Source of the DNA: an uncultured Actinomycetota bacterium
GTDB lineage: Bacteria > Actinomycetota > Acidimicrobiia > Acidimicrobiales > Bog-793
Reading direction: 5' to 3'
NCBI GenBank assembly: GCA_963747085.1
Contig: CAVVDX010000001.1
Span: 1,804,272-1,868,271 of the forward strand
Length of the DNA: 64,000 nt
Below, one piece after another: positions 1 to 64,000 of the stretch. Every line of letters starts with the position of its first letter. Positions within the stretch are counted from its first letter, which is position 1. The translations under genes were made by a program, and so were the position numbers. Under the pieces are notes generated by a model. The model searched no databases and was not told the origin of the DNA. It was given only the letters and a program-made list of their open reading frames with translations.

Positions 1-688
1 AGCGGCTGCCCGTACTGCACAGGCAAGGCGGTTGCCGCAGGCATGAACGACCTGGTCACGACGCATTCCGAGCTGGCAGCGCAGTGGCATCCGAGCCGGA
101 ATCGTGACCTCACCTCTCGACAGGTCAGCGCCGGCAGTCATCGTCACGCGTGGTGGCATTCCGAGTTGCGGCTTTGACTGGTGCGCGAAGGTCGTCGACA
201 GGACGGTCGATGCAACGGGATGTCCGCACTGCGCCGGTAAGCAGCCGCTTCGAGGCGTAGACGACCTCGCCACCACGCACTCCTGCCTGGCGAAGGAATG
301 GCTTAGGGAGCGCAATGAGCCTCTCTCGCCGCGCCAGGTCGCCGCTGAGAGCCACCTCCAGGTGTGGTGGCGGTGCCGAAGGTGTCGCCACGAATGGCGT
401 GCCGCGGTTCGTGACCGGGCTCGGCGTGGTACCGGATGCCCGGCGTGCGCCGGGCTCGTGCCGTCACCCGGTAGGTCCTTCGGCCATCTCGGGATCGTCA
501 AGGTCGGCGAATGGTCGAGCCGCAATGAGCTATCGCCGCAGAACTACACGCCGCGCTCGAGCCGACTCGTCTGGCGGCGCTGTAACTCGTGTGGCGTCGA
601 GTGGCAGCAGGAGGTCAGGTCGTGGGCCGACGGATACGGGCACCGCTGCGCCCGCATCCCGGTACCCAAGGTCGCAGGGAGGCGATGA
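1..688 (+). pseudogene. Zinc-ribbon repeat protein (tandem GCPxC...W...WxC..CxxxW units; DUF4379-like by recall), 5'-truncated by the window edge, with a frame break near 165-180
   Basis: Frame 1 from nt 1 reads SGCPYCTGK..DLVTTHSELAAQWHPSRN..HAWWH, then stops. ORF 104-688 in the next frame continues CGFDW..GCPHCAGK..LAKEWLRERN..VWWRCRRCRHEW..GCPACAG..VWRRCNSCGVEW. The same unit therefore repeats at least three times across a frame switch. Confidence 0.55.
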
Positions 689-965
689 CCCCCCGAGAGT
701 CGCCACCGTCCAGCTGAGCAGGTTCATGGCGTCCGCCCGAACGACAGGGAGCGTCTCGGATCGAGAGCGCGTTCGAAGCGCTCGTGAGGACGCAATGGCG
801 CTGCTTAGCGAGCTGATCGAGCTGCGGCCTCGGGCACGCACCGAACTGGAACGCTCGCGGAAGCACTGGTCGGCGCGAGGCCGTCGCCAGCTACCACGGC
901 AGCGGGGCGCCGTTCCACGAAAATACGGCAGATCCTGGACGAATTTGTCGGAATAGGGAATGATT

Positions 966-1902
966 TCACCGCTGGTGATTTCGTAGCTTGGATCCGCACC
1001 AGTCCAGTAGGAGCCGGCTCCGCCCCCCGGCGCCAGCTGCTGTGCCATCGCCGTTGTTACTCGCAGCTCCCCCGCCGCCGCCGAAGTAGCCACCACCACC
1101 ACCGCCGCCACCCGCACCGGACACACTCCCACCTGCACCACCATCGTGACCAGAACCATCTGCTCCGGACGCGGCTTGCGCGGTGGGGAGAGGTGGTGGA
1201 TTGTTGGGCCGGTTGTAGGTGTCGCCGCCAAGACCAGGACCGGAGGGGCCACCCACCGTCCCACCGTTGGACAGTGGGATCAGTCCGAAGGTGCCGCCTC
1301 CGTCAGAGGTAACGACGGCTCCCGTGGCGACAGCCTCTGCGCTTCCGCCGCCTCCGACGTAGCCGTTACCGCCTCCGAGGCCGCCCCCTCCGGGCGCGAC
1401 GGCGAGTGGGTTCCCGCCCGCCGTCAAAATCGCGGTGCCACCACCACCACCACCACCACCGTTAGGCGTTCCCGCTCCTCCGTTGCCGTATCCCAAGCCC
1501 CCGGCTCCACCAGCTGTCCCATCTTCGCCATCGGCGCCTACAACGACAGTGAGCGTGCCCGATACAAGGGCCGTAATCTCTCCGGATAACCATCCTGGCT
1601 GACCATATCCTGGCACCTCACCCGATTCATATGGCCCTCCCGACGCACCGCCGCCTTGACCGCCAGCAATGAGAAAAAAGTAGGCCGTGCCGGCTGTCAC
1701 CGGGAATTGATAGACGCCAGGGGTGCTCTCCGTCCACGTCATTGGACCAGCCGCGGCCGATGTTGCCGCGGCTTGGCACACAAAGCTCTCCGCGACCGGC
1801 ACCACCCAGAACCGAACCGCCAATGACTGCACTCGCCTTGATCAGCTTGCGTCGAGTCAACCCGCGCTCTGCTGCATGGTCCCCACGCGACTCGACGGAC
1901 AT
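966..1902 (-). pseudogene. Tat-signal glycine-rich secreted protein, frame-interrupted
   Basis: ATG at 1902 is preceded by GAGGAAAGG. The N-terminus MSVESRGDHAAERGLTRRKLIKASAVIGG carries a T-R-R-K-L-I-K twin-arginine motif. After a frame switch near ~1800 it joins ORF 966-1832 (GGQGGG..GGAGGLGYGNGGAGTPNGGGGGGGG..GGGGGGGGYFGGGGG). A further switch near ~1030 is possible, so the 3' end is uncertain. Confidence 0.5.
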
Positions 1903-2244
1903 TCGGGCCACCTTTCCTCGGACCGCCACGCTGAGGCGCCGGTTGCCATCCGAGTGAGGGAACTGTCCCCCCATCACTGCCGACCGATCGAGGAGCGCAG
2001 CGTCGTACCGCTCCGAAGAGGCTACTCGCCGAGCCGACGTCACAGTCAACCGACCCACAGACGGTTCCTCGAGCTGATCGACGGCGGAGCCGAATCCCGT
2101 GAACGAGCTGCACGCGGTGCGCTATCGACCTGGATGGCCCGGCCTGTTCGCCGGGGAGAACCAAACCAAGGCGCTGAGCAGAGTTATCGCGGACCTGAAC
2201 GCTTCGAGATCCCACCCACATCGCTCAGGATACGCCTCGGTCAC

Positions 2245-2415
2245 TCACGGCGGCGGTCCGTCGCCACGCAGCTCGGCGTGCAGCTCGCATGGCTGGGGGT
2301 CGTTCAACACCGTCCCGCTGCCGTCTGGGGCGACGTAGCTGAGCCTGAGCGAGCCGTCGTCAAGGTCGTAGGCGTCGTCGAGCAAGTAGCAGACGTTGAA
2401 CAGGACCTGGAACAT
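2245..2415 (-). CDS. Small hypothetical protein (56 aa)
   Basis: An internal ATG of ORF 2245-2505 gives MFQVLFNVCYLLDDAYDLDDGSLRLSYVAPDGSGTVLNDPQPCELHAELRG. The composition looks protein-like, unlike the Arg/Pro-rich upstream part of the ORF. No family recognised. Confidence 0.25.
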   Translation of the reverse strand: MFQVLFNVCYLLDDAYDLDDGSLRLSYVAPDGSGTVLNDPQPCELHAELRGDGPPP

Positions 2416-2584
2416 TTCCGCCGCGGATGACGGACTCGACCATCGCCTGGTCCTCGGGGGCGAGGGCGTTGAACCGGCGGGCGCCGCTCGACGTCGATGG
2501 CCCATGGTCTTCGACCCGGCGGGTCACGCAACACAATGACCGTTCCCTCAGCGGTGCTCTCGATGGTGTCGCGCGAGGAACTGG

Positions 2585-3151
2585 ATGAACTCCTCGGGCG
2601 TCATCGGTGCATCATGCCCGGCGGCGCGACACTGGACCGTGCTCCTCCGGCGTGCCCAGGCATCTGACGCCCTGCAGGTCGCCGAGGTCCACGTCAGCGC
2701 TTGGCAAGCGGCGTACCACGGTCTCCTCCCCGAGGACTACCTCGACGCCTTGCAACCCGAGGACCACGCTCGCACCTACCGGTTCGACCAGGACGACGCC
2801 GAGTCGCCCATCACGGTGGTTGCGGTCGACGGCGGGGTGGTTCGTGGGTTCACCACGATCGGGCGGTCACTCGACGATGATCTTCCGAGCAACGGTCAGC
2901 TTTACGCCATCTACGTCGACCCCACCCGTTGGCGCTCGGGCATCGGTCGGCTGCTGATTATCGACGCTCGGGCTCGGCTTGCCGATCAGGGGTTCAGCTT
3001 CGCTCACCTGTGGTCGATGGTCGGCAACGACCGTGCCGAGCGGTTCTACCGGTCCGACGGCTGGGAGGCGGATGGAGCGCGGCGGCTGGAGAAGATTCAC
3101 GGCGTGATGGTCGATGCGGTTCGGTTCGTCCGCGTCTTGGAAGGTGACTGA
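2585..3151 (+). CDS. GNAT family N-acetyltransferase
   Basis: ORF 2585-3151 has the acetyl-CoA motif LYAIYVDPTRWRSGIGRLLI followed by ..NDRAERFYRSDGW. The start may instead be GTG ~2639 (VLLRRAQASD..). Confidence 0.7.
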   Translation: MNSSGVIGASCPAARHWTVLLRRAQASDALQVAEVHVSAWQAAYHGLLPEDYLDALQPEDHARTYRFDQDDAESPITVVAVDGGVVRGFTTIGRSLDDDLPSNGQLYAIYVDPTRWRSGIGRLLIIDARARLADQGFSFAHLWSMVGNDRAERFYRSDGWEADGARRLEKIHGVMVDAVRFVRVLEGD

Positions 3152-3264
3152 AGCTGGCTGACCCGGACGAGCGAGACGGTCGCCCTGCCCGTGCAGGGCG
3201 ACATGGCGACGAGGACAACTCGATGATGCTGGTGCGTTGTGCGACTGCCGCCGACACGCCGCGT

Positions 3265-3881
3265 TCAGCCGACTGGGGCAAAGGACTCGACGAACTCAGT
3301 CACGGCGCTCGACGTTCCTTCCGCGAACACACTCCACATCGCGTGAGCAGCGAAGGTCAGGATGTTGCCAAAGCACGATAGGACGGTCGCCGTGCCGAAC
3401 TTGCCGTAGCCGAAGACTTCCATGGCGTCGCTGTCGTCGACTCGGACGTCCTCCATCGATGACCGGCAGCCCTCCTTGCTCTCGAAGAACTCGCCCCCGT
3501 TGCAGACGGACAAGCCAAGCTCGCAGAGGCTCGGTGTCGAGACGGCATGCAAGGGGGCGAGCCGGTCCAGCCGCAGAAGAACGGGTCCGCCCGACGCATG
3601 GTCTCTCTTGCAGGCACTGCGCCGGGGTTGCGACTGGCGCTCGGGCTACCGCCGAGGTCAGCAACCTCGACGATGAACGTGCCCGAAGCCGTGGTGACGC
3701 TGTAGACCGCCAGCACCTGCGAGCCTGACCGCAGCACCTTGGCGTGAGGAGCAGCTGGGAACGCGGCGCGGGAACTAGGTGCCGACGGACCATAGACACC
3801 GGGGCCATTGGCAGCTTCGACCCCGACCCCGATGCCGACTGTCGCCGGCACCACGGCAAGGAGCAGCCAGAACGCCCGCAC
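3265..3881 (-). pseudogene. Secreted hypothetical protein with a Cys-containing C-terminal domain; one frame break near ~3555
   Basis: GTG at 3881 gives a signal-peptide-like VRAFWLLLAVVPATVGIGVGVEAANG.. (frame of ORF 3357-4181). This reads to ..DPFFCGWTGSPPC and then continues in ORF 3265-3552 (..STPSLCELGLSVCNGGEFFESKEGC..AMEVFGYGKFGTATVLSCFGN..). Confidence 0.4.
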
Positions 3882-4177
3882 GAGGACCGAGCATATTCCC
3901 CGAGCTTCAGAATCAGCAGCTCGCCGTCCGCTGCCGGGCACCGGGGCGACAGCCGCCGATGCAGCATCCCCAACGCCCGCCGACGAGCCCGTCGCGCCAG
4001 AACCTGCTGACGTATGCGGTCGCCCAGACATGGCAGCGTGGGCACGCCCAGTCGACGACAGCGTGACGCAGCCGTCCGGGGCGCTCGGGCGTGAACACGA
4101 ACCAGCCCGAGAGGAACAGGAAGCTCGGCACGAAGAGCAGCACGCCCGCAGTGGCGAGGAGCGGATAGCGAAGGCGA

Positions 4178-4774
4178 TCAAGGAGAGGCCGAGCCAACTG
4201 CAACTGGCCGTCCGAGGTGCCGGTACAGCGTCCTCCGGCTCACCCCGAGCGTCTTGGCGATGCTCTCGACCGACTGCTCCCTAGCGTCGTAGAGCTGCCG
4301 GGCCAGCTTGACCCGCTCGGGGGTCATCACCGCCGGGCGACCACCCTTACGACCGCACGCGCACGTGCCGCCGCCAACCCCGCCATGGTCCGCTCCCGTA
4401 TGAGCTGGCGCTCGAACTCCGCCAGGCTCACGAAGATGTGGAAGACGAGCTTTCCCGCTGGGGTGGTGGTGTCGATGGACTCGGTGAGGCTGCGGAACCC
4501 GACCCCACGAGCCTCCAAGTCGCCGACCAGCTCGATGAGGTTGCGTAGGGACCGTCCCAGCCCGGTCGAGCCGCCAGACAACCACCACGTCTCCCTCGCG
4601 GAGGTGGTCGAGCAACCTGTCGAGCTGAGGCCGACGGTCGAGGGCGCCACTGGCCTTGTCGGTGAAGATGCGGGTGCAGCCGGCAGCCTTGAGGGCGTCG
4701 AGCTGGAGCGCGGGGTCCCGGTAGAGGGTGCTCACTCGGGCGTACCCGATGAGGTCTCCGTTGGGCTTGGTCAT
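4178..4774 (-). pseudogene. Serine recombinase (resolvase/invertase family), two frame breaks
   Basis: The N-terminus [68 protein letters not shown] is in the frame of ORF 4178-4795. The middle, [67 protein letters not shown], is in ORF 4327-4650. The C-terminal HTH, ..[35 protein letters not shown], returns to the first frame. Confidence 0.85.
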
Positions 4775-4977
4775 GTTAAACTCAGTGTAGCACAAACGGT
4801 GAGGCAGCTCGTTATGGCACGGAGATAGCGCTCACGACTGCGGCGCAGCGAAACGGACCCTGTAGCCGCTCCCAGGCGGCATGAAGCAACCGTTCGTTGA
4901 TGACACTCCCTCCTGCGCAGCGTCGACACCGTCCTCGTCCACCCGGACGGACACCACTACTCCGACGATGGTGACTT

Positions 4978-7053
4978 CTACTGCGCAGACTGCTGGGAAG
5001 CTGGACCCTTACTGTCTCCCGAGTCCAAGGCTCCGGCCGGCGCAGCAGCCGCCGGTCGGTCACTGGCCGATGCCTCGAGGCGGTCGATGAGGTCAGCCAG
5101 GCGTGATACCTCCTTGTGCTTCTCGAGGTAGTCCCTGGTAACTGCGCTTTGCGTTGGCGATCAGCGTGTCGTAGGTGACAACGCGAGTGTTGATCCCGGC
5201 GAGCGTCGCAGTCACCTCCTCCGGCTTCAGGTCACTCGGGGGCTTCCCGAGTACGGCGATGCACTCGATCTCGTGTGGTTCGTCTGGGAAACTCTCCGCG
5301 AGACACTTTTGGAGTACCACACGGTACTTCCCGATCTGTCCGCGACCAAATCGGCCGTCGTGACGATAACGCTGTAGCGCTTCAGCTCGATGATGATGTT
5401 CTTGCCCGCAGCGGTCCGGTAGCGAATATCGAGCGCGGCCGGCCTTCTCCTCCGGGCTGAGCCCGGCGTCGATCTCGTCGAACTCCTTGCGCACGGACTC
5501 CTCTATGCGCTCGTTGGTGGAAGCCCGCTCCCACGAAGTGTCAAGTAGCCAGAGGTGGTCGAAGAGGTGCGTCTGGATCACCTTCTCCTTGGCGTCGGCA
5601 TCGACCAGGTCGGCGAAGGAGCTGATGACGCTGACCCGACCTTTGGCGATCTGTCCGTACTCGGCGGCTTCGATGTCGTCGATGGTCGCGAATGCCTTGC
5701 CGATCACGTCGAACTGGAGGGCCGTCTCGTCGAGCTTGTCGACCTCGCTGAGCAGGTCCCGTAACCGAAGCCGCTCGAAGGCGAGGATGCCGTGCTTGTA
5801 CAGCTCGAGCCGATCCGCCTCTCGTTCGAGGGCGATGCTTCCCAGTGTTCCCGAAGAGGCGTTTGGCGTAGGTCTTCTGGTCCGCCCCGAGTGAGGAGTA
5901 CCACTCCTCGACCACGGCATTCTTGCGGGCCTTGTCGAGGGAGTGGTTGCGCGACGCCAGTCCCGCCACTTGTTGCCCACCTCGAGGAGCACGGTCTTGG
6001 CGAGGTACTGGGTCAGTGCCTCGAAGCGAGGATCGTCCTCCTTGAGGCTCTGGCGATCGCTCGTCGCGATGTCCGGATCGTCGTCGGAGTCCACGAAGTC
6101 GGCGTGGATCTCACCCATGAGGTACTTGGCGAACACTCCCGCCTGCTTCACCAGTGCGAGCAGGTCCTCGTGGATGAGCTTTCCCGCGTGCCAGGATGGG
6201 GCACGACGTTCGTCTCGTCGTCGATGTTCCGCTGCTCGTCGACGGTGCCGACCCATCCTGTCACGGCCCATCCTAGTCGCCGAGACCGAGCCGGTGATCG
6301 TCTCCTTCTTCTTGGCATTGACACAACGACCGGCGTAGATGTCTCCGACGTCACCGAGGGACCAGAGGTACTCGATGTTGGAGAAGTAGTCTCGATCGCT
6401 GACGCTGATCTCGGACCCGTCGATTGACACGACGAAGCCGTGTTCGGGACCGATCACGCTGAACCGGCGAGCGAGCCGACGGCGGAGCGCGGACCGCGTT
6501 CCTTCCGTGGGACGCAGCCGGAGGTCGGTGAGAGTGATCCTCGTGCCCCGCTCCAGGTTAACGTATGAAGCATCCATCGGTGTCGGGTGGTAACTCCCCT
6601 CGCCTTCGCCCATCTGAGCGCGGATGTCCGACGTCCGGAGGATCGGAATTCGGCCCGCTGACCCCCCTTGACGCTCTCCACCTGCACCGTGTCAGCGATA
6701 GCGAACAGGGACAGCTTGCCGATCCGCTTTCGACCCATGACGGCCCGGCGCCGTGCGGTGACAGAGGCCCCTGCTTTGCGCCGCTCGAACCCAACGTAGA
6801 GGAAGCGATCGTTGAGATCCTTCGGCGTCATTCCGATGCCGTCGTCGGCCACCGAGATCGTCCTGGAGTCCACGTCGATCACGATCTCGACCTCCTCGGC
6901 GTCGGCATCCCACGCATTGGCGACTACCTCGGACAGGACAGCCGGGATGTTGCTGTAGAGGTTGAGCCCGAGATGGTCGACACGCTTAGGCTGAGCCTCA
7001 TCGTGTACGGGTGCGAGTCCTCGGCGGTCGGCACGTCGTCTGGCATCAGCCAA
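4978..7053 (-). pseudogene. GHKL/MORC-like ATPase (HATPase_c_3-type) with a C-terminal ExK (PD-(D/E)xK-like) motif; about 8 frame breaks
   Basis: The Bergerat-fold N-terminus reads LGLNLYSNIPAVLSEVVANAWDADAEEVEIVIDVDSRTISVADDGIGMTPKDL..GRKRIGKLSLFAIADTVQVES. Later segments recovered from alternate frames are GWAVTGWVGTVDEQRNIDDETNVV, NHSLDKARKNAVVEEWYSSLGADQKTYAKRLFG, HLFDHLWLLDTSWER and LDIRYRTAAGKNIIIELKRYSVIVTTADLVAQIGKYR. The tail ..RSYQDYLEKHKEVSRLADLIDRLEASA.. ends at TAG 4978-4980. The TTG 7053 start is tentative. Confidence 0.7.
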
Positions 7054-7127
7054 GGATGCCTCATCCCCGGTGACCCCGACGCCTCGGATGGGGTCAGGCA
7101 GCCGATTCGTCCGGCGATCCCGAGCGG

Positions 7128-8086
7128 CTATCCTGCTCGGCGGAACTCCTCGTAGCGCTCCTCGAACCGCTCCGGGTCCGGTCGGGCCGTGCGAGGCTCG
7201 GGGCCGGATCAGCTGGACCCCGGCCATCTCCTGCAGTCCGTGGAGCGGCATCGGTCCGTCGATCTGGGCGTGGACGTCGGAGCGCACCTCCACCACCAGG
7301 TCGGCCGCACGCCAAGTGGATTCTCGTCGTAAGCAGCGTGGTGCATCTTGCACAGCGACAGCCCGTTGGGAACGATCGGTGCGCCCCTCGGGTGCCCGTC
7401 GGGGAGGATGTGGGCGGCGTCGAGCAGCGACGAGTACCGCAGTCGGCACATGGCGCACTGGTTCGCGTAGGCGGTCAACACTCCGATACGGAAGACCGGC
7501 TGGTGCAGCCGCTGGCGGGTCAGCCGTTCGATGTAAGGCGCTGCGTCTCGTCACCGACATCGCCGACGGACACCAGGCGCTGCGCCACGTCGAAGGCGAC
7601 CACGAACTGGAGCTGAGCGGGCTCGTCGCCCACGATCCAGATCGGGTAGACGGGCACGTACGGCCCGCCGCGGCGGCCACGAACCACACCAGCGGCAGAC
7701 CGTGGTCGAACGCCTGCCGAGCGACGTTCTCGGGGTGGGAACGATCGATGCCTCGGTACTTGTAGCGGAGCAGCCCGTCCGGTCCCTCGGCATCCTCGTA
7801 GGGTGGGGCCTGGCCCGGGGGGGAAGCGGGTCCGGATGGACAGAGCCACCGTCATGTGGGCCGGCTTGCGGATGCCGCGCTGCGGGTCCATTAGTGGCAT
7901 CCGCCGGCCCTCGAAGCTGAACTCGGCCAGCTCGTCGAAGGATAGGACCTCGCGGCCGGTGGCGACCCGCTCGTCGAGCCATGCCATGGCGGCCACCCGC
8001 AGGCGATCCTCGTAGTCCCTGTCGATGACGGAATCGTACGACGCAGTGGGGCTCCAACCCCGGGAGCTTGGACCCACCAAGGCCAA
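7128..8086 (-). pseudogene. HNH endonuclease (HNH_2-type) with an N-terminal domain of unknown function; about 5 frame breaks
   Basis: HNH core: LTAYANQCAMCRLRYSSLLDAAHILPDGHPRGAPIVPNGLSLCKMHHAAYDEN (ORF 7209-7481). The N-terminal region, reassembled across frames, reads ..LSFDELAEFSFEGRRMPLMDPQRGIRKP..PPGQAPPYEDAEGPDGLLRYKYRGIDRSHPENVARQAFDHGLPLVWF..YVPVYPIWIVGDEPAQLQFVVA. The tail ..RPDLVVEVRSDVHAQIDGPM..LHGLQEMAGVQLIRPEPRTARPDPERFEERYEEFRRAG ends at TAG 7128-7130. The breaks coincide with G/C runs, for example G7 at 7817-7823. Confidence 0.7.
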
Positions 8087-8112
8087 ACTCGCGGAGATGG
8101 GTGCCGGGACAC

Positions 8113-9284
8113 ATGCCGTCCTCGTACGATCGGGTCGTGGAGGGATGCCCGGTCTGTGCTGCGGATGCCGATTTCATCAACATGGCGCGCCGGCCGGATT
8201 ATGAATCCCTCACCCCGAGGTTACGGGCGGCCGACCTCTTGCGGCGGGGGAGGCCTCAGTCTCGGCTTCGCCGAGGCCGCGAGGCGGATCGGTCGCGGGA
8301 TCAAGATCGCGGCCGCCGTGGACAGGTTCGACGCCGCCGACGCCGAACCTAACTTTCCCGGCGCCACGGTGACCCGTCAGGACGTCGCCGCTATCTTCGA
8401 TGGTGCGGCCGGCGGCCGTCCACCGTCAGCGAGACGGAACGGTCGGCCGAGATCGGTAAGGTCGATATCCTGCTCGCGGGTCCACCCTGTCAGGGCCATT
8501 CGGACCTCAACAACCACACCAGCAGAGACGACCACCGTAACGGGCTCTACGTGCGAGTTGCCCGGGCGGCCGAAATCCTCAGCCCTCTGGCTGCCGATCG
8601 AGAACGTCCCCGCTGTGCACCACGATATCGCGGGTCGGTGCCGGCCGCGAGCCCGGCCCTCGAAGGCCGGTTATCGCGTGGCGACGGCGGTCCTCGACCT
8701 CACCGAACTCGGCGTTCCGCAGCGCCGTCGCCGCCACCTGTTGCTCGCCCTCCGCGACCAGCGGATCGACCCGACGCCATACTCGGGACCACCATCGCCT
8801 GTTGCGACCACAAGTCCCGAGGCGTGGCATGGGCGATCCGCGACCTCCTGGGGGCGTTTCGCCGACCGGCCCGAACGCGCCGAGCACTGCAAACGCCGAG
8901 AACAGAAGCGGATGCACTGGCTGTCGCCAACGCAAGTATGACCTGCCGAACAAGCGACGACCGACTGTCCACCACGACGACCACAGCTACGCGTCAATGT
9001 ACGGCCGACTGGATTGGAGGCTTGCACAGACGATCACTACCGGCTACGGTTCCCCGGGCCAGGGCCGTTATGTCCATCCCGCAGAGGCCAGGACGATAAC
9101 TCCCCACGAGGCAGCCCGGCTCCAGACGCTGCCGGACTTCTTCGACCTCGGGCTAAGAAGACACGGGGCACCTGGGCTCACGTCATCGGCAACGCGGTGC
9201 CACCCCTGCTAGGGGTCCACGTCGGCATGCCACCGCCGTCCGCCCTCTTCCCGCCCAAAAAGGACCGCATCCCCCCCCCGATGA
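8113..9284 (+). pseudogene. dcm: DNA (cytosine-5) methyltransferase (candidate DISARM DrmMII equivalent); at least 6 frame breaks
   Basis: Motif I: ..AADL/CGGGGLSLGF. Motif IV: VDILLAGPPCQGHSDLNNH. ENV motif: PIENVPAV. Also GYRVATAVLDLTELGVPQRRRRHLLLA. C-terminal motifs: TITTGYGSPGQGRYVHP..RTITPHEAARLQTLPDFF and IGNAVPPLLG. These are spread over all three forward frames (ORFs 8068, 8156, 8551, 8802, 9014). The proposed stop TGA 9282-9284 follows a C9 run. Confidence 0.8.
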
Positions 9285-9724
9285 CGGACTCCTCCCCCGC
9301 ATTGCCGGGTCCCGCAGGGTCGAGCGAGGTGATTCTGCAACGGATGAGGACGACCAGGCGACGGGACACAAAACCCGAGTTGCTGCTGCGCTCGGAATTG
9401 GACCGCCGAGGCATGCGGTACGCGGTCGATCAGCCCGTGGATGGCACCCGGGGGCGAGCCCACATCGTCTTCAAAGGTGCCCGGGTCGCGGTCTATGTCG
9501 ACGGCTGTTATTGGCATGGCTGCCGTCCACGGCACGATGCCCAAGAGCAACGGCCAGTGGTGGAAGGAAAGCTCGACACCAACCGCTCACGGGACGCCGA
9601 CACCGATGCGAGGCTCACCGAGGCCGGTTGGACCGTGTTGCGGTTCTGGGAACACGATGATCCGGTCGAGTCGGCCGCCAAGGTGGTCGCCGTAGTCCGA
9701 GGGGAGATCGCCGGGCGTCGCTGA
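9281..9724 (+). pseudogene. vsr: Very-short-patch (T:G mismatch) repair endonuclease Vsr; two frame breaks
   Basis: MTDSS..RMRTTRRRDTKPELLLRSELDRRGMRYAVD..RAHIVFKGARVAVYVDGCYWHGC is followed in an alternate frame by ..HGTMPKSNGQWWKE. It then returns to KLDTNRSRDADTDARLTEAGWTVLRFWEH. ATG 9281 overlaps the proposed dcm stop (ATGA), like the dcm-vsr overlap in E. coli. Confidence 0.8.
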
Positions 9725-9766
9725 GGATCGGGGCGCTGTGGCGACCCCCCATTCCATACCGCGCCC

Positions 9767-12164
9767 ATGCCAGCCCAACTCCGTGTGACGGCACAGCCGT
9801 CCGCGAGAATCACCAGCGTGAGCGCAACGACGAGCGAACCGAGGGCAGCCTGGGATGCCGTGCTGCTTGAGCACGAGGGCGGGGCAAGCCTCGTCACCAT
9901 CGCTCGCGACCGCAGGCTCGTGCTGGAGGACGCCCATGGGCCGCACTGGGTGGACCTCTCTTGGGTCGACGAGGCCGCCCTCGCTCTGGTCGATCTGGCT
10001 GTCCGGCGTGGCCAGAGCGTCGACCTGGTGTATCCCGCCCCTGCGGGCACGGTCGCCGTGCTCCTCGCGGCTCAGCTCCTGCTCGGTCGGTTCCTGGCCA
10101 CCCGCGGTGCGAGGGGGCTCCCTCGCCGTCTCTCGGACTGGTCACCGCTGACCCCACCATGGCCGAGCGGGTCTGGAAGCAGCTCCGGATCGCGACGCTG
10201 GGCGACCGTGCCCCGATCGACGAGGTCTTCGCGTGCTTCCGCGCTGGACCTGACGGCGAGAGCCCCGTCGGCGGCCGGCGCTTCACCGGCATCATCATCG
10301 GCCAGGCGTGCGCCGGCTGGCCGGTCGACTGCCTTGTCGTCGACCACCTCGCGGGACTGGTGAGTGTTCCGAGCGGACAGGCGTCGGTCGAGGTCTTCGC
10401 CGACCCTCTCGACCCAGCGCTCCGTCGGGCCGAGCACGATGGCCGACTGCTCTGGGGATGGGCCGACTCCGACCTCGCCCGATGGAACGATGCCCTTGAG
10501 ATCCACCCGACCACACGGTGCCGTTCTCGGTCGCCACCGAGCGCCTGAGCGCCATCGCCCACGGGGTCGATGTCACCATCTCCGTCGCTCACCACGCCGA
10601 CGCCGAGGCTGCATTGGCCCGGGTCCGCGAGGACCTGCGGCTGCTGCGAGTCCTGACCCCCGAGCGCTCCAACCGCCACGTCGAGCGCGGCCTGTCGGCC
10701 GCCTGGCACCATTCTCGACCTTGACCTCGCTCGCCTGTGAACCGGGCCGTTTCGACCGGTTCGCGGGGCTGCCGCCGTGGGCTGCTCGTGCGACCCGCAC
10801 CTTCGAGCCAGAGCTGACCGCCTGGGCACGCACTCTCGACGGCGACCAGGCGGAGATCGCCACCCTCCTGGCCAGCGACATCGGCGACCTCCGCGCTGCC
10901 CTCGACACCGTCAACCCACTGGGATCGGCGGTCGCCGAGCTGGCCGGGGGCGACACCGCGGCGCTCGTCGTGACCAAGACCAAGACCGCCTCTCGGGCGC
11001 TTCTCGATGCCCTCGGAGCTGACCCCGACGCGAGCGCCGTCGGCCCGCTCAGCGTGTGTGCCATCGGCCGTCTGCACCGACACGGGACGTGGCCTCGGGC
11101 GGTCGTCGTCGGAGAACCGGCGCCGTGGGACTGGCATCGGATTTGTCCGGCCTCTCGATCGAGGTGACCGTTCTGGCGCTCGGCGAGGCCTCGGGTCGGA
11201 CCTGCGCCGCCAGCGTCGACAGCGTCCGCGCCGCCCGGGAACGGTGGGGCAGCCCCGAGATCCGAGGCAGGACCTGGCGGACGCTGCTCGGCACCGATCC
11301 ACCGCCAGCCCCGGCGCCCGTCGCCGCCAGGCCGCCGGCGCTCGTCCTCGACGGCGCCGAATTGGTGCCGAACCCGACCCCTTCGAGCCCTTCGACTCCC
11401 TGTTCGACCTCGATCCGCTCGACATCGGCGACGAGGGACCCACGTCCCAGCTCGCCCGCCAGCTCGACGACGGCGACTGGGCGGCCGCCGTCGCCGCCGT
11501 CGTCGTGACCACCGACAGGGGTCGGGTGCTGCTCGAGGAGGCAAGATCGGTCGAGGTGCGAGTCGGTCCCAAGATCGAAGACCGGCGGCCGCTCAAGCTC
11601 CTGCATGGCGATGTCCTCCTCATCGGCCGCCGGCAGGGCCGGGTCGGCCTGCTCGAAGCCCTGGAGGAACGACTGGGAGATCGGCCCGACCTGCTCGCCG
11701 CACGGATGCTCCTCGACCGCTACCACCAGTTGGTCCGCGCCCGATTCGCCCAGTCGGGATTCAGCATCGCCGATCTCCACCGCAAGCTGGAGGCGCTCGG
11801 GTGCGACAAGACGGCGTTCGCCGTCCGCAGCTGGGTGACCGAGGGCGGGATCATGGCGCCTCGTGATCTCAGCGACCTGCGGCTGCTGTGCGTGGCGCTC
11901 GACCTCGGTATGTCCGACGTCCAGATCGGTGAACTGTTCGCCTGCGTCCAGCGCCGTCGGGTGTTCCGCCGGGCCGCCGGCCGGGCGCTCGCCGAGGCTG
12001 CTCGAAGCTCGACCCTCGTCGGGGACCAGCGTCGCGTCGATCCCGACACCGGCCTATCCATCGCCGACCTCCGCGACGCTGTCATCGAGGCAGTTGTCCT
12101 CGAAGTCCGGCCTTGCGAGGAACGGGTGCCGCTGACCCTGCTGGGACGACTGGAGAGCACGTGA
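9767..12164 (+). pseudogene. drmE: DrmE-like protein of about 800 aa (assigned by size and position only); five frame breaks
   Basis: Protein-like text can be followed through ORFs 9767, 9961, 10518, 10364, 11056 and 11007, with switches near 10112-10125, 10505-10515, 10700-10712, 11138-11142 and 11365-11375. It ends ..VPLTLLGRLEST at TGA 12162-12164, overlapping the drmA GTG (GTGA). I could read no catalytic motif. Confidence 0.45.
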
Positions 12165-15100
12165 CCGATCAGCTCAGTTCTGCCCACTGCACCACCTTCG
12201 TCTCGTGGATGCTCGACGGTGTCGTCGCCGAGGCGCGGGGTGACCGCATGCAGTTCCTGCCCGTCGCCCCCAAGGGTCGCTTCTGGCTGGGCCGGCTCGC
12301 CCCGGAGATCGTGGTCCAGAACAGCCGACTGGGGGAGCGAAGCGAACGGTTGGAGCCGTGCGAGGTCGGTATACGGGTTCGCCCCTCGGCCATCGATGGC
12401 CGCTCGGTCTCGTGCTCGGCTCAGTTCGTCGTCTGGAGCGAGTTCGACGGCGGCGATCAGCCGGACGCCGACAAGTGGCGCAAGAGCGAGCCCATCGAGG
12501 TGACCGCGACATTGCCGATCCCGAACGCCATCGCCCAGGTAACGTCCGCCGGCCGCGATGCCTTCGAGCGGGCGCTCGCCGGCAACGGGGCTGTTGGCAT
12601 GAGCTGTGAGTTCCACGCCGAACTTGAGTTCGGCAAGGACGGCCCCGAACTCGTCGTCACGCTGGTCAACATCTCGCCCGAGGAACTCGACGGCTGGGAC
12701 ACCAACCTCTACGAGGCGTCGATGACCGCCGATGTCGGCGCGACCGAGCCCTTCACCCTGGACAACCTCCCCGATTCGTTCCGGTACGAGCGGACGGTCC
12801 CGGCCTACGGCGTCAACGGCGGCGTCGAGCTGGTCTCGTCCACCGTCTTCCAGACCACCGACGTCGCCGTCCGCGATCAACCGCGGCCGGACTATTGGGA
12901 CCACGAGGCCGGCACGGCGCCGGACATCACCTTCGCGGCCCTGGCAGACGACCCGATGCCGAGCCTGCGGAACCTCGTCACCCTGGCAGCGCAGTGGGGT
13001 GACCACCACTGGTCCGATCAGGTGCTCGCCGGCCGGGCCGACCACGAGCACTGGGACGAGGGCATGCGCCAGCTTGCCGCAGAGGAGGCAGCCGCCTTCT
13101 TCGACGAGCTGGCCCGGCTCCAGCAGGGGGTCACGCTGCTCGACGGCGACGAGGGGCTGCGACGCGCCTTCCGGTTCGCCAACCGGGCCTTCGCAACGTC
13201 ACCCGCCGTGCCCCATGGGGGCTGGCGAGCGTTCCAACTCGGCTTCGTGCTCGCCAATGTCGCCTCCATCGCCGACGATTCGCCGCACGGCCCCCGCGAG
13301 GTCGTCGACACGCTCTGGTTCGCCACGGGCGGCGGCAAGACCGAGACCTACCTCCTCTACGTGGTGACGGCTGCGTTCTTCGACCGTCTCCGTGGCAAGC
13401 GCGAGGGGATCACGTCCTGGGGCCGCTTCCCGCTGCGGATGCTGTCGCTTCAGCAGACGCAACGCTTCGCCGACGTGCTCGCTGCCGCCGAACTCGTGCG
13501 CCGCGACGAACAGATCGACGGCCAGCCCTTCTCGCTCGGCTTCTTCGTGGGCAACAACGGGACTCCCAACAAGATCCCCACTGCCCGCGATCACCGGCCG
13601 GGTCAGCCCGACCCCAACGACGCCGAGATGCCTGGCCGCTACCAGGTCCTGCTCCGCTGCCCCTTCTGTACCTCTTCGTCGCTCGAGATGCGCTTCGATC
13701 AGCAGCGCTGGGCCCTCGACCACGTCTGCACCGCCGCAGACTGCCCGTGGGGAGGCCGGCCGTTGCTCATCCGCGTCGTCGACGAGGAGATCTACCGCTC
13801 GCTGCCGACGGTCGTCCTCGGCACGCTCGACAAGGCGGCGAGCATCTCGATGCAGGCGGCGATGCGCGGCTTCTATGGGCCACCGGCCGGACGCTGCCCC
13901 CAGCAGGGGCACGGCTACACCTACGCGCCGAGGAGCAAGTCCCCGTCCGGATGCCTCTTCCCGGGCTGCTCGGCGCAACCCGGCCCGCTTCGTCAGGACG
14001 CCGCGATGTTCGCCCCCACCATCCGGATGCAGGACGAGCTGCACCTCCTCCGCGACAGCCTGGGGGCGGTCGATGCCCACTACGAGGCCCTGCTCGACGC
14101 GCTCCAGACCCATTACGGCTCGACCCCGAAGATCATCGCCTCTTCGGCCACCCTCGCCGGTCACGACGAGCAGGTGGCTGCGCTCTACCGCCGCGAGGGA
14201 CGAACCTTTCCCCGTCCTGGCCCGCGGGTCGGTCACTCGTTCTGGTCCCGCGACACGGAGAAGCTCGCCCGGCGGTTCGCGGGCGTCGCACCGCGTGGCG
14301 TGACGCTGGAGTACGCCACCGACCAGCTCACCGAGGCGCTCCAACGCGTGACGCGGCGAGCGATCGACGAGCCTGCTGCCGTCGCCGCCGAGACCGGCCT
14401 GGCGACCGACCTCTTCCCCGCTCTCGTGTCGATCTACGGCGTCGATGTGGTCTACGGCTCGACGCTCAAGGACGTCGAGGCGGTGGCACGTTCCTTCGAC
14501 ACCCAGATCCAGCTCTCCCGCCCGGTCAACGCCGCGACGCTCACCGGCCGGACGCCGCTCGACGAGGTCCGCGCCACGCTGGCCCGTCTCACGCACCCCG
14601 AGGCCGACTTCTACGACCGGATCCATCTCGTGGCGGCGTCGTCGATGCTCTCCCACGGCGTCGACATCAATCGGCTCAACGTCATGGTCATGCTCGGGCT
14701 GCCGCTCGCCACCGCCGAGTTCATCCAGACGACCTCACGAGTCGGACGCACCCACCCCGGTCTCGTTATCGTCCTCCACAAGATCGGCCGCGAGCGCGAC
14801 GCCGCCGTCTACCGCACCTTCCCGTCATTCGTTGCCCATGCAGATCGCCTGATCGATCCCGTGCCGGTGACGGCCAAGAGCCGTCGGGTGCTGGAGCTGA
14901 CCTTCGCTGGACTCGTCCAGGCCCGCCTCTTCGGGATCCATGAACCTGCGGCGATCGCCGCCAACCTCAGACAGCTCACTCTCCCGGCCGCGGTGCGACG
15001 GGCCTTCGCCCGCCTCCCCGTGCTGGAGCCGGCGGAACTGGCGGCACTGGTCGCGATGCTCGCCTTCACGGGGCCACTCGACGAGAACCTGAGACAGGAT

Positions 15101-15256
15101 CTCCAGACCTACCTGCGCGAGTTTTTCCGTGCCCTCAACGACCCGGCCAGCAGCGCCCATTGGGTCGACGATCTCTTCCCTACGGGCAAGCCGATGCTGT
15201 CCCTGCGGGACGTCGAGGAACAGGCTCCGGTCTACTCAAGGGGCGGTCGGTCGTGA
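12161..15256 (+). CDS. drmA: DrmA-like SF2 helicase (DISARM core), intact
   Basis: Uninterrupted ORF (12113-15256; likely GTG start at 12161). Walker A: LWFATGGGKTETY (13322-13345). Motif II: IRMQDELHLL (DELH at 14033-14044). Also IIASSATLAGH, and motifs V-VI VAASSMLSHGVDINRLNVMVMLGLP..AEFIQTTSRVGR. A CPFC...C..DCPWG zinc-knuckle insert is present. Confidence 0.8.
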   Translation: MTDQLSSAHCTTFVSWMLDGVVAEARGDRMQFLPVAPKGRFWLGRLAPEIVVQNSRLGERSERLEPCEVGIRVRPSAIDGRSVSCSAQFVVWSEFDGGDQPDADKWRKSEPIEVTATLPIPNAIAQVTSAGRDAFERALAGNGAVGMSCEFHAELEFGKDGPELVVTLVNISPEELDGWDTNLYEASMTADVGATEPFTLDNLPDSFRYERTVPAYGVNGGVELVSSTVFQTTDVAVRDQPRPDYWDHEAGTAPDITFAALADDPMPSLRNLVTLAAQWGDHHWSDQVLAGRADHEHWDEGMRQLAAEEAAAFFDELARLQQGVTLLDGDEGLRRAFRFANRAFATSPAVPHGGWRAFQLGFVLANVASIADDSPHGPREVVDTLWFATGGGKTETYLLYVVTAAFFDRLRGKREGITSWGRFPLRMLSLQQTQRFADVLAAAELVRRDEQIDGQPFSLGFFVGNNGTPNKIPTARDHRPGQPDPNDAEMPGRYQVLLRCPFCTSSSLEMRFDQQRWALDHVCTAADCPWGGRPLLIRVVDEEIYRSLPTVVLGTLDKAASISMQAAMRGFYGPPAGRCPQQGHGYTYAPRSKSPSGCLFPGCSAQPGPLRQDAAMFAPTIRMQDELHLLRDSLGAVDAHYEALLDALQTHYGSTPKIIASSATLAGHDEQVAALYRREGRTFPRPGPRVGHSFWSRDTEKLARRFAGVAPRGVTLEYATDQLTEALQRVTRRAIDEPAAVAAETGLATDLFPALVSIYGVDVVYGSTLKDVEAVARSFDTQIQLSRPVNAATLTGRTPLDEVRATLARLTHPEADFYDRIHLVAASSMLSHGVDINRLNVMVMLGLPLATAEFIQTTSRVGRTHPGLVIVLHKIGRERDAAVYRTFPSFVAHADRLIDPVPVTAKSRRVLELTFAGLVQARLFGIHEPAAIAANLRQLTLPAAVRRAFARLPVLEPAELAALVAMLAFTGPLDENLRQDLQTYLREFFRALNDPASSAHWVDDLFPTGKPMLSLRDVEEQAPVYSRGGRS

Positions 15257-16947
15257 GGGTCGAGCGGGGAGCGTCGCAGATCCTCTTCGGGCTCCTCCCT
15301 GGCCAAACTGCGGATCTCGAGGGCCGCATCTGGCGCGTCACCAACTGGGTCGACCCGGTCCAGACTGCACTCGACCAGGACACGGTTCGGTCGGCCCTCA
15401 TCGCCGCCATCGCCCCGTGGGCCGCCACTGGCAACGACGACGGTCTGACCGCCGAGCTGCGGGCCAGAGCCGCGGTCGACATCGTGAGACTCAACATGGA
15501 TCGCGGCGTGCTCGTCGAGCCTTTCCCGCAGCAGTGGCGCTGCAAGACCTGCGGCACGATCACTGCGTTCGCGTGACGACCGCTGTCCCTGCGGTGGACG
15601 AACTCGGGCGCAGATGCAGTTCGTCTCTTACCACACGTGCGGGGCGGCACGAGAGCCGATCCTCCAACCCTGCCGGACCCACAACGCCGTCGCTGTGCAC
15701 CTGCCCGGCACGTCCACCGCCCGCGAACTCCGCTTTTTCTGTCCTCAGTGTCGAGCAACGATCTCCCAGGGCTTCCCGTACCAGGTGTGCAACTGCGGCG
15801 GCGGGATGAGCGTCACCGTCCACCGTGCCGCCGTCGTCTTTTCGCCCCGGTTCGCAGTCCTCGTCAACCCGCCCGACCCGGCCACCGCCGCCCGGCTCAG
15901 AGCCGGCGGTGGTGGCGCTCGCGCGCTGGAGTGGGTGGTCGACGGCATGACCACCGACGACCCCACCGCCGGCCGACAGACCCTGGCCGGCCTCGTGGAG
16001 GGCTTTCGCCAGATGGGGTTGTCGGAGGCGACCGCGCACGATCTCGCCCGCCAGGCGGCGGCGCAGGGCGAGGTCGATGCCGGAGCTGCCAATCCGATCG
16101 CGCTCCAGGACCCTGTTCGGGAGAAGGCGCAGGAGGAGGCACTGAGCCTCGCCTCCGCTGTCTCGGGCGGCCGAACCCGGGTGGCCGACATGGTGGCCGG
16201 CACGACGCCGCCGCTGCGCACCCTCTACGAGGGCGCGTATCACGACGCCACGCGCGCCGCCCATCTCGAGGGCGTCGATCTGCTGGCCAACTTCCCCGTC
16301 GCAACCCTCGGCTTCGGCTACACCCGCGGCGACATGAACCCCGGCGTCGCCCGTCTGGTGCCGTTTCGCGATCGGGGTCACATCCGAGCCTATGCATCCC
16401 TCAGTCGGACGGAGGCGCTGCTGTTCCGGCTCGATCCCCTCGCGGTCCTCCATCACCTGACGGTGACCGGACACCCGCTGCCGCCGGCTGTGGATGCACG
16501 AGCGGCACGGCTCGCGATCCTCGAGAATCTCGACATCCCCTGGCCGACCCAGGAGCAGTACCAGCCGCTCGGCGGGAGCGTGCTGTTGCTGCTCCACTCC
16601 TATGCGCACCGAACCATCCGCCGGCTCGCGGCCTTCGCCGGCATCGACGCGACGGGTTGGCCGAATACCTGCTGCCCCACCATCTCGGATTCGTGGTGTA
16701 CGCCGCCTCGCGCGGTGACTTCGTCCTCGGCGGGCTACAGGCGGTCTTCGAGACCTCGCTGCATCGCTTCCTCGAGGACTTCGTCGCGGGCGAGTCACGC
16801 TGTGCCCTCGATCCCGGCTGTCGCAGCGGCGGCGGTGCATGCATGGCCTGCCTGCACCTGGGCGAACCCTCCTGTCGCTGGTTCAATCGCTTCCTCGACC
16901 GTTCCCAGCTCTTCGGTGAGCACGGCTTCGTGCTGGACGCTCGCTGA
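15253..16947 (+). pseudogene. drmB: DrmB-like DUF1998 protein (DISARM core); two frame breaks
   Basis: GTG 15253 overlaps the drmA stop (GTGA). Reads ..FPQQWRCKTCGTITAF, then after a break at ~15570 RDDRCPCGG..FVSYHTCG..FFCPQCRA..CNCGG. After a break at ~16648 it reads GLAEYLLPHHLGFVVYAASRGDFVLGGL..SRCALDPGCRSGGGACMACLHLGEPSCRWFNRFLDR, the DUF1998-type Cys cluster. Confidence 0.75.
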
Positions 16948-16949
16948 CG

Positions 16950-17688
16950 GTGCACGACGCCGAACTGGTCGGCGGCGTCCTTTACGCCGCCCCCGATCCG
17001 TGGAGCACTGCACACGATCTCGCGGGGCTCCTCGCCGCGCCTCGGACCGATCGCCGGCAGGCGTCCGGCCTCGGTCTCGATCCCGACCTCGTCGACGTGC
17101 TGCGTGCTCACTTCGGCGGTGATCGCCCGCGGATCGACACTGCCTGCGACCTCGGGGCGGCGTGGGTCCTCGGGCGCCGTTCGGTCGTGAGCGCTGAGCC
17201 GTGGGACCTCGTCGCCTCGCTGCCGGCGAATACGCCGCTGCCGACGCGGCCTGACCCGCACGACCGCCGAGACCCTGGTGCAGCTCGTGACCCAGTCGAC
17301 GACGTCACTTCGGTTGGCGGCACCGTTCATCGACCTGCCGGGCATCTCGCACCTGGCCGACGGCCTCGCGGCGGCGACGGCCCGAGGCGTCCACCTCGAG
17401 ATCCTGCTGCCCACCCGCTCGACCCATGCTGGGGGAGCGCTCCACGAACTGCGCGCCACGATCGCCAGGGACGGCAACAGCGCCAACCTGTCGGTCGCGG
17501 CAATCCGCGAGGACGCTCCGTGGGCGCACTTGAAAGCGCTCACGTCGGACTCGCGGGCCGCCTACATCGGCAGCGCCAACGTCACCGGCGCCGGTCTGGC
17601 AGGCCTGAACCTTGAGCTGGGCATCCTCGTCCGTGGGCCGGCGGTTGCCGTCGTCGAGCGGGTGCTGGACCTGTTCCGCGAACGCTGA
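16950..17688 (+). pseudogene. drmC: DrmC-like PLD-family nuclease (DISARM); one frame break
   Basis: GTG 16950 lies 2 nt after the drmB stop. The break is at ~17247. The downstream frame (ORF 17278-17688) holds a single HKD motif, HLKALTSDSRAAYIGSAN (17527-17580). Confidence 0.75.
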
Positions 17689-18071
17689 CCTTCTCGGCCG
17701 TCGGCCGGATCTCGCCACTCACCTTCCCGGGCTTCGCCCGAAGGGCTTGGCGTTTCGCCGCCGGCACGCGCTTCGGCCGGGACTCGGGCGACGAGCCGGC
17801 ACCGAGCTCGCCGCCGCGTCGCTCGCTGGAGGAGGCTGATGGGGCCTCCGAGGTGAGGCCGCTCCTCGGGCCCTCCAGGGCGGCACGCCGCTGGGGTGGT
17901 GTGTTGCCGGTGATCCTGGTGAACGCCAAGAAGGGAGTCACCCCGGAGGGTGGACCCCCTTCGGCCTTCAAGGTTCAGCCCTCACGCTCAGGAAGCGGGT
18001 CCTCGGCCAACGCGTCGGGGTCGACCCCGCCGTTAGCGATTCGCACCTGCTTGAAGGCGTTGGAGCGGGGA

Positions 18072-19440
18072 TTAGTCGATTGCGTTCACCGCGTTGGCAC
18101 CGACCTCCTTGGCGCCGGCCGCCGCCAATACCAGCACCTCCGGTTCGACCTTGACTTTGTGCTTGCGCTTGCGCCCATTGGGCAACCTCTCGGTCAGGAT
18201 CTTTTGTTGGGGGGCGATCTTGCCAGCGATCTTGTCCCATCGCCGGTTGACTGACCATCGGATCTTGCGGAATTCGTCGCGGTATGGGTCTGTTCGGACA
18301 TGTTCGCCGATTCCACCCAGGCGTGGCCCATCAGCCCGAGGGCGACCTTGATGGGCATGGCACGGATGCGAAGTCGGGGTCGATGAACAGTCGGGCCGGA
18401 TCGACCCCTTCGGGTACCAACTCGGTGAAGTAGTCGAGCAAGGTCTTGAGAAAGCGAGCACCGCCGTTAACGACCTGCTGGTGTTTATGGCCCTCGGGCG
18501 CATCAAGGAAGTCGCCTTGCCAGTTGCTTTGCTATCGCTACCGGTGCCGATCGCTGGGACAAGCTCGACTGCCTCGGCTGAACAACAGGTACTCGCCCTG
18601 TGCCTGTGCCGCCACGGCGGTCTGGCGGCCCTCGGTTTGCAGCCAGAGGTCGTCCTTCAACTCCGGAGCCGGTGGAGTATCTCTGCTGTGCATTTCACCC
18701 AGGGGTCCCGAATGTTCAGGGCGAGTACCCTCGTTTCCCGTCAGCTTCACGCCCTGGATGTCAGGTCGGCGAAAATCTGTCCAGCTTCACGGACACCTAC
18801 GCCGTGGACTGATAAGCAGCGTTCCCTCGGTTCCCCGGAGCTTCTCCCGCTTGCTGCCCGGCAGCTTGTGCTGGGGTCCAACGCCAACCTATCGCCCGGT
18901 GTCGGGACTCGGCGTCGAGGATCATGAATTTCGTGTAGTGATCGAACTGGTGCAGGCGGAACTCGCCGCCCATGTGAGCGTGGGAGTCACCGGACGGTTT
19001 ACCGGTGGACTGGTCGGGGGGTGCAGACGAAGGCGGCAGCGGACCGCCTGCGGGCGGGTAGTCGAGGATGGGGCCCTCGACGTACCCTCCGGAGCTGCTT
19101 CTCGGCGTTCTCGCCCTTCGCAGTGAGAGTGCCCCTGCCGATCACCTTTAGTTCCTTCTTCGGCTCACCGGTCCTTCGGTCGATCACCGCCTCGCCGTTC
19201 TCGTCGACCACCACGACCCACTGGGTCTTTGGGTGGTGAACCGCCCGTTGGATGTCGCCGTGCACGGGGCGCAGAACTTGGCAGCGGGCATCGAGGAAGA
19301 CGTACGTGCGATCACCCTCGTTCGCGGATCTCGAACGCCATGCCCGGTACGACGAGGTCGGTCATGCGCCCGACGGGTATCACACTGGCTGCGACATTTG
19401 GGTTGAGCTCGATGCCGCCGATAACGGTCTTGATAGCCAT
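18072..19440 (-). pseudogene. Degraded gene of unknown function (at least 4 frame breaks)
   Basis: ATG 19440 is preceded by GGAGGTGGAGGAG. Reads MAIKTVIGGIELNPNVAASVIPVGRMTDLVVPGMAFEIRE.. then ..DRTYVFLDARCQVLRPVHGDIQRAVHHPKTQWVVVVDENGEAVIDRRTGEPKKELKVIGRGTLTAK.. then ..VEGPILDYPPAG..GGEFRLHQFDHYTKFMILDAE.. then ..DFLDAPEGHKHQQVVNGGARFLKTLLDYFTELVPEGVD.. and finally ..DPYRDEFRKIRWSVNRRWDKIAGKIAPQQKILTERLPNGRKRKHKVKVEPEV. Family not recognised. Confidence 0.35.
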
Positions 19441-19904
19441 TACTCCTCCACCTCCAGAATGTGGGCGGGCACGGGCAGGGGTTGGTCCATGGGTCCGGGT
19501 GCCGTCCGTTTCTCTCGCCGATCCCCCTGGCATGCAGGGCAGCTGGATTCGGCACGTCCGCTCGTCTTCCGCGACTCTACGGAATCTCGAGTCGGAATGC
19601 AACTCACTCGAGTAAGTATTGTTTTGACTCTAGACTCTTCACTCCCGATGCTCGGTGGGAGCGAAGCAGGACGCCGACCGTGACGACGCAGCCGATGACG
19701 AAGGGGAGGACGAGTTGGCCGGAGCGCAGGACCGACCACGTCAACTGCCGCCCTCGCCGACGAGGTCCTGACCCTGCAGAGCGTCGAGTGACCACGGCCA
19801 CGGAGGTTCAACGTCACCAGGTGCATCCCGGTGTCGAGGTGGGCTGTGCAATGCGGACGGTACGGACGAGAGGGAGCAGCCCTCCTACGGACTGACCAGC
19901 TCGC

Positions 19905-20721
19905 TCAACCGTCCCTCGCCGAGCCCGGTCGTACGGCGTCCACTGCCGCTTCACGCAGGATGCCGTGGGCCGGCGTGCGGAACGTGTAGCTGACCCTCGC
20001 CACGATGCAGTCCTTCGGAATCGTGACAGCACCGGTCGGGTGCTGGCGTCCATAGCGACGCAGCAGTTTGACGAGGGCGCTTCGCTCGCTCTCAGGGAGG
20101 CCGATGGTTGCCACCCCGACGGGCTCGCCACCGTCGGCGAGGATCAGACCGCCGGGTCTGGCCGGTGTGGAAGAGCGCCAGCCAGCGACCTCGAACTCGC
20201 CGGTGAGGCGGTGCTTGGCCTTGAGCCAGTTCCAGACCGCCAGGGGCAGTACCGAGAGCCCCCATCCGCTTGGACGCCATCCCCTCGGCTCCGACTGCCG
20301 CCGTGACAGCGTGCATCGACTGACCGTCCTCGCTCCAGATCGTGGACCACGCCAGCCCATCGGTAGCGGCGTCCAACCCGACGTCGTCGACGACACCTCG
20401 TCGCTCGCTCCAGGGACGATCAACCAGGTCCTTGTCGCCGACAGCGAGCACGTCGAAGACGTACAGCGACGCCGCTGGCTCAAGACTGCGGCTGTTGATC
20501 CGTCCGGTGAGCAGCTGGAAGTCCGCCCGCCCGTCGTCAGCCACGACGACCAGCTCACCGTCGAGCACCAGGTCGGTGCCGAGGGTGCTCAGCGCCTTCA
20601 GCTCAGGCAGACGGTCTGGCCACGGCTTGCCGGGACGGGACGAGACCTGGACGGCGCCGCTCCTGACCTGGACCATCGCCCGCCATCCGTCCGAAGCGGG
20701 CCCGACGAGCCGCAGCGGCAA
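19905..20721 (-). pseudogene. ATP-dependent DNA ligase (LigC/LigD-ligase-like), frame-interrupted; 5' end uncertain
   Basis: ORF 20092-20721 reads ..DGWRAMVQVRSGAVQVSSRPGKPWPDRLPELKAL..LVLDGELVVVADDGRADFQLL..LYVFDVLAVGDKDLVDRPWSERR..AEGMASKR. ORF 19905-20558 supplies the OB-fold part, ..WLKAKHRLTGEFEVAGW..GGLILA..GEPVGVATIGL. The adenylation motif reads SDG where KxDG is expected. Confidence 0.65.
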
Positions 20722-21349
20722 CCCTGGAACCGAAGAGGTTGACCGGGCACTTCTAGCCGCCTGGTCGTACCTGATCGCCCAACCACTTCCTCCGTCGTTG
20801 CCAACGCCGTCCGGGACCGTCTAGCGACCGTCGGGTCGTCCCCGGCGACGTTCACAATCGCCCATTTCCGCTCGGTCCAGTAGCGTAAGGCTCTTCCCTG
20901 TTTCTCCACGCGGCCGTCGTCATTGCGGTCCGCGATCAGATAGGCGGTAGAGGTCGGGCGCCTCCGACCTGCGGCCTTAGCTTAGAGGTGGGGCTAACCA
21001 CTGGACCACTACGTCGGCCCCAGTCAGCCACACCCCTGGTCAGGATCCAAGGAGCAAAATGACCCGTCCCTTTAGTGCCACCGCTAGGGAGTTCGCCGTC
21101 TCTGTATCAACCTCATCGAGAATCCCAATGAGAGACCCCTTGAGTTCACTTTCTAGACTTGGTAGGAGTTCGCCTGGAATGCCATTGCCACTATCGTCTG
21201 ACGGCCAGGCATCGGCGACGAGGTGGAGGACTTGAAACAACACGTAGTAACAGCGGATCGCCGGATGATTCGGCCCAGCTCCAACAACTTTCCGCTAGAT
21301 CCGCGAGTTGCGCCGGTGGAAACCTTCAGACCTTCCGAGTGCTAACTCG

Positions 21350-21928
21350 CTAAGCGCTGACGGGATCAAGTACAACTGGCTCGATGCAGAGATCATGATA
21401 TGTCACTAGCGGGCAATAAAGAATACCCTTATCGGCGAAGAACTTTGCAGCAACATCGCTACGATCAACGAGCGTAATCGCAGCGACTACGTGGCCGCCC
21501 TCGCTCTCAACTGCATCGAAGGCCTGTTGGATCGAACCGCCCGAGGTTACGACGCCATCCACTAGGACCACCGGGAGCACCACGACCTTGGCGCCCTCAA
21601 TCAGTTTGTTCGTTCCTCGCCGCTTCTCCTGCTTGCGCACTGAGAACCACTTCTTGTGCGCCAAATATGACATAACGTGTGCGAAAGCATCAGCCCCCAT
21701 GGTCAGACCACCGACCGCCTCATAATCGATATCTCTTGCCTCCAAGAAGCTCGATGAACGCAGTGCACACGAGGGCGAGATCGTCGCCATCTTCAAGAGC
21801 GGCCTTGCCGTCGATAAAGTCTTTGCTCGTCGCTCCCGAGGCGAGTTCCCGGGGACTATAAATAAATGAGCCCCTTCCTCGCGACGGGCAATTTGGACCA
21901 CTCGGTCCTTCAGAACACTCAGGGTCAT
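21350..21928 (-). pseudogene. Phosphoribosyltransferase (PyrE/OPRT-like PRTase fold); two frame breaks
   Basis: PRPP-binding loop: VVLVDGVVTSGGSIQQAFDAVESEGGHVVAAITLVDR. Also GGLTMGADAFAHVMS..FSVRKQEKRRGTNKLIEGA. The N-terminal segment HLFI/YSPRELASGATSKDFIDGKAALEDGDDLALVCTAFIELL sits in the alternate frame (ORF 21720-21959). Confidence 0.65.
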
Positions 21929-22138
21929 CCTCCGTCTCGCCTTGACGGGACACGGCCACCGGAAGCCGTCATCCTCCCATGTTTCGCTGAGTCGTGGCCA
22001 GCGGGTCCCGCCTCGGTGCGCCGCTGTGCTATGGGCTCTGGTCCTGTTTACCGTAACAAGCTACGGTATTCGAAACAGACCTCAGGGTGGTGGATACCAG
22101 GTCCCCGTCCTCGTACTCCCGATCCCCGCATCCACCAG

Positions 22139-22258
22139 GTGACCTTTCGTGTGACCCAACCGGAGTTCGACGTACTGCGTTCAACTGCGCACCTGGAGGG
22201 TGGGACGGTGAACGACTACGTCTACGCCCTAGTGGTTCGCGTGTCGGCGTTCTGCTGA
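22139..22258 (+). CDS. Possible small ribbon-helix-helix protein (39 aa)
   Basis: GTG 22139 gives VTFRVTQPEFDVLRSTAHLEGGTVNDYVYALVVRVSAFC, a beta-strand/helix/helix pattern like CopG/MobC-type RHH proteins. It is very short and the start is uncertain. Confidence 0.25.
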   Translation: MTFRVTQPEFDVLRSTAHLEGGTVNDYVYALVVRVSAFC

Positions 22259-22637
22259 AGGACCCGCACTTGATCGCCGACCTGGCGAATCAAGCCCCTA
22301 CCGGGCGTCACGGTCTGGATCAGTCGTGAACATCAGTCGGCGAGCTACCCAACCTCCGGCGATTGATCATCGTCGACACCCCTTCTATCTCGGTTTCAGA
22401 TCGCATCACAGTGAAAGATCGTGATAGTTGATGTATCGGGCGCCCTTCGACGCCGAAGTCGATTCTCGCAAGCGCCCGCGCCCTCGGGCGGGTCTTCGAC
22501 GACGGTGGTTCCCGGGTGGGCGATGTAACGGCCGATTAGCGCGTAGCGGAAACGCACCAACACGAGGTGTCACGCAACTCGCTTGCCCGAGACCAGAATC
22601 CGTACTTGAACAGCCCCGATGATCCAGCGGGCACGTG

Positions 22638-23797
22638 CTAATCCGCCGAGCGAGACAGCGTCAACGTGCGGCCGAGGCTCGCGGCCAACTCCCAGTCGCG
22701 CTGCTCGACGGCGTGGGAGTACACACGGAGCGTGACGGAAGGGTCGGCGTGGCCGAGCCGAGCGCCCACGGTCACGGCATCGAAGCCGGCGGCGATTGCC
22801 TGGGTCGCGGAGAAGTGCCGGAGCGCGTGGAGGTGGGTGTCCACGCCGGCCCGCTTGGCGACCCTGATCGTGAACTTCGTGAGGACGTCGAGCCGCATCG
22901 GTTCGAGCCCGGCTGGCGAGCGCTAGAACATGAAGGCATGCGGCGCCACGGCCACCCCGAGGTCGCGGGCCAGGGTGTCGATCTGTCGCGGTGGCGTCGG
23001 AGAATCTCAACGCCAAGGTCGTCCAGGCCCACCTTGCGCGCTGCGTGGGTTTTTGTCGCCTTCTCGCCCCACCCACCACCGGGCGTCTCGTAGATCGAGC
23101 GGGCGACGCGGAGCGTGCGAGCCTCGGCGTCGAAGTCTGACCATCGCAGCGCACACAGCTCGCCCCGCCGGGCTCCTGTGAGGGCGGCCAGCGAGAGCAG
23201 CGCTGCGAAGGCCGGCTCGATCGCCTCGGCGACTTCGATGATGGCGCGCACCTGCTCGGGGTCAGGAGCCTCGACCTGCGAGGCGTGCACAGGTGGCGGC
23301 GTGGCCCGCTTGCTGACGTTGCGGTCGATCAGGCCCCACTTCTCGGCCTGGTGGAGCGCGACGCCGATCAGGGCGTGGACGTGGCGGACGGTCATCGGCT
23401 TCAGGCCGCGGGCGACGAGCCGGGCGTACAGGCGGTCGAGGTCGACAGCAGTCAACCGGGCGAGCCGGACGCCGCCGAGTTCCGGGCGAAGGATGGTGTC
23501 AGCGATGCGGCGGTACTCCCGGAGCGTCGTCGGCGAGCGGCCGATCGACTCGGCGTGCTCCAGGAAGCGGTCGAGCAGATGGCCGACTGTCTCGGTACCG
23601 GTCGCCGTGTTGCCCTTAGCGACCTCGGCGACCATCCGGGCCAGCTGCCGGTCGGCCTCCCGTACGCCCGAGCCCGGCCGGCCATCGCCCGTGCGCACGG
23701 TCTCGCTGCGCTGGATGGGCTGGCCCTTGGCGTTGCGGCCCAGGTAGACCCGCAGGCGCCACACACCCGCGCTGACTTCGTCCTTCGTTCCCTGCAT
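22638..23797 (-). pseudogene. int: Tyrosine-type site-specific integrase; one frame break plus an in-frame TAG
   Basis: MQGTKDEVSAGVWRLRVYLG..TLREYRRIADTILRPELGGVRLARLTAVDLDRLYARL..ALLSLAALTGARRGELCALRWSDFD.. reads to a break at ~22985. It continues ..QIDTLARDLGVAVAPHAFMF, hits TAG at 22923-22925, and then reads RSPAGLEPMRLDVLTKFTIRVAKRAGVDTHLHALRHFSATQAIAAGFDAVTVGARLGHADPSVTLRVYSH (R..HxxR..Y catalytic residues). Confidence 0.85.
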
Positions 23798-23874
23798 GCC
23801 GCCATTGTAGTCCGGAAGTAGTCCGACAACTGAGGCGACGTGCGAGCAGCGAGACGAAGCAGCGCTCACACCTG

Positions 23875-23959
23875 CGGAGGGAGGGGGATTCGAACCCCCG
23901 GTCCCTCGCGGGACAACGGTTTTCAAGACCGTCGCAATCGTCCGCTCTGCCATCCCTCC
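23875..23959 (-). tRNA. tRNA-Ser (anticodon UGA)
   Basis: The minus strand reads GGAGGGATGGCAGAGCGGACGATTGCGACGGTCTTGAAAACCGTTGTCCCGCGAGGGACCGGGGGTTCGAATCCCCCTCCCTCCG. It has a 7-bp acceptor stem, the anticodon loop CTTGAAA, a long variable arm and a GGGGG/TTCGAAT/CCCCC T-arm. Confidence 0.9.
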
Positions 23960-24017
23960 GTCGCTCAGTGTGCCAGCAGGGACGGTACGGCGTCGCTCGT
24001 CGCCGGCGCGGCGGGGC

Positions 24018-24434
24018 TCAGCGAGCCGGCCGAACGCTCACGCCGGCGCGCAGCGCCCGCGGGATCTCGGCGACGTCGTCCACCTTGTCCAAGAGGCGCT
24101 CCACGAGCTCCGGCTCAGCGTCGGTGATCAGCTCCAGCGCGTACTCGACGCCGGTCGACGCCCAGCTGACGGCGTCGAACCCGCCGGCCGCTTCGACGCG
24201 CACCCCGGCCAGCTCGATGCCAAGATCGGCCGCCTCCCGATAGCAGTCGTTGAGGACGCAACCTGCGACGGCGAGGTGGAGCAGGTGAGCCCCGGTGAAG
24301 TCGGCCTCGACGGTCACCCCGCCGGGCGTCCAGCGGTGCGGGAACCCGACCACGTCCGACGCCACCGAGCGCAGCGTGCCAGCGCTGGCGACCACCTTGT
24401 ACTGCTCCTCCACGCCCGCCCTCCTCTTCTCCAC
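24018..24434 (-). CDS. OsmC/Ohr-family protein
   Basis: The 138-aa ORF includes ..GGVTVEADFTGAHLLHLAVAGCVLNDCYREAADLGIEL.. Size and the conserved-Cys context resemble the OsmC family (assigned from recall). Confidence 0.5.
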   Translation of the reverse strand: MEKRRAGVEEQYKVVASAGTLRSVASDVVGFPHRWTPGGVTVEADFTGAHLLHLAVAGCVLNDCYREAADLGIELAGVRVEAAGGFDAVSWASTGVEYALELITDAEPELVERLLDKVDDVAEIPRALRAGVSVRPAR

Positions 24435-24446
24435 AGTGGTGCGCTC

Positions 24447-25432
24447 CTACGACCCGGCGCCCGGCAGCTTGGCGCGAAGCCCGGCGATCCAGTCCCGCGC
24501 GGCGAGACGGCGCACGGCGATCTGCTCGCGCACCTCCGACGAGCCGGCTCCGACCGCAGGGTAGGAGCCGAGGAACTTCACGTCCTCGAGCTCGACGCGC
24601 AGCTCTTCGAGGCAGTCGGCGAGCAGCTCGTCGGCGAGGTGCCCCTCCACGTCGATGACGAAGCAGTAGTCGCCGAGGGCCTGCTTGGTCGGCCTGGACT
24701 CGATGCGGGTCAGGTTGAGGCTGCGCGCGGCGAACTGGCCGAGGATCTGGTGCAGGTTGCCGGGCCGGTCGGCATGCTGGAAGCAGACGATGGACGTCTT
24801 GTCGTGCCCCGTCGGGCGGGGTCACGCGGTCCGGCCCGACGAGGACGAAACGGGTCTGGTTGCCCTCGTGGTCCTCGATCGCGTGCGCCAGCACCTCGAG
24901 CCCGTACAGCTTGGCGGTGAGCCCCGGTGCGATGGCGGCCTCGCCGGCTGCACCGGACTCGGCCACGGTGCGCGCCGCCTCGGCGGTCGAGCTCGCCGCC
25001 ACGACCGCGGCCCCCGGAAGGTGGGCGCCGAGGAAATTCGCGGCATTGCGCGCTGGCGACGGGAAAGGACAGGACGCGCCCGACCGCCGAGGCGGTGGTG
25101 CCCGGGCGGGCAAGGAGGTCGAGGTGCACGTCGAGCACGACCTCGCGCTGGATGAGCAGCTCGGCGTCGAAGACGAGGCGGTCCAGGGTGACATTGACCG
25201 AGCCCTCGATCGAGTTCTCGATCGGGACGAAGGCGGCGTCGACCTCGCCACGCTCGGCGGCGTCGATCGCCTCCTCGATGGTCGGCATCGGCACGAGCTC
25301 TCGCGCGGCGAGGTCGGCCTCGCCGAGCAGGGCTTCCTCGCTGAACGTGCCGGGCGGGCCGAGGTAGGCGATGCGCGCCGGCGCCGGCAGCGGCGCGCGC
25401 CCGACAGGCGGGCTGTCCGGTCGGGGGGGCAC
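24447..25432 (-). CDS. pheA: Prephenate dehydratase; two frame breaks (possible sequencing indels)
   Basis: RIAYLGPPGTFSEEAL..VPIENSIEGSVNVTLDRL.. (ORF 24710-25432) continues as ..NFLGAHLPGAAVVAASSTAEAARTVAE..AAIAPGLTAKLYGLEVLAHAIEDHEGNQTRFVLVG. The ACT domain follows: GHDKTSIVCFQHADRPGNLHQILGQFAARSLNLTRIESRPTKQALGDYCFVIDVEGHLADE.. (frame of ORF 24447-24650). Confidence 0.85.
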
Positions 25433-25446
25433 GGCTGGCAGGATAG

Positions 25447-26214
25447 ATGCCCGAGATGAACGACAACGACCTGCACCACTTGCTCGATGACGTCCGATCC
25501 GGGGCGGTCACCGCCGACGAGGCGGTCGCCAGGTTGCGCCGCCTGCCATTCGCCGACCTCGGGTTCGCCCGGGTCGACCACCACCGCCAGCTGCGGCAGG
25601 GTTTCGCCGAGGCCGTCTACGGGCCGGGCAAGACGCCCGAGCAGTGCGCGGCGATCGTCGCCGAGCTGCTCACCGCCGGCGCCGGTCCGGTGCTGCTGAC
25701 CCGCGCCGACCCCGACCAGGTGGCGACGGTGGCGGCGCGCTGCCCGGGCGGCGAGGCGACGCCCGCCGAGCCGGCGGCCGGACGGCTGTGCACGGTCGTG
25801 TGGCGGCCGGCGCCCCGGCGCGACGGGATCGTCGTCGTCGTCACCGCCGGCACGGCGGACCTGCCCGTCGCCGAGGAGTGCGCGGCGACGTTGCGTGCGC
25901 ACGGCTTTCACCCCACGATGCTCGCCGACTGCGGCGTCGCCGGGCTGCACCGCCTGCTCGCCGTGCGAGACGAGCTGGCCAAGGCCGACGCCCTGGTCGT
26001 CGTCGCCGGCATGGAGGGCGCGCTGGCCAGCGTGGTCGGCGGGCTGACCGGCGCTCCCGTGGTCGCGGTGCCGACGAGCGTCGGCTACGGCTCCTCGCTC
26101 GCCGGTGTCACCGCTCTGCTGGCGATGCTCAGCTCCTGCGCGGCGGGGCTCACCGTCGTCGGGATCGACAACGGCTTCGGCGCCGCCAACGCCGTGGTCC
26201 GCATGCTCGGGTGA
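25447..26214 (+). CDS. larB: LarB-like nickel-pincer cofactor biosynthesis protein (PurE/AIR-carboxylase fold)
   Basis: ..VDHHRQLRQGFAEAVYGPGKTPEQ..VVVVTAGTADLPVAEEC..VVVAGMEGALASVVGGLTGAPVVAVPTSVGYG.. Confidence 0.75.
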   Translation: MPEMNDNDLHHLLDDVRSGAVTADEAVARLRRLPFADLGFARVDHHRQLRQGFAEAVYGPGKTPEQCAAIVAELLTAGAGPVLLTRADPDQVATVAARCPGGEATPAEPAAGRLCTVVWRPAPRRDGIVVVVTAGTADLPVAEECAATLRAHGFHPTMLADCGVAGLHRLLAVRDELAKADALVVVAGMEGALASVVGGLTGAPVVAVPTSVGYGSSLAGVTALLAMLSSCAAGLTVVGIDNGFGAANAVVRMLG

Positions 26215-26264
26215 GCGCCGCCGGCGGGGAGGCTGGCCCGGCTGGGGGCGGCGACGATCGTGGC

Positions 26265-27629
26265 ATGGGGAACCACGGGCGCGCTACGGGCCTCAGAGCG
26301 GGCACGGGCCTGAGAGCAGGCACGGGCCTCAGAGCAGGCACCGAAGAGGGTGGGGCCGCCACAGGCGAGCGGGTCGCCTGGTTCCACTGCTTCGCCGGCA
26401 TCGCCGGCGACATGGCCCTCGGCAGCCTGCTCGACGCCGGTGCCGACCTCGCCGAGCTGCGCTCGCTGCTCGCCCGCCTGCCGCTCGGCGGCTGGAGCAT
26501 CGAGGTCGTCCCGGTGCTGCGCGGTGGGATCGCCGCCACCCAAGTCGTGGTGGAGGTCGAGGAGGACGGGGTGGTGCGCACCTTCCCCAACGTGCTCGCC
26601 ATCCTCGAGCAGGCGCGACTGCCGCGCCGGGTGCACGACCGAGCCGTCGCTGCCTTCTCCGCCCTCGCCTCGGTCGAGGGCCGCTTGCACCGCCGGCCGG
26701 CCAACCAGGTGCACTTCCACGAGCTCGGTGGCCACGACACGATCATCGACATCGTCGGGACGGCCGCCGCGCTCGAGGTGCTCGACGTCGCCGAGGTGTC
26801 GGCCAGCGACGTCCGCACCGGCACCGGCGTCGTGCGCACCGCGCACGGCATCCTGCCCAACCCGAGCCCGGCGGTCCTCGACCTGCTCGCCGGGGCGCCC
26901 GTCGTCGGCATGGACGTGAGCGTCGAGCTGACCACGCCGACCGGAGCAGCGATCCTCGCGACGATGGCATCGGGCTTCGGGCCGATGCCGGCGATGACCG
27001 TCGAGGTCACGGGGTACGGGGCGGGCTCGCGCGAGCTCGACGAGCTGCCCAACTGCACCCAGGTCGTTCTCGGACGGCCCGGCGCGCCGGCCGGAGCGCG
27101 CCCCGCCGCCCAGCCGCTCGTGCTGCTCGAGGCCAACCTCGACGACGCAACGGGCGAGCAGCTCGCCGACGCCGTCGCCGCCCTGTTCGAGCACGGCGCC
27201 CTCGACGCCTGGACGGCGCCTGTGACGATGAAGAAGGGACGGCCCGGCCATGTGCTGTCCTGCCTGGCAGACCCCGCCCTCGGAGCCCAGCTGCGGCGCG
27301 TCGTCACCACCGAGACCGGCTCGCTCGGCGTGCGCGCCCAGCTCGTCGAGCGCTACGCGATGCCGCGACGCCTCGAGGAGGTGCACGTCGCCGGCGAGGC
27401 GGTGCGCGTCAAGGTGAGCCCCGGCCGCGTGAAGGCCGAGCACGACGACGCGGCAGACGCCGCCCGACGCCTCGGACTGCCGGCGCGCGAGGTGGCTCGC
27501 CTGGCAGAAGAGGCCTGGCGCGCCGAGGCCGGGCCCGGGGCGGCGGTGGACGCGGGCGCGCCGCTCGTCGGGCCTCCCGCTGCCGGACCGGGCAGCGGGG
27601 CCGAGCCGGAGCCCGAGTCCTCCGCATGA
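26265..27629 (+). CDS. larC: LarC-like nickel insertion protein (DUF111 family)
   Basis: ATG 26265. Reads ..VAWFHCFAGIAGDMALGSLLDAGAD..VHFHELGGHDTIIDIVG..LTTPTGAAILA..LLEANLDDATGEQL..VTMKKGRPGHVLS. The N-terminus carries the 3x18-bp repeat GLRAGT. Confidence 0.8.
   Translation: MGNHGRATGLRAGTGLRAGTGLRAGTEEGGAATGERVAWFHCFAGIAGDMALGSLLDAGADLAELRSLLARLPLGGWSIEVVPVLRGGIAATQVVVEVEEDGVVRTFPNVLAILEQARLPRRVHDRAVAAFSALASVEGRLHRRPANQVHFHELGGHDTIIDIVGTAAALEVLDVAEVSASDVRTGTGVVRTAHGILPNPSPAVLDLLAGAPVVGMDVSVELTTPTGAAILATMASGFGPMPAMTVEVTGYGAGSRELDELPNCTQVVLGRPGAPAGARPAAQPLVLLEANLDDATGEQLADAVAALFEHGALDAWTAPVTMKKGRPGHVLSCLADPALGAQLRRVVTTETGSLGVRAQLVERYAMPRRLEEVHVAGEAVRVKVSPGRVKAEHDDAADAARRLGLPAREVARLAEEAWRAEAGPGAAVDAGAPLVGPPAAGPGSGAEPEPESSA
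26286..26339 (+). repeat. Three tandem 18-bp units (acgggcctcagagcgggc-like) encoding (T)GLRAG x3 at the LarC N-terminus
   Basis: Units at 26286-26303, 26304-21 and 26322-39 differ at only 1-2 positions. Confidence 0.85.
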
Positions 27630-27718
27630 GGCCGCGCTCGGGCGGGTCCGCGGACCGCTGGTAGACGACGGGTCGGCGATCGCCGGGAGTCGCCGAGCGG
27701 GATGGCAGGCTGAGCGTC

Positions 27719-28279
27719 GTGCCCGACGCAACCGGGGGGACGCGGATCCGCATGGTGCGCGCCGACGAGGGCGCGTTGCTCCTCGAGATCGAACGAGAGT
27801 CCGACGAGCGATTCGACGAGATCGGGATCGGTCCCTTCGCTGCTGACGACAACGAGGGTCATCTCGCTCGCTCGGCCGTCGTGCTGGTCGCGGGAGATCC
27901 CCCCGTCGGCTTCGCGAGCGTCGAGATCGTCGACGGCCTCGCGCATCTCTGGCAGCTCTCCGTCCGTCCCTCGCACGGTCGCCGTGGCGTGGGAACCGCG
28001 CTCGTCGAAGCCGTCTGTCAGTGGGCCGGGTCGCAGGGGTACGAAGCCGTCACGTTGACGACGTATCGCGACGTTCCGTGGAACGGACCGTTCTACCGCC
28101 GGCTGGGCTTCCGACCTCTCGATGAGCTCACGCCAGGGCTGGCGGCGCTGCGCGAGCACGAGAAAGCGATCGGAGACGACGACTTCGGTCCCCGGGTGGC
28201 GATGCGCCGGGATCTCAGCCGCGCACGTCGAGCACGATCCGCGCGCTCTGCGCCGCTGCGCCCGTCGCGTTCGCCGTGA
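27719..28279 (+). CDS. GNAT family N-acetyltransferase
   Basis: ..LWQLSVRPSHGRRGVGTALVEAVCQWA..TYRDVPWNGPFYRRLGF. The last ~20 codons overlap the convergent gene, so the functional end may be earlier. Confidence 0.65.
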   Translation: MPDATGGTRIRMVRADEGALLLEIERESDERFDEIGIGPFAADDNEGHLARSAVVLVAGDPPVGFASVEIVDGLAHLWQLSVRPSHGRRGVGTALVEAVCQWAGSQGYEAVTLTTYRDVPWNGPFYRRLGFRPLDELTPGLAALREHEKAIGDDDFGPRVAMRRDLSRARRARSARSAPLRPSRSP

Positions 28280-29438
28280 CGACGAGCACGTAGCGGCCGT
28301 TCCCGGCGCGCACCGGGTGGAGCCGCAGGTAGCGGGCACTGCCCGGAGCAAGCGAGGCGACGACGGCGCTCGCCGCGCCGCCACCAGAGGTCGCGGCGCC
28401 GGGGCCGACCGGGGAGAGCGTCGCGGCGACCGTGACGTCGTCGTCGGCGACGTCGCCGTTGTTGCGGACGACGGCGACGACCGCGATCGAGGCGGTCGGC
28501 GGCAGGATCGAAACCGAGCCGGCGGGCGGGATCTGCAGCGTCGTCGTCGGCGCGGGGATCGTCGTGGTCGTGCTCGACGTGGTCGTCGGCAGTGGCTTGT
28601 GCCTCGCCGTCCGCGCACCCGGGTGGAGGGTGGTCGTCGTCGCGCCGGGCAGCGTGGTCGTCGTGGTCGACGTCGTCGAGGTGCTGGTCGTCGTGGTCGT
28701 CGTGGTCGGCAGGCCGATGATGCTGACCGGCGGCGGACGCAGCGAGACGTCGAGCAGCTGCAGGCTGCGCCGGGCGCGCAGCGCCGGCGACACCGCCAGC
28801 GCCGCGGCCCAGCGGTGGACCGAGGCGGTCGACCAGGCCTCCGGCTCGGCGATCCACTGCGTCGCCGAGCTGCCGGCGGGATCGACCTGGCGCGGCAGCA
28901 GGCGCAGGAACCGGGCGTACGCGACGTCGGCCTGCTCGAAGTCGACGCCTGCGGCCTGGAGGGCGACCGCCGCACCCGTCGGCCCGGCGGCACCGATCGC
29001 CTCACCGATCCCCGTCGCCAGCTCACGGGCACCCGCGGCACGTCCGGCGAGCACGGTCTCGAGCTCGCCGGCGATGGGGCCGGCGGGAGCGGGCAGCGCG
29101 ATGGCTGCCATGGCGGCGCGTTGCGCTGCGGTGGCCTGCTCGAGAGCAGCGAGCGACGCCTCGAGGGTCAGGCGGCTCGCCGAGACCGAACGGGCGTCGC
29201 CACGCAACGCGTGCACCTGCTGGGCGAGCACCGCCGACTGTTCGGCGATGGCCGCGGCCTCGGCGTCCCAGGTGAGGGTGTCACGGCGTGTCGCCGCGCC
29301 ACCGGACTGCACGACCTGGTAGCTGATCTCGCCGACGACGAGGCCGAGCACGAGAACCGCCAGCACCACGACGAGGACGATCCGCCGCCGCGGGCGGCGG
29401 GGCGCCGACAGCCCGGGGCGCCCGAGAGGGCCGAGCAT
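28215..29438 (-). CDS. Membrane-anchored hypothetical protein with a Thr/Ser-rich linker
   Basis: N-terminal TM: RRRIVLVVVLAVLVLGLVVGEI. Linker: LPTTTTTTTSTSTTSTTTTTLPGATTT..TTTSSTTTTIPAPTTT. C-terminal beta-rich region: ..AVVAVVRNNGDVADDDVTVAATL. Confidence 0.5.
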   Translation of the reverse strand: MLGPLGRPGLSAPRRPRRRIVLVVVLAVLVLGLVVGEISYQVVQSGGAATRRDTLTWDAEAAAIAEQSAVLAQQVHALRGDARSVSASRLTLEASLAALEQATAAQRAAMAAIALPAPAGPIAGELETVLAGRAAGARELATGIGEAIGAAGPTGAAVALQAAGVDFEQADVAYARFLRLLPRQVDPAGSSATQWIAEPEAWSTASVHRWAAALAVSPALRARRSLQLLDVSLRPPPVSIIGLPTTTTTTTSTSTTSTTTTTLPGATTTTLHPGARTARHKPLPTTTSSTTTTIPAPTTTLQIPPAGSVSILPPTASIAVVAVVRNNGDVADDDVTVAATLSPVGPGAATSGGGAASAVVASLAPGSARYLRLHPVRAGNGRYVLVVTANATGAAAQSARIVLDVRG

Positions 29439-29497
29439 GGCGTGATGGCGGCACGGCCGGTCGGCTGCCTACCCCGAACGGGGCGGCCAGCCTCCCG

Positions 29498-31964
<2,467 letters not shown>

Positions 31965-32122
31965 GCGCGCTGCGGTCCAGCCCCGGCGCCCGGCCGCCAT
32001 CGGCCTTCATCGGCTGCCACCGGCCGCCCGGGCCCGCGGCGCCGCAGGGGCCGCCGGCGGTCGTGGCGTGGGGTCCCGACGGGTAGCGCCGCCGCGGTGT
32101 GGGAAGATCAGACCGGTCGCCC

Positions 32123-32195
32123 GCCGGTGTGGCGCAGCTGGTAGCGCAGACGACTTGTAATCGTCAGGCCGTGGGTTCGAGTCCCACCACCGGCT
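32123..32195 (+). tRNA. tRNA-Thr (anticodon UGU)
   Basis: GCCGGTGTGGCGCAGCTGGTAGCGCAGACGACTTGTAATCGTCAGGCCGTGGGTTCGAGTCCCACCACCGGCT. The acceptor is GCCGGTG/CACCGGC, the anticodon loop CTTGTAA, and the T-loop TTCGAGT. Confidence 0.9.
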
Positions 32196-32311
32196 CCGAT
32201 CCACCTCGATCCCTCCGCGGCACACGACGTGCAAACGTGCAACGAGGGCTGCGGCCCGTCCGCGAGTCGCGCTGACAATCCCGCTCGGCCGGCGCGGCGC
32301 CGCCCGGCTGC

Positions 32312-33889
32312 TCAGCGGTAGTCGCGTGGGATGCGGTAGACCCCGTCGCCGTCGTCGGCCTGCGCGTCTCCGGCGCGTGCACCCGCGACCTGGCCCGCAC
32401 GCGGCCGTCCGTTGCCGCCACGCCCGTCGGCACCGCCGTCGGCACCGACGAGCGCCGGCTCGAGCTCGATGTCCTCGATCTCCACGGGCTCGATCTCGGG
32501 TTGGCCGTCCCCCGGACGAGGCGGTGTCGGCACCGTCGAGTAGCCGCCGGCGGCAGAGCGCAGGACGACGTTGTGGCGCTTGCGCTGCCCCGCGCCCTCG
32601 GTGGCGGCGAGCTCCCTGCAGAGCTTGTAGCTGACCGCCCCGACGACGATCGGCACGATCACCACCGCGTAGCGGAAGAAGACGAGCACGTAATTGAGTG
32701 ACAGCGCGAGGTAGTTGGCGATGACGTCGGTGGCGCTGGCGCCGAAGAGCACGAAGTAGAAAGCGAAGACGGCAGCACCGATCGAGGTGCGTACCGGATG
32801 GTCACGCGGCCGCTGGAGCAGATGGTGCTCCTTCTTGTCGCCGGTGACGAAGGCCTCGATGAACGGCCACACGTAGATGAGGGTGAAGGTGAGCCCGGGC
32901 AGCACGATGCCGGGCCAGAAAGTGTTCGGGATCATGTGCCCGGGGAAGTGCGTCTCCCAGGCCGGCATGACGCGCAGCGCCCCGTCGAGCCAGCCCATGT
33001 ACCAGTCGGGCTGCACCGCATAGCTGATCTTGAAGGGGTCGTAGGGGCCGTACAGCCAGATCGGGTTGATCTGCACCAGCCCGCCGAGCAGGAAGGTGAT
33101 CCCGGTGGTGAGGAAGAAGAAGCCACCGGACTTTGCCGAGTACGACGGCCACAGCGGGGTGCCGACGACGTTGTCCTCGCGAGCGCCGTTGCCGGGGAAT
33201 TGGGTGTGATGGTAGTGGACCACCATCGCCAGGTGCGCGGTGATCAGCCCGAGGATCACCAACGGCAGGATCAGCACGTGGATGATGAAGAAGCGGGGGA
33301 TGATCGCGTCGGTCCCGGGATAGTTGCCGCCGAAGAGGAAGAAGGCGAGGTACTGCCCGACGATCGGGATCGACTCGAGGATCGAGAAGCCGATGCGCAG
33401 CCCGGTGCCCGAGATCAGGTCGTCCGGCAGCGAGTAGCCGAGGAAGCCGTTGAAGATGGCGAGGGTGAGCAGCGTCGCACCGATGATCCAGTTGATCTCG
33501 CGCGGCTTGCGGTAGGCACCCGTGAAGAAGATGCGCAGCATGTGCACGACGATCGCGCCGATGAAGATGTCGGCGGCCCAGTGGTGGGCCTGGCGCATCA
33601 ACAACCCGCCGCGCACGGCGAAGGTCAGGTCGATCGTCGAGGCGTAGGACTCCGAGACGCGCTGCCCGACGAGCGGCAGGTACATGCCGTGGTAGATCTC
33701 CTGCGCCCCGGACGGCACGTAGTACAGCGTCATGAAGATGCCCGTGGCGAGGAGCACGATGAAGGAGTAGAGGGCGATCTCCCCGATCATGAAGCTCCAG
33801 TGATCGGGGAAGATGTAGTCGAGCATCTTGCGCCCGCTCCGCGAGATGGCGAGCCGGTCGTCGACCCAGGCGTAAAGGCTCTCGATCAT
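32312..33889 (-). CDS. qcrB: Cytochrome bc1 complex cytochrome b subunit
   Basis: ATG 33889 (MIESLYAWVDD..) overlaps the qcrA stop (ATGA). Reads ..RQAHHWAADIFIGAIVVHMLRIFFTGAYRKPRE..PRFFIIHVLILPLVILGLITAHLAMV.. Confidence 0.9.
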   Translation of the reverse strand: MIESLYAWVDDRLAISRSGRKMLDYIFPDHWSFMIGEIALYSFIVLLATGIFMTLYYVPSGAQEIYHGMYLPLVGQRVSESYASTIDLTFAVRGGLLMRQAHHWAADIFIGAIVVHMLRIFFTGAYRKPREINWIIGATLLTLAIFNGFLGYSLPDDLISGTGLRIGFSILESIPIVGQYLAFFLFGGNYPGTDAIIPRFFIIHVLILPLVILGLITAHLAMVVHYHHTQFPGNGAREDNVVGTPLWPSYSAKSGGFFFLTTGITFLLGGLVQINPIWLYGPYDPFKISYAVQPDWYMGWLDGALRVMPAWETHFPGHMIPNTFWPGIVLPGLTFTLIYVWPFIEAFVTGDKKEHHLLQRPRDHPVRTSIGAAVFAFYFVLFGASATDVIANYLALSLNYVLVFFRYAVVIVPIVVGAVSYKLCRELAATEGAGQRKRHNVVLRSAAGGYSTVPTPPRPGDGQPEIEPVEIEDIELEPALVGADGGADGRGGNGRPRAGQVAGARAGDAQADDGDGVYRIPRDYR

Positions 33890-34932
33890 TTCTGGGGGTA
33901 CACGTCCCTCGACCAGAACCCTGGGCCGATCGGCTCGTCGAAGCCGGCCTGCGCCCGGAGGTATCCGTCGTCGTCCACGTACAACGGTAGCTGAGGCAAC
34001 GGGCGCGGCGCAGGCCCGAAGATCGGGATCGCCCCGTCGGCGGGGACGAACATCGACTGGTGGCACGGGCAGACCAGCTTCCCGAGCTCGTGCTCCCACA
34101 GCGCCACGGGGCAGCCGGCATGGGTGCAGACCTTGGAGAAGGCGATGTAGCCGTCGGGACCCCAGTGCTGGCGATCGGCATAGGGAGTCGGCGCCCAGCC
34201 GCTCGTGGTGAGGCGGATGAGCACCGTCTGGTCGACCGCTTGATCGACCGCAGTGCCGGTGTAGCCCTCGGGGAAGACGGTGAGGATCCCGCCCACGGCG
34301 ACGTCGTCGACATGCACCCGCCGGTTGTCGACCGTCGTCAGGTACGCGCCCTTCGTCCAATTGGTCGTGTACAGCGACTCCGTCGGGGGCTGGTCGGGTC
34401 CCCCCACCTTCGGGCCGAGCGAGCGGATCAGGGGGAAGGCGAGCACGATGCCGAACACCGTCGCCCCGAGGCCCATCGCCGCGGCGATGAAGCCGCGCCG
34501 CTGGACGGCCACCCTGCCGCGGCTCTCGAAGTCGGCGATGATGTCGGCGCGCTGCTGCGGCTCGACCGCCATCAGCTTGCGCTCTTCCTCGAACGGGCCA
34601 CGTGGCATCAGGTACTTGCCCCAGGCGACGAGGCCGGCCCCGAAGAAGAGCATCCCCACCCCGAGCGTGCCGCCGAGCCAGACCGAGCTGGCGTTCTGCC
34701 AGTAGGCGCCCCCGAAGGCGGCGAAGGCGAGGAGCCCGATCACGAACAGGACCGTCGCGGTGATCTCGGCTCGCCGCGGGTGCTTGGCGGCGATCTGCAG
34801 CTGAGGAAGCTCGTGCGCGGTCGGCACGTGCGCCACGGCCGTGCCGAGCGGCGTCTCGACGACGACGATCGAGCCGTCGTCGGCGCCGTCGCCGGGCTCG
34901 CGGGGCAGTGTCGGCCCACCGTGCTCAGACAT
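33886..34932 (-). CDS. qcrA: Cytochrome bc1 complex Rieske iron-sulfur subunit
   Basis: MSEHGG.. with three TM segments. Rieske motifs: CTHAGCPV and CPCHQSMF. Confidence 0.9.
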   Translation of the reverse strand: MSEHGGPTLPREPGDGADDGSIVVVETPLGTAVAHVPTAHELPQLQIAAKHPRRAEITATVLFVIGLLAFAAFGGAYWQNASSVWLGGTLGVGMLFFGAGLVAWGKYLMPRGPFEEERKLMAVEPQQRADIIADFESRGRVAVQRRGFIAAAMGLGATVFGIVLAFPLIRSLGPKVGGPDQPPTESLYTTNWTKGAYLTTVDNRRVHVDDVAVGGILTVFPEGYTGTAVDQAVDQTVLIRLTTSGWAPTPYADRQHWGPDGYIAFSKVCTHAGCPVALWEHELGKLVCPCHQSMFVPADGAIPIFGPAPRPLPQLPLYVDDDGYLRAQAGFDEPIGPGFWSRDVYPQK

Positions 34933-35925
34933 GGACCACCCCCGAGTCCGCCGCCCCCGGAGCACCGTGGCCGGAGCCCTTCGCGTGCTCGCCAGCCGAG
35001 CTGCCGTCCTTCTTGGCCTCGGCGCGCTCGCCGATCCACAGCGCGGCCACGATGCAGCCGCCCACCCCGAGGAACAGCCCGATGAAGCCTTCGGCGACCG
35101 GGCCGACACCGCCGAGCCCGACACCGCCGGGGTTCTGGGGGTGCTGGATGACGCGTGTCACGTAGTCGGCCAGGTTGGCGAGCTGTGCGTTGCTGATCTG
35201 GGTGACGGCGAAGGGGGGCATGTTGCCCGGGCCCTGGCGCATCGCCTCCGCGATCTGCGTGGCGGTCACGCCGTGCAGGCTCGGCGCGAACTGACCGTCG
35301 GAGATGGCGTCGCCGGCGCCGGTGATCGTATGGCAGGGGGCGCAGTTGAGGGCGAAGAGGCTGAGCCCGGCAGACTCGCTCGTGTGGGACAGGTTGACGG
35401 CCCAGATCGGCTGGCCACCGGGCTCGAACGAACCGACGTACTCGGCGATGTCGACGATCTGTGACCGGCTGAACAGCGGGGGCTTCGTGATCGGCTCGGC
35501 CGTCGGGTTGGCGAGCGGCATCCAGCCACTGGAGACCCAGAGATACGGGATGCCGGGACCGAGGCCGCGCAGGTTCGGGGCCCGGTCGCTGCCCTGCCCC
35601 TCGCTGCCGTGGCAGGTCGAGCAGTTGTCGTCGAAGAGCGTCTTGCCGTTCGCCAGCTGCGACGCGCTCGGGTGGGTGTCGATCGGAACGATCGGACCGC
35701 TCACCGACGACGTGGTCGTGCGTCGCGCCGGATTCGCCTTGCCGGGCCTGACGAGCGCCGATCTGGGCGACACCGGACGGCCCGTCGCCACGCCGTGGGC
35801 GACGCTGGCCCCGGCGGCGAGCGCAGGCGCGAGCGCGACGAGGCCGAGCGCCACGAGCGGGGCGCGAGCACCCCGGCGGCGAGTCGGCGACGACGCTTCT
35901 GCAACTCAGCACGCTTCACGAGCAA
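34925..35925 (-). CDS. qcrC: Dihaem cytochrome c subunit of the bc1 complex; one frame break near 35859-35862 (G4 run)
   Basis: Two CxxCH sites (CSTCH, CAPCH) and a C-terminal TM. The N-terminal signal ..KRAELQKRRRRLAAGVLAP (ORF 35701-35925) joins LVALGLVALAPALAAG (ORF 34925-35854) only after a 1-nt shift. Confidence 0.8.
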
Positions 35926-35998
35926 ACAACAACCTTCACGAGGGCGATCAGGGGACCAGTCGAGCGGGGGCCAGTGTCACGGGCAACCTCAAAAGACG

Positions 35999-36597
35999 TC
36001 AAGAGAGCAAGAATAGGCAGCTGAACAGTCCGATCCAGACGATGTCGACGAAGTGCCAGTAGTAGCTGACCGCCTGGAACACGGCGGTCTCGCCCGGGTC
36101 ACCCTTCGGGCCGTACAGCCGGCCGAGCAGGGCGATCATCGCAACCAGGCCGAGGATGACGTGCAGGCCGTGCAGCCCGCTCATGATGTAGAAGAGCGAG
36201 CCGTAGACGTTGGTGTGCGGGCGGAACGGAAGGGTCTTCCACTCGTAGGCCTGGTTGGCGACGAACGCCGCGCCGAGCAGGAAGCTGGCGACGATCCACG
36301 CCTTGGCCTTGCCGCGCTCGCCGCGCTCCTGCGCCCAGACCCCCATCTGCATCGTCGGGCTCGAGGCGAGCAGCACGAAGGTGAAGGCGAGCGCCTGGTA
36401 GGTGTCGAGCTTGGTGCCCGGCGGCGGCCAGACCGGGCGTGGGCACGGATCGTGAAGAAGGCGGCGAACAGCCCGGAGAAGAACATGAACTCCGAGCCGA
36501 GCCAGATCATCACCCCGACGGCGAGCAGCTGCGGCCGCTTGGGGTGGGCGGGCCCACCGGCGGCAACCGGCACCGCTGCGGCAGTCAGCTCGCTCAC
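35999..36597 (-). CDS. ctaE: Cytochrome c oxidase subunit III; one frame break near ~36430
   Basis: [43 protein letters not shown] (ORF 36181-36597) continues as ..[58 protein letters not shown] (ORF 35999-36808). Confidence 0.85.
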
Positions 36598-36740
36598 GCC
36601 TCTTTCTTAGCCGAACGGGTGCGGCCGACACCAACCGGCACCAACCGGCTCCCGAGGCGCAGCGCGGTCGCCGCCGGCACCGGCGCCGGGCCGGCGAACG
36701 ATGGCGGCGCACCGATGGCGGCGGCGCACGAGGCGGCGGC

Positions 36741-36770
36741 GAGGGCGAGGGCGAGGGCGAGGGCGAGGGC
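36741..36770 (+). repeat. (GAGGGC)x5 hexanucleotide tandem repeat in the ctaE-hemE divergent intergenic region
   Basis: Five perfect units are read directly at 36741-36770. Confidence 0.9.
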
Positions 36771-36837
36771 GCACGTCGCAGCGGCCGGGGTGCGCCGCCC
36801 ACGGGCACTCGGTCGGCGCGGCGGTAGGGTCGGGCCC

Positions 36838-37884
36838 GTGAGCCCTGGCGGGACGCCTGCGCACGACGCCCTCTTCCTGCGCGCCTGCCGCAGGGAGCCC
36901 GTCGAGCACACGCCGGTCTGGTTCATGCGCCAGGCCGGCCGCTCGCTGCCCGAGTACCGGGAGCGGCGGGGCGGCGGCGGCATCCTCGACGCCGTGCGCG
37001 ACCCCGAGCTCGCCGCCGAGCTGACCCTGCAGCCGGTCCGCCGCTACGGCGTCGACGCGGCGATCCTGTTCTCCGACATCGTCGTCCCCGCCGCCGCCAC
37101 CGGCCTCGGCGTCGAGGTCGTCGCTGGTGCAGGCCCGGTGCTCGCCGAGCCGATCCGCAGCGCCGCCGACCTCGCCAGGCTGCGCCCGTTCGTGCCCGCC
37201 GAGGACGCTCCCTTCGTCGCCGAGACGGTGAAGATCCTCGTCGCCGAGCTCTCCGTCCCGCTCATCGGCTTCGCCGGCGCGCCCTTCACGGTGGCGAGCT
37301 ACCTCGTCGAGGGCGGCCGGAGCGCCCACTACGAGCACACCAAGGCGCTGATGCACCGCGACCCCACCACCTTCGCGGCCCTCCTCGACCGGCTCGCCGG
37401 CTGGGCGATCGCCTCGCTCACCGCCCAGGTCGCGGCCGGCGCAGCGGCGGTGCAGCTGTTCGACAGTTGGGCCGGGGCACTCAGCCGTGCCGACTACGAG
37501 CGCTTCGTCCTGCCGGCGTCGCGGCACGTGCTGCAGGGTGTCGCCCCGCTCGGCGTCCCGCTCCTGCACTTCGGCGTCGGTACGGGCGAGCTGCTCGACC
37601 TCATGGCGGCGGCAGGCGCCGACGTGGTCGGCGTCGACTGGCGAGTGCCGCTCGGCGCCGCCCGCCGGCGAGTCGGCCCAGGAGTGGCGGTGCAGGGCAA
37701 CCTCGACCCGGTGCACGTCCTTTCCGGCGCAACCGTGGCCGAAGCCGAGACCCGCCGCGTCCTCGCCGATGCCGGGGGCGAGCTCGGGCATGTCTTCAAC
37801 CTCGGCCATGGCGTGCTGCCCGGCTCGGACCCTGGCGTCCTGGCACGCGTCGTCGAGCTCGTGCACGAGGAGACCCGGAGGTGA
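36838..37884 (+). CDS. hemE: Uroporphyrinogen decarboxylase
   Basis: GTG 36838. Reads ..FLRACRREPVEHTPVWFMRQAGRSLPEYRE..LQPVRRYGVDAAILFSDI..FAGAPFTVASYLVEG..VQLFDSWAG..NLGHGVLP. Confidence 0.9.
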   Translation: MSPGGTPAHDALFLRACRREPVEHTPVWFMRQAGRSLPEYRERRGGGGILDAVRDPELAAELTLQPVRRYGVDAAILFSDIVVPAAATGLGVEVVAGAGPVLAEPIRSAADLARLRPFVPAEDAPFVAETVKILVAELSVPLIGFAGAPFTVASYLVEGGRSAHYEHTKALMHRDPTTFAALLDRLAGWAIASLTAQVAAGAAAVQLFDSWAGALSRADYERFVLPASRHVLQGVAPLGVPLLHFGVGTGELLDLMAAAGADVVGVDWRVPLGAARRRVGPGVAVQGNLDPVHVLSGATVAEAETRRVLADAGGELGHVFNLGHGVLPGSDPGVLARVVELVHEETRR

Positions 37885-38862
37885 GCCCGGAGCGCGTCGC
37901 CGTCCTCGTCATGTCGTACGGAACGCCCGCGGCGCGCGAGGAGGTCGAGGCGTACTACACCGACGTGCGCCGCGGCCGGCCACCCTCTCCCGAGCAGCTC
38001 GCCGACCTCGTCCGCCGCTACGACGCGATCGGCGGGGTGTCCCCCCTCGCCGAGCGCACTGCCGAGCAGGTCGCCGCGCTGGAACATGCCCTCGAGGAGC
38101 TCGCCCCCGGCCGCTACGAGGTGTTCTCGGGCACCAAGCACGGCCGACCGCGCATCGAGGAGGCGGTGGACTCGATCGCCGCCGACGGGGCGCACGAGCT
38201 CGTCGGCGTGGTGCTCGCCCCGCACTACTCGGCGATGAGCGTCGGCGAGTACGTGGCGCGAGCCTCCGAGCAGGCCGCCGGTCACGGGCTGGCATGCGGG
38301 TTCGTGCGCAGCTGGCACGACGACCCGGCCCTCGTCGAGCTCCTAGCCGGGCGCCTCGACACCGCGCTCGAGACCGTCGGCACCCCCGCCACGCGGGAGG
38401 GAGCTCCGCGGACGGCGGGACCGTCGTGGTCTTCACCGCCCACAGCCTCCCCGCCCGGGTGCTCTCGAACGGTGACCCCTACGCCGAGCAGCTGGCGCAG
38501 ACTGCGGCGCTCGTGGCGAAGCGGTGCGGCCTCGACGACGCCGGCATCGCCTGGCAGGTCGGCTGGCAGAGCGCCGGGCGGACGCCCGAGCCGTGGATCG
38601 GCCCTGACATCCTCCAGGTGCTCCGCGACCTCGCCGCAGCCGGTGCGGCGCGCGTCGTCGTCTGCCCGGCGGGGTTCACCGCCGATCACCTCGAGGTGCT
38701 CTACGACCTCGACGTCGAGGCGAGCGCCCTCGCCGCGAGCCTTGGGCTCGGCTTCGCCCGAACGGCCTCGCTCAACGACGACCAACGCCTCGCCGCTCTG
38801 CTGGCGCGCGCCGCGTGCTCGCCACCACGACGGCGCCGGTGGCCGCATCGTCAGGGCCATGA
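37881..38862 (+). CDS. hemH: Ferrochelatase (coproporphyrin ferrochelatase type); two frame breaks (~38405, ~38810)
   Basis: GTG 37881 overlaps the hemE stop. Reads ..VAVLVMSYGTP..YYTDVRRGRPPSPEQL..YDAIGGVSPL.. then ..VVVFTAHSLPARVLSNGDPYAEQL..WQSAGRTPEPWIGPDI..VVVCPAGFTADHLEVLYDLD. The inferred stop TGA 38860-38862 overlaps the hemY ATG. Confidence 0.8.
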
Positions 38863-40340
38863 CGGCGCCGTGTGCCGGGCGTGCCGTCGTGGCCGGCGGC
38901 GGCATCAGCGGCCTCGTCGCGGCGCTCGAGCTGGCTCGGCTCGGTCACGACGTCACACTGCTGGAAGGCTCGTCGAGACTCGGCGGCAAGCTCACGACCA
39001 CGACCTGGCGCGGCCGGCCGCTCGACCTCGGCCCGGACGCCTTCATCGCCCGCAATCCCGCCGCGGCAGAGCTGTGCCGCGAGGTCGGGCTCGGCGAGGA
39101 CCTGATCGCTCCGGCGACGGGGACGGCGGCGATCTGGGCACGCGGCCGGTTGCGTGCCTTCCCTGCCGGGCTGGCCCTCGGCGTGCCCGTCGACCTGCCC
39201 GCGCTGGCGCGCAGTGGCATCGTCGGCGCGGGCGGAGTCGCCCGCGCCGCGCTCGACCTCGTGCTGCCCGGACCAGACCTCGCAGAGCTGGTCGGGCACG
39301 CCGCCGAGGGAGGAGCCGACCCGACTATCGCCGAGGTCGTGACGCCCCGGCTCGGGCGCCAAGTGCTGGCGAACCTCGTCGACCCGTTGCTCGGCGGCAT
39401 CAACGCGGGCGACTCGCACAACCTCTCGTTCGCCGCCGCGGCGCCGATGCTGGCGAGCCGGCTGGGTCACCATGCGAGCCTGATCCGCTCGTTGCGCCCC
39501 GGGGCGCCGCCACGACGGCGCCACGGCGCCGGCTCGGCGCAGCCGCCGGCTCCCGCGCCCGTGTTCCTCGGCCTGCGACAGGGCATGTCGAGCCTGGTCG
39601 GCGCCCTCGCTGCGCGTTGCGTCGAGGCAGGCGTGACGGTCCGCCTCGAGAGCCCGGTGGTGCAGGTGCGGCGCGCCCCGGCGGCGCCGGGATACCTCGT
39701 GGAGCTGTCCGGCGGAGGGCAGCCGCTCGTCGCCGACCGGCTCGTGCTCGCCGTGCCGGCGCCGGCCGCCGCGGCGGCGTTGCGCCAGCTCGACGACCGC
39801 CTCGCCGCCGAGCTCGCCGCCATCGCCTACGCCGGCGTCGTGCTCGTGACCGCAGCGTTCGACGCCGGCGAGCTGTCGAAGCCGCCCTCGGGCAGCGGGG
39901 TGCTCGTTCCTCGTTCCGGCTCGAAGCACGTGACGGCGCTGACCTTCGTCTCGAGCAAGTGGCCGCGCTCGGCAGCGGCGGGCGAGCTCGTCGTGCGCGC
40001 CTCGCTCGGGCGGTACGGCGCTGAGGGCGTGCTCGATCTCGACGACGCCGGCGCCGGCGCGCTGGCGCTGGGCGAGATCGGCGCCGTCCTCGGCCTACGC
40101 GCCGAGCCGCTCGACGTCCTCGTCCGGCGATGGCCGGCGTCGTTCCCGCAGTACGTGAGCGGGCACCTCGCCCGGGTGCGGCGGATCGAGCAGCTCACGT
40201 CTGCCCACCTCGGACTCGCTCTTGCCGGCGCCGCGTATCGCGGCATCGGCATCCCCGCCTGCATCGAGGACGGGCGTCGAGCGGCTGGGCTCGTCAATGC
40301 CGCGCCGCTGCCCGGCACGGTGGCCCCGCCGCTGCGATGA
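38859..40340 (+). CDS. hemY: Protoporphyrinogen/coproporphyrinogen III oxidase (FAD-dependent, HemY/CgoX type)
   Basis: The FAD-binding N-terminus is RAVVAGGGISGLVAALELARLGHDVTLLEGSSRLGGKL. Its length (493 aa) and its position after hemE-hemH fit the assignment. Confidence 0.8.
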   Translation: MTAPCAGRAVVAGGGISGLVAALELARLGHDVTLLEGSSRLGGKLTTTTWRGRPLDLGPDAFIARNPAAAELCREVGLGEDLIAPATGTAAIWARGRLRAFPAGLALGVPVDLPALARSGIVGAGGVARAALDLVLPGPDLAELVGHAAEGGADPTIAEVVTPRLGRQVLANLVDPLLGGINAGDSHNLSFAAAAPMLASRLGHHASLIRSLRPGAPPRRRHGAGSAQPPAPAPVFLGLRQGMSSLVGALAARCVEAGVTVRLESPVVQVRRAPAAPGYLVELSGGGQPLVADRLVLAVPAPAAAAALRQLDDRLAAELAAIAYAGVVLVTAAFDAGELSKPPSGSGVLVPRSGSKHVTALTFVSSKWPRSAAAGELVVRASLGRYGAEGVLDLDDAGAGALALGEIGAVLGLRAEPLDVLVRRWPASFPQYVSGHLARVRRIEQLTSAHLGLALAGAAYRGIGIPACIEDGRRAAGLVNAAPLPGTVAPPLR

Positions 40341-42187
40341 GGCGCTACCCCCGTCAGGCGGCGCCGAGCTCCGCGGCGGCCGGGGCCGCGGCGGCCGGGG
40401 CCGCGGCGGCGGGGGCGGGGGTGGCGGGGGCTGCGGCGGCCGGGACTGCTCTGCTCGCGCCGGCAACACAGAGCACCGCCCCTGCGACCGGCAAGGCGGC
40501 CACGGCAGGGTGCGCCGCCACACCAGGGCCATCGACCGCAGCAGGGCGCGCCGGCGCCGCGACAACGGGGCGCGCTGCAGCCGCCCTGGCAGCGGGCTGC
40601 CTCGTGGCGTGCTCCCTGCCGCCGCTCGGTTGGTGGCCGCTCGGCATCGCCGGCAGCGCGCTGCTCGCCTCGTCCCTGGCCGGCCGGCCACTCGGCTCGC
40701 GCGTCGTCACGGGGTTGCTCGCCGGGGTGGCCCAGATGGCCATCGGCCTCGCCTGGGCTGCCGAGTTCAGCGTCGCCGGCTACGCCGCGCTGGTGCTGCT
40801 GGAGGCGCTCTTCCTCGCCGCGGCGGCGGCCCTCGTGCCGCCAGGGCGGGGTCGCGTGCCGGCCTTCGCCGCAGCGCTCGTGCTCGCCGAGGCGGCACGC
40901 GACGCCACCCCCTTCGGCGGGATGCCGCTCGCCTCGGCGGCCCTCGGGCAGGCAGGAGGCCCGCTCGCCGGCCTCGCCCGAATCGGCGGGACCCTCGCCG
41001 TGGTCGGCGGCCTCGCCCTGCTCGGTGCCGCCATCGCTGAGATCGCGCCGTCGCTCGCCGCCGCACTCGGGCGCCGGGGGGCGCGACCGAGCACCGGGCA
41101 GCTGGGTATTGGCCTGCTCGCCTGCGCCGCGCTCGGTGTGGCGTGCTGCAGCGCGGCATTGTCCCCCTCCGGGGGACCGCCGTTGCGCCGGCTCGACGTG
41201 GCGGTCGTGCAAGGCGGCCGGCTGGCGCCGGCCAACGATCTCGCCGCCCCCGATCAGGTGCTCGCCGCCCAGCTGGTCGGCACCGACGACCTCTCGAAGC
41301 GCGTGCAGGTCGTGCTCTGGCCGGAGGACGTGGTGCAGCTCGACGGCCCGCTCCCCGGATCGGGGCCGGCCCGCGTGCTCGCCGCCACGGCGCGACGTCT
41401 CGGCGCGACGCTGCTCGCCGGGGTCACCGAGCCCGCGCCGGGTGGCCGGTTCCGCAACGAGCTCGCCGCCTTCGCCCCCTCGGGAAAGCTCGTCGCGACC
41501 GTCGAGAAGGCGCACCCGGTCCCCTTCGGCGAGTACGTTCCGCTGCGCAGCCTCTTCGCCCGCCTGGTGAACCTCTCCGCCGTGCCGCGCGACGCCGTCG
41601 CCGGGCGCAACAGCGGCGAGATCGCCGTTCCGGGGGCCCGCTTCGCCGTGCTCATCTCCTACGAGGCGTTCTTCACCGGACGGGGCCGCTCCGGAGTGCG
41701 GGCGGGGGGGCAAGCCGTGCTCGTCCCGACGAACACGGCGTCCTACGCCTCGAGCCAGATCCCCGCCGAAGAGCTCGCCGCCTCGCGTCTGCAGGCGATC
41801 GCCCTCGGACGCGACGTGCTGCAGGCCGCGACAGCGGGCTACAGCGCCTTGGTCTCGCCGAGTGGCGCGGTGATCGCTCGCTCGCCCCTCGGCGCGCCCG
41901 CAACGCTGCTCGTCGAGCTGCCGCTGCGCAGCGGCGCGACGCCCTACGAGCGGTGGGGTAGCGCTCCGCTGCTCGGCGCCGCAGCGCTCGCCCTCGCAGC
42001 GGCCTGGACGGTGGGTTTTGCCACGTCGGCGCGCACCAGCCCCGGCGGCGCCGGCGTCCCCGAGGGCTCGGGAGCTGCGGATCGGGGCCCGAGCGTGCCG
42101 CCTTCGACAGCAGAGAGCGTCGACGGGTCGCGGCCGGCGAAGGGCAGCGCGCCGGAGGGGATCCCCTCGGGGGCGGCGAGCGCCTGA
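40337..42187 (+). CDS. lnt: Apolipoprotein N-acyltransferase-like protein (membrane domain plus CN-hydrolase domain)
   Basis: ATG 40337 overlaps the hemY stop. There is a multi-TM N-terminal half. CN-hydrolase landmarks are VVLWPEDVV, VEKAHPVPFGEYVP and FAVLISYEAFF. The last shows Ser where the catalytic Cys is expected. Confidence 0.7.
   Translation: MRRYPRQAAPSSAAAGAAAAGAAAAGAGVAGAAAAGTALLAPATQSTAPATGKAATAGCAATPGPSTAAGRAGAATTGRAAAALAAGCLVACSLPPLGWWPLGIAGSALLASSLAGRPLGSRVVTGLLAGVAQMAIGLAWAAEFSVAGYAALVLLEALFLAAAAALVPPGRGRVPAFAAALVLAEAARDATPFGGMPLASAALGQAGGPLAGLARIGGTLAVVGGLALLGAAIAEIAPSLAAALGRRGARPSTGQLGIGLLACAALGVACCSAALSPSGGPPLRRLDVAVVQGGRLAPANDLAAPDQVLAAQLVGTDDLSKRVQVVLWPEDVVQLDGPLPGSGPARVLAATARRLGATLLAGVTEPAPGGRFRNELAAFAPSGKLVATVEKAHPVPFGEYVPLRSLFARLVNLSAVPRDAVAGRNSGEIAVPGARFAVLISYEAFFTGRGRSGVRAGGQAVLVPTNTASYASSQIPAEELAASRLQAIALGRDVLQAATAGYSALVSPSGAVIARSPLGAPATLLVELPLRSGATPYERWGSAPLLGAAALALAAAWTVGFATSARTSPGGAGVPEGSGAADRGPSVPPSTAESVDGSRPAKGSAPEGIPSGAASA
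40371..40415 (+). repeat. Three tandem 15-bp units (ccgcggcggccgggg) encoding an (AAAGA)n tract at the Lnt N-terminus
   Basis: Units at 40371-85 and 40386-400 are identical. The third, 40401-15, is slightly diverged. Confidence 0.8.
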
Positions 42188-42810
42188 GCTCCGGCGCCGT
42201 CGTCGAGGCCGCCGTCGTCGAGGAGTCCGTCGGCGCTGCTGTCGGCGCTGCCGAGGTCGGCGAGGCCCTCGGTCCGGTCGACGAAGAGCACCTTGTTGAA
42301 GAGGATGAACTTGCCGACCCAGATGACGCCGTAGGTGGCGAAGTTGGCTCCGAGGACGATCAGCGTCTCGACGGCGTGGCCGGCGTTGATGTGCTTGGCG
42401 AAGCGGTCGGCGGCTTGCACCGCCCAGGTGGACAGCACCAGGCCGATGAATGCGATCACCCAGAACGGGATCACCTCACGGGTGAGGTGCGACTTGCCGC
42501 TCTTGCCCCAGGCCCAGTTCCGGTTGAGGTAGTAGGACGGCAGCGTGGCGATCGTCGTGGCGAGCACGTTGGCCCACAGCACGCGCAGATGCGCGACGCG
42601 GAAGAAGAGGTACAACAGCACGAGCGTCGTGACGGTGGACACCACCGAGACCGCGCCGTAGCGCCACAGCTTGCCGAACTGCTCGGACCGGACGAACCGC
42701 TCGAGACGCGGCGGAAGGGCGCGACTCGAGAACACAGTTCCCGTGGGAGGCACCCACCAAGTGTACCGTCTGCCCGATGACCGGTCCGGTCGGCAGGCTG
42801 GCGTCGGCAC
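41944..42810 (-). CDS. GtrA-family membrane protein with an acidic/low-complexity C-terminal tail
   Basis: ..FGKLWRYGAVSVVSTVTTLVLLYLFF..LWANVLATTIATLPSYYLNRNWAWG..VIPFWVIAFIGLVLS..GANFATYGVIWVGKFILFNKVLF. The start is uncertain. The 3' 244 nt overlap lnt convergently. Confidence 0.65.
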   Translation of the reverse strand: MPTPACRPDRSSGRRYTWWVPPTGTVFSSRALPPRLERFVRSEQFGKLWRYGAVSVVSTVTTLVLLYLFFRVAHLRVLWANVLATTIATLPSYYLNRNWAWGKSGKSHLTREVIPFWVIAFIGLVLSTWAVQAADRFAKHINAGHAVETLIVLGANFATYGVIWVGKFILFNKVLFVDRTEGLADLGSADSSADGLLDDGGLDDGAGAQALAAPEGIPSGALPFAGRDPSTLSAVEGGTLGPRSAAPEPSGTPAPPGLVRADVAKPTVQAAARASAAAPSSGALPHRS

Positions 42811-43700
42811 TCGATCTCGAGCGCCTCGAGGACGATCTCTTCCGCTCGGCGACGGACCACTTCGAGGGTGGGCACGACCGCGTCTACGGCGGGCAGGTGG
42901 CCGCGCAGGCGCTCGTCGCCGCCGGGCGAACCGTCGCCCGCGGCGCCGTGCACTCGCTGCACTCCTACTTCCTGCGGCCGGGCGACCTCGCCGCGCCCAT
43001 CGTCTTCGCCGTCGACCGCATCCGCAACGGCCGCTCCTTCACGACCCGGCGCGTCGTGGCCATTCAGCACGGGGAGGCGATCTTCAACCTGCAGTGCTCG
43101 TTCCACGTGGACGAGGCCGGCCCCGACCACGCCGAGCGGCCACCGTCCGTCCCGCCGCCCGAGGAGCTCGACGACGCCGCGGCGCTCGCTCCGGCCGCCG
43201 ATCAACGCGGGCTACGGCCGGAGCTGATGTCGGTGATCGACCTGCGCTACGTGAGCGAGGTGCCGTGGCGCCGAGAGGCCCCCGGCGTCGCGCAACGGCT
43301 CTGGGTGCGGGTCGACGAGCCGCTGGCGGACGACCAGTTGCTGCAGGCGGCGGCGATGGCGTTCCTCTCCGACCTGAGCCTGATCGACGCGACCCTGCAG
43401 CCGCTCGGCCTGTCCTTCACCATGCCGGGGTTCGCGGGGGCCAGCCTCGACCACTGCATGTGGTTCCACCGGCCGGCGCACGCCGACGAATGGCTGCTCT
43501 ACGACCAGCACAGCCCGAGCGCGACGCACGCGAGGGGACTCGCCCTCGGGTCGCTGTTCACTCGGGCCGGCGACCTTGCCGTCAGCGTCGCCCAGGAGGG
43601 GCTGATCCGCTACCGCAGCAGCGAGATGGCTGCTGGCGGCAGCGAGGGTGCCGCCGCCGGCCGGCTGCCTGCCCCGCCTCGGCACGGGGTAGAAGGCTGA
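42777..43700 (+). CDS. tesB: Acyl-CoA thioesterase II
   Basis: ..DLFRS....VYGGQVAAQALVAAGRTV..VHSLHSYFLRPGD..PIVFAVDRIRNGRSFTTRRVVAIQHGEAIFNLQCSFH..AFLSDLSL..SLDHCMWFHRP..DEWLLYDQHSPSATHARGLALG. Confidence 0.85.
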   Translation: MTGPVGRLASALDLERLEDDLFRSATDHFEGGHDRVYGGQVAAQALVAAGRTVARGAVHSLHSYFLRPGDLAAPIVFAVDRIRNGRSFTTRRVVAIQHGEAIFNLQCSFHVDEAGPDHAERPPSVPPPEELDDAAALAPAADQRGLRPELMSVIDLRYVSEVPWRREAPGVAQRLWVRVDEPLADDQLLQAAAMAFLSDLSLIDATLQPLGLSFTMPGFAGASLDHCMWFHRPAHADEWLLYDQHSPSATHARGLALGSLFTRAGDLAVSVAQEGLIRYRSSEMAAGGSEGAAAGRLPAPPRHGVEG

Positions 43701-43735
43701 CGAGCGTGGTCGCCGCGACCGACCTCGTCGCCCCG

Positions 43736-44017
43736 ATGAACGCCGTGGGCGTGCTGGCCACCTCGGTCGCCGCCGGCGAGGTGGTCTTCGGCGTGTTCGC
43801 CGTCCTCATGCTCGTGCTCGCCGGGTTCGTGATCCGCTTCGCCGTTCGTTCCAGCCGGCGGGCACGACGCGAGGCCGACGACGAGCGCCGGAGCGAAGCC
43901 GCCGACGAGCGCCGGCGTGAGGGCGTCAGTGAACGCCGGCGACAGGGCGCCGGCGACGGGACCGTCAGACCAGGCCGCCCCGGCGGCTCTCCACGATCAC
44001 CCCGATCACCGCGCTGA
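43736..44017 (+). CDS. Possible small membrane protein with an Arg/Glu-rich tail
   Basis: ATG 43736 gives MNAVGVLATSVAAGEVVFGVFAVLMLVLAGFVIRFAV followed by SSRRARREADDERRSEAADERRREG.. It overlaps the ctaF 3' end convergently and may be spurious. Confidence 0.25.
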   Translation: MNAVGVLATSVAAGEVVFGVFAVLMLVLAGFVIRFAVRSSRRARREADDERRSEAADERRREGVSERRRQGAGDGTVRPGRPGGSPRSPRSPR

Positions 44018-44357
44018 TCACCAGGCTGAAGCCGAACAGCGCCGTCCACAGGCCGAAGACGAAGGCGAGGCCGATCATCGCCACGCCGAGCCCGAGCACG
44101 AACGGCCACACGCTCGAGCTGGGGAAGGCGCCGACCACCCCGGCACCCTGCTCGAGGGTGCCGCCGGGGTCGTCCTCGGCGCGTGGGGTCATCCGCCGCG
44201 ACCACCAGAGGTAGTAGCCGCCGGGCAGCAGGCCGAGCAGGCACGCCCCGATGAGCATCACCGTGCCGGACTGCTCGTAGCTGAAGCCCCAGTAGATCGC
44301 TGCGACGACCCCGCAGAACACGGCGATGAACAGCAGGAACAGCGCCTCGACCCTCAT
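43965..44357 (-). CDS. ctaF: Cytochrome c oxidase subunit IV (actinobacterial CtaF)
   Basis: A 130-aa, four-TM protein, [61 protein letters not shown]. Its start overlaps the ctaD stop. Confidence 0.75.
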
Positions 44358-46094
44358 TGCGATGCCTCCGGTGACGGGCTCATCGCCGACGAGCCGACAA
44401 GCGGCTCGAGCTGGCGCTCCGGGTGGTCAGGCGACGGGGCGCGGTGGTCGGGATGGTTGGCGTCCCAGACCGGCCGCTCCGAGCGGATCGGGGGCAGGTG
44501 GTCGAAGTTGTGGTGCGGGGGAGGCGAGGACGTCCCCCACTCGAGCGTTTGCGCGTCCCAGGGGTTGCCGCTCGCCGGCACCGGACGTCTCCAGGACACG
44601 AAGAAGTTGACGAGCATCACGAACACGGAGAGGAAGAGCATGTACGCCCCGGCCGTCGACATCCGGTTGAGCCCCGTCCAGCCGTTCACCGACGGATACT
44701 CGGCGATCCGCCGGGGCATGCCGTGCAAGCCGAGCAGGTACTGGGGCAGGAACGTGACCCAGAAGCCGACGAACATCAGCCAGAAGCTGAGCTTGCCGAG
44801 CCCTTCGTGCATCATCCGTCCCGTGATCTTCGGGTACCAGTAGTAGATCCCGGCGAAGCCGCCGAACACCGCCGAGCCGAACAGCACCTCGTGGAAGTGG
44901 GCGACGACGAAGTAGGTGTCGTGGGTGGCGAAGTCGAGCGGCGGGGCGGCGAGGATGATCCCGGTCACGCCGCCGAAGAGGAACACGACGAGGAAGCCGA
45001 TGGCGAACAGCATCGCCGTCGTGAACTCCAGCGTTCCCTGCCACATCGTGCCGATCCAGTTGAAGAACTTGATCCCGGTCGGCACGGCGATCAGGTAGGT
45101 CATGAAGCTGAAGAACGGCAGGAGGACGGCACCGGTGGTGAACATGTGGTGCGCCCAGACGCTGGTCGACAGGGCACCGATGGCGATCGTGGCGAAGATC
45201 ATGGTCCGGTAACCGAAGACCGGCTTCTTCGAGAAGACCGGGATGACCTCGGTGACGATGCCGAAGAAGGGCAGGGCGAGGATGTACACCTCGGGATGTC
45301 CGAAGAACCAGAAAAGGTTCTGCCACAGGATCGGGACCCCGCCTCCCTTCACCTCGTAGATGTGCGAGCCGATGTGCCGGTCGCACCACAGCATCACCAG
45401 CGCCGAGGTGAGCACCGGGAAGGCGACGAGGATGAGGATGGCGGTGACGACCATGTTCCAGGTGAAGATCGGCACCCGGAACATCGTCATGCCCGGGGCG
45501 CGCAGGTAGAAGACCGTCGTGATGATGTTCACGCCGGTGAAGATCGCCGAGAAACCGGTCAGCACGAGCGCGACGATCCACATGTCCGGCCCGGCTCCGG
45601 GCGAGTTGACGGCGTTGGAGAGCGGGGCGTAGGCGACCCAGCCGAAGTCCGCCGCCCCGCCGACGGCGAGGAAGCCCGAGACCATCGTCAGCCCGCCACC
45701 GAGGTACAGCCAGTAGGAGAAGGCGTTCAGGCGCGGGAAGGCCATGTCGGGGGCGCCGACCTGCAACGGCACGATGTAGTTGGCCAGCCCGCCGAAGGCG
45801 AACGGCCCGGCGAAGAGGTACAGCATCAGGCTGCCGTGCATCGTGAACAGCTCGTTGTACATGTGCTCGGTGACGATGGTGTTGTCCGGCGAGGTCGAGC
45901 TGGGTGCGCATGATCATCGCCATCAGCCCCGCCGCGCAGAAGAAGAAGAACGAGGTGATGAGGTAGCTCTTGCCGATCACCTTGTGGTCGGTCGAGGTGA
46001 CCCACTTGACCAGGCCGGAGGGCCCGTGCTCGGCGTGCACCTCGGCGTGGGCGCCGGGCGTCGCGTAGGCGGGGCGCCCTGCAACGACCGTCAT
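44354..46094 (-). CDS. ctaD: Cytochrome c oxidase subunit I; one frame break near ~45880
   Basis: The N-terminus [44 protein letters not shown] (ORF 44427-46094) continues in ORF 44354-45862: ..[83 protein letters not shown].. Confidence 0.9.
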
Positions 46095-46119
46095 CGGCTC
46101 CTCCTCGATCCTGTCACGG

Positions 46120-46950
46120 CTAGGCCTGCTTGGCCTGCTCGGTGCTCAGCCACGTATCGAACTGGGCGGGGCTCACGACCCGCACGCTGAAGAGCATCTC
46201 GGAGTGGTACAGGCCGCAGTACTGAGTGCACTGGCCGCGGAACACCCCGCCCACGGTCGGGGTGAAGTCGAAGTTGTTGACGATCCCGGACTGGGCGTAG
46301 CGGCTGAAGTTGAACTCCGGCACGTAGAAGCCGTGGATCACGTCGTTGGTGGTGAGCACGATGCGCACCGTCTCGCCCTTCGGCAGCACCATCTGCGGGT
46401 ACAGCTTCGACGTCGCCGGGTGGGCGAGCAGCGTCGGCTGCGCCGAGGTCTGGATCGCCACGCCCTGGGAGCGTCCCTCGCCGTTGAAGTAGGTGAACTG
46501 CCAGCCCCAGCGGTAGGCGAGGACGTGCACGACCTCGCCAGGGTGCGGCGATACGGCGTCGACCTCGTTCTCGGTGACGACGGTGAAGTAGAAGAGCACG
46601 AAGACGATGATCAGCGGGAGCGTCGTGTAGACGATCTCGAGCCGGTGGTTGGTGTTGAATTGGCGGGGGATCCCGTCGTTGCCGCGGCGGCGCCGGTAGC
46701 GGATCACCGACCAGAAGATCAGACCCCAGACGATCACCGCGACGACGAGGCCGGCGATCGCCGTGCCGAACCACAGCTTGAACTCGTCGTGCCCCTGCGT
46801 GGTCGCGCCGCGGAAGGCGCCGAAAGTCGGGACGTTGCACCCGCCGAGGAGGACCGCGCCGGCGAGGATGACGACCGGGACGGCGAGACGGCGCCATAGG
46901 CGCCGGCCGACTGCGGGGCGTGGCAGCTCGCTGGCGGCGGAGTCGGTCAC
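46120..46950 (-). CDS. ctaC: Cytochrome c oxidase subunit II (lipoprotein)
   Basis: GTG 46950. Lipobox: ILAGAVLLGGC. CuA site: VIHGFYVPEFN..GQCTQYCGLYHSEM. Confidence 0.85.
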   Translation of the reverse strand: MTDSAASELPRPAVGRRLWRRLAVPVVILAGAVLLGGCNVPTFGAFRGATTQGHDEFKLWFGTAIAGLVVAVIVWGLIFWSVIRYRRRRGNDGIPRQFNTNHRLEIVYTTLPLIIVFVLFYFTVVTENEVDAVSPHPGEVVHVLAYRWGWQFTYFNGEGRSQGVAIQTSAQPTLLAHPATSKLYPQMVLPKGETVRIVLTTNDVIHGFYVPEFNFSRYAQSGIVNNFDFTPTVGGVFRGQCTQYCGLYHSEMLFSVRVVSPAQFDTWLSTEQAKQA

Positions 46951-46997
46951 CCCCGGCACATTAGTGAGCAAGTCGGGCGGCGGGCCAACCAGCCGGC

Positions 46998-47927
46998 TCA
47001 GCGCTCGGCGGGTGGCCGTCCCGAGGCAGGTGCGCTGGCCTCTCTCGAACGCGCCAGCGCCTTGCGCTCGCGATTGACCTTGCGGGCGACGCCGGTGATC
47101 AGCCCGAGCTGGAAGGCGCCGCGATGAGCGGCGCGCGCGGCCACCGGCGCGAGGTGGGACGCAACGGCGGAGGCAGCGGCGGCCGAGTTGCGTGCCGCCG
47201 AGGCCAGCTCGACCGCGGTCGAGGAGACCGAGCCGGTCGATGACGCGACGACCCGGCCGCCGGCGGACGGCCGGGCAGGGGAAGCTGCGGTGGACGCGCC
47301 CGGCATCTCCCTGACCGACGCACCGCCGCTCACTCCGGGGACCCACGCCGTGGCGCCGGCCGCGTCGGCGACGGACATGCCCTCGCTCGGGCGGGGCGCC
47401 GACGCGGCGCCGGCGGGCCGCTGGCGAGGTGGGGCGGGGGCATACGAAGTGCCTCGTTCGATGCGCAGCAGCACGAGGGCGATGAGCTCGGCGATGGCGA
47501 TCGCGACGGCGTCGGGATGGCGCAGCGAGACGAGCGGGGAGAGCACGAGCAGTGCGATCACGACGAGATCGAGGGCGTGGTGCACGCGCCGTCCGATCAC
47601 GTGCAGCGCACCGAGGGGACCGTCGGTGAGCGAGGCGAGCACCATCAGCGCGATCCCGGTGCCGATGAGCAGCAGCGTTGCCCGGCCGCTGACGCGCACG
47701 CCGGCGGCGACAAGCGCCGCTGCGAGGGCGTACTCGGCGATCTGGTGCCCGAGGAACCCGACCCGGCGGCGAACTCCGCCGGTCGCCCGCGCCGGTTGGA
47801 CGGCGGGCGCCGCCGGCGCGGCTCCGAGCGGCGCGCCGACCAACCCGGCCGAGCCGGGCAGGACGTCCGAGCCGGGATCCCGGGAGCCGGCGGGCTGCCC
47901 CGCGCGGCGGCCCGAGCTACCGGTCAC
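46998..47927 (-). CDS. Hypothetical membrane protein with an Ala/Ser-rich C-terminal half
   Basis: TM-like core: ..HQIAEYALAAALVAAGVRV..LLLIGTGIALMVLASLTDGPLGAL..ALDLVVIALLVLSPLV..AIAIAELIALVLLRIE. No family recognised. Confidence 0.4.
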   Translation of the reverse strand: MTGSSGRRAGQPAGSRDPGSDVLPGSAGLVGAPLGAAPAAPAVQPARATGGVRRRVGFLGHQIAEYALAAALVAAGVRVSGRATLLLIGTGIALMVLASLTDGPLGALHVIGRRVHHALDLVVIALLVLSPLVSLRHPDAVAIAIAELIALVLLRIERGTSYAPAPPRQRPAGAASAPRPSEGMSVADAAGATAWVPGVSGGASVREMPGASTAASPARPSAGGRVVASSTGSVSSTAVELASAARNSAAAASAVASHLAPVAARAAHRGAFQLGLITGVARKVNRERKALARSREASAPASGRPPAER

Positions 47928-47930
47928 GGA

Positions 47931-48137
47931 TCAGCTCGCCGTGGTGTCCTTGGCGACGTCGGTCGACTTCGCCGCGTCCGCCTCGGCGTCGCCCTCGCTG
48001 AGACCCTTGCGGAACTCGTGGGACGCGCTGCCGAGGCCGCGAGCCAGCTTCGGCAGCTTGGAGCCGCCGAAGAGCAGGATCACGACGCCGACAGCAATGA
48101 CGATCAGGATGTCGGGGCCGATGATGTCTGCGAGCAC
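47931..48137 (-). CDS. tatA: Sec-independent (Tat) translocase subunit TatA/E
   Basis: GTG 48137 lies 4 nt after GAGAGGAGGGG. Reads VLADIIGPDILIVIAVGVVILLFGGSKLPKLARGLGSASHEFRKGL.., a TM followed by an amphipathic helix. Confidence 0.75.
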   Translation of the reverse strand: MLADIIGPDILIVIAVGVVILLFGGSKLPKLARGLGSASHEFRKGLSEGDAEADAAKSTDVAKDTTAS

Positions 48138-49252
48138 GTTGCCCCTCCTCTCACCCAATGGTGTTTCACGGATGCCGGCTCACACCAGCAGGTCTGGCAC
48201 CAGTGTAGCCGTGCTTTCGACAACGGTACTTCGGAGCTGAGGCGTCGTCGGATCACGAGGGCGTGGGCGCCACGGCGGTCCCGTCGCCCGCCGATGCGGC
48301 CAGACGCATCGCCCGGCGCTCGGACCGGCCCCCGCCGGCCTCGCGCGCGATCGGGCGAGTACTTCTGGGTCATGCGCACGACGAAGCGCGCCGCCATGAT
48401 CAGCGCCAGCACCATCGCGACGAGTATCAGCGCCGAGTCGTGCGCCAACGCCTGGGCGGAGGCCTCGGGGATCTGCCCGTAGGTCCAGGTGGCGTACGTG
48501 AGGAAGGGCATCTGGCTCGTCGCGGCCGGGCCGATGAAGGAACCGTTCCAGTCGCCGCTGTTCGTTCCGGCGGTGTAGAGCAGCGGCGCCGTCTCGCCGA
48601 TCGAGATCGCCAGGGCCAAGATGACGCCGGTGGCGATCCCCGGGATCGCCGCACGGAGCACGATCCAGCCCATCACCTGGGTGCGGCGCATGCCGAGCGC
48701 CTCGGCGCCCTCGCGGTACCCGAGGGGCACCTGGCTGAGGGCGAGGTCGGTGGCCTTGGCGATGTACGGCACGACGAGCACCGAGAGGGTGATCAGCGCC
48801 GGGAGCAGCGAGAAGCCCCAGTGCAGCTCGTAGACGAGCGCCAGGTAGCCCACGTAGCCGAGCACGATCGAGGGGATGCCCGACAGCACCTCCGAGGCGC
48901 TGCGCAGGAGCGAGCGCAGGGGACCGGGCTTGGAGACCTCGGCGAGGTAGATCCCGGTGCCGATGCCGACCACGCCGGCGAGGATCGCCACGCCGACCAT
49001 CATCACCAAGGTTCCCTCGATGGCGTTGAGCAACCCGGCGTAGTCGGAGCCCTCGGCGTGGGTGAAGATGCTCCACTTCCACCCGCTCGCCGCGTTGGCG
49101 ACCACCGAGACGAGGATCCAGACGACCGGGATGGCGACGAAGAGGAAGCCGAGCCCGGTCAGCGCCCAGAAGACCCCGTTGCGGGCCCGTCGGGACGACG
49201 AGACCGTCGACCCCGGGCCGGAGGGGGTCGCCGCGATCGTGCCGGCGGCCAT
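48104..49252 (-). CDS. pstA: Phosphate ABC transporter permease PstA (3' end doubtful)
   Basis: ..REGAEALGMRRTQVMGWIVLRAAIPGIATGVILALAISIGETAPLLYTAG.. After ..VRMTQKYSPD the tail turns Arg-rich and runs into tatA. An undetected frame break with an earlier true stop is likely. Confidence 0.8.
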   Translation of the reverse strand: MAAGTIAATPSGPGSTVSSSRRARNGVFWALTGLGFLFVAIPVVWILVSVVANAASGWKWSIFTHAEGSDYAGLLNAIEGTLVMMVGVAILAGVVGIGTGIYLAEVSKPGPLRSLLRSASEVLSGIPSIVLGYVGYLALVYELHWGFSLLPALITLSVLVVPYIAKATDLALSQVPLGYREGAEALGMRRTQVMGWIVLRAAIPGIATGVILALAISIGETAPLLYTAGTNSGDWNGSFIGPAATSQMPFLTYATWTYGQIPEASAQALAHDSALILVAMVLALIMAARFVVRMTQKYSPDRARGRRGPVRAPGDASGRIGGRRDRRGAHALVIRRRLSSEVPLSKARLHWCQTCWCEPASVKHHWVRGGATCSQTSSAPTS

Positions 49253-50526
49253 CAGAAGCCTGCCCCGACGGGCAGCGCCGCGCCGGCGGCCGAGCGGCGG
49301 ACGATCAGCCGCGCCAGGATGTTGACGACCAGGGTGATGGCGAAGAGGACGAGCGCCGCCTCCGCCAGGCTGTAGACCTCGAGGTGGGTCGGATCGCCGA
49401 GCGCGCTGTCGAGCTGCTCGACGATCGTCGTCGCGATCGTCCCCATCGTGCCGTAGATGTTGGTGGCGAAATTGAGCCCGCTGCCCGTGATGAGGGCGAC
49501 GGCGATCGTCTCGCCGAGCGCCCGGCCGAGCCCGAGCACCGCGGCGCCGACGATCCCGGTGCGCACCCAGCGCGCCTGGACCGTCATGAACGACTCGGAG
49601 TCGGTCATCCCGAGCGCCACGGCACCCTCCTTGGTGCCGGTCGGGACCTGCCTCAGCAGGTCACGGGTGGTCGCAGCGATGATCGGCACGATCATCGCGG
49701 CGAGCACGAGGCCCGCAGTGAGCAGCCCCTCGCCCGTGCCGACCGGCCCGGCGAAGGGGCCGCCGAGGTGGGTGAGCGCCGGGTAGATGTTCTTGGCGAG
49801 CCACGGCCCGAACGTGAACAGCCCCCACAGGCCGATCACCACGCTCGGCACGCCGGCGAGCACCTCGAGCACGAGCCCGCCGATCGAGGCGAAACGGGGC
49901 GGGACCTTCTCGACGAGCATCACCGCCGCGCCGACGGCGATCGGCAGGCCGACGATCAGCGCGATCCCGGAGGTCTCGAGGGTGCCGACGGTGATCGCCA
50001 CCACGCCGTACTTCGCCCCGATGGGGTGGAGCACACCGCCGGCGGTGCTGACCCCGCCGTAGCTCGAGCCGACGTTCCAGGTGCTGCTCGTGAAGAACCC
50101 GATGCCGTTGTAACGGATGGCCGGTATGGCCTCGTAGATCAGCACGCCGAGGATGCCGAGCAGCGCCGCGAAGGGCAGGATGGCGAGGACCCTGGTGGTC
50201 CAGTCCAAGGCGCGCCCGTTGCCGCGCAGGAAGACCGAGCTGCCGCCTCCGCCGTCCGCGGGTGGAGCAGGCGCGGCGGCGGTCGTCGCGAGAACGGTCC
50301 CCATCGGCCCGGCGGCCGTCGGTGTCGCGACGGCTGGCGGTGTCACGAGTGAGCCGAAGTGCTCGAGGCTGGGCTCCTCCGACGCCACGGCGTCGGGGAC
50401 ACCCGAGCCCGCCGCTGGCCCGGTGTCGGGGATCGACCCCGCCGGCACCCACCCCTCGTTCGGCTGCTGGTCGTCGGAGCTCACGACCGACTCTCCTGTC
50501 TGGGCACGGCGGAACTGTCTCGGCAC
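49252..50526 (-). CDS. pstC: Phosphate ABC transporter permease PstC
   Basis: ..KEGAVALGMTDSESFMTVQARWVRTGIVGAAVLGLGRALGETIAVALI.. The start is uncertain because the annotated GTG lies inside a 19-bp tandem duplication. Confidence 0.85.
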   Translation of the reverse strand: MPRQFRRAQTGESVVSSDDQQPNEGWVPAGSIPDTGPAAGSGVPDAVASEEPSLEHFGSLVTPPAVATPTAAGPMGTVLATTAAAPAPPADGGGGSSVFLRGNGRALDWTTRVLAILPFAALLGILGVLIYEAIPAIRYNGIGFFTSSTWNVGSSYGGVSTAGGVLHPIGAKYGVVAITVGTLETSGIALIVGLPIAVGAAVMLVEKVPPRFASIGGLVLEVLAGVPSVVIGLWGLFTFGPWLAKNIYPALTHLGGPFAGPVGTGEGLLTAGLVLAAMIVPIIAATTRDLLRQVPTGTKEGAVALGMTDSESFMTVQARWVRTGIVGAAVLGLGRALGETIAVALITGSGLNFATNIYGTMGTIATTIVEQLDSALGDPTHLEVYSLAEAALVLFAITLVVNILARLIVRRSAAGAALPVGAGF

Positions 50527-50553
50527 GGCGGAACTGTCTCGGCACGGCGGAAC
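50503..50553 (+). repeat. 19-bp unit ggcacggcggaactgtctc repeated 2.7 times in tandem at the pstS-pstC junction
   Basis: The copies at 50503-21 and 50522-40 are identical, and 50541-53 is a partial third copy. Each full copy carries a potential GTG start on the minus strand (ORFs starting at 50526 and 50545 both read MPRQFRRA). Confidence 0.9.
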
Positions 50554-50698
50554 GACGCCGGAATGTCGAGTTCGGCCGGAAGGGATCGGGTCAGGCTCGG
50601 TGCCGGGCCGGACGCCCTCTCGGACGCCGGCCCGGCACCTCAGCGTCGGGGCTACGTTCGCGCCCGGTGGTGCGGGGGGGGCGCAGGCCCGCTCGGAG

Positions 50699-51955
50699 TC
50701 AGCTGATCGTATTGAGCAACGACACCGTGACCGTCAGCGCGCTGGGCGCCAGCGGCAGGAAGTTGAACTGGGCCAGGTACTTGTTCGACGCCCCGTCGTT
50801 GGGGTCCGCACCCCAGGCGAGGAGCGCCTTGATGTCGTCCGCCGTCGAGGAGCTCGTCTGGTTCTGCAGCACGATCGCGTACTCGAAGTTGGCAATCGGG
50901 TACCCGTACTTGGCGGAGTGCGAGTAGATGAGCGACACCGTTCCCGGCCGGATGTTGTCCGAGTTGCCGATGCCGGGGATGTGCTGGTAGCTCGCCACCT
51001 CGTTGCCGATCGTCGTCCGGTTCAGGTTCATGTAGTTGCCCGAGGCGTTCTCGAGCGCGGCGTCACCGAGCCCGTGCGACAGCGCCGAGCGCAAGTAGCT
51101 CACGCCGATGTAGGCGATGCAGCCCTTGATGCTGATGCACGCTTGCAGCATCCCGGAGTTACCGGTCTCGGCCTGCTCGCCCGACACGGTCGGGAAGTTC
51201 GTCGAGGAGGTGTTCGGGCCGCCCATGTTGGCCTGCACGAACCCACCGTTGGTCGCCCCGTAGTCGATGTACGAGGTGAACAGGAAGGTGTCGCCGCTGC
51301 CGTCGGCGCGTTCGCAACGGCACGATGGTCAGGTTGGGCAGCTTGATTCCCTTGTTGATCGACGTGATTTCCGAGTTGTCCCAGTTGGTGACCTTGCCGG
51401 AGTAGATGTCGTTCAGCACGTTGGCGTTCAGCTTGACGTGGGTCGAGGACGATAGGCCCGGGATGTCGTAGTCGATCTGCTGGGCCGAGACGACGATCGG
51501 GATGTTCAGCACGTTGGACGGGATGCTCTGCGGCAGGTAGGCGTCCGAGGCGCCGATGTTGATCGTCCCGGCTTCAGCCTGCGCCTGCCCCGTGCCCGAA
51601 CCGGTCCCGGCCGGGCTGATGCTGAGACCGAGCGGCTTGACTCCGGACCATGCGACGAACAGCGGGTAGAACAGTGTCGAGCCGGTCTCCGAGACAGTGT
51701 CGCCGGAGTGGGCCAGCTTCTGGAACTTGGCGAGCTGGGACTCGAGGGTGCTCAGGCTGCTGGTGGACGACGAGCCGCCTTTGCTCTTGCTCTTCTGCGC
51801 CTTGACGTGGGTCGACGCGCTGGCGAGCGGCGCAAGCACCGCTGCGGTCGCCAACGAGCCGGCGACGACGGCGGCCCCAGCGATGGCGAGGCGACGACGG
51901 GCTCGGCTGGGCCGCGCTGCGCCGCGGTCCCTCCGTGAATCGGGCTCATCTGCAT
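50699..51955 (-). CDS. pstS: Phosphate ABC transporter substrate-binding protein PstS; two frame breaks (~51900, ~51300)
   Basis: GAAAGGAG precedes ATG 51955 (MQMSPIHGG..). The signal ..RRRLAIAGAAVVAGSLATAAVLAPLASA is in a shifted frame. Reads ..GSTLFYPLFVAWS..SPAGTGSGTGQAQAEAGTINIGASDAYL.. (ORF 51159-51854), then ..RADGSGDTFLFTSYI..CIAYIGVSYL..YPIANFEYAIV.. (ORF 50699-51238). Confidence 0.8.
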
Positions 51956-52118
51956 CGAAGCTGGTGCTCCTTTCGGATCCGGTCCGCTTTCTGCGGACGG
52001 TGTGGTGGGGCGGTGGTCAGGGACGCAGCCTCGCCGTCGCGCCGCGTGGTGAGAGACGTCCGAGTTGCTCCACCCGGACGACGGCCGCACCCGAACAGGT
52101 CGGTGGCTCCGGTCGGGC

Positions 52119-52952
52119 TCAGGTCTCGCTGCCGAGGTAGCGCGCGGTCTCGCTGTGCGCCGGGTTCTCGAAGAGCTGCTGCGTCGGGCCGGTCTCGACG
52201 AGGTGGCCCTGGTAGAAGAAGATCGTGTTGTCCGACAGCCGGCGCGCCTGGGCGAGGTTGTGGGTGACGATGATCACCGTCAGCTTCGGCGTCAGCCGCC
52301 GGACGAGTTCCTCGACGGCTTCGGTGGAACGCGGGTCGAGCGAGGAGGTCGGCTCGTCGAGCAGCAGCACGTCCGGCTTGACGGCAAGCGCGCGAGCCAG
52401 GCAGAGCAGCTGCTGCTGACCTCCCGACAGGCGGAAGGGCGAGTCGTTCAGGCGATCGGAGATCGCGCTCCACAGCCCGACCTCGGCGAGGGAGGTCTCG
52501 GCGATGTCGTGGAACTCCGAGCGCTTGGCGAGCTTGTGGGCCTTCACGCCGGCGACAACGTTGTCGAGGATCGACATCGGGAACGGGTTCGGGCGCTGGA
52601 AGACCATTCCCACCCGACGACGCAGGACGAGCGGGTCCATCCCGCGGCTGTGGATGTCCTGACCGTCGAAGTAGATCGTGCCCCGCTTCCAGAAGCCGTG
52701 CACCCGGTCGTTCATCCGGTTGAGCGAGCGCAGGAAGGTCGTTTTGCCCGAGCCCGACGGACCGACGAGTGCGGTGATCGATCCCGCCGGGAAGTCGACG
52801 GTGATGTCCTGCATGACCGTCGTCCCGCCGAAGCCGAGCGAGACGTTCCCAGCGCTCATCACCGGTGCGCCGCCGTGCATCTCCGAACGGACGGGTTCGC
52901 CGATCTCCGCGGTCAGGACGCGCTGGCCTTGCTCGCCCGGCTCGAGATCCAT
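52119..52952 (-). CDS. pstB: Phosphate ABC transporter ATP-binding protein PstB
   Basis: Walker A: GPSGSGKTT. Signature: LSGGQQQLLCLARAL. Walker B: LLLDEPTSSLD. H-loop: VTHNL. Confidence 0.9.
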   Translation of the reverse strand: MDLEPGEQGQRVLTAEIGEPVRSEMHGGAPVMSAGNVSLGFGGTTVMQDITVDFPAGSITALVGPSGSGKTTFLRSLNRMNDRVHGFWKRGTIYFDGQDIHSRGMDPLVLRRRVGMVFQRPNPFPMSILDNVVAGVKAHKLAKRSEFHDIAETSLAEVGLWSAISDRLNDSPFRLSGGQQQLLCLARALAVKPDVLLLDEPTSSLDPRSTEAVEELVRRLTPKLTVIIVTHNLAQARRLSDNTIFFYQGHLVETGPTQQLFENPAHSETARYLGSET

Positions 52953-53034
52953 ATCCGCGGCAACCTAACCCAGGTAGCTGAACGGAAGGCAAACAGACGA
53001 TGTCGCCTCGATGACGCGACAGTAAAAGGTTCCC

Positions 53035-53077
53035 GCCGGGATGCCGGGCATGCAGCCTTCTCGCCCGGCATCCGGGC
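53035..53077. promoter_or_regulatory. 14/15-bp inverted repeat (GCCGGGATGCCGGGC-N13-GCCCGGCATCCGGGC) in the pstB/phoU divergent intergenic region
   Basis: The arms at 53035-53049 and 53063-53077 are reverse complements with one mismatch. An unusually A/T-rich stretch (52955-53030) lies just upstream. Confidence 0.35.
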
Positions 53078-53170
53078 TAGGGTCGCTGCATCGCCGACTT
53101 CATCCGGAACTCGCATCCTGACACGCTGCAGGCCGGTTCCGCCAGCCCGGCCGCTACGGGCCGCGGCGCG

Positions 53171-53944
53171 GTGGACGGCTCGGGCGAGAACGGCACCTTC
53201 GCGGCGCGTTCGGGTGCGAACGCCGGCATCAGCGCGGCGAGGCCGGAGAACAGCGGGAAGGCGCTCGGGCAGAGCGAGGAGCTCGCCCAGATCGACAAGC
53301 GCGTGATCCAGCTGTTCGCGCTCGTCGGCGAGGCGATCGCAGGCTCGACGGCCGTGCTGCTCACGGGCGACCGGGTCGAAGCACGCGAGCTCGTGCAGCG
53401 CGATGCCGAGATCGACGCCCGCTACCGCGAGCTCGACGCCGCCGTGTTGCGGCTGCTGGCCGAAGGCCGAGACGTCGACGACATGGTGCATCTTGTCGCT
53501 GTGCTGCGCATCCTGCCCGAGGTCGAGCGCAGCGGCGACCTCGCCGAGCACGTCGCGCGCCGCGCCAGCCGCGGCATCACGACCGAGATGACGGCGCGGG
53601 CGCGCGGCCTGTTGGAGCGGATGGGCGATGTCGCCTGCGCGATGTGGCGGATGGCTGCGGATGCGTACGGGGACCGTTGCGACGTCGCCGACGATCTCGA
53701 CGCGCTCGACGACGAGCTCGACGAGCTGCACGTGAGCCTTACCGCCGAGCTCGTCGGCGGGACGATGACGATCCCGGTCGTGATCGAGCTCGTGCTGATC
53801 GCCCGTTTCTACGAACGCCTCGGCGACCACGCCGTCAACATCGCCCGGCGCGTCCCGCACCGCCGGCACTCGCCGCCGGCGGCGGCGGTCGAGCCCGTCG
53901 CCGGCTCGCTCGCCCCGGCACCGACGACGACCCGGCTCGCCTGA
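53171..53944 (+). CDS. phoU: Phosphate signalling regulator PhoU (start uncertain)
   Basis: Two PhoU repeats: ..QRDAEIDARYRELDAAVLRLLA..VAVLRILPEVERSGDLAEHVA.. and ..DALDDELDELHVSL..VIELVLIARFYERLGDHAVNIARR. Confidence 0.85.
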   Translation: MDGSGENGTFAARSGANAGISAARPENSGKALGQSEELAQIDKRVIQLFALVGEAIAGSTAVLLTGDRVEARELVQRDAEIDARYRELDAAVLRLLAEGRDVDDMVHLVAVLRILPEVERSGDLAEHVARRASRGITTEMTARARGLLERMGDVACAMWRMAADAYGDRCDVADDLDALDDELDELHVSLTAELVGGTMTIPVVIELVLIARFYERLGDHAVNIARRVPHRRHSPPAAAVEPVAGSLAPAPTTTRLA

Positions 53945-53946
53945 GG

Positions 53947-54369
53947 GTGCTCGCGCCGCTGCCGCCTGCCACGGCGAGGCTGCTCGCCGCGGCCGTCGCT
54001 GCCTCGCGGTGCGGACTCGGCCTGGTCGCCTTCGTCGTGCCGACGGTGCCGGCGGTCCCCTGGGTCGGTTCGGCCGAGGCCGGCCGGCGCGGGGCGCGCC
54101 TGTTCGCCCGGACGCTCGGGGGACGCGACCTCGCGCTCGGCGCGGGCCTGCTCCGCGCTCTGCTGCGCGACGAGCCGCTGGGCGGCTGGGTCGGCGCAGG
54201 CGCGCTCGCCGACGGCGGCGACCTGCTGGCGACGCTGTGGGCCTTCGACGAGCTGCCGCGCCGCTCGCGCTGGCTGATCGTCGCCATCACCGCTGGCGCG
54301 GCGTTGGCCGGTCTGGCGTGCCTGCCGTCGCTTCGGAGCTCTGCCTCCCCGGCCGGAGCCGGCAGCTAA
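53947..54369 (+). CDS. Small hypothetical membrane protein (DUF4267-like by recall)
   Basis: GTG 53947 follows the phoU stop. Reads ..LGLVAFVVPTVPAVPWVG..RTLGGRDLALGAGLL..DLLATLWAF..WLIVAITAGAALAGLACL. Confidence 0.4.
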   Translation: MLAPLPPATARLLAAAVAASRCGLGLVAFVVPTVPAVPWVGSAEAGRRGARLFARTLGGRDLALGAGLLRALLRDEPLGGWVGAGALADGGDLLATLWAFDELPRRSRWLIVAITAGAALAGLACLPSLRSSASPAGAGS

Positions 54370-54405
54370 GCCGGCGGAGCGGCGACTAAGCCGGCGGAGC
54401 GGCGA
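54366..54405 (+). repeat. Perfect 20-bp tandem duplication (ctaagccggcggagcggcga x2) at a convergent gene junction
   Basis: Copy 1 (54366-85) holds the TAA stop of the + gene at 54367-69. Copy 2 (54386-405) holds the TAG stop of the minus-strand ATPase at 54386-88. Confidence 0.9.
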
Positions 54406-55687
54406 CGGGTGCCGCGGGACCGGCGGGTGCGATCACCGACTCCGCCGCGGACCCTCCCGTGATCGCGCCGTCGGTGTCGACGATCGCCCGCTCCGCTTCG
54501 GAGAGGCGGTGCTCGACGAGGAACGACCGTCCGGCGACACGCCACAACGCGGTCGCCCTCGGCAGCCGGCCCAGCAGCGCCCCCTGCTCGGCGTCGAGCC
54601 CGAGCACCGCCGCGGCCGTGTCGACCTCGGACGCCGCCAGCCCGTAGCAGACCACGGTCTCGGAGTCGGCGAGCAGGCCCTCGGCGAGACGCGCCGTGAC
54701 GCTGCCCGCCGCGCCGGCGGCGGCGAGGTCGGAGACGCGGTGCAGCACGGCGACGTTGGCGACCCCCCGGGCGCGGGCCAACTTCCATGACGACTGCAAG
54801 AAACGTGCCACCCCGGCGTCGGCGAGCACCGCCCATGCCTCGTCGACGACGAGCACGGTGCGCGATCCTGCCGGCGGGAGGTTGTCGAGGAAGGCGACAG
54901 CGCAGGCGATCACGGCGCCGAGCGCTGCCGAGCGGTACACCGCCGCGATGTCGAGCACGAGGGCGGGGCCGCGAAGCTCGATCCCCGGCGTCGTCGGGCC
55001 GTCGAACATCCCGCGCAGCTCGCCGTGCACCAGCCGCCGCAGCTCGAGCGCAACGTCACGCGACGAGGCCTGCAGGATGCCTCCACCGAGGCCGAGCTCG
55101 TCCGCCCGTCGAGCGTCGGGCGCGAGCAGCGCCTCGACGACACGGCCGAGCAGCGGTTCGCCGCCGTCGCTCGCCACCTCGAGGGCGAGCTCGAGCGCGG
55201 TGTGCTCGACGGGGGTGAGCGGGCGACCGAGGCAGGAGGTGGCGAGCGCGGCCAGCAACCCGAGCCGGCGTCGCGCCAGCTCGTCGGGCGGCGCGGCTCG
55301 CAGTCCGGGGGCTCCGGGAGCGGCGAGGGGATTGAGACGCTGCCCGCCACCCGGGCGCAACGCGACGGGGCGGGCGCCGAGCGCAGCGGCGAGCGGGCCG
55401 TACTCGCCTTTCGGGTCGAGCACGACGATGCGGCGCCCGAACGCCGCCTGGCGGAAGAGATAGCTCTTCACGAGCGCGCTCTTGCCGCGGCCGATCTGGC
55501 CGAGCACGAGCATGTTCGGGTTGGTCAGAACGCCGGCGGCGTACAGCTCGAAGGGGTCGTGGACGAAGAGCCCGCCGAGCAGGTCGCGGCCCACGACCAC
55601 ACCGCGGCCGGGGAGCGTGGCGCTCGCCCCGAAGGGATGGGCGGCGGCGAGCTGGGCGGTCGTCGCCTCGTGCGTCGGCAGCCTCAC
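54386..55687 (-). CDS. VirB4/TraC-like ATPase (C-terminal ATPase domain only)
   Basis: GTG 55687 overlaps the upstream stop (GTGA). Walker A: MLVLGQIGRGKSALVK. Walker B: VLVVDEAWAVL. Also ..ARARGVANVAVLHRVSDL.. and ..LPRATALWRVAGRSFLVEHRLS. Confidence 0.7.
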   Translation of the reverse strand: MRLPTHEATTAQLAAAHPFGASATLPGRGVVVGRDLLGGLFVHDPFELYAAGVLTNPNMLVLGQIGRGKSALVKSYLFRQAAFGRRIVVLDPKGEYGPLAAALGARPVALRPGGGQRLNPLAAPGAPGLRAAPPDELARRRLGLLAALATSCLGRPLTPVEHTALELALEVASDGGEPLLGRVVEALLAPDARRADELGLGGGILQASSRDVALELRRLVHGELRGMFDGPTTPGIELRGPALVLDIAAVYRSAALGAVIACAVAFLDNLPPAGSRTVLVVDEAWAVLADAGVARFLQSSWKLARARGVANVAVLHRVSDLAAAGAAGSVTARLAEGLLADSETVVCYGLAASEVDTAAAVLGLDAEQGALLGRLPRATALWRVAGRSFLVEHRLSEAERAIVDTDGAITGGSAAESVIAPAGPAAPVAAPPA

Positions 55688-57129
55688 CGGCAGCCCCGGC
55701 CCGCCGGCAGGGTGCAGCAGAACGCCTCGGCCTGCGAGCCGTACAGCCGGCGCAGCTCGAGGCGGGCGAGCGCGGCTGCCTGCTCCAGCGTCCGGCAGGC
55801 CCGCTCGAGCTCGGCGCGCCCCTCGGCGGTCACGGTCACGTAGCCGGAGAAACGGTACGCGGCATGTCCGGCGGCGAGCTCCTCCTCGCGCCGCTCGACC
55901 GCACGGCGCTCCTGGTCCAGGCGGGCCGTGACGGCGAAACCGTGCCGCCGGCGCAGCTCGAGATCGGCGACCTTCTCGGTGCGGGCGTGCTCGGTGAGGC
56001 GCAACGCGCGCTGCGGCGGTCGCGGCGCCATCACCACCGCGACCGCCCGTCGCGTCCACGAGCCCAGCAAGAGGGGGAGGAGGAAGTCGTCGCCGACCGC
56101 GCTGCGCGGCCACTCGGCGATCCAGTAACAGGCATGCCAGGTGGCGTCGGTTCGCAGGCAGCTCCATTCCTCCGCCACGCCGAGCGGCCACGGCCAGCTC
56201 CCGGCCCCACCGCTCGCGGTCGCGGTCGCGGTCGCGGCCGCGGCCGCGGCCGCGGCCGCGGTGCAGCCCGCCACGAGGCCGTCGACCTCGGTCGGCGACA
56301 GCGCACGCGCTGTGGCGAAGCCGGCGGCGCGGCACCGCCCGAGGAGCCGCTCCACCTCGCCCGCCGGGCCCGAACGCTCGCCCGCGCCAGGGCCTGCCGG
56401 CTCGCTGCGGGGCGCGCCCCCGCGCCACGCGAGCGAGCACGCGAGGAGCAGCTCATGGCGAAGGAGCCCGCAGCGCTCTGCTGCGAGCAGCCTCTCGTAC
56501 GAGCGCGCCGCCGAGGATGGCGCGCCGGGGGCGTGGTGGCCGAGGCCCGTGGCGGCGTCGGGGACGGTTCGCTCGATCCAGGCGAGCCGCTCGATGGCAC
56601 CGGCGTGACCGGCGAGCGACGCCAAGAGCCCGGACCACGAGGCGACGCGGCGGGCGCGTTCGGGGCCGCCGAGCAGCGCAAAGCCCTCGGCGGGCAGGCA
56701 CACCACCGCCGTCACCCGCCCGTGGCGGCGGTCACGGATCCCTCCGGCCGGCTTTCCCTCGACCCGGCCGAGGTCGATCACGTCGAGCTGGGCGAAGGCA
56801 CCCCGCCGCGGCCCGCACGGGACCGGGGGGAGCTGGGCTCGACCCGGTCGCGAGCGAGCCGCGAGGAAGCCGAGCACGCATGGCGCCCACTCGTCGAGCG
56901 TGCGCCCGGCGACGGGCACGAACCCCGCGGCGAGACCAGCTGCGAGCGCAACGAGAGCGACACCTGCTCCCGCCTCCCGCCCCAGCGAGCGCAGCGCGCC
57001 AAGAGCGACCAGCAATCCGCCGGCCGCCGGGACGAGCTGACCGGCGCGCAGACCGGCGACGAGGCCGCGCCGGTCTCGCGGCCCGAAGCGGTACGGGCGG
57101 GGTGATGCGCCCCTCGTCTCGTCGTCCAT
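55684..57129 (-). CDS. SCO6880/PrgI-like membrane protein (VirB3 to VirB4-N-terminal analogue, by recall)
   Basis: MDDETRGASPRPYRFGPRDRRGLVAGLRAGQLVPAAGGLLVALGAL.. is a two-TM hairpin. A large soluble domain follows, ending ..GYVTVTAEGRAELERACRTLEQAAALARLELRRLYGSQAEAFCCTLPAG. Confidence 0.55.
   Translation of the reverse strand: MDDETRGASPRPYRFGPRDRRGLVAGLRAGQLVPAAGGLLVALGALRSLGREAGAGVALVALAAGLAAGFVPVAGRTLDEWAPCVLGFLAARSRPGRAQLPPVPCGPRRGAFAQLDVIDLGRVEGKPAGGIRDRRHGRVTAVVCLPAEGFALLGGPERARRVASWSGLLASLAGHAGAIERLAWIERTVPDAATGLGHHAPGAPSSAARSYERLLAAERCGLLRHELLLACSLAWRGGAPRSEPAGPGAGERSGPAGEVERLLGRCRAAGFATARALSPTEVDGLVAGCTAAAAAAAAATATATASGGAGSWPWPLGVAEEWSCLRTDATWHACYWIAEWPRSAVGDDFLLPLLLGSWTRRAVAVVMAPRPPQRALRLTEHARTEKVADLELRRRHGFAVTARLDQERRAVERREEELAAGHAAYRFSGYVTVTAEGRAELERACRTLEQAAALARLELRRLYGSQAEAFCCTLPAGRGCR
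56216..56263 (+). repeat. Hexanucleotide microsatellite (GCGGTC)x3(GCGGCC)x4 GCGGTG inside the SCO6880-like gene (encodes an A8(TA)3 tract on the minus strand)
   Basis: Read directly. It is in-frame because the unit length is 6. Confidence 0.85.
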
Positions 57130-57131
57130 GC

Positions 57132-58238
57132 TCAGCCTCCCTCCACGTGCTGGCCCTCCGCTGGCTGGTCGGCGGCCTCGCCACCACGCAACGACGCCAG
57201 CTCGGCCGTCGTGCCGGACGCGAAGGCGGCCGGGTCGAAGCTCGAAGCGGCGAAGCCGACCGACTCCACCCCCGAGGGTGCCGGCGACGGCAGGAGGTCG
57301 GCGACGTCCCAGGCCGCGCCCGCCTCTGGCAGCCCGGCAGCGATCGAGACGGCTGCTCGCGTGCCGGCGTGCCGGGCGCGTGCGGCGAGCCCCTCGAGCT
57401 GGGACACCGAGCCTGCTTCGACGACGGGTACGAGCCGCAACAGCGCAGCCGGCGCGAACGCCGCGAGCGCGAGCAGGGCGATGCCCTGCACGACCGCGGT
57501 CACCCCCGAGCCCGAGCCCAGCGTCGCCGCCGAGAGGGCGAGCACGCCGACGATCACCACCTTGGACATCACGAGGGCGGCGAGCGTCTCGGCGAGCCGG
57601 CGCGCCCAGTGCGCCGTCGCCGGCCACACCAGGCCGGCCAGCGCCAGGGGGACGAACAGTGTCGCTACCTCGATCGCCGCGGCGCGCACGACCAGCTCGA
57701 GCCAGACCAAGAACGCGACTGCTGCCGCGACGCCGGCGAGCATCACGAGGCCGAAGCCGGGCAGCAGCCCCTGCACACCTCCCGAGCCCACGAGGCCGTC
57801 GGCGAGCGAGCCGAACAGCCCGGCGACCGGGCCACGGGCCGACTCGAGCAGGAAGCCGCTCATCTGGTCGGTGGCAGATACGGCGAGACGGACGACGTCG
57901 AGCGCCGCTGCGCCGAGCAACACGGCAAGGGGGACGCGCACGAGCAGCGCGCTCACGACCTGGGACAGGTCGCGGCGCACGACGCCGTGCAGCATGGCCA
58001 ACAGGACCAGCGGCAGGGTGAGGGCGAGACCGATGGCGAGCGTGCGCGTCATCAGCGCGGCCAGCGGCGTGCCGAGGTCGGGGCCGCTCGTCTCGAGGAG
58101 CGCGTGGCCGAGGCGACCGACGAGTGAGGCGGCGCCATCGGCGACCCAGCTCGTCAAGTAGGAGAACAGCGCCCGGACGAGGGGGCCGACTGCGATGCCG
58201 ATGAGCCCCTGGGGAAGCGGGACGAAGCGCCCGCTCAT
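57132..58238 (-). CDS. Polytopic membrane protein (TrbL/VirB6-like)
   Basis: The 368-aa product has at least 6 hydrophobic segments (..LAIGLALTLPLVLLAML.., ..LLPGFGLVMLAGVAAAVAFLVWLELVV.., ..VVIVGVLALSAATLG..). It is coupled to its neighbours by an ATGA overlap at 58235-58238 and a 2-nt gap at 57130-31. Confidence 0.5.
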   Translation of the reverse strand: MSGRFVPLPQGLIGIAVGPLVRALFSYLTSWVADGAASLVGRLGHALLETSGPDLGTPLAALMTRTLAIGLALTLPLVLLAMLHGVVRRDLSQVVSALLVRVPLAVLLGAAALDVVRLAVSATDQMSGFLLESARGPVAGLFGSLADGLVGSGGVQGLLPGFGLVMLAGVAAAVAFLVWLELVVRAAAIEVATLFVPLALAGLVWPATAHWARRLAETLAALVMSKVVIVGVLALSAATLGSGSGVTAVVQGIALLALAAFAPAALLRLVPVVEAGSVSQLEGLAARARHAGTRAAVSIAAGLPEAGAAWDVADLLPSPAPSGVESVGFAASSFDPAAFASGTTAELASLRGGEAADQPAEGQHVEGG

Positions 58239-58691
58239 CGCGCCCCCTGTCCGGTGGAGAACATGAAGTTGAGCACCGTCGGAGCGGCTCCGATCAGCAG
58301 CGCGGCGATCGCCGAGACGAGGACGGCGCGTCGCCCGGTGACGGTGTGCTGGTAGTTGTTCGAGTGCGCTCCGAGCGCCCAGGTCGCCGCGCCGACGATC
58401 AACCCGACGAGCGAGGCGATGAGCGCCCAGGCAGCGAGCCCGTTGGTCAGCTGGTGCAGGGTGTCGCCTCCCGGGAGCGCCGAGGTGCTCGGCTGCAGGC
58501 TGAGCGCGCCGCCCCCAGTCGCTCCGGTCCCGGTTGCGCCGCGCAGGCGGCCCTGCGCCAGGCCTGGTCCCACGCCGCGGGCACCTCCACCGCGCACTTC
58601 CGGGACGGCAGCGGCAGAACGGGCCGCGGCGACGCGGGCGAGCACGACGTCACGCGCCCGGGTCGACAGACGCGAACAGGGAAGCAGTCAT
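58235..58691 (-). CDS. Small two-TM protein (VirB2/pilin-like; DUF6112-like by recall); possible frame break near ~58650
   Basis: ..LHQLTNGLAAWALIASLVGLIVGAATWALGAHSNNYQHTVTGRRAVLVSAIAALLIGAAPTVLNFMF. ATG 58691 has a strong GAGGAGG RBS but reads only 13 codons before a stop. The main ORF (GTG 58645) is offset by one frame. Confidence 0.5.
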
Positions 58692-58898
58692 GGGACCTCC
58701 TCGCCCACGGGCGCGGCGCCAGGCGAGCCCTCTCGAGGGCCGGCGCAGCGACGTCGCCCGCGCAGCACGTGCGCGAACGGGAGGCTGCGGCCCGAAGGCG
58801 CGGCAGCGATTCGCCGGCGCACCCTAGGAGGCACTAGCAGCCTGCTCAACGAACAGGAGGGCTCACCAGCCGACCTCCCTTCGCGCCGCGGAGCGAAA

Positions 58899-59017
58899 GG
58901 CGCGGGCAGGACGGGGCGCGGGCAAGACCGGGGCGGGCAGGACGGGCGCGGGGCAAGACGGGCGCGGGCAAGACGGGCGCGGGGCAAGACGGGGCGGGCA
59001 GAGCCGGGGCAGGACCC
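58899..59017 (+). repeat. G-rich imperfect tandem array (about 8 units of 15-16 nt, consensus GGGCGCGGGCAAGAC) in a divergent intergenic region
   Basis: ggcgcgggcaggac / ggggcgcgggcaagac / cggggcgggcaggac / gggcgcggggcaagac / gggcgcgggcaagac / gggcgcggggcaagac / ggggcgggcagagcc / ggggcaggac. The hairpin CCCGGGCGG-ccagaa-CCGCCCCGG follows at 59015-59039. Confidence 0.85.
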
Positions 59018-59152
59018 GGGCGGCCAGAACCGCCCCGGGTGAGGCGCGGACGACAGCGACCGACCCAACCTCGACGATGCCGCCGACAACAAGGCGGTAC
59101 CGGCGGCCACGGCACTACCATGCTGGAGCGTGCCTGCGGACCTGCTCGCGAC

Positions 59153-60406
59153 ATGACGGCATCGATCCAGCTGTCCGCCATCGCCCTCGTTGCCTGCGTT
59201 GCGGTCGTCGTCGTCCTGGTGGCGGCGGTCGCGATCGCGGCCGACCGGCGCGGGCAGCGGTCGGTGCGGCAGCGCCTGCTCGCCCTCGGCAGTCGGCTCG
59301 GTGCCGAGCACCTGGAGCGAGAGCCGGCGAGCGTCGAGGAGGCCCTCGAGTACGTCGAGCGTGCGACCGACCAAGCAGCCGAGACGGTCACCGAGTCCAG
59401 CGCCGACGCGATCCGCCTGCGGCGCGCCCTCGACACGCTCCCCCAGGCCGTCGTCGTCTGCGACGAGCACGGTGGCGCCGTGTTCCGCAACGCCCGGGCG
59501 ATCGTGCTCATGGGCAACCGCCACAGCGACGCGCTCGCCGCCCAGGCGGTGGACGAGCTCCTCGCGGCGACGAAGCCCGGATCCTCCGAGGAGCGCACGC
59601 TCGAGCTGTACGGGCCACCGCGGCGGACGCTGGTCGTGCGCACCCAGAGCATCGACAACGGCCAGCGCGCCCTCGGGGTGATCGCCGTGATCGACGACGT
59701 GTCGGAACGCCGGCGGCTCGAGGAGGTGCGCCGCGACTTCGTCGCCAACGTCAGCCACGAGCTGAAGACGCCGATGGGCGCGATCGGGCTGCTCGCCGAG
59801 ACGCTGCTCGAGGAGACCGAGCCCGAGGTCGAGCGCCGGCTCGCCCAGCGCATCCACACCGAGGCGTTCCGCATCAGCCGGATCATCGACGACCTGCTCG
59901 ACCTGTCGCGCATCGAGAGCGAGGAGTCTCCGCCGCGCGAGCCCGTGCTCGTCAACCTCGTCATCGCCGAGGCGGCTGAGCGCGTGCGGGCGGCTGCCGA
60001 GCAGCACTCGGTCGAGCTCGAGGTGGACGAGCCGTCGCCGCCGGTCGCCGTGCTCGGCGACCGGCGCCAGCTCACCTCCGCCGTCTACAACCTGCTGGAG
60101 AACGCCGTGAAGTTCTCCTACGAGGGAGGCCGTGTGCACTGCATGGGCATCACGAAGGACGACGAAGTGATCATCTCGGTGAGCGACCACGGCATCGGGA
60201 TCCCGACGAGGGACCTCGAACGGATCTTCGAACGCTTCTACCGGGTCGACCACGGGCGCAGCCGCCAGACGGGGGGCACGGGACTCGGCCTGGCGATCGT
60301 CCGTCACGTTGCGCAGAACCACCACGGCAGCGTGCACGTCGAGTCGCGCGAGGGCGAGGGGGCGACCTTCACCCTTCGCCTGCCGCTGCACGGACGAGCG
60401 GAATGA
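59153..60406 (+). CDS. senX3: Sensor histidine kinase (SenX3-like)
   Basis: N-terminal TM: IQLSAIALVACVAVVVVLVAAVAIAA. A PAS-like region follows. H-box: FVANVSHELKTPMGAI. N-box: LLENAVKFS. G-boxes: DHGIGIP and GGTGLGLAIVRHV. The ATG at 59120 is an alternative start. Confidence 0.8.
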   Translation: MTASIQLSAIALVACVAVVVVLVAAVAIAADRRGQRSVRQRLLALGSRLGAEHLEREPASVEEALEYVERATDQAAETVTESSADAIRLRRALDTLPQAVVVCDEHGGAVFRNARAIVLMGNRHSDALAAQAVDELLAATKPGSSEERTLELYGPPRRTLVVRTQSIDNGQRALGVIAVIDDVSERRRLEEVRRDFVANVSHELKTPMGAIGLLAETLLEETEPEVERRLAQRIHTEAFRISRIIDDLLDLSRIESEESPPREPVLVNLVIAEAAERVRAAAEQHSVELEVDEPSPPVAVLGDRRQLTSAVYNLLENAVKFSYEGGRVHCMGITKDDEVIISVSDHGIGIPTRDLERIFERFYRVDHGRSRQTGGTGLGLAIVRHVAQNHHGSVHVESREGEGATFTLRLPLHGRAE

Positions 60407-60467
60407 CGACTGCTGCGGGCTGGCACTTGTCCGCCGCCACGCCCTTGCCGGCACCGGGACGGCGGCA

Positions 60468-61358
60468 GTGAGCACGGCGGCGGATCCGGACGAGGTGGTG
60501 CGCAACGGCGAGGGCACCCATCGCCCGGCGCCGCGAGCGCGCACCCATCCGGCGCGCCCGACCGCGTCGTCGGACAGCTCGGAGCGTCTTGGCGGCGACC
60601 GGCGCATCGAGGTGCTGCTCGCCGAGGACGAGGAGTCCTTCGTCGACGCTCTCGTGATCAGCCTCGAGCGTGAGGGCTTCCATGTCACCGTGGCGCGCGA
60701 CGGCGCGGAGGCGATGGCTCGCTTCGAGGAGCGGACCCCCGACCTCGTGCTCCTCGACGTGATGCTGCCCCGGATGTCCGGCCTCGACGTCTGCCGGGCG
60801 ATCCGGGCCCGCTCGTCGGTCCCGATCATCATGGTCACGGCGAAGTCCACCGAGATCGACACCGTCGTCGGCCTGGAGATCGGGGCCGACGACTACGTCG
60901 CCAAGCCGTATCGCCTGCGGGAGCTGATCTCGCGCATGCGGGCGGTGTTGCGCCGTTCCCCCTCGGCCGGCGGCACGAGCGCCGAGGGCGACCCCCCGGG
61001 TAGTCGGCCCATCGCGGAGGCGGCCGACGACGCCGACGGCGAGGGCACGACCGCCCTCGAGGTCGGGGGCGTCCGCCTCGACCCCGAGCGCCACGAATGC
61101 GTCGTGCGAGGCGACGAGGTGCAGTTGCCGCTCAAGGAATTCGAGCTGCTCGAGCAGCTGCTCTCGAGCGCCGGACGCGTCGTCACACGGGACACCCTGA
61201 TCGATCGCGTGTGGGGCACCGACTACGTCGGCGACACGAAGACCCTGGACGTGCACATCAAGCGGCTGCGCTCGCGCATCGAGGTCGACCCATCCAACCC
61301 GCAGCTGATCACCACGATCCGCGGGCTCGGTTACCGCTTCGAGACGCCTCGTCGCTGA
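60468..61358 (+). CDS. regX3: OmpR-family response regulator (RegX3-like), start uncertain
   Basis: ..VLLAEDEESFVDAL..DLVLLDVMLPRMSGLDVCR..PIIMVTAKS..GADDYVAKPY.. is followed by the winged helix ..LPLKEFELLEQLL..VVTRDTLIDRVWG..TKTLDVHIKRLRSRIE..IRGLGYRF. An unusual ~25-aa insert sits between the two domains. Confidence 0.8.
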   Translation: MSTAADPDEVVRNGEGTHRPAPRARTHPARPTASSDSSERLGGDRRIEVLLAEDEESFVDALVISLEREGFHVTVARDGAEAMARFEERTPDLVLLDVMLPRMSGLDVCRAIRARSSVPIIMVTAKSTEIDTVVGLEIGADDYVAKPYRLRELISRMRAVLRRSPSAGGTSAEGDPPGSRPIAEAADDADGEGTTALEVGGVRLDPERHECVVRGDEVQLPLKEFELLEQLLSSAGRVVTRDTLIDRVWGTDYVGDTKTLDVHIKRLRSRIEVDPSNPQLITTIRGLGYRFETPRR

Positions 61359-61413
61359 CACCCGGCGCGACGGGGCTGGCCACCGCGAGGGGCCCGGCTG
61401 CCGCTCGCCGCGC

Positions 61414-62628
61414 TTGGCCGGCTTGGACTCTCGCATCGCCGGGCGAAACCCCCTCACCCGAACCGGGCGGCCCGACAACGGCAGGGAGCGTCGGCCCTAC
61501 GATGGCGTGCTGGTGACCACGACCGAGGCCATCGTGGCCGAGGGCCACCGGCCGGCCCTTCCCCGGGTCAGCCCGAGCCGCTTCCGCCGGCTCTCCCTCG
61601 CCGCTGCCCTCTGCTACGGCGCGCTCGTCGTCACGGGAGGCGCGGTGCGGCTGTCCGGCTCGGGCCTCGGCTGCGCCGACTGGCCGAATTGCTCAGCCGG
61701 TCGCCTCATCGCCCAGATGTCCTTCCACCCGCTCGTCGAGGACGTCAACCGGTTGATCAGCGTGGCCGTGACGGTCCTCACGATCGCCGTCTTCCTCGCC
61801 GCCCTCCGCCGCACCCCCTTCCGGCGTGACCTCACCGCCCTCTCGGGCGGCCTCGTCGCCGGCCTGCTCGGCCAGATCGTGCTCGGCGGCCTGGTCGTGC
61901 TGTTCAAGCTCAACCCCTACCTGGTCGCGCTGCACTTCCTGCTCACCCTGGCGATCGTCGCCGACGCGATCGTGCTCTACCACCTGGCCGGCGAAGCGCC
62001 CACGCCGCCCGAGCCGCGTGTCGACCGAACGCTCGTCTGGCTCGCCCGTCTCGTGCTCGCTGTCACATGCCTCGTCGTCACCGTCGGCACCGTCGTCACA
62101 GGCGCCGGCCCGCACGCCGGCGGACGCGGCGCGAAGCGGATCACGATCGCCTTCGAGAGCATCGCCCAGCTGCACTCCGACGTAGCGCTGTTCCTGATCG
62201 GGTTGACGCTCGCCACCGTGTTCGCCCTGCACCAGGCACAGGCGCCCCGGATCGTCCAGCGGCGGGCGCGCACGATGCTCGAGGTGATGGCCTTGCAGGG
62301 CGCCCTCGGTTACACGCAGTACTTCCTTCACGACGCGGCAGGCGTCATCGAGGTGCACCTGCTCGGGGCGACGTGTGTCTTCAGCGCGGTTGTCGCCTTC
62401 TACCTCTCGCTGTACCGGCACCCGGCGGTGGTGCCCACGGACGCCGTCACGGGGACCGACTTCGGCGGCGCCCTCGCCGCTGTCGCTCCCGACGCCGGGA
62501 GAGGAGCCGGCACGGGGGTCGGGATGGGAGATCGCGACGCCGAGGTCGTCGGCGCGACAGGCACGGCGCTCGCCGGGCGAAGCTCGTCCGTGACGGGCGA
62601 GGTCCCGTGGGAGCGGGCACTGCCGTGA
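61414..62628 (+). CDS. ctaA: Haem A synthase (COX15/CtaA family), start uncertain
   Basis: ..[101 protein letters not shown]. Confidence 0.8.
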
Positions 62629-63032
62629 CCGCGCCGTGCTGCCGGCTCGTCGCGCCCGCCGCGTCCCAGACCGACTCTCTCGCCTGGACTGCACCGCCGC
62701 CCGGCCGGGCGCGCGCCTCGCTCGCCCCGGGCGAGGTCGTGGCGCCCGAGCGTGTGCCCGGGTCAGAGCCGGGAACCGGCGAGCACGTCGTCCCCGACCG
62801 CCCGTGGCTCGTCATCGTCTGGAACGACCCGATCAACCTGATGAGCTACGTGACCTACGTCTTCCAGAAGCTGTTCGGCTATTCGAAGGAGAAGGCGACC
62901 AAGCTGATGCTCGACGTGCACCACAAGGGCCGCGCGGTGGTCGCGTCCGGACCGCGCGAGCGCGCCGAGCTCGACGTCGCCCGCCTGCACCGCCACGGTT
63001 TGTGGGCGACGATGGAGCAGACAGACTCGTGA
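62625..63032 (+). CDS. clpS: ATP-dependent Clp protease adaptor ClpS (start uncertain: GTG 62625 or 62739)
   Basis: ..[74 protein letters not shown]. Confidence 0.85.
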
Positions 63033-63619
63033 CCCGCCGCCGGATCCGTGCCCTGCGCGATGGCGACTTCGAGGTCCGGCTGCCCGCAGCAGAGCGCGCG
63101 CTGCTCGCATCACTGCCGCGCCAGCTGGCGACAGCGCTCGACGAGCTCCCCGAGGAGGGCGAGATGCCCGAGGCGATGCGGCGCCTCTTCCCGCCCGCGT
63201 ACCTGCAGGACGAGAGCGCCGAGGCGAGCTACGACTCGCTGATGCGTCCCGAGCTCGCCGCCCACCACCGCGAGGCGCTCGAGACGCTGCTCGACACGGC
63301 GGACAAGAGCCGCCTCACGCCCGAGGAGATCGAGCGCTGGCTGGCCGCGCTGAACGATCTCCGGCTCGTCATCGGCAGCTCGCTCGGCGTGACCGAGGAC
63401 ACACCTGCGGTGCGGCCGGGCAGTCCGCGATTCAGCGAGTGGGCCCTCTACGGCTACCTCTCCTTCCTCGAGGGTGAGGTCGTCGACGCGCTGTTCGGGA
63501 CGCTGCCGCCGCCCGTCCCTCACGCCGGCGACGACCTCCCGGAGGATCCGTGGGGCGAGCCACTCGGCGATCTTCGCTGGGACGGCACCGAACGGCCGAA
63601 CGGCCCGACGGGCATCTGA
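63029..63619 (+). CDS. Conserved hypothetical protein downstream of clpS (DUF2017-like by recall)
   Basis: GTG 63029 overlaps the clpS stop (GTGA). Reads ..[73 protein letters not shown]. Confidence 0.55.
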
Positions 63620-63732
63620 CCCCGGCGGCAGGCGCTCGTCCACCGTGCCAGCGCCGCGGTTTGTCGTCCCCGCCGCGGCGTCGACTCGCGGGCGGACGCG
63701 ACCTTCCAGGTAGCCTGGTGCACCGCCGACGG

Positions 63733-63805
63733 GCCCCCATCGTCCAGCGGCCGAGGACGCCGCCCTTTCAAGGCGGAAACACGGGTTCGAATCCCGTTGG
63801 GGGTG
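63733..63805 (+). tRNA. tRNA-Glu (anticodon UUC)
   Basis: GCCCCCATCGTCCAGCGGCCGAGGACGCCGCCCTTTCAAGGCGGAAACACGGGTTCGAATCCCGTTGGGGGTG. The anticodon loop is CTTTCAA and the T-arm is ACGGG/TTCGAAT/CCCGT. Confidence 0.9.
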
Positions 63806-64000
63806 CGCCCAAGGTTCCTGCTCAGGAAGCTCTGACGGCTCCCCTCGCTGACGCCTCAACCGCTTCGATGTCCGCGCAATGTCCGCGGGACCTTGCTGTG
63901 CGACATGCTCTGCGTCGCTGATCGGGACGACCCGCCCCATCGCGAGAGTCCCAAGAGCTTCCGCAATCGCTCGGTCGCGGTCCTCCGTGGCGTGCTGGTA
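63806..64000 (-). CDS. int: C-terminal fragment of a second tyrosine integrase (5' part lies beyond the window; 3' end undefined)
   Basis: The minus strand from nt 64000 reads YQHATEDRDRAIAEALGTLAMGRVVPISDAEHVAQ.. The Y-x-H-A-x-x-x-R-D-R-x-I-A pattern is the typical tail after the catalytic Tyr of actinobacterial integrases. The frame runs into the tRNA-Glu sequence without a stop. Confidence 0.5.

Follow-up and report, generated by a model that had tools for sequence, protein, structure and literature searches.

Frame breaks along a contig of an uncultured Acidimicrobiia: probable consensus indel errors over an intact-looking DISARM cassette

The stretch of DNA analysed here (the window, 64 kb) is part of a single 2,770,597-bp contig of an uncultured Acidimicrobiia, and holds 40 kb of core genes and a 24-kb island at a tRNA-Ser gene. 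Genes are interrupted by frame breaks in both parts. The question raised by this locus is whether the breaks are faults of the assembled sequence throughout, or whether those of the island are mutations in genes that are becoming pseudogenes.

Number and location of the frame breaks

Breaks were mapped by homology-guided, frameshift-aware alignment and were counted only when supported by homology (Table 1). A frame model based on GC3 alone worked for the core, but in the lower-GC island it took much of the sequence for non-coding; a codon-usage model was used instead. The latter produces some spurious frame switches, e.g., inside positions 5096-6691 of the type II restriction-enzyme-like gene, a section that otherwise has a single frame. 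Several candidate events were discarded: a phoU break that came from one distant reference (both PhoU repeats lie in one frame) and, as unreliable, C-terminal events in Lnt and GtrA, N-terminal events in ctaC, and two events past the methylase's own stop codon.

Table 1. Features of the island and positions of core gene breaks in the window
Feature	Position	Strand	Breaks and basis
Serine-recombinase (resolvase) gene	4181..4831	-	2 breaks, ~4557-4567 (extra G in CCGGGCT) and ~4350-4359; Pfam Resolvase 2-76, Resolvase 75-143 and HTH_7 in frames -1, -0, -1
Type II restriction-enzyme-like gene with HATPase_c_3	5096..7100	-	1 break near C6 run 6662-6667
HNH endonuclease gene	7131..8177	-	6 breaks, one at G7 run 7817-7823; frameshift-aware alignment to L088 protein
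C5 cytosine methyltransferase-Vsr fusion (DrmMII-like)	8137..9724	+	12 breaks, all deletions
drmE	9824..12161	+	5 single-base deletions: ~10109, 10507, 10713, 11141, 11371
drmA	12161..15253	+	0 breaks; intact, 1031 codons, 90% amino-acid identity to L088
drmB	15160..16941	+	2 breaks: insertion ~15565, deletion ~16647
drmC (PLD nuclease)	16800..17685	+	1 break: insertion ~17244
ATP-dependent DNA ligase fragment	19908..20820	-	At least 1 probable break, ~20250; weak evidence
Tyrosine integrase	22641..23812	-	1 frameshift, ~22984; in-frame TAG 22923-22925
tRNA-Ser(tga)	23874..23959	-	Island integration site, adjoins integrase
pheA break 2	24804..24813	-	Between PDT and ACT; PDT 102-178 and ACT in different frames
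pheA break 1	25032..25039	-	Inside PDT domain; PDT HMM positions 1-111 and 102-178 in two frames
qcrC break	35859..35865	-	1-nt deletion ~35864 adjoining G4 run 35859-35862; frameshift-aware alignment to L081 QcrC and DNA alignment
ctaE break	36434..36436	-	1-nt deletion; reference GCCGCGGTC, window GCC-CGGTC; tblastn, DNA and frameshift-aware alignment
hemH break 1	38391..38392	+	1-nt deletion; frameshift-aware alignment
hemH break 2	38801..38812 (~38806-38812)	+	Within GCGCGCGC stretch
ctaD break	45893..45899	-	1-nt insertion ~45896, context CTCGACC, no homopolymer; frameshift-aware alignment to three ctaD homologues
pstS break	51308..51317	-	PDB 1pc3 residues 23-160 are matched in one frame, residues 160-349 in another
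pstS second break (putative)	51890..51950	-	N-terminal; GAAAGGAG and ATG out of frame with signal peptide RRRLAIAGAAVVAG

The alignments confirm frame breaks in core genes and in the island alike, as an earlier reading of the sequence only had reported. Its tally of about 10 core and about 40 island breaks comes down to 8-9 in the core (pheA 2, qcrC 1, ctaE 1, hemH 2, ctaD 1, pstS 1 and one putative) and at least 31 in the island, 26 of these in the DISARM cassette. All 37 mapped breaks are 1-2-nt events, and the sole in-frame stop is the TAG of the integrase gene. With 31 breaks in 23.9 kb vs 7 firmly located ones in 40.1 kb, the island is about 6-7 times denser than the core (p ~5e-8), and the several-fold difference noticed before is upheld.

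Core breaks occur about once per 4-5 kb, are often paired a few hundred bases apart, and are clustered (p = 0.007-0.03). In the cassette 88% of the breaks are deletions (23 deletions, 3 insertions) vs about 3 deletions and 4 insertions in the core (Fisher p = 0.02); since the spectra differ, a single uniform error process does not fit. Eighteen of the 26 cassette breaks are packed into 2.4 kb, i.e., 23% of the cassette length (p = 8e-7), and the HNH and C5-methylase genes reach the extreme density of about one break per 135 nt. This patch stands against an unbroken 3.1-kb drmA, whose lack of breaks has p = 0.02 even when only the less affected part of the cassette is the reference.

All breaks previously attributed to ctaD (one), hemH (two), pheA (two), qcrC (one) and ctaE (one) were located by alignment or by domain frames. 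The pheA gene is split over three frames (Pfam PDT 1-111, PDT 102-178 and ACT). The context of its first break, GAATTTCC, fits one extra T, as the expected protein is ..QCREFLGAHLPGA; that of the second, GACGGGGCAC, fits one extra G in the G4 run or a 2-nt loss, from the three-frame reading of the junction. The flanks of the ctaE break show 100% and 96% identity to the related sequence L081 by tblastn, in different frames. In hemH, the sequence upstream of break 2 is in frame +1, which is open until 40021, and the conserved C-terminus (RVLAT...GP*) with its ATGA overlap with hemY is in frame +0. The shifted frame of ctaD stays open for 555 aa. Of the two breaks that had been assigned to pstS, one was located and is probably one extra base in TTGCGAACGC, the expected protein being ..VPLRRADGSGDTF; the second is putative, and is suggested by the different frames of the ribosome binding site with its ATG and of the signal peptide, in a region that lacks a close homologue.

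Sequence context of the breaks and the quality of the consensus

It had been proposed that the breaks cluster at G/C runs. This was largely not borne out: 4 of the 37 breaks have a run of at least 4 no more than 3 nt away, vs 8.6% expected (not significant), and only for runs of at least 5 within 6 nt is there a modest enrichment (5 of 37 vs 3.5% expected, p = 0.009). In the core coding sequence, 10 of about 11 runs of at least 6 are without a frame switch. Neither the concentration at runs nor the dependence on run length that marks homopolymer-specific error of the 454, Ion Torrent or nanopore R9 type was found. All five homopolymers that had been named as break sites exist where they were placed, and four are within a few bases of a mapped break, with the exception of C9 at 9271-9279, where the frame is kept, the sequence encoding IPPPM of a variable linker, and no evidence of a break was seen. 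At AAA 9568-9570 a G has been lost (GGAGAAG to GGA-AAG), which creates the run; this is not a run-length error. No significant enrichment of GATC (p = 0.19), CCWGG or other 4-mers was detected near the breaks.

With a probability of about 0.8, the frame breaks are 1-2-nt consensus indel errors of a long-read assembly and not mutations. The indels are short, the broken genes carry no sign of evolutionary inactivation, and homologous loci in accurate assemblies lack these indels. The L081 homologues of the core genes, which belong to another strain, are intact, and the broken core genes show the same degree of conservation as the intact genes next to them (dN/dS 0.14-0.45 vs 0.09-0.37) and are highly conserved on both sides of the breaks, in agreement with the earlier view that the core breaks are technical. 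The source is a single megabase-scale contig and so looks like a long-read assembly. In nanopore metagenome-assembled genomes, residual consensus indels cause frameshifts, and the effect is worse below ~40x coverage (PMC9262707). A search of 5.8 billion proteins found no same-species relative, and among species-representative genomes the best ctaD match is 81% identical, so that there is no same-species genome for comparison.

The error process would be patchy and deletion-biased and would not be driven by homopolymers; errors would be few in the core, more closely spaced in the tRNA-Ser island, and would reach an extreme in the HNH and C5-methylase genes. The local cause is likely a poor consensus, either from low effective read depth or from several strain variants mixed together in a defence island that differs between strains, and a poor consensus would leave deletions uncorrected after polishing. 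We infer both the long-read platform and the role of coverage or heterogeneity in the patches. Lower coverage or strain heterogeneity over the island had already been put forward, rightly, as a live alternative to decay. Long-read coverage is not expected to vary on a 1-2-kb scale; given the sharp contrast between the patch and drmA, an extra cause is needed, e.g., strain mixture.

A technical variant of this kind, which is possible but tentative, is a collapse of strains in the consensus: diverged HNH and methylase alleles may coexist, and a hybrid consensus would drop bases where they are misaligned, so that the patch would mark real heterogeneity of the population. Deletions dominate and the boundary of the patch is sharp. 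The patch is also the most divergent part of the cassette, with a dS to L088 (a homologous cassette from another strain) of 0.73-0.83 vs 0.35-0.56 elsewhere, and amino-acid identity between L088 and a further homologue, L085, is likewise lowest here. However, once its frames are corrected, the sequence gives a single coherent and conserved protein with no sign of allele mosaicism, and the core breaks and the other island breaks need another cause. A stronger form, in which the indel patch at 7.1-9.6 kb would have been left by diverged or inactivated alleles of the DISARM modification module that coexist in the sampled community, is distinctly unlikely. If true, the artefact would be a sign that a defence module is actively turning over in a single natural population of Acidimicrobiia.

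The DISARM cassette and tests for decay of the island

The cassette has the gene content of a DISARM class 2 system: a single operon encodes a DrmA helicase, DrmB (DUF1998-type), DrmC, DrmE and a C5 methylase. PADLOC identifies DrmA on the window protein (E = 3.6e-102), and on the L088 homologues DrmB (5e-26), DrmC (2e-15), DrmE (8e-6) and DrmMII (2.5e-32); Pfam matches are DNA_methylase, PLDc_2 and DrmE_C. The HNH endonuclease was assigned through its intact homologue, which has HNH matches in both PADLOC and Pfam. After frame correction the methylase-Vsr fusion keeps the PCQ, ENV, QRR and GNAVPP motifs and the Vsr domain, and the predicted class 2 cassette as a whole looks intact.

Outside of the cassette, the restriction-enzyme-like gene and the integrase gene have only 36-42% relatives among viral contigs. 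In the ligase fragment, Pfam DNA_ligase_A_M 29-144 matches one frame only, and the codon model weakly suggests a frame switch near 20250. The substitution-type stop previously reported in the integrase is present: the codon of an invariant Ser has changed from TCG to TAG. Such a stop is less typical of an indel-dominated consensus error. No direct repeat of the tRNA-Ser 3′ end (att) was detected within positions 1-24,100, and the far end of the island is probably outside the window.

Cassette homologues on four short-read metagenome contigs (L084, L085, L087 and L088), which are related but come from other strains, were used for comparison. None has frameshifts in drmE, drmA or drmB, and between L084 and L088 the difference over 8.85 kb is 4.4%, without a single gap. 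In a relative-rate test of the window vs L088, with L085 as outgroup and with frame-corrected genes, window-unique and L088-unique amino-acid changes in the four broken genes number 39/36, 37/27, 17/12 and 8/9, or 101 vs 84 in total, and there is no excess on the window branch; intact DrmA shows 31/42. Even if only 3-5 substitutions went with each indel, true decay should have left 129-159 window-unique changes (p = 0.006 to 5e-7). The frame-corrected dN/dS of the window vs L088 is 0.12-0.23, the same as in the intact pairs L085-L088 and L084-L088. The relaxed selection of a decaying island, i.e., a dN/dS approaching 1 and a nonsynonymous excess, was looked for here and is not seen. The underlying coding sequences keep the same purifying-selection signature as their intact homologues. 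No internal nonsense codon was found in about 3,500 cassette codons, and no large deletion, truncation or IS insertion relative to L088 in the 10.6-kb cassette. Of the nonsense codons and truncations that mark pseudogenes, the cassette has none and the integrase has the one TAG.

These results speak against the earlier claim of genuine island decay atop background error, by which DISARM, restriction-modification, resolvase, ligase and integrase genes would be turning into pseudogenes over a low technical background everywhere; this is now unlikely. Defence islands and the integrases of fixed islands often decay, and the break density of the island relative to the core, the more deletion-biased spectrum, as the deletional bias of bacterial genomes predicts, and the heaping of lesions in HNH, methylase and drmE, with drmA untouched, would agree with it, as would the integrase with both a stop and a frameshift. 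However, decay would need at least 20 independent indels nearly without substitutions (p < 1e-6 if each indel came with 5 of these), no broken cassette gene has an excess of amino-acid changes, and the methylase motifs are intact despite 12 frameshifts. Spontaneous indels of bacteria, as known from mutation-accumulation studies, arise preferentially at runs and repeats; most indels in the window are outside of these, which also counts against true mutation. The integrase TAG is the only lesion that could be genuine, and one substitution cannot settle the question of decay.

That all breaks are real, in a degenerating genome that has lost cytochrome oxidase, the bc1 complex, ferrochelatase, prephenate dehydratase and PstS, is hardly tenable: the deposited sequence does contain the breaks, and several genes have two lesions, as dead genes do, but broken genes are as conserved as intact neighbours, alignments to homologues show no nonsense codons or large deletions in the broken core genes, and joint loss of ctaD, ctaE, qcrC, hemH and pheA in 30 kb without drift is not credible for a 2.77-Mb genome of free-living type.

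Significance and comparison with known systems

The value of these results is mainly practical. Annotation of the contig would miscall dozens of genes as pseudogenes or as proteins in the wrong frame. In a genome of ~70% GC a frameshift often leaves the reading frame open, as in ctaD; shifted frames stay long, and quality checks based on length therefore under-report the damage. Assembly indels can be told from decay without reads, by correcting frames against homologues and then testing for substitution excess, dN/dS and motif loss. Treated in this way, what appeared to be a decaying defence island reads as an intact-looking, predicted DISARM class 2 cassette.

The cassette resembles DISARM class 2 in order and content (C5 methylase, DrmE, DrmA, DrmB, DrmC). 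It differs in that the methylase carries a fused Vsr mismatch endonuclease and a divergently transcribed HNH endonuclease gene lies ahead of it, and the DrmE match is weak (E = 7.6e-6) and confined to the C-terminal domain. In common with pseudogene decay in genomic islands, there are several lesions per gene, an excess of deletions, an inactivated integrase and a tRNA-adjacent island; however, relaxed selection, substitution excess, nonsense codons in the cassette, truncations and IS insertions are lacking.

The closest likeness is to the residual consensus indels that fragment genes in nanopore and PacBio CLR assemblies and metagenome-assembled genomes (PMC9262707; PMC12007338; PMC8103633), which are also 1-2-nt indels. 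As there, the breaks hit otherwise conserved genes, among them respiratory, haem and phosphate-uptake genes that ought to be essential; most are deletions, and some parts of the contig are more densely broken than others. The sequence likewise comes from one megabase-scale contig of an uncultured lineage. The textbook form of long-read consensus indels is tied to homopolymers. In the window, by contrast, fewer than 15% of the breaks are at runs of at least 4, and G6-G7 runs in the core are called correctly. The pattern looks more like a locally under-polished or low-depth consensus than like systematic homopolymer miscalling.

Distribution of the frame breaks

Breaks in reading frame were mapped with a purpose-written frameshift-aware protein-to-DNA dynamic-programming aligner, with intact homologues as guides; where a gene had no close homologue, breaks were placed from fragments lying in different frames, by their Pfam profile coordinates or the PDB residues that they match. 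Short-read assemblies supplied the homologous loci. From L081, a JGI/ENA scaffold of 18.75 kb, the analysis took a 15.2-kb locus that is syntenic with window 28.6-43.7 kb. The defence cassette at window 7132-17739 is also present in L084-L088, which are JGI metagenome contigs, and their nucleotide identity to the window is 83-84% for L088 and L084, and 74% for L085 and L086.

The island (1 to about 23.8 kb) has at least 31 breaks in 23.9 kb, and the core (24-64 kb) has 8-9 in 40 kb. If the core is represented by its 7 firmly located breaks (40.1 kb), the comparison with the island total gives p of ~5e-8. The counts of the sequence-only reading and its contrast between island and core are thus correct, and all the core breaks it named are present, with the second pstS break, at the N-terminal end, inferred. 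A second break in hemH is required, since its conserved C-terminus and its overlap with hemY (ATGA) lie in another frame. No break was found in phoU, qcrA, qcrB, hemE, hemY or the other core genes tested.

Features of the window, with frame breaks, and of the comparison contigs
Feature	Position (strand)	Breaks	Details
First ORF region	104-685		codes for DUF4379 repeats (treble-clef zinc finger)
Resolvase		2	
Type II restriction-enzyme-like/HATPase gene	5096-7100 (-)	1	break near C6 run; large gene with HATPase_c_3 (GHKL ATPase) domain and a region resembling type II restriction enzymes (PADLOC REase_II, E = 6e-35)
DISARM class-2 cassette	7131-17685	26 unique	divergent HNH endonuclease 6, C5 methylase fused to Vsr 12, drmE 5, drmA 0, drmB 2, drmC 1
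Same cassette elsewhere	L088 4966-15625; L084; L085/L086		
Ligase		at least 1	weak evidence
Lowest-GC region	20680-22655		GC 0.60-0.62; rated non-coding by core-trained codon model; weak NikA-like and phosphoribosyltransferase ORF matches only
Integrase	TAG at 22923-22925 (-)	1 frameshift and in-frame TAG	
tRNA-Ser(tga)	23874-23959		adjoins tyrosine integrase; divides island from conserved core
pheA		2	PDT 1-111, PDT 102-178 and ACT in three frames
pheA junction	24804-24813		G4 run
pheA junction	25032-25039		extra T in GAATTTCC
qcrC	~35864	1	1-nt deletion beside G4 run
ctaE	~36434	1	1-nt deletion; flanks 100% and 96% identical to L081
hemH	~38391 and ~38806-38812	2	
ctaD	~45896	1	1-nt insertion
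pstS	51308-51317	1 firm	two frames, one matching 1pc3 residues 23-160 and the other 160-349
Conjugation/type IV secretion-like gene cluster	54389-58690 (-)		within the so-called core; includes VirB4/TraG-like P-loop ATPase and TrbL-like membrane protein; highest GC of window (0.75-0.77)

The genome is actinobacterial, and GC in the window is 62-78%. In species-representative genomes the best matches to ctaD are uncultured Acidimicrobiia/Acidimicrobiaceae metagenome-assembled genomes with at most 81% aa identity, and the nearest database protein to the qcrB product, apart from an identical one, is at 83%; among these matches no same-species relative was found for comparison. A search of the window for an att repeat found none. 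Within 1-24100 the tRNA-Ser 3′ end has no direct repeat, and therefore the island's far boundary is probably outside the window, beyond its start.

Past its frameshift, ctaD has a wrong frame that remains open for 555 aa (44427-46094, minus strand). In this GC-rich genome frameshifts often leave open reading frames untruncated, so that they would escape gene callers and quality checks based on length ratios. The longest G run of the core, G8 at 50674-50681, lies between pstS and pstC, some 20 nt past the stop codon of pstS, and an error in its length would show in no reading frame.

Homopolymer runs and the local error pattern

The breaks had been read as clustering at G/C runs. The five runs named exist and four of them are at or beside a mapped break, but the clustering is not borne out overall: runs of at least 4 are found within 3 nt of only 4 of the 37 breaks mapped in the window (8.6% expected). 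The figures are 18 of 37 for runs of at least 3 (32% expected, p = 0.02), and 5 of 37 for runs of at least 5 within 6 nt (3.5% expected, p = 0.009). The association of breaks with runs is weak overall. The C9 at 9271-9279, in the methylase-Vsr linker, is read in frame as IPPPM. Among core coding runs of at least 6, 10 of about 11 show no frame switch, including the G7 in lnt. Most events, such as CCATCTGC to CCAT-TC, CGCATCTTG to CGGAT-TTG and GGAGAAG to GGA-AAG, are in unremarkable sequence, and no 4-mer, GATC included, is enriched near breaks.

The events are patchy. Eighteen of the 26 in the cassette fall in 7131-9567, which is 23% of its length (p = 8e-7), and the 3.1-kb drmA is free of them (p = 0.02 relative to the cooler rest of the cassette). 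Breaks in the core are closely paired (p = 0.007; 0.03 if the inferred pstS event is left out). The island has 23 deletions and 3 insertions, the core about 3 and 4 respectively (Fisher p = 0.02). A long-read consensus that was locally under-corrected would leave such breaks, and it fits because of this patchiness, the paired core breaks, the deletion bias of the island and the origin of the sequence in a single 2.77-Mb contig. Residual frameshifting indels are documented in nanopore metagenome-assembled genomes, and are worse below ~40x depth (PMC9262707). Since divergence within the cassette is also highest in the hot patch, a mixture of strains over a variable restriction-modification module is a plausible local cause.

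Technical error or decay

The sequence-only reading had considered the breaks partly technical and partly genuine decay of the island. The first part stands: because the broken core genes are conserved as much as their intact neighbours and have no other lesions, the core breaks are technical. Island decay is not borne out as far as it is testable, with substitutions, dN/dS and motifs all normal.

Four independent short-read contigs have drmE, drmA and drmB homologues free of frameshifts, and the 4.4% difference between L084 and L088 includes no gap over 8.85 kb. In a relative-rate test with L085 as outgroup, aa changes unique to the window and to L088 number 39 and 36 in the methylase, 37 and 27 in drmE, 17 and 12 in drmB, 8 and 9 in drmC, and 31 and 42 in the intact drmA, with no significant difference in any of these five cassette genes. 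Genuine decay should give a clear excess: even at 3-5 substitutions per indel, a ratio from bacterial mutation spectra, it predicts 129-159 window-unique changes for the 20 indels of the four broken genes; 101 are observed, a shortfall with p = 0.006 to 5e-7. Frame-corrected dN/dS between the window and L088 is 0.12-0.23, indistinguishable from that of the intact pairs L085-L088 and L084-L088. After frame correction the methylase-Vsr gene keeps its PCQ, ENV, QRR and GNAVPP motifs and the Vsr domain, and internal nonsense codons are absent from the cassette. At least 20 independent frameshifts without accompanying drift form the pattern that consensus error would give, unlike that of decay. The breaks in the window are very probably artefacts of assembly and have little biological interest.

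The integrase TAG is the only substitution-type stop found, and it may be genuine or an error. It replaces a Ser kept in 11 of 11 aligned homologues (FxF-S-RSPAG), and therefore the change is TCG to TAG.

The DISARM cassette and its relatives

A by-product of the break analysis is that the island cassette is of DISARM class 2 and apparently functional rather than decaying. The restriction-enzyme-like/HATPase gene just upstream of it may be a second defence gene. In the JGI metagenome contigs the 10.6-kb cassette aligns at 83-84% nucleotide identity, and the alignment ends at the cassette ends, 7132 and 17739. Because the alignment stops there and the flanks appear to differ between the window and these contigs, the cassette seems to move as a module.

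What the first reader, a model, noticed from the sequence alone, without database searches (positions are those of the whole stretch)
9767..12164. An ~800-aa motif-less gene in the DrmE position: DrmE homologue or a new DISARM partner?
The protein upstream of drmA can be read continuously only by hopping through six ORF pieces. It shows no nuclease, ATPase or methylase motif that I can recognise. Its C-terminal third (..RVLLEEARSVEVRVGPKIEDRRPLKLLHGDVLLIGRRQGRVGLLEALEE..DLHRKLEALGCDKTAFAVRSWVTEGGIMAPRDLSDLRLLCVALDLGMSDVQIGELF..) looks like a folded, HTH-like region.

The DrmE call rests only on length and position. All five frame switches go in the same direction: the start-coordinate residues mod 3 run 2,1,0,2,1,0. 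That fits five single-base losses.
Basis: inference. Interest (0 to 1): 0.6.

Follow-up and report, generated by a model that had tools for sequence, protein, structure and literature searches.

The report
Frameshift-riddled drmE gene of DISARM
This is an ordinary, if divergent, copy of drmE, the function-unknown gene of the class 2 DISARM anti-phage system, and its five reading-frame breaks are almost certainly single-base assembly errors rather than biology.

Summary
One + strand gene (GTG 9818 to TGA 12164) is readable only by hopping frames 2,1,0,2,1,0. A 95%-identical metagenome contig (L001) carries the same gene intact. Against it, the window lacks exactly five single bases. Restoring them gives a clean 783-aa ORF, 99.4% identical to P0001.

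The protein is a DrmE homologue, not a new partner:
- Profile-profile comparison with 26 proteins that match NCBIfam DrmE_fam gives 100% probability, E 7e-53, over the full length.
- Every intact locus reads C5 methylase(-Vsr), this gene, drmA, drmB, drmC.
- It scores below the curated DrmE cut-offs, so it is a divergent subfamily found mostly in Actinomycetota-type genomes and MAGs.

The frameshifts are best read as long-read consensus errors:
- Housekeeping genes in the same window (COX1, ferrochelatase, prephenate dehydratase) are also broken inside Pfam domains.
- Substitutions against L001 are third-position dominated, while indels are almost all 1 bp.
- Short-read assemblies of the operon are unbroken, whereas several Nanopore MAGs show scattered breaks.

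An AlphaFold model (pLDDT 84) shows an SF2, RIG-I-like helicase fold without a Walker A motif. The C-terminal domain has no significant structural match. Low interest.

The parts
9818..12164 (+). drmE (divergent subfamily). 783 codons after repair. Read in six frame pieces: 9818-10112, 10113-10507, 10508-10712, 10713-11143, 11144-11367, 11368-12164.
10112..10113 (+). missing base 1 (G; G6 run in L001, G5 here)
10507..10508 (+). missing base 2 (G)
10712..10713 (+). missing base 3 (C, in a TCTCTC context)
11143..11144 (+). missing base 4 (C)
11367..11368 (+). missing base 5 (C; CCC in L001, CC here)
9917..11289 (+). predicted SF2 helicase-like core of DrmE: RecA1-like aa 34-258, all-helical insertion aa 261-377, RecA2-like plus two long helices aa 383-492. 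The motif I position reads YPAPAG and the motif II position reads VVDHLAG, with no Walker A lysine.
   Evidence: the placement of these peptides at the motif I/II positions is by eye; window coordinates derived from residue numbers
11433..12161 (+). C-terminal module of DrmE: small beta domain (aa 541-611), helical DrmE_C domain (aa 613-735, the only part that DrmE HMMs detect), terminal beta hairpin
8137..9724 (+). drmMII-type C5 cytosine methylase fused to Vsr. Badly frame-broken here: 32 bases missing relative to the intact 576-aa L001 gene.
12161..15256 (+). drmA, intact, 1031 aa. Its GTG start overlaps the drmE stop (GTGA).
15253..16947 (+). drmB, with two frame breaks (about 15565 and about 16650)
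16950..17688 (+). drmC (PLD nuclease family), with one frame break (about 17245)
22707..23959 (-). tyrosine integrase (frame-broken) next to tRNA-Ser (23874-23959). Probable right end of the mobile island that carries DISARM.

Best explanation
The region is the drmE gene of a class 2 DISARM operon. The order is C5 methylase-Vsr, drmE, drmA, drmB, drmC, on an integrase/tRNA-Ser island.

The gene is most likely intact in the organism. The five -1 frame breaks are single-base deletions introduced by an error-prone consensus, probably from a Nanopore-type metagenome assembly.

The protein belongs to a divergent DrmE subfamily found mostly in Actinomycetota-type genomes and MAGs, with single Dormibacteraeota and Chloroflexota MAGs.

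Predicted architecture:
- an SF2 helicase-like core with the domain order of RIG-I-like receptors (RecA1, helical insertion, RecA2, paired long helices), but with no Walker A lysine and no DExx acid pair;
- a small beta domain;
- a conserved helical DrmE_C domain.

Inferred mechanism (not shown): DrmE is a non-catalytic nucleic-acid-binding or adaptor subunit. It helps the DrmA-DrmB helicase complex engage or discriminate incoming DNA. It would occupy the slot held by the active SNF2 helicase DrmD in class 1 systems.
For: Identity as DrmE:
- The close family (A1) compared by hhalign with 26 relatives that all match NCBIfam NF038316 DrmE_fam (five of the ten scanned individually exceed its cut-off) gives 100% probability, E 7.4e-53, 733 aligned columns.
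- Direct HMM hits to the C-terminus: NF038316 at E 2.6e-10, NF038323 at 1e-6, PADLOC DrmE at 5e-5, and Pfam DrmE_C up to 30 bits in P0034.
- Synteny holds in 13 genome loci, including the isolates Jiangella anatolica and Nocardia sp. CY41.
- Neighbours are DrmA (E 4e-102), DrmB, DrmC and a C5 methylase.

Frameshifts as artefact:
- Five 1-bp gaps against L001, and none the other way.
- The repaired ORF has no other lesion. It differs from L001 at 14 codons, 9 of them synonymous and 10 at third positions.
- 168 of 193 indels between the two contigs are 1 bp. They run one way in one region and the other way elsewhere, while substitutions stay third-position dominated.
- COX1, ferrochelatase and prephenate dehydratase outside the island are split inside Pfam domains.
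- Short-read assemblies have every DISARM gene in one frame, apart from a ~1.3-kb insertion in drmC of L009. Several Nanopore 'MFD' MAGs show scattered breaks.
- These MAGs are Nanopore-only Flye assemblies with one Medaka round (PMC12313526).
- Two assemblies of the same Dormibacteraeota genome differ by a drmB frameshift.

Fold:
- AF2 model with pLDDT 83.6 and pTM 0.79.
- Foldseek best PDB hits are LGP2, MDA5, RIG-I and DRH-1 (E 7e-7 to 1e-4, probability 1.0), followed by Pol theta helicase, DEAD-box, SNF2 and HsdR.
- BFVD hits are SF2 helicases.
- No Walker A in 50 relatives.

Function: drmE deletion abolishes class 2 DISARM protection, as cited in bioRxiv 10.1101/2021.12.28.474362.
Against: - The source of the window was not identified. 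Exact look-ups failed, so no reads or coverage could be inspected.
- Frame breaks are roughly five times denser on the island than in the core region. A decaying island would also produce that pattern.
- Indels are not enriched in homopolymers, unlike the classic Nanopore error signature.
- The fold assignment rests on a prediction, with low global TM-scores (0.25-0.32).
- There is no sequence-level link to helicases. hhalign against DrmA found nothing, and PDB sequence searches found nothing significant.
- The proposed role of DrmE is inference only.
Confidence: 0.8

Rival explanations
1. A real pseudogene. The whole DISARM island is decaying in this strain, and drmE has accumulated five genuine 1-bp deletions.
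For: - Frame breaks are much denser on the island (drmE 5, drmB 2, drmC 1, methylase-Vsr many, HNH 2, integrase 1) than in the core.
- Defence islands are often lost or inactivated.
- The indels are not homopolymer-biased.
Against: - About 6-8 lineage-specific substitutions against 5 indels is far from natural indel-to-substitution ratios.
- The substitutions remain third-position and synonymous biased.
- There are no stops or larger deletions after repair.
- Essential core genes (COX1, ferrochelatase, PDT) are broken in the same way.
- The sister contig L001 shows the mirror pattern in other genes, with 21 bases missing in drmB.
- Short-read assemblies are clean.
Confidence: 0.1
2. A new DISARM partner unrelated to DrmE that merely occupies the same position.
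For: - The protein and its closest relatives score below the curated cut-offs of NF038316 (39 vs 80 bits), NF038323 and Pfam DrmE_C (16 vs 27 bits), and only at the C-terminus.
Against: - Full-length profile-profile homology to proteins that match DrmE_fam, E 7e-53.
- phmmer links P0001 to P0198, P0199 and P0215, which pass the DrmE_fam cut-off, over 590-730 residues.
Confidence: 0.02
3. The six pieces are separate small genes, or the frame changes are programmed or phase-variable.
For: None beyond the raw ORF map.
Against: - More than 180 homologues of 770-790 aa are single proteins.
- Intact loci carry one ORF.
- Only two sites lie in runs, and the runs are short (G5, C2), which is too short for slippage.
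- No slippery motif was seen at the five sites (contexts).
Confidence: 0.01

Closest known systems
DrmE of class 2 DISARM (NCBIfam NF038316 DrmE_fam / NF038323 DISARM_DrmE; Pfam PF24957 DrmE_C; PADLOC PDLC02635/02636). Prototype in Bacillus paralicheniformis, Ofir et al. 2018 (own knowledge).
   Same: - Position immediately upstream of drmA-drmB-drmC, with a C5 methylase.
- Length of about 780 aa.
- Full-length profile homology (E 7e-53).
- Conserved C-terminal domain with the T.R.W..G....P.D motif.
- No recognisable catalytic motifs.
   Different: - Only about 21% identity to the DrmE_fam sequences compared.
- Below every curated cut-off, so it is annotated 'hypothetical protein' in public records.
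- The methylase is fused to Vsr and lies upstream rather than downstream.
RIG-I-like receptor / Dicer-type SF2 helicases (LGP2, MDA5, RIG-I, DRH-1)
   Same: - Best structural matches of the model (E about 1e-6, 560-600 aligned columns).
- Same order of elements: RecA1, helical insertion, RecA2, paired long helices, C-terminal domain.
   Different: - No detectable sequence similarity.
- The ATPase motifs are absent.
- The context is bacterial DNA defence.
- The C-terminal domain is unrelated to the RLR CTD.
- Global TM-scores are low, and the resemblance rests on a predicted structure.
DrmD, the SNF2 helicase of class 1 DISARM
   Same: - It is the class-specific accessory gene alongside the drmABC core, as DrmE is in class 2 (the upstream position of drmD is stated; the complementary distribution is own knowledge).
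- SNF2 enzymes appear among the weaker structural hits (CSB, PBAF, Chd1, E about 1e-3).
   Different: - DrmD has intact ATPase motifs and matches Pfam SNF2 models; DrmE has neither.
- Homology between the two was not tested directly.

Membership tests
DrmE family | Full-length homology to accepted DrmE_fam proteins | tested here: met
   hhalign of A1 against A2 gives 100% probability, E 7.4e-53, 733 columns. All 26 A2 members match NF038316.
DrmE family | Score above the curated cut-offs of NF038316 / NF038323 / PF24957 | tested here: not met
   - P0001: 39.2 bits against a cut-off of 80, 27.2 against 250, and 16.2 against 27.
- Some subfamily members pass PF24957 (P0034, 30 bits).
- This is a limit of the models, not evidence against homology.
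DrmE family | Encoded directly upstream of drmA-drmB-drmC with a C5 methylase | tested here: met
   Seen in the window, in Jiangella anatolica and the Dormibacteraeota loci, and in the other genome loci that extend far enough; the methylase lies on the opposite strand in L007 and L017 and was not detected in L015.
DrmE family | Required for DISARM protection | not testable with these tools
   Known only for the Bacillus system, as cited in bioRxiv 10.1101/2021.12.28.474362.
Class 2 DISARM system | DrmA helicase, DrmB, DrmC (PLD) and DrmMII (C5 methylase) all present | tested here: met
   - DrmA: PADLOC E 3.8e-102.
- DrmB E 1.3e-24 and DrmC E 9.5e-17, measured on L003 orthologues that are 80-97% identical to the window pieces.
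- The methylase matches DrmMII and DruM models.
Active SF2 helicases | Two RecA-like domains | tested here: met
   Predicted structure only: Foldseek PDB and BFVD hits with probability 1.0.
Active SF2 helicases | Walker A GK[ST] and DExx motif II | tested here: not met
   No GK[ST] in 50 full-length relatives and no DExx in P0001 or most relatives (scattered, non-aligned matches in 10 of 50). The corresponding positions (assigned by eye) read YPAPAG and VVDHLAG.
RIG-I-like receptors | Hel2i insertion, pincer and RNA-end-binding CTD | tested here: inconclusive
   The domain order in the model is compatible and RLRs are the top hits. But TM-scores are about 0.3 and the C-terminal module has no significant match.

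The most novel reading that the evidence does not exclude
DrmE proteins as a whole are ATPase-dead relatives of RIG-I/Dicer-type helicases. They would act as the nucleic-acid sensor or clamp of class 2 DISARM, giving a structural hypothesis for a component whose function has been unknown since 2018. The frameshifts themselves have no novel reading left.
Probability: 0.35. Interest if true: 0.5.

Novelty: new member of a known kind. Interest (0 to 1): 0.25.

Why it matters
For the scan, this is a caution. Serial same-direction frame hops in a high-GC long-read contig are a signature of consensus indels, and the apparently broken gene is a normal operon member.

For DISARM biology there are two modest gains:
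- A large, unannotated DrmE subfamily, mostly from Actinomycetota-type genomes and MAGs, escapes the current curated models. More than 180 proteins were found, and those that carry a source name are all 'hypothetical protein'.
- The predicted dead-helicase architecture gives a testable idea of what DrmE does alongside DrmAB.

Tried and rejected
Searches that found nothing or could not be run:
- Exact look-up of the window's DrmA (two start choices) and of a LarB-like ORF, to find the source contig: nothing on record.
- Sequence searches of the PDB with three profiles found no solved DrmE. They gave only weak intein and ancestral-Dicer hits.
- hhalign of the DrmE family against DrmA, to test for a paralogous origin: no signal.
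- Foldseek of the C-terminal 231 aa: no significant match, so the HTH idea stays unproven.
- A literature search found no paper describing a DrmE structure or mechanism.

Ideas tested and dropped:
- The homopolymer-error hypothesis. The indels are not homopolymer-enriched, so 'classic homopolymer error' was replaced by 'poor consensus in a strain-variable or low-coverage region'.
- Mismatches as sequencing errors. This is rejected, because the mismatches are third-position dominated.
- Phase variation or programmed frameshifting. The runs are too short and the sites are unrelated.

Full report
**1. The observation**

The window is about 70% G+C, so third-codon-position GC marks the coding frame well. 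The GC3 profile, the three-frame translation and a codon-usage Viterbi path trained on drmA agree. Between about 9820 and 12164 on the + strand, the coding frame runs mod3 = 2,1,0,2,1,0. The mechanical ORF list shows the same six overlapping pieces. tblastn with an intact orthologue hits all six pieces collinearly, with E from 2e-26 to 0.

**2. The frame breaks**

A draft joined protein found 186 homologues. Nearly all are 760-800 aa, and the best, P0001, is 98% identical. Its contig L001 (ENA ERZ25039491, contig_62773) aligns to window 1-22189 at 95.2% identity.

Inside the gene the window lacks exactly five single bases, and L001 lacks none. The gaps lie at 10112|10113, 10507|10508, 10712|10713, 11143|11144 and 11367|11368.

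Re-inserting those bases gives a 783-codon ORF from GTG 9818 to TGA 12162-12164, with no stop or other lesion. It differs from P0001 at 5 residues.

**3. Error or biology**

Several lines point to consensus errors.

- (a) *Substitution pattern.* The 14 codon differences from L001 are 9 synonymous and 5 non-synonymous, and 10 of 14 fall at third positions. That is the mark of purifying selection. Five frame-destroying deletions alongside such a pattern do not fit natural decay.
- (b) *Indel pattern.* Over the 22-kb alignment, 168 of 193 indels are 1 bp. They cluster by region and by contig: 32 bases are missing from the window's methylase-Vsr gene, and 21 are missing from L001's drmB. Substitutions in those same regions remain third-position dominated, at 92 of 155 and 110 of 148.
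- (c) *Core genes are broken too.* Housekeeping genes outside the island are split inside Pfam domains:
  - COX1: profile positions 2-28, then 34-436, with the junction near 45888.
  - Ferrochelatase: 2-178, then 184-311, near 38400.
  - Prephenate dehydratase: 1-104, then 108-179, near 25054, with the ACT domain in a third frame.
- (d) *Assembly type.* Among 13 genome loci, the short-read assemblies have every DISARM gene in one frame, apart from a ~1.3-kb insertion in drmC of L009. These include Jiangella anatolica, Nocardia sp. CY41, a Propionibacteriaceae MAG and others. Nanopore 'MFD' MAGs L006, L010, L016 and L017 show scattered breaks. Two assemblies of one Dormibacteraeota genome differ by a drmB frameshift. 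The MFD catalogue consists of Nanopore-only Flye assemblies polished with one round of Medaka (PMC12313526).

Caveats:
- I could not identify the window's own source.
- Breaks are about five times denser on the island than in the core.
- The indels are not homopolymer-enriched.

The most economical reading is poor consensus over a strain-variable or low-coverage mobile island. A genuinely decaying island keeps about 10%.

**4. What the gene is**

*Context in the window.*
- Downstream lie drmA (12161-15256, intact, PADLOC E 4e-102), drmB (two breaks) and drmC (one break).
- Upstream lies a C5 methylase fused to Vsr.
- drmE and drmA overlap by GTGA.
- A tRNA-Ser and an integrase at 22.7-23.96 kb mark the island end.

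*Synteny.* The order methylase(-Vsr), this gene, drmA, drmB, drmC recurs in every intact locus, including isolate genomes.

*Direct HMM hits.* These detect only the C-terminal ~150-200 residues. They are significant but lie below the curated cut-offs:
- NF038316: E 2.6e-10, 39 bits against a cut-off of 80.
- NF038323: E 1e-6.
- PADLOC DrmE: E 5e-5.
- Pfam DrmE_C: 16 bits against a cut-off of 27 for P0001, and 30 bits for P0034.

*Deeper searches.*
- An exhaustive phmmer search linked P0001 over 590-730 residues to proteins that do pass the DrmE_fam cut-off.
- Profile-profile comparison of the close family with 26 proteins that match DrmE_fam gave 100% probability, E 7.4e-53, over 733 columns.

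The gene is therefore drmE. It belongs to a divergent subfamily found mostly in Actinomycetota-type genomes and MAGs, with single Dormibacteraeota and Chloroflexota MAGs, that current models under-call. The 'new partner' alternative is refuted.

**5. How it may work**

DrmE is described as a gene of unknown function whose deletion abolishes class 2 protection (bioRxiv 10.1101/2021.12.28.474362). Its interplay with DrmAB is listed as an open question (PMC9142583). No solved structure exists by sequence search.

*The model.* An AlphaFold2 model of P0001 built with 59 homologues is confident, at pLDDT 83.6 and pTM 0.79. Its layout is:
- an alpha/beta domain (aa 34-258);
- a helical domain (aa 261-377);
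- a second alpha/beta domain with two long helices (aa 383-492);
- a disordered linker;
- a small beta domain (aa 541-611);
- a helical domain (aa 613-735);
- a terminal hairpin.

*Structural matches.*
- Foldseek against the PDB returns RIG-I-like receptors first: LGP2, MDA5, RIG-I and DRH-1, with E 7e-7 to 1e-4 and probability 1.0.
- Other SF2 enzymes follow: Pol theta helicase, DEAD-box, SNF2, Brr2 and HsdR.
- BFVD returns viral SF2 helicases.
- Global TM-scores are low (about 0.3), as expected for multi-domain proteins in different conformations.

*Motifs.* No relative has a Walker A GK[ST]. By my own placement, the motif I position is an invariant YPAPAG and the motif II position is VVDHLAG.

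*The C-terminus.* The C-terminal 231 aa model well (pLDDT 89) but match nothing significantly. The most conserved motif of the whole family, T.R.W..G....P.D, lies there. Its sequence pattern looks HTH-like, but this is unproven.

*Inference.* DrmE is a catalytically dead helicase-like DNA-binding or adaptor subunit working with DrmAB. It would be the functional counterpart of DrmD in class 1.

**6. Verdict**

The DrmE reading is confirmed. The frameshifts are artefacts with about 85% probability. This is a new, divergent member of a known kind and is of low interest as a genome-scan finding. The predicted pseudo-helicase fold is a modest by-product.

Noticed in passing
window 24039-25446 (-), 36023-36599 (-), 37876-38819 (+), 44394-46122 (-), 50705-51893 (-): Housekeeping genes are split across frames inside their domains. 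Confirmed by Pfam: prephenate dehydratase/ACT (two breaks), ferrochelatase and COX1. Weaker support: COX3 (one piece scanned, sub-threshold hit at E 0.006) and PstS (one piece at threshold, the other with no hit). This is evidence of contig-wide indel errors.
   Followed up: yes
window 8137-9724 (+): The DISARM C5 methylase is fused to a Vsr mismatch endonuclease. The fusion is intact at 576-584 aa in L001 and Jiangella anatolica. Here it lacks 32 bases relative to L001 and is about 9% diverged, mostly at third positions.
   Followed up: partly
window 5074-8044 (-): Divergently oriented pair next to the methylase: a GHKL/HATPase_c_3 protein matching PADLOC REase_II (E 2.5e-97 for the L003 orthologue) and an HNH_2 protein. 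Both are frame-broken. It may be a second restriction module that shares the methylase. The pair is absent from the Jiangella anatolica locus.
   Followed up: partly
window 1-22189 vs L001: Divergence is mosaic. It is 0.4-0.8% across drmE and most of drmA, but 6-14% across the methylase-Vsr gene (8-10 kb) and across drmB, drmC and downstream (15-19 kb). This suggests recombinational module swapping within the DISARM island between strains.
   Followed up: partly
window 22707-23959 (-); GC dip 21001-22000: A tyrosine integrase abuts tRNA-Ser(tga). GC falls to 0.56 at 21-22 kb. This is the probable attachment end of the island. The left end is not in the window.
   Followed up: partly
DrmE aa ~541-611 (window ~11433-11645): The small beta domain gives repeated weak, non-significant similarity to Hint/intein modules. 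By sequence, the profile hits radA, TFIIB and PolII inteins at E 0.05-1. By Foldseek, the local rmsd is about 2 A over ~48 residues at E 0.45 or higher.
   Followed up: partly
L009 15155-17289: In this MEGAHIT-assembled MAG, drmC is interrupted by an insertion of about 1.3 kb, possibly an IS element.
   Followed up: no
window 12161-12164 and 15253-15256: Four-base start/stop overlaps (GTGA-type) link drmE to drmA and drmA to drmB. This suggests translational coupling of the three proteins.
   Followed up: no
L003 vs L004/L006 (same Dormibacteraeota MAG, two records): The two public assemblies are 99.8-100% identical at protein level across the operon. They differ by a drmB frameshift and by truncated upstream genes. 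This illustrates assembly-dependent frame breaks in public records.
   Followed up: partly

What the first reader, a model, noticed from the sequence alone, without database searches (positions are those of the whole stretch)
12161..15256. drmA is the only long intact gene in an otherwise shattered island
By my reconstruction the neighbouring island genes carry a frame break roughly every 250-500 bp:
- GHKL ATPase, about 8;
- HNH, about 5;
- methylase, at least 6;
- vsr, 2;
- drmE-like, 5;
- drmB, 2;
- drmC, 1.

The 3.1-kb drmA ORF has none, and it reads as sensible protein throughout. The possible explanations are local sequence quality, selection retaining a lone helicase, or chance.
Basis: seen in the sequence. 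Interest (0 to 1): 0.55.

Follow-up and report, generated by a model that had tools for sequence, protein, structure and literature searches.

The report
Intact drmA beside assembly-error-riddled neighbours
The drmA helicase gene really is unbroken while every other gene of its anti-phage island has frame breaks, but the breaks look like insertion/deletion errors of a long-read assembly rather than gene decay, so drmA's survival needs no biological explanation.

Summary
drmA (12161-15256, 1031 codons) is one clean reading frame. GHKL, HNH, methylase-Vsr, drmE, drmB and drmC carry about 42 frame-breaking 1-2 bp indels that intact relatives lack.

drmA is not the unit that was spared. The indel-free tract runs 11370-15564 and begins 792 bp inside drmE. 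Breaks are dense only in about 4.3-11.4 kb (6 per kb). Elsewhere they occur about once per 5 kb, including in housekeeping genes (pheA twice, ctaD, ctaE, hemH, pstS). At that rate a 3.1-kb gene escapes about half the time.

The broken genes show no decay once the frame is corrected:
- dN/dS matches intact orthologues (0.12-0.18).
- No nonsense substitutions arose within the conserved coding regions.
- DrmE has 0 of 124 and DrmB 0 of 85 invariant residues changed.
- The window's lineage carries no excess substitutions (177 against 171 and 181).

The indels ignore homopolymers. The source appears to be a 2.77-Mb single-contig Acidimicrobiales-like MAG. Other long-read MAG copies of this island are shattered too, drmA included, while short-read and isolate copies are intact.

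Best explanation: consensus indel errors, locally dense, in an ordinary class 2 DISARM plus restriction-modification island. Selection for a lone helicase is not supported. Reads are needed for proof.

The parts
12161..15256 (+). drmA: DISARM helicase, 1031 codons, intact
   Evidence: The PADLOC DrmA model matches at E=3.6e-102 and Pfam Helicase_C also matches. It aligns in a single frame at 88-90% to intact relatives. It has 0 private changes at 371 columns invariant in 60 homologues. The motifs GGGKTE (aa 390), QDELH (aa 624) and QTTSRVGR (aa 856) are present.
11370..15564 (.). Indel-free tract of 4195 bp: the last 264 codons of drmE, all of drmA and the start of drmB
   Evidence: The window has no lineage-specific indel here in the 3-way or 5-way alignments. 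The last dense-tract deletion is at 11369 and the next event is an insertion at 15565.
4340..11369 (.). Indel-dense tract: about 39 frame-breaking 1-2 bp indels in 5100-11369, plus 2 in the resolvase. The left edge lies somewhere between 3151 and about 4560.
   Evidence: The rate is 6.2 per kb, against about 0.2 per kb elsewhere. It splits into an insertion-rich block at 5.1-6.9 kb and a deletion-rich block at 6.9-11.4 kb (Fisher p=2e-5).
4178..4795 (-). Serine recombinase (resolvase) with two frame shifts in its middle
   Evidence: Pfam Resolvase matches only profile positions 2-76 of 145. HTH_7 then matches again in the same ORF at residues 152-193, with out-of-frame sequence between them.
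5068..7064 (-). GHKL-ATPase restriction-enzyme-like gene, with 10 frame-breaking indels
   Evidence: Pfam HATPase_c_3 matches. The intact L001 orthologue hits PADLOC REase_II at E=5.8e-95. Indel positions are. dN/dS against L001 is 0.150, the same as between the two intact relatives L001 and L002.
7131..8101 (-). HNH endonuclease gene, with 6 frame-breaking indels
   Evidence: tblastn with the L001 and L002 HNH proteins. The orthologue matches Pfam HNH_2 and PADLOC HNH.
8104..9724 (+). C5 cytosine methylase fused to Vsr (DrmMII-like), with about 17 frame-breaking indels
   Evidence: Fragments match Pfam DNA_methylase and Vsr. The intact L001 ORF carries both domains and hits the DruM, DrmMII and MTase_II models. 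Only 3 of 142 invariant residues are changed after frame correction.
9791..12164 (+). drmE, with six single-base deletions (9791, 10108, 10504, 10714, 11142, 11369). The last 264 codons are clean.
   Evidence: Pfam DrmE_C matches and PADLOC DrmE matches the orthologue. tblastn shows the frame changes. After frame correction, 0 of 124 invariant residues are changed and dN/dS is 0.14.
15160..16947 (+). drmB, with two frame breaks (+1 at 15565, -1 at 16646)
   Evidence: tblastn frames run 1, 2, 1 at 88-96% identity. PADLOC DrmB matches the orthologue. After correction, 0 of 85 invariant residues are changed.
16809..17688 (+). drmC (PLD nuclease), with one frame break (+1 at 17243)
   Evidence: tblastn shows two frames. 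PLDc_2 and PADLOC DrmC match the orthologue.
22772..23959 (-). Frame-broken tyrosine integrase next to tRNA-Ser (23874-23959): the likely edge of the genomic island
   Evidence: ARAGORN finds the tRNA. Pfam Phage_integrase matches only positions 5-81 of 172. A frame switch lies near 22985.
24450..25432 (-). pheA (prephenate dehydratase), a housekeeping gene split over three frames
   Evidence: The PDT domain (positions 1-104 of 181) and the ACT domain lie in different frames. The three-frame translation shows the joins.
36002..36597 (-). ctaE (COX3) with one frame break near 36435
   Evidence: tblastn with the L026 COX3 protein gives residues 1-53 in frame -2 and 55-198 in frame -1.
37887..38809 (+). 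hemH (ferrochelatase) with one frame break near 38400-38513
   Evidence: tblastn with the L026 HemH protein gives two overlapping HSPs in frames 3 and 2.
44357..46088 (-). ctaD (COX1) with one frame break near 45890
   Evidence: The two-frame translation matches the full-length relative P0241. tblastn shows frame -3 then -1. A truncated 502-aa product that is 100% identical is on record on a 2.77-Mb contig.
50702..52016 (-). pstS-like phosphate-binding protein with a probable frame break near 51314
   Evidence: PBP_like_2 matches only positions 8-126 of 267 in the upstream ORF. A frame switch occurs without a stop codon.

Best explanation
The locus is an ordinary class 2 DISARM anti-phage cassette (drmE-drmA-drmB-drmC with a C5 methylase-Vsr fusion) joined to a GHKL/HNH restriction module. 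It lies in a tRNA-Ser genomic island of an Acidimicrobiales-like genome.

The frame breaks are best explained as insertion/deletion errors in the consensus of a long-read metagenome assembly. That the assembly used long reads is inferred. Such errors occur about once per 5 kb throughout the window. They are about 26 times denser in one stretch (about 4.3-11.4 kb), most likely because the consensus there rests on very few reads. That cause is also inferred and could not be tested without reads.

drmA lies outside the dense stretch, so its intactness is what the background error rate predicts about half the time. In the real organism the whole cassette is probably intact. It would then work as class 2 DISARM does. 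The methylase marks self DNA. The DrmA-DrmB helicase complex, with DrmE, attacks unmethylated invading DNA. This mechanism is taken from the literature, not shown here.
For: 1. **The breaks are specific to the window's lineage.** The window has 30 frame-breaking indels in 7130-17690. L001, L050 and L028 have none, and L002 has one inside a gene.
2. **Substitutions show no decay.**
   - dN/dS of the frame-corrected broken genes is 0.12-0.18, the same as between intact orthologues.
   - The window's own substitutions stay biased to third codon positions. Its only two in-frame stops in the reference frame lie at uncertain gene starts.
   - Changes at otherwise invariant residues: DrmE 0 of 124, DrmB 0 of 85, methylase 3 of 142.
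   - In the part of the dense tract covered by the five-way alignment (7130-11369), the window has 177 private substitutions, against 171 (L001) and 181 (L050). About 27 extra indels there are accompanied by roughly no extra substitutions.
3. **The indels are random with respect to context.** They show no homopolymer or k-mer enrichment, unlike natural slippage mutations.
4. **Housekeeping genes in the same window carry isolated frame breaks.** These are pheA (twice), ctaD, ctaE, hemH and pstS.
5. **The source looks like a long-read MAG.** A truncated 502-aa ctaD product 100% identical to the window's is on record on a single 2.77-Mb contig.
6. **The pattern follows sequencing technology.** Copies of this island in MFD-series MAGs have drmE, drmA and drmB split over several frames (L023, L025) or one break in drmB (L002, L013). 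That these are long-read assemblies is my reading of their names and contig sizes. Every locus with short-read-assembler or isolate contig names is single-frame.
7. **drmA's escape is expected.** The probability of no break at the background rate is 0.52, and the clean tract starts inside drmE.
8. **Literature.** Nanopore MAGs carry indel-driven false pseudogenes, and the problem is worse at low coverage (PMC8103633).
Against: - No reads are available, so coverage and per-site indel support are unknown.
- A 26-fold local rise in error density with sharp edges is unusual and remains unexplained.
- The tract also splits into an insertion-rich block and a deletion-rich block (Fisher p=2e-5).
- The indels are not concentrated in homopolymers, which is where older nanopore and 454 consensus errors concentrate.
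- A mobile defence island next to a broken integrase, resolvase and ligase is also a plausible place for real decay.
Confidence: 0.72

Rival explanations
1. The decay is real and recent. The island, especially its restriction-modification half, has truly been inactivated by frameshift mutations. drmA is simply not yet hit. The scattered breaks in core genes would then be either assembly errors or also real.
For: The island sits beside a frame-broken integrase, resolvase and ligase fragment. Defence islands turn over quickly. The indels are not the homopolymer type typical of some sequencing platforms.
Against: - About 27 extra indels come with no excess substitutions on the window's branch.
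- dN/dS is unchanged.
- There are no nonsense substitutions within the conserved coding regions.
- Invariant residues are untouched.
- At the indel-to-substitution ratios usual in bacteria (general knowledge, roughly 1:4 to 1:20), 100 or more neutral substitutions would be expected.
- Natural 1-bp indels favour homopolymer runs, and these do not.
- There are no large deletions. The cassette is 12.6 kb, as in intact relatives.
Confidence: 0.17
2. Recombination patch. The island decayed, and a homologous exchange with an intact DISARM cassette then replaced about 11.4-15.5 kb, restoring drmA.
For: Similarity along the cassette is mosaic. The left part is closest to L001. The 14.6-15.8 kb stretch is 93-95% identical to L050 and L002, against 80-88% elsewhere.
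Against: - There is no step in similarity at 11.37 kb.
- The clean tract is still 5-20% divergent from every relative found.
- The relatives are mosaic among themselves in the same way.
- It does not explain why the broken parts lack substitutional decay.
Confidence: 0.04
3. Selection retains drmA alone as an orphan helicase with a new role, while the rest of the island decays.
For: drmA is full length, all helicase motifs are present, and no invariant residue is changed.
Against: - The clean tract begins 792 bp upstream, inside drmE (P=0.007 at the dense rate).
- The broken genes show the same constraint as drmA.
- Within the lightly hit right half, the probability that drmA has 0 of 3 breaks is 0.13.
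- DrmA acts as an obligate DrmA-DrmB complex, and drmA, drmB and drmE are each required in class 2 DISARM (PMC9142583; 10.1101/2021.12.28.474362).
- In other long-read MAG copies drmA itself is shattered.
Confidence: 0.03

Closest known systems
Class 2 DISARM (drmE, drmA, drmB, drmC, drmMII; first described in Bacillus, Ofir et al. 2018, as summarised in bioRxiv 10.1101/2021.12.28.474362 and PMC9142583)
   Same: It has the same gene set and order: drmE-drmA-drmB-drmC plus a C5 cytosine methylase. The PADLOC DrmA, DrmB, DrmC and DrmE models and the Pfam Helicase_C, PLDc_2, DrmE_C and DNA_methylase models all match.
   Different: The methylase is fused to a Vsr mismatch endonuclease and lies upstream. 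A divergently oriented GHKL-ATPase restriction-like gene and an HNH gene travel with the cassette. In this window every gene except drmA is frame-broken.
False pseudogenes from indel errors in long-read (nanopore) metagenome-assembled genomes (e.g. PMC8103633; Watson and Warr 2019, from memory)
   Same: The breaks are 1-2 bp indels that fragment otherwise well-conserved genes, housekeeping genes included. The pattern follows sequencing technology across copies of the same island. No substitutional decay accompanies them.
   Different: The errors here are highly clustered, 6 per kb over about 7 kb against 0.2 per kb elsewhere. They are not homopolymer-associated. The cause of the clustering is not established.
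Genuinely decaying defence islands and pseudogenised restriction-modification systems
   Same: The setting is similar: a mobile island at a tRNA gene with a broken integrase and resolvase, and multiple frame breaks per gene.
   Different: Real decay brings nonsense substitutions, raised dN/dS, a longer branch, larger deletions and homopolymer-biased indels. None of these is seen.

Membership tests
DrmA (DISARM helicase) | Superfamily 2 helicase core with a C-terminal helicase domain (PF00271) and ATP-binding motifs | tested here: met
   Pfam Helicase_C scores 29.1 bits, above its 23.5 cut-off. DEAD is below its cut-off. The motifs GGGKTE, QDELH and QTTSRVGR are present.
DrmA (DISARM helicase) | Match to curated DrmA profiles and full-length homology to annotated DrmA-type proteins | tested here: met
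   PADLOC DrmA models match at E=3.6e-102 and 1.1e-97. Homologues of 1027-1031 aa cover 100% of the query at up to 90% identity.
DrmA (DISARM helicase) | Encoded next to a DUF1998-type DrmB partner with which it forms the core complex | tested here: met
   drmB lies immediately downstream. Its intact orthologue hits PADLOC DrmB at E=1.9e-25. Complex formation itself is not testable here (PMC9142583).
Class 2 DISARM system | Core triplet drmA-drmB-drmC in one operon | tested here: met
   The gene order is colinear with intact relatives. In this window drmB has 2 frame breaks and drmC has 1.
Class 2 DISARM system | C5 cytosine methylase drmMII (PF00145), optionally with drmE | tested here: met
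   DNA_methylase matches at E=5.6e-49 and the DrmMII and DruM models match the intact orthologue. DrmE_C and PADLOC DrmE also match. The copies in the window are frame-broken.
Class 2 DISARM system | All components encoded as intact ORFs, so that the system can function | tested here: inconclusive
   As deposited, only drmA is intact. The evidence indicates that the breaks are assembly errors, but reads are needed.
Class 2 DISARM system | Anti-phage activity dependent on methylation of self DNA | not testable with these tools
   This needs experiments. It is known for the Bacillus system only from the literature (10.1101/2021.12.28.474362).
Genuine pseudogene or decaying island | Relaxed constraint: raised dN/dS, nonsense substitutions, loss of invariant residues, longer branch | tested here: not met
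   dN/dS is 0.12-0.18, equal to intact orthologues. No nonsense substitutions arose within the conserved coding regions. Invariant residues are kept. Private substitutions number 177, against 171 and 181.
Long-read assembly indel artefact | Frame breaks also occur in essential single-copy genes, and the pattern follows sequencing technology across homologous loci | tested here: met
   pheA, ctaD, ctaE, hemH and pstS are broken. MFD MAG loci are broken and short-read or isolate loci are intact.
Long-read assembly indel artefact | Indels lack read support, or coverage is thin at the affected sites | not testable with these tools
   No reads are available.

The most novel reading that the evidence does not exclude
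The frame breaks are real and very recent. An indel-only, context-independent mutational process has riddled the restriction-modification half of the island without adding substitutions. One candidate is repeated double-strand breaks repaired by end joining; a LigD-like ligase fragment lies nearby. Under this reading the drmA region is spared or maintained.
Probability: 0.04. Interest if true: 0.6.

Novelty: not a real feature. Interest (0 to 1): 0.1.

Why it matters
Mostly as a caution. Taken at face value, the pattern suggests a defence island decaying around a selectively kept helicase. The substitution record says the genes were under normal constraint, and the breaks behave like consensus errors.

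The tests used here need no reads and can be reused to separate false from true pseudogenes in long-read MAGs:
- dN/dS after frame correction.
- Invariant-residue counts.
- Lineage-specific substitution against indel counts.
- Comparison with housekeeping genes in the same contig.
- Comparison of the same locus across sequencing technologies.

The island itself is a routine class 2 DISARM plus restriction-modification cassette that has moved between phyla.

Tried and rejected
- **Methylation-motif errors.** GATC looked enriched near the indels by eye. GATC occurs about every 90-130 bp here, and the formal test shows no enrichment. No 4-mer is significantly enriched after multiple testing.
- **Homopolymer slippage or platform bias.** Run lengths at the indels match those at random positions.
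- **Invertible or excisable segment bounded by repeats near the resolvase.** No convincing direct or inverted repeats bracket 4.3-11.4 kb, and no att repeat was found.
- **Recombination patch restoring drmA.** Similarity is mosaic but shows no step at 11.37 kb.
- **Finding the source record or an identical copy.** Exact look-ups of DrmA and of the truncated CtaD found nothing on record. The closest DrmA anywhere is 90% identical, so no near-identical intact allele was available for comparison.
- **tblastx of the island flanks against related loci.** It gave only high-GC noise.
- **My codon-usage HMM for frame switches.** It is rough. It works on the window but is unreliable on loci with other codon usage. 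Core-gene breaks were therefore confirmed by Pfam, tblastn or translation, not by the HMM alone.
Full report
**The sequence as it stands**

The window is about 70% G+C. The ORF at 12113-15256 is the longest in the region. Its likely start is the GTG at 12161, which overlaps the stop of the upstream gene as GTGA. That gives 1031 codons, the length shared by its homologues. GC3 stays high in one phase across the whole gene, whereas the phase jumps repeatedly in the flanks.

**What the genes are**

- Window positions 5068-17690 are colinear with a 12.6-kb cassette in two MAGs. One is an Acidimicrobiales MAG (L001, 82.6% nucleotide identity). The other is a Dormibacteraeota MAG (L002, 80.3%).
- The cassette is also colinear with metagenome contigs L050 and L028 (83-84%).
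- On the intact relatives, profile searches name the genes:
  - a GHKL-ATPase restriction-enzyme-like protein;
  - an HNH endonuclease;
  - a C5 cytosine methylase fused to Vsr, matching the DrmMII and DruM models;
  - DrmE, DrmA, DrmB and DrmC (a PLD nuclease).
- The window's drmA hits the PADLOC DrmA model at E=3.6e-102 and Pfam Helicase_C.
- This is a class 2 DISARM cassette with an attached restriction module.
- It lies in an island that ends at tRNA-Ser (23874-23959), next to a tyrosine integrase.
- The host is Acidimicrobiales-like, judged from the named CtaD relatives.

**Checking the observation**

- tblastn with intact orthologues shows these frame changes:
  - DrmA: none;
  - DrmE: five (10108, 10504, 10714, 11142, 11369);
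  - DrmB: two (15565, 16646);
  - DrmC: one (17243).
- Alignment to L001 gives 10 frame-breaking indel events in GHKL, 6 in HNH, 17 in methylase-Vsr and 6 in drmE.
- In a five-way alignment the window has 30 lineage-specific frame-breaking indels in 7130-17690. L001, L050 and L028 have none, and L002 has one inside a gene.
- drmA has no compensating indels. The only length difference is an in-frame +3 at 12170 against L001.
- The protein has all helicase motifs. It has no private change at 371 columns invariant in 60 homologues.

**drmA is not the spared unit**

- The events are far from evenly spread.
  - About 39 lie in 5100-11369.
  - None lies in 11370-15564.
  - Three lie in 15565-17690.
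- If breaks were spread evenly, drmA would be expected to carry 10.3, and the probability of none is 7e-6. So the unevenness is real.
- However, the clean tract starts 792 bp upstream of drmA, inside drmE. The probability of no break in those 792 bp at the dense rate is 0.007.
- The resolvase at 4178-4795 also has two shifts, so the dense tract runs from about 4.3 kb.
- Within the lightly hit right half, the probability that drmA escapes all three breaks is 0.13.

**Frame breaks occur elsewhere in the window**

- Housekeeping genes are broken too:
  - pheA is split over three frames;
  - ctaD has a shift near 45890, shown against a full-length relative;
  - ctaE and hemH each have one;
  - pstS probably has one.
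- The integrase and a ligase fragment are also broken.
- That makes about 11 breaks in 52.6 kb outside the dense tract. A 3.1-kb gene then escapes with probability 0.52.
- A truncated 502-aa ctaD product 100% identical to the window's is on record on a single 2.77-Mb contig held by NCBI and ENA. I take that contig to be the window's source and to come from a long-read MAG assembly. Both points are inferences.

**Are the breaks biological?**

Several read-free tests give the same answer.

1. After frame correction, dN/dS between the window and intact relatives is 0.12-0.18 for the broken genes. That equals the values between the intact relatives themselves. For GHKL it is 0.150 in both comparisons.
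2. The window's own substitutions remain biased to third codon positions. The only two in-frame stops in the reference frame lie at uncertain gene starts.
3. The corrected proteins keep the residues that are invariant in relatives: DrmE 0 of 124 changed, DrmB 0 of 85, DrmA 0 of 204, methylase-Vsr 3 of 142.
4. In 7130-11369, the part of the dense tract covered by the five-way alignment, the window has 177 private substitutions at sites where the others agree. L001 has 171 and L050 has 181. About 27 extra indels there are accompanied by roughly no extra substitutions.
5. The indels are not enriched in homopolymers or in any short motif. Natural 1-bp indels are enriched in homopolymers (general knowledge).
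6. There are no large deletions. The cassette keeps its full 12.6-kb length.

Natural decay at the usual indel-to-substitution ratios (general knowledge, roughly 1:4 to 1:20) would have added a hundred or more evenly spread substitutions. It would also have hit invariant residues and created stop codons.

**The pattern follows sequencing technology**

- Among related loci, contigs whose names point to short-read assemblers or to isolates all carry drmE, drmA and drmB in single frames.
- The MFD-series MAG loci differ. I take these to be long-read assemblies, judging from record names and contig sizes.
  - L023 and L025 have all three genes, drmA included, spread over several frames.
  - L002 and L013 each have one break in drmB.
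- Nanopore MAGs are known to carry indel-driven false pseudogenes, more so at low coverage (PMC8103633).

**Best explanation and what stays open**

The frame breaks are consensus indel errors. drmA is intact because it lies outside a locally error-dense stretch.

Why that stretch exists is not settled. Its edges are sharp. It splits into an insertion-rich block (5.1-6.9 kb; 8 insertions, 1 deletion) and a deletion-rich block (6.9-11.4 kb; 3 insertions, 27 deletions; Fisher p=2e-5). That would fit a consensus resting on one or very few reads, for example a strain-variable segment or a bridging read. Only the reads can show this. No repeats bracket the tract.

**Rivals**

- **Real recent decay.** It is not excluded but conflicts with the substitution evidence.
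- **A recombination patch.** The mosaic similarity hints at it. There is no step at 11.37 kb, however, and the relatives are equally mosaic among themselves.
- **Selection for a lone helicase.**
  - The position of the clean tract argues against it.
  - The neighbours show the same constraint as drmA.
  - Known biology argues against it: DrmA works as a DrmA-DrmB complex, and drmA, drmB and drmE are each required in class 2 DISARM (PMC9142583; 10.1101/2021.12.28.474362).

**Verdict**

The contrast it highlights is most likely an assembly artefact, and drmA's escape is consistent with chance. The underlying locus is a known kind of system. Interest is low.

Noticed in passing
window 24450-25432, 36002-36597, 37887-38809, 44357-46088, 50702-52016: The housekeeping genes pheA (two breaks), ctaE, hemH, ctaD and probably pstS each carry frame breaks. 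Their sequence is otherwise well conserved.
   Followed up: yes
window 5100-6900 versus 6900-11400: The dense tract has two blocks of opposite sign. The first has 8 insertions and 1 deletion. The second has 3 insertions and 27 deletions (Fisher p=2e-5). This is unexplained.
   Followed up: partly
window 5068-17690; L001 2827-15517; L002 2907-15521; L050 4918-15577: The 12.6-kb cassette GHKL-HNH-methylase/Vsr-DrmE-A-B-C is colinear at 80-84% nucleotide identity between Acidimicrobiales and Dormibacteraeota MAGs. L050 and L028 share it from the HNH gene rightwards. Which relative is closest changes along its length. This indicates transfer between phyla and recombination among cassettes.
   Followed up: partly
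L001 5990-7555; L002 5918-7567; window 8104-9724: In intact relatives the C5 cytosine methylase and the Vsr mismatch endonuclease are one fused ORF of 521-549 aa.
   Followed up: partly
L023 and L025 (MFD MAG loci), drmE-drmA-drmB region: In these other MAG copies drmA itself is spread over four or more frames. L002 and L013 each have a single break in drmB. Short-read and isolate loci are all single-frame.
   Followed up: yes
window 22772-23959: tRNA-Ser (tga) abuts a frame-broken tyrosine integrase, probably marking the right edge of the genomic island. No matching att repeat was found in 1-24500.
   Followed up: partly
window 4178-4795: A serine recombinase (resolvase) lies next to the cassette. 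Two frame shifts put its middle out of frame, and they mark the left part of the dense tract.
   Followed up: partly
window 19956-20721: A fragment of an ATP-dependent DNA ligase (DNA_ligase_A_M domain) has a frame switch near 20250.
   Followed up: no
window 21000-22000: A low-GC patch (0.56, against about 0.70 around it) contains ORF 21350-21928 on the minus strand, which looks like a phosphoribosyltransferase by eye.
   Followed up: no
protein P0198 (same 2.77-Mb contig as the window's ctaD): A second, full-length ctaD paralogue (587 aa, 77% identical) is recorded on a contig of the same length, presumably the same genome.
   Followed up: no
window 104-688: An ORF carries three DUF4379 treble-clef zinc-finger repeats at the left end of the window.
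   Followed up: no

Follow-up and report, generated by a model that had tools for sequence, protein, structure and literature searches.

The locus between phoU and senX3-regX3

The locus described here is part of the core chromosome in a member of the Acidimicrobiales and lies in a window (the whole 64-kb stretch of DNA that was analysed) where four translationally coupled genes, D, C, B and A, are found on the minus strand between phoU and senX3-regX3 (54386-58573). Gene D (58235-58573) codes for a DUF6112 protein of 112 aa from GTG 58573, as assigned from Pfam and the starts of its orthologues; gene C (57132-58238) for an SCO6881/CmdD-like polytopic membrane protein of 368 aa, from its hydrophobic segments and distant profile matches; gene B (55684-57129) for an SCO6880-family protein of 481 aa, from NCBIfam and the fold of its AF2 model; and gene A (54386-55687) for a predicted stand-alone VirB4 C-terminal RecA-like ATPase domain of 433 aa, from VirB4 models and its AF2 fold. 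The D/C junction is an ATGA overlap, C and B are separated by a 2-nt gap, and the B/A junction is a GTGA overlap. A sequence-only reading of this DNA had described an intact, T4SS-derived four-gene module with these overlaps and this gap, placed among housekeeping genes between phoU and senX3-regX3, and the ORFs, family matches, junctions and Pfam domains of the flanks all agree with that description.

Between senX3 and a convergent small ORF there are these four genes and no more. The small ORF (53950-54369, plus strand) encodes a conserved hydrophobic protein of 139 aa with no Pfam match, and its stop is separated from the ATPase stop by a gap of 16 bp (54370-54385), the position of the coupling protein (T4CP) gene in relatives; several of these have the T4CP gene and phoU on either side of the gene for the 139-aa protein. 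On this side follow phoU (53171-53944, plus strand; Pfam PhoU, 94.6 bits), pstB and the remaining pst genes. On the other side, divergent from the operon, are a senX3-like histidine kinase gene (from 59120 or 59153 to 60406, plus strand; Pfam PAS, HisKA and HATPase_c) and a regX3-like gene for an OmpR-type response regulator (60468-61358, plus strand; Response_reg and Trans_reg_C), and the flank continues with ctaA and clpS. The GC content is 0.75-0.78 at the locus versus 0.71-0.76 in the flanks, with a GC3 of 0.90-0.91 and no compositional break. No integrase or repeat was found at the four-gene locus; the sole integrase among the Pfam-scanned ORFs of the window (22772-23797) is 30 kb from the locus, in a defence island distinct from it.

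Gene D belongs to Pfam family DUF6112 (PF19607; 38.9 bits versus a cut-off of 25, across positions 4 to 86 of the 88 in the profile) and its product has two hydrophobic segments, a topology that makes it a candidate pilin- or VirB2/VirB3-like small subunit. It is 83% identical to its orthologue in the relative L090, with a dN/dS of 0.17. The longest ORF reaches 58645; its orthologues are 99-102 aa long and start ~10-25 residues ahead of a conserved ‘L(S/T)PD/QPS..LPG’ stretch, and GTG 58573 has a GGAGG 10 nt upstream. Since the lengths and starts of the orthologues and the ribosome-binding site agree, we take GTG 58573 as the start. A possible frame break at the pilin-like start, raised by the sequence-only reading, is not needed: ATG 58691 opens a 13-codon ORF (58650-58691) that is out of frame and not conserved in L090, and the orthologues are short.

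The gene C protein, with ~6 hydrophobic segments, scores below the cut-offs of both SCO6881_fam (35.2 bits versus 325, E 7e-9) and Pfam TrbL_4 (18 bits versus 27). In an alignment of 33 sequences of its family, 29 match SCO6881_fam and seven match TrbL_4. Note that this alignment takes in one Streptomyces plasmid homologue, probably the source of the best SCO6881_fam E-value, 4.5e-185. These profile matches suggest that gene C is likely a distant homologue of SCO6881_fam, and probably the VirB6/TrbL equivalent of the locus.

Fold and family of the gene B and gene A proteins

Gene B is a member of NCBIfam SCO6880_fam (NF042935), with 229.5 bits versus a cut-off of 60 over positions 3-476 of 477. 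Sequence-profile searches of the PDB with the B and C families returned no matches; fold comparison succeeded for gene B where the profile search gave nothing. Using its AF2 model (pLDDT 84, pTM 0.84), the best 14 PDB fold matches are all TrwK/VirB4, with E from 1e-8 to 2e-6, the next best being at 0.065. As modelled, the gene B protein is an N-terminal two-TM hairpin followed by a VirB4 N-terminal domain. Of its former label, SCO6880/PrgI-like, the first half is retained and the second, a merely PrgI/VirB3-like protein, is replaced by this VirB4 N-domain with a hairpin.

Gene A carries AAA_10, TraG P-loop and DUF87 domains and covers just the C-terminal halves (~positions 410-710) of the NCBIfam VirB4 models. 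Its best score against those describing a single VirB4 polypeptide of ~750-900 aa (TIGR00929, TraC, TrbE, CD1110) is 58 bits versus a cut-off of 590. Thus, among the families to which the sequence-only reading had pointed, DUF6112 and SCO6880 are recovered above their cut-offs, TrbL_4 falls below, and the VirB4 models are matched over their C-terminal halves only. The Walker A (GQIGRGKS) and Walker B (VVDEAW) motifs of gene A, both already recognized in that reading as GRGKS and VVDEAW, consist of residues that are invariant in 32 orthologues. The best fold matches to its AF2 model (pLDDT 81.5) are the VirB4 C-terminal domain structures 4AG6 and 4AG5 (E 4e-17 to 1.5e-15, TM 0.71-0.73), and the match to the coupling protein TrwB is weaker (E 4e-10 versus 4e-17), in favor of a VirB4-type ATPase. 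The model thus indicates that the gene A protein is the VirB4 C-terminal ATPase domain as a stand-alone protein.

Fused homologues of 863-942 aa provide a second line of evidence: their N-terminal halves match gene B (E 2e-21 and 6e-22) and their C-terminal halves match gene A, and gene B can be aligned end to end with the N-terminal halves of the 867- and 932-aa fused proteins. Two adjacent genes hence provide what a single VirB4 combines, the N-domain fold in B and the RecA-like fold with Walker motifs in A. From the predicted fold and the fused homologues, SCO6880 is the VirB4 N-domain, which is a new structural point.

Inheritance, selection and the coupling protein gene

We then considered the locus across GTDB species representatives. 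The best 80 loci all come from Acidimicrobiales-type MAGs, with the same location and the same synteny, and senX3 is divergent beside gene D in 54 of 56 loci. Identity to the window correlates with that of SenX3 (Spearman 0.63, 0.72 and 0.60 for A, B and C, respectively), as does that of RegX3 (0.65). Identity is 55-78% for chromosomal homologues and no higher than 42% for plasmid-borne ones, among them those of two plasmids from Iamia, itself a member of the Acidimicrobiales. Judging from these comparisons, the locus has been passed down vertically throughout the order; it is syntenic and not the isolated orphan that it had been called.

In relatives, the ATPase gene is directly followed by a gene for a VirD4/TraG-type T4CP with T4SS-DNA_transf, TrwB_AAD_bind and TraG-D_C domains (72 of the 72 with enough downstream sequence). 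This gene is absent from the window and from its three closest relatives, L093 (77% ATPase identity), L089/L090 (73%) and L091 (73%). The location of the module is therefore conserved order-wide and the exact four-gene set is not, the other relatives carrying the T4CP as a fifth gene. The coupling protein that a conjugative T4SS or ICE would carry was not detectable by tblastn across all 64 kb. A remnant at the junction was also considered and rejected, the gap being of 16 bp and tblastn giving no significant match; the window and L090 remain collinear through the junction downstream from the ATPase. Regarding relocation, none of the best 120 T4CP orthologues is on the 2,770,597-bp contig that bears these genes, a weak negative. 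As read from the gene order in relatives, the four-gene state is derived, the T4CP gene having been cleanly lost in this small clade only.

No relaxase domain was found among the Pfam-scanned ORFs of the window, a subset picked by a codon-composition filter, so that the absence from the window of coupling protein, relaxase and wall hydrolase is as first described. Three relatives with precomputed Pfam annotation show no relaxase or hydrolase domain in any gene called up to 8-10 kb from the locus. VirB8-like and VirB1-like partners are normal in known monoderm T4SSs (MPF_FATA/FA); none was found for the four-gene module, whose neighbors hold no SLT, CHAP, NlpC or NTF2 domains.

These observations bear on whether the module still serves DNA conjugation or effector delivery, with a T4CP, a relaxase and a wall hydrolase encoded elsewhere and acting in trans. 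As a bona fide T4CP is retained by every relative that does not belong to the small clade, the ancestral machine probably recruits a substrate; moreover, the contig is at least 2.77 Mb long, of which 64 kb were inspected, and T4CP genes do sit apart from virB4 in some systems (PMC12102498). However, besides the T4CP missing from the window and from the contig among its best 120 orthologues, and the lack of relaxase and hydrolase domains near the locus in the three annotated relatives, the locus tracks the host phylogeny and does not move, and deletion of the Streptomyces cmd cluster, which is compared below, left plasmid transfer unchanged (PMC2782261). We consider conjugation or delivery in trans unlikely.

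The four remaining genes are probably kept by purifying selection. Between the window and L090, their dN/dS values are 0.17-0.41, with 0.10-0.43 for the neighboring genes. In pairs lacking the T4CP, they are 0.25-0.39 for A and 0.34-0.48 for B, and the medians for T4CP-bearing pairs of similar divergence are 0.23 and 0.39, figures that are just roughly comparable because the T4CP-less clade, very rich in GC3, has a lower dS. In the four diverged T4CP-less members, with 73-81% ATPase identity among them, none of the four ORFs is broken and the catalytic motifs are kept. In one other subclade, B and A are separated by genes for a sulfatase/NUDIX protein, a DUF1275 protein and a methyltransferase. 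These were considered as hidden T4SS parts and discarded, being unrelated to T4SS.

It is highly improbable, in our estimate, that the locus is a non-functional relic of an ancient integrated conjugative element, decaying slowly since the T4CP was lost. One component is indeed gone, and the operon is interrupted by unrelated genes in the subclade just mentioned, but both halves are retained there, the ORFs and motifs are preserved throughout the diverged T4CP-less members, the dN/dS values lie far below 1, close to those of T4CP-bearing lineages and housekeeping neighbors, and the locus has neither an integrase nor a repeat nor a break in composition. The remainder of an old ICE, one of the two readings first offered, does not fit intact genes that are under selection; the other, a domesticated device, was the right idea.

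The divergent region between gene D and senX3 (58574-59119) presumably holds the operon promoter. It contains the 13-codon out-of-frame ORF and a lineage-specific tandem repeat with a 15-16-bp unit (58899-59000). Pho control was suspected because the locus sits beside pst-phoU and senX3-regX3. The local PHO box was defined from the regions upstream of pstB as (G/T)TCA(C/T) repeats with an 11-nt period. Direct repeats of this type number 18 upstream of pstB versus 0.05 expected, and one in 58 senX3/gene D intergenic regions versus 0.43 expected. With PHO-box repeats essentially missing from these regions, control of the operon by Pho (RegX3) is not supported. One conserved intergenic k-mer corresponds to the senX3 start codon, and a -35-like word, TTGAAACA, is recurrent in many relatives and missing from the window.

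The same neighborhood, with pst-phoU and senX3-regX3 flanking the locus in nearly all relatives, could hint at T4SS-based DNA uptake, perhaps of DNA as a nutrient, similar to Helicobacter ComB, which has VirB2/3/4/6-like parts and no coupling protein. The T4CP- and relaxase-free gene set of the window resembles this logic, the absence of a T4CP being the sole feature shared with ComB-type systems. Yet PHO boxes, clear before pstB, are lacking in the operon promoter region, most relatives have the T4CP that ComB-type systems do without, and neither ComEC, DprA nor other competence genes were seen near the locus. To our knowledge, there is no T4SS uptake system in monoderms, and we regard this explanation as very unlikely.

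Known systems and a proposed function

The closest studied system appears to be the Streptomyces coelicolor cluster cmdABCDEF (SCO4126-4131), adjacent to the lytic transglycosylase gene tgdA (SCO4132; PMC2782261, PMC6585502), a parallel absent from the sequence-only reading. The resemblance would be one in kind, through the family equivalences by which cmdB, cmdC and cmdD resemble the VirB4-like ATPase, SCO6880 and SCO6881, respectively (PMC2782261). The genes for CmdB, CmdC and CmdD follow one another as A, B and C do, co-directionally and on the chromosome (PMC2782261); the cmd cluster is co-transcribed and CmdB is membrane-associated. Both loci are near pst, cmd being eight locus tags from pstSCAB (SCO4139-4142; PMC11543844). 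The gene following the ATPase, cmdA, is dispensable (PMC2782261, PMC6585502), a counterpart to the missing downstream gene of the window. The cmd mutants have defects in sporulation, septation and chromosome segregation (PMC2782261, PMC6585502). The two loci differ in that cmd has six genes plus tgdA, versus four genes in the window, five in relatives and no hydrolase, and in that the cmd phenotypes are those of aerial hyphae and spores. We know of no aerial-hypha or spore development in Acidimicrobiales.

The actinobacterial plasmid and ICE T4SS sets (SLP2.19-23, the SCO6871-6884 type, locus L086 of S. angustmyceticus p1 and the Iamia plasmids) have a DUF6112 protein, a T4SS membrane protein, an SCO6880-family protein and an ATP-binding protein in the same order, with a T4CP nearby; L086 adds a C40 peptidase, DUF6238 and further genes. 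They are found on mobile replicons and their identity does not exceed 42%, whereas the locus of the window is fixed and syntenic and has diverged together with its host. Compared to the canonical R388 Trw system (VirB3-VirB4-VirB6-VirB8-VirB10 plus VirD4; PDB 7O3x/8RTx), B and A together reproduce the VirB4 fold, the hairpin of B lies where VirB3 would bind or be fused, and C is polytopic like VirB6, but VirB4 is split in two and equivalents of VirB8, VirB10 and VirB11, a hydrolase, a relaxase and VirD4 are absent. The MPF_FATA-like T4SS of Patescibacteria is also lineage-wide, chromosomal, of monoderm type and without an associated relaxase, and is thought to be co-opted non-conjugatively (PMC12102498); it belongs to another phylum and has another repertoire (VirB2-like pilins, usually a T4CP, other FATA components), and we found no evidence of a specific relationship with the window locus. 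In the literature, we found no description of the present locus in Acidimicrobiia.

Overall, we consider it probable that the locus encodes an ancient, vertically inherited and chromosomally fixed T4SS-derived machine of the cmd kind, reduced to a non-conjugative core after loss of the T4CP. The ancestral Acidimicrobiales form would have had five genes inserted between senX3-regX3 and phoU, for the DUF6112 subunit, the SCO6881/VirB6-like channel protein, SCO6880 with its separate ATPase, and the VirD4/TraG coupling protein; in the window lineage, the coupling-protein gene would have been excised without trace and the other four retained. B, anchored in the membrane by its hairpin, would bind A, and the two would reconstitute a motor like VirB4 that docks on the polytopic C. 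Through ATP hydrolysis, A could then drive the extraction of a substrate, its assembly or its passage through C; the most economical candidate substrate is the small D subunit, or else a component of the envelope. Classical T4SSs need VirB4 but not the coupling protein to extract pilins and assemble pili; for the T4CP-less version, a surface or envelope structure is therefore more plausible than DNA transfer. The role would be a housekeeping one instead of mobile-element transfer, possibly linked to cell-envelope growth, division or chromosome partition, by analogy with the cmd mutants. We thus infer a membrane machine that is driven by VirB4 and is not conjugative.

Discussion of T4SSs nearly always treats them as machines of mobile elements or of virulence, and cmd has been an unexplained exception since 2009. 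That a module of the same kind is fixed at one chromosomal site throughout an order of Acidimicrobiia speaks for a conserved role in the cell, one independent of spores and plasmids, and the T4CP-less clade separates the activity of the VirB4/VirB6 core from that of the coupling protein. The SCO6880 family, as the missing N-terminal half of VirB4, would explain a widespread ‘family of unknown function’, and its recognition would correct how T4SSs are detected in actinobacterial genomes, in which the lone ATPase falls far below the VirB4 cut-offs. More tentatively, the Streptomyces Cmd system and this distant Acidimicrobiia locus might represent a housekeeping T4SS-derived machine that is deep in the Actinomycetota, with a split-VirB4 motor and a core having a selectable, T4CP-independent function. 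If so, the clade of the window would be a natural experiment in which a core of VirB4, VirB6 and small subunit is selectable without any coupling protein, and this T4CP-independent activity would not be substrate transfer but the assembly of a surface structure, remodelling of the envelope or the handling of DNA at division.

Gene content and surroundings of the operon

The window, from a very GC-rich Acidimicrobiales genome (72-77%), carries an operon of four minus-strand genes spanning 54386-58573, flanked on one side by phoU and pstB-pstS-pstC-pstA and on the other by a senX3-regX3-like pair, ctaA and clpS. Gene D encodes a DUF6112 protein (above the Pfam threshold) with two TM segments; gene C, a 368-aa protein with about six hydrophobic segments, whose only matches, TrbL_4 and SCO6881_fam, are weak; gene B, a member of the SCO6880 family (229 bits, cut-off 60); and gene A, a P-loop ATPase with GRGKS and VVDEAW motifs, matched by the C-terminal half only of every VirB4 model. 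Their stop/start junctions read ATGA, TGA-GC-ATG and GTGA. The four-gene T4SS-like module described in the sequence-only reading is thus a real feature with correct boundaries, all four genes being recovered in place, and the family matches and Walker motifs show that its parts had been largely correctly identified. No frame break exists at the start of the pilin-like gene D, where one had been suspected: the ORF that begins with the ATG at 58691 is 13 codons long and lies in a different frame, and the size of DUF6112 orthologues (99-102 aa) is consistent with a gene D start at the GTG at 58573. The VirB6 role of C and the pilin-like role of D remain assignments, made from topology, gene order and weak profile matches.

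Several other features of the surroundings were recorded. The divergent senX3/DUF6112 intergenic region contains a tandem repeat (58899-59000; ~6.7 copies of a 15-16-bp unit, GGCGCGGGCAAGACG) that is absent in the closest relative, L090 (homologous loci in relatives carry L-numbers). Convergent with the operon lies a conserved ORF for a small hydrophobic protein of 137-148 aa without Pfam family (window 53950-54369, plus strand; L090 6885-7298; L087 11085-11531), found in several relatives between the coupling-protein or ATPase gene and phoU; L091 lacks it, and its ATPase gene is directly abutted by phoU. The window pstS (50699-51839) is interrupted near 51313, residues 35-214 and 215-418 of L089 PstS aligning in two different frames, which reflects either a frameshift/pseudogene or a sequencing error; PstS of relatives is a single protein of 401-419 aa. 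The start of the window (1-23959) has a lower GC content, 62-70%, and looks like an integrated defence island, ending in a tyrosine recombinase gene (22772-23797, minus strand) that adjoins tRNA-Ser(tga) (23874-23959). It harbors DISARM-like genes, namely drmA (12161-15256, 341 bits), a DrmE-like ORF (11244-12164) and a DrmC/PLD ORF (17278-17688), together with a Vsr endonuclease gene (9197-9724) and a type II restriction enzyme; no conjugation genes were seen in it. On the minus strand, the overlapping ORFs 5093-6613 and 6454-7296 match successive stretches of one type II restriction-enzyme model, PDLC03419, which suggests a frameshifted or split gene.

Genes B and A as the two domains of VirB4

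The AlphaFold2 model of B (pLDDT 84, pTM 0.84) begins with a helical hairpin that coincides with its two hydrophobic segments; the remainder forms a large alpha/beta body. Among PDB folds, the 14 closest to it are without exception TrwK/VirB4 chains from the R388 T4SS (E 1e-8 to 2e-6, over ~390-400 aligned columns), the next match having an E of 0.065. For A (model pLDDT 81.5), the closest fold is the Thermoanaerobacter VirB4 C-terminal domain (4AG6/4AG5; E 4e-17 to 1.5e-15, TM 0.71-0.73), followed by TrwK (1e-11), then by the coupling protein TrwB (4e-10) and HerA; with VirB4 C-domain folds ranking above TrwB, the earlier description of the ATPase as VirB4-like holds. On the same 752-position NCBIfam VirB4 model, residues 323-478 of B fall, by a weak match, on positions 202-363, and A on positions 413-711. 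An exhaustive HMMER search also returned representatives of 863-942 aa with the ATPase as their C-terminal half, from other Actinomycetota MAGs (P0370, P0405, P0453 and others); the 867- and 932-aa clusters hold several full-length members, each on separate contigs, and the N-terminal halves of two fused proteins align with the whole length of B (E 2e-21 and 6e-22). The family therefore holds both split and unsplit VirB4. Taken together, the predicted folds, the model positions and the fused homologues show that B and A are a VirB4 divided into N-domain and C-domain genes, and that the SCO6880 family is the VirB4 N-domain bearing a membrane hairpin. We infer that this hairpin sits where other systems have VirB3, either bound or fused. 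Within the accessible literature, 'SCO6880' was found in one paper, Xie et al. 2009, and a text search of the 2025 T4SS nomenclature review did not find the word 'split'.

B also matches EccE of the T7SS below threshold, by TIGR03923 with an E of 2e-6 across the region of the N-terminal hairpin and by Pfam EccE with 21 bits, and many B orthologues carry precomputed EccE matches, which hints that the EccE and SCO6880/VirB4 N-domain families may be related.

Order-wide synteny, coupling-protein loss and selection

An ATPase alignment served to scan one genome per GTDB species; 578 relatives matched, the best 80 all being Acidimicrobiales-type MAGs. Identical copies of the ATPase and SCO6880-like proteins are recorded from a single NCBI/ENA contig of 2.77 Mb, and nearly all named homologues come from Acidimicrobiales or Acidimicrobiaceae MAGs. 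By tblastn with the window proteins, these best 80 loci share a single gene order: clpS-ctaA-...-regX3-senX3 in one direction and, in the opposite direction, the four operon genes in the order DUF6112, polytopic protein, SCO6880, ATPase, followed by phoU and in many cases by pstB. The DUF6112 gene has a divergent senX3 neighbour in 54 of 56 loci. In their identity to the window's proteins, A, B and C co-vary with SenX3 (Spearman 0.63, 0.72 and 0.60), as tightly as SenX3 does with RegX3 (0.65); plasmid copies, including two from plasmids of Iamia, itself a member of Acidimicrobiales, reach only 37-42% identity versus 55-78% for chromosomal copies; and no compositional break is found at the locus in the window. 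These data indicate a fixed chromosomal system inherited vertically. The module had been called an orphan; the synteny check between phoU and senX3 reveals instead an order-wide locus. In an Acidimicrobiaceae subclade (L022, L024, L025, L027, L034, L035, L039, L047, L048, L054, L060, L075, L080, L081), unrelated genes taking up 1.3-5 kb (for a sulfatase/NUDIX fusion, DUF1275 and a UbiE-type methyltransferase) part the SCO6880-like gene from the ATPase-coupling protein pair. This breaks the operon, none of whose parts has been lost.

In all 72 loci whose sequence extends 2 kb or more downstream, the ATPase gene is followed by a gene, whose start often overlaps the ATPase stop, for a 480-635-aa product with T4SS-DNA_transf, TrwB_AAD_bind and TraG-D_C domains, by its domains a VirD4/TraG coupling protein (T4CP). 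As had been read from the visible flanks, no T4CP lies within the 64-kb window, where the ATPase stop lies just 16 bp from that of the convergent small ORF. The junction likewise lacks a T4CP in the three closest relatives on record (ATPase identity 77% for L093, 73% for L089/L090 and 73% for L091), L090 being collinear with the window across it; L087, next at 70%, carries a T4CP. This distribution places a single loss in the common ancestor of a small clade, whose members have by now diverged to 72-81% identity in the ATPase. Conjugation partners might act in trans from elsewhere in the genome, 64 kb having been inspected here; we consider this unlikely, and the finding that the window's 2,770,597-bp contig carries none of the best 120 orthologues of the L087 T4CP argues weakly against relocation on the same contig.

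The earlier reading of the window's module as intact holds; its four genes are likewise intact in L090, and so are the visible genes on the shorter T4CP-less contigs L091 (partial C, B, A) and L093 (partial B, A). Nei-Gojobori dN/dS between window and L090 is 0.17, 0.41, 0.35 and 0.30 for D, C, B and A, respectively, and 0.10, 0.26, 0.35 and 0.43 for the neighbours senX3, regX3, phoU and the small ORF. T4CP-less pairs give 0.25-0.39 for A and 0.34-0.48 for B, versus medians of 0.23 (IQR 0.20-0.28) and 0.39 (0.31-0.45) in T4CP-bearing pairs of comparable divergence. Relaxation of selection in the T4CP-less clade is slight at most, and the low dS that accompanies the extreme GC3 richness of this clade may account for part of it. 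Purifying selection maintains the four genes that are left. Their intactness and this selection contradict the suggestion that the module is the stable remainder of an old ICE, and make a decaying relic very unlikely.

Relation to Cmd and possible function

Of the systems that have been studied, cmdABCDEF of Streptomyces coelicolor comes closest: six co-transcribed genes in which CmdB is a membrane-associated VirB4-like ATPase whose function needs conserved lysines, CmdC resembles SCO6880, CmdD resembles SCO6881, and cmdA, adjoining the ATPase gene, has no phenotype (PMC2782261). Deletion of cmd leaves plasmid transfer unaffected and causes aberrant branching, defective septation, 6-8% anucleate spores and actinorhodin overproduction (PMC2782261). 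A genome-wide screen recovered cmdBCDEF again, with the adjacent lytic transglycosylase tgdA (SCO4132) and SCO5677 (PMC6585502). Like the window operon, the cmd cluster (SCO4126-4131) lies near pst, eight locus tags from pstSCAB SCO4139-4142 (PMC11543844), a shared neighbourhood that suggests deep common ancestry. The two differ in gene number (six in cmd, four in the window, five in its relatives), in the window operon having no hydrolase where tgdA adjoins cmd, and in host class. We know of no sporulating development in the class of the window's host. In logic, the relaxase-less chromosomal T4SS of Patescibacteria (PMC12102498) is an analogue. The window operon is best filed as a putative Acidimicrobiales counterpart of Cmd-type chromosomal T4SS-derived systems, compared here with cmd through published descriptions, in a lineage that has apparently dispensed with the coupling protein.

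A ComB-like DNA-uptake device, which the link to the phosphate regulon would favour, is very unlikely, as PHO-box repeats are strong before pstB and absent upstream of the operon. In relatives, the array before pstB consists of well-conserved (G/T)TCA(C/T) direct repeats with an 11-nt period (18 unit pairs observed versus 0.05 expected; L005, L006, L010, L011, L013, L015, L019, L029, L038, L042, L087, L090); in the window (52953-53170) its first unit is degenerate and the strict pattern is unmatched.

The operon would serve the cell rather than a mobile element: on the polytopic C protein, B and A would come together at the membrane as a VirB4-like motor. Without a coupling protein, DNA or protein substrates would not be recruited in the canonical manner. 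Pilus biogenesis requires VirB4, not VirD4; because of this and of the cmd phenotypes, a VirB4-driven activity may persist, for example in extracting and assembling the small D subunit or, alternatively, in envelope work during growth and division. The T4CP-less clade offers a clean comparative handle on the function of the Cmd-type machine, and a by-product of the analysis is that SCO6880 proteins are recognised as the N-terminal half of a VirB4 divided between two genes.
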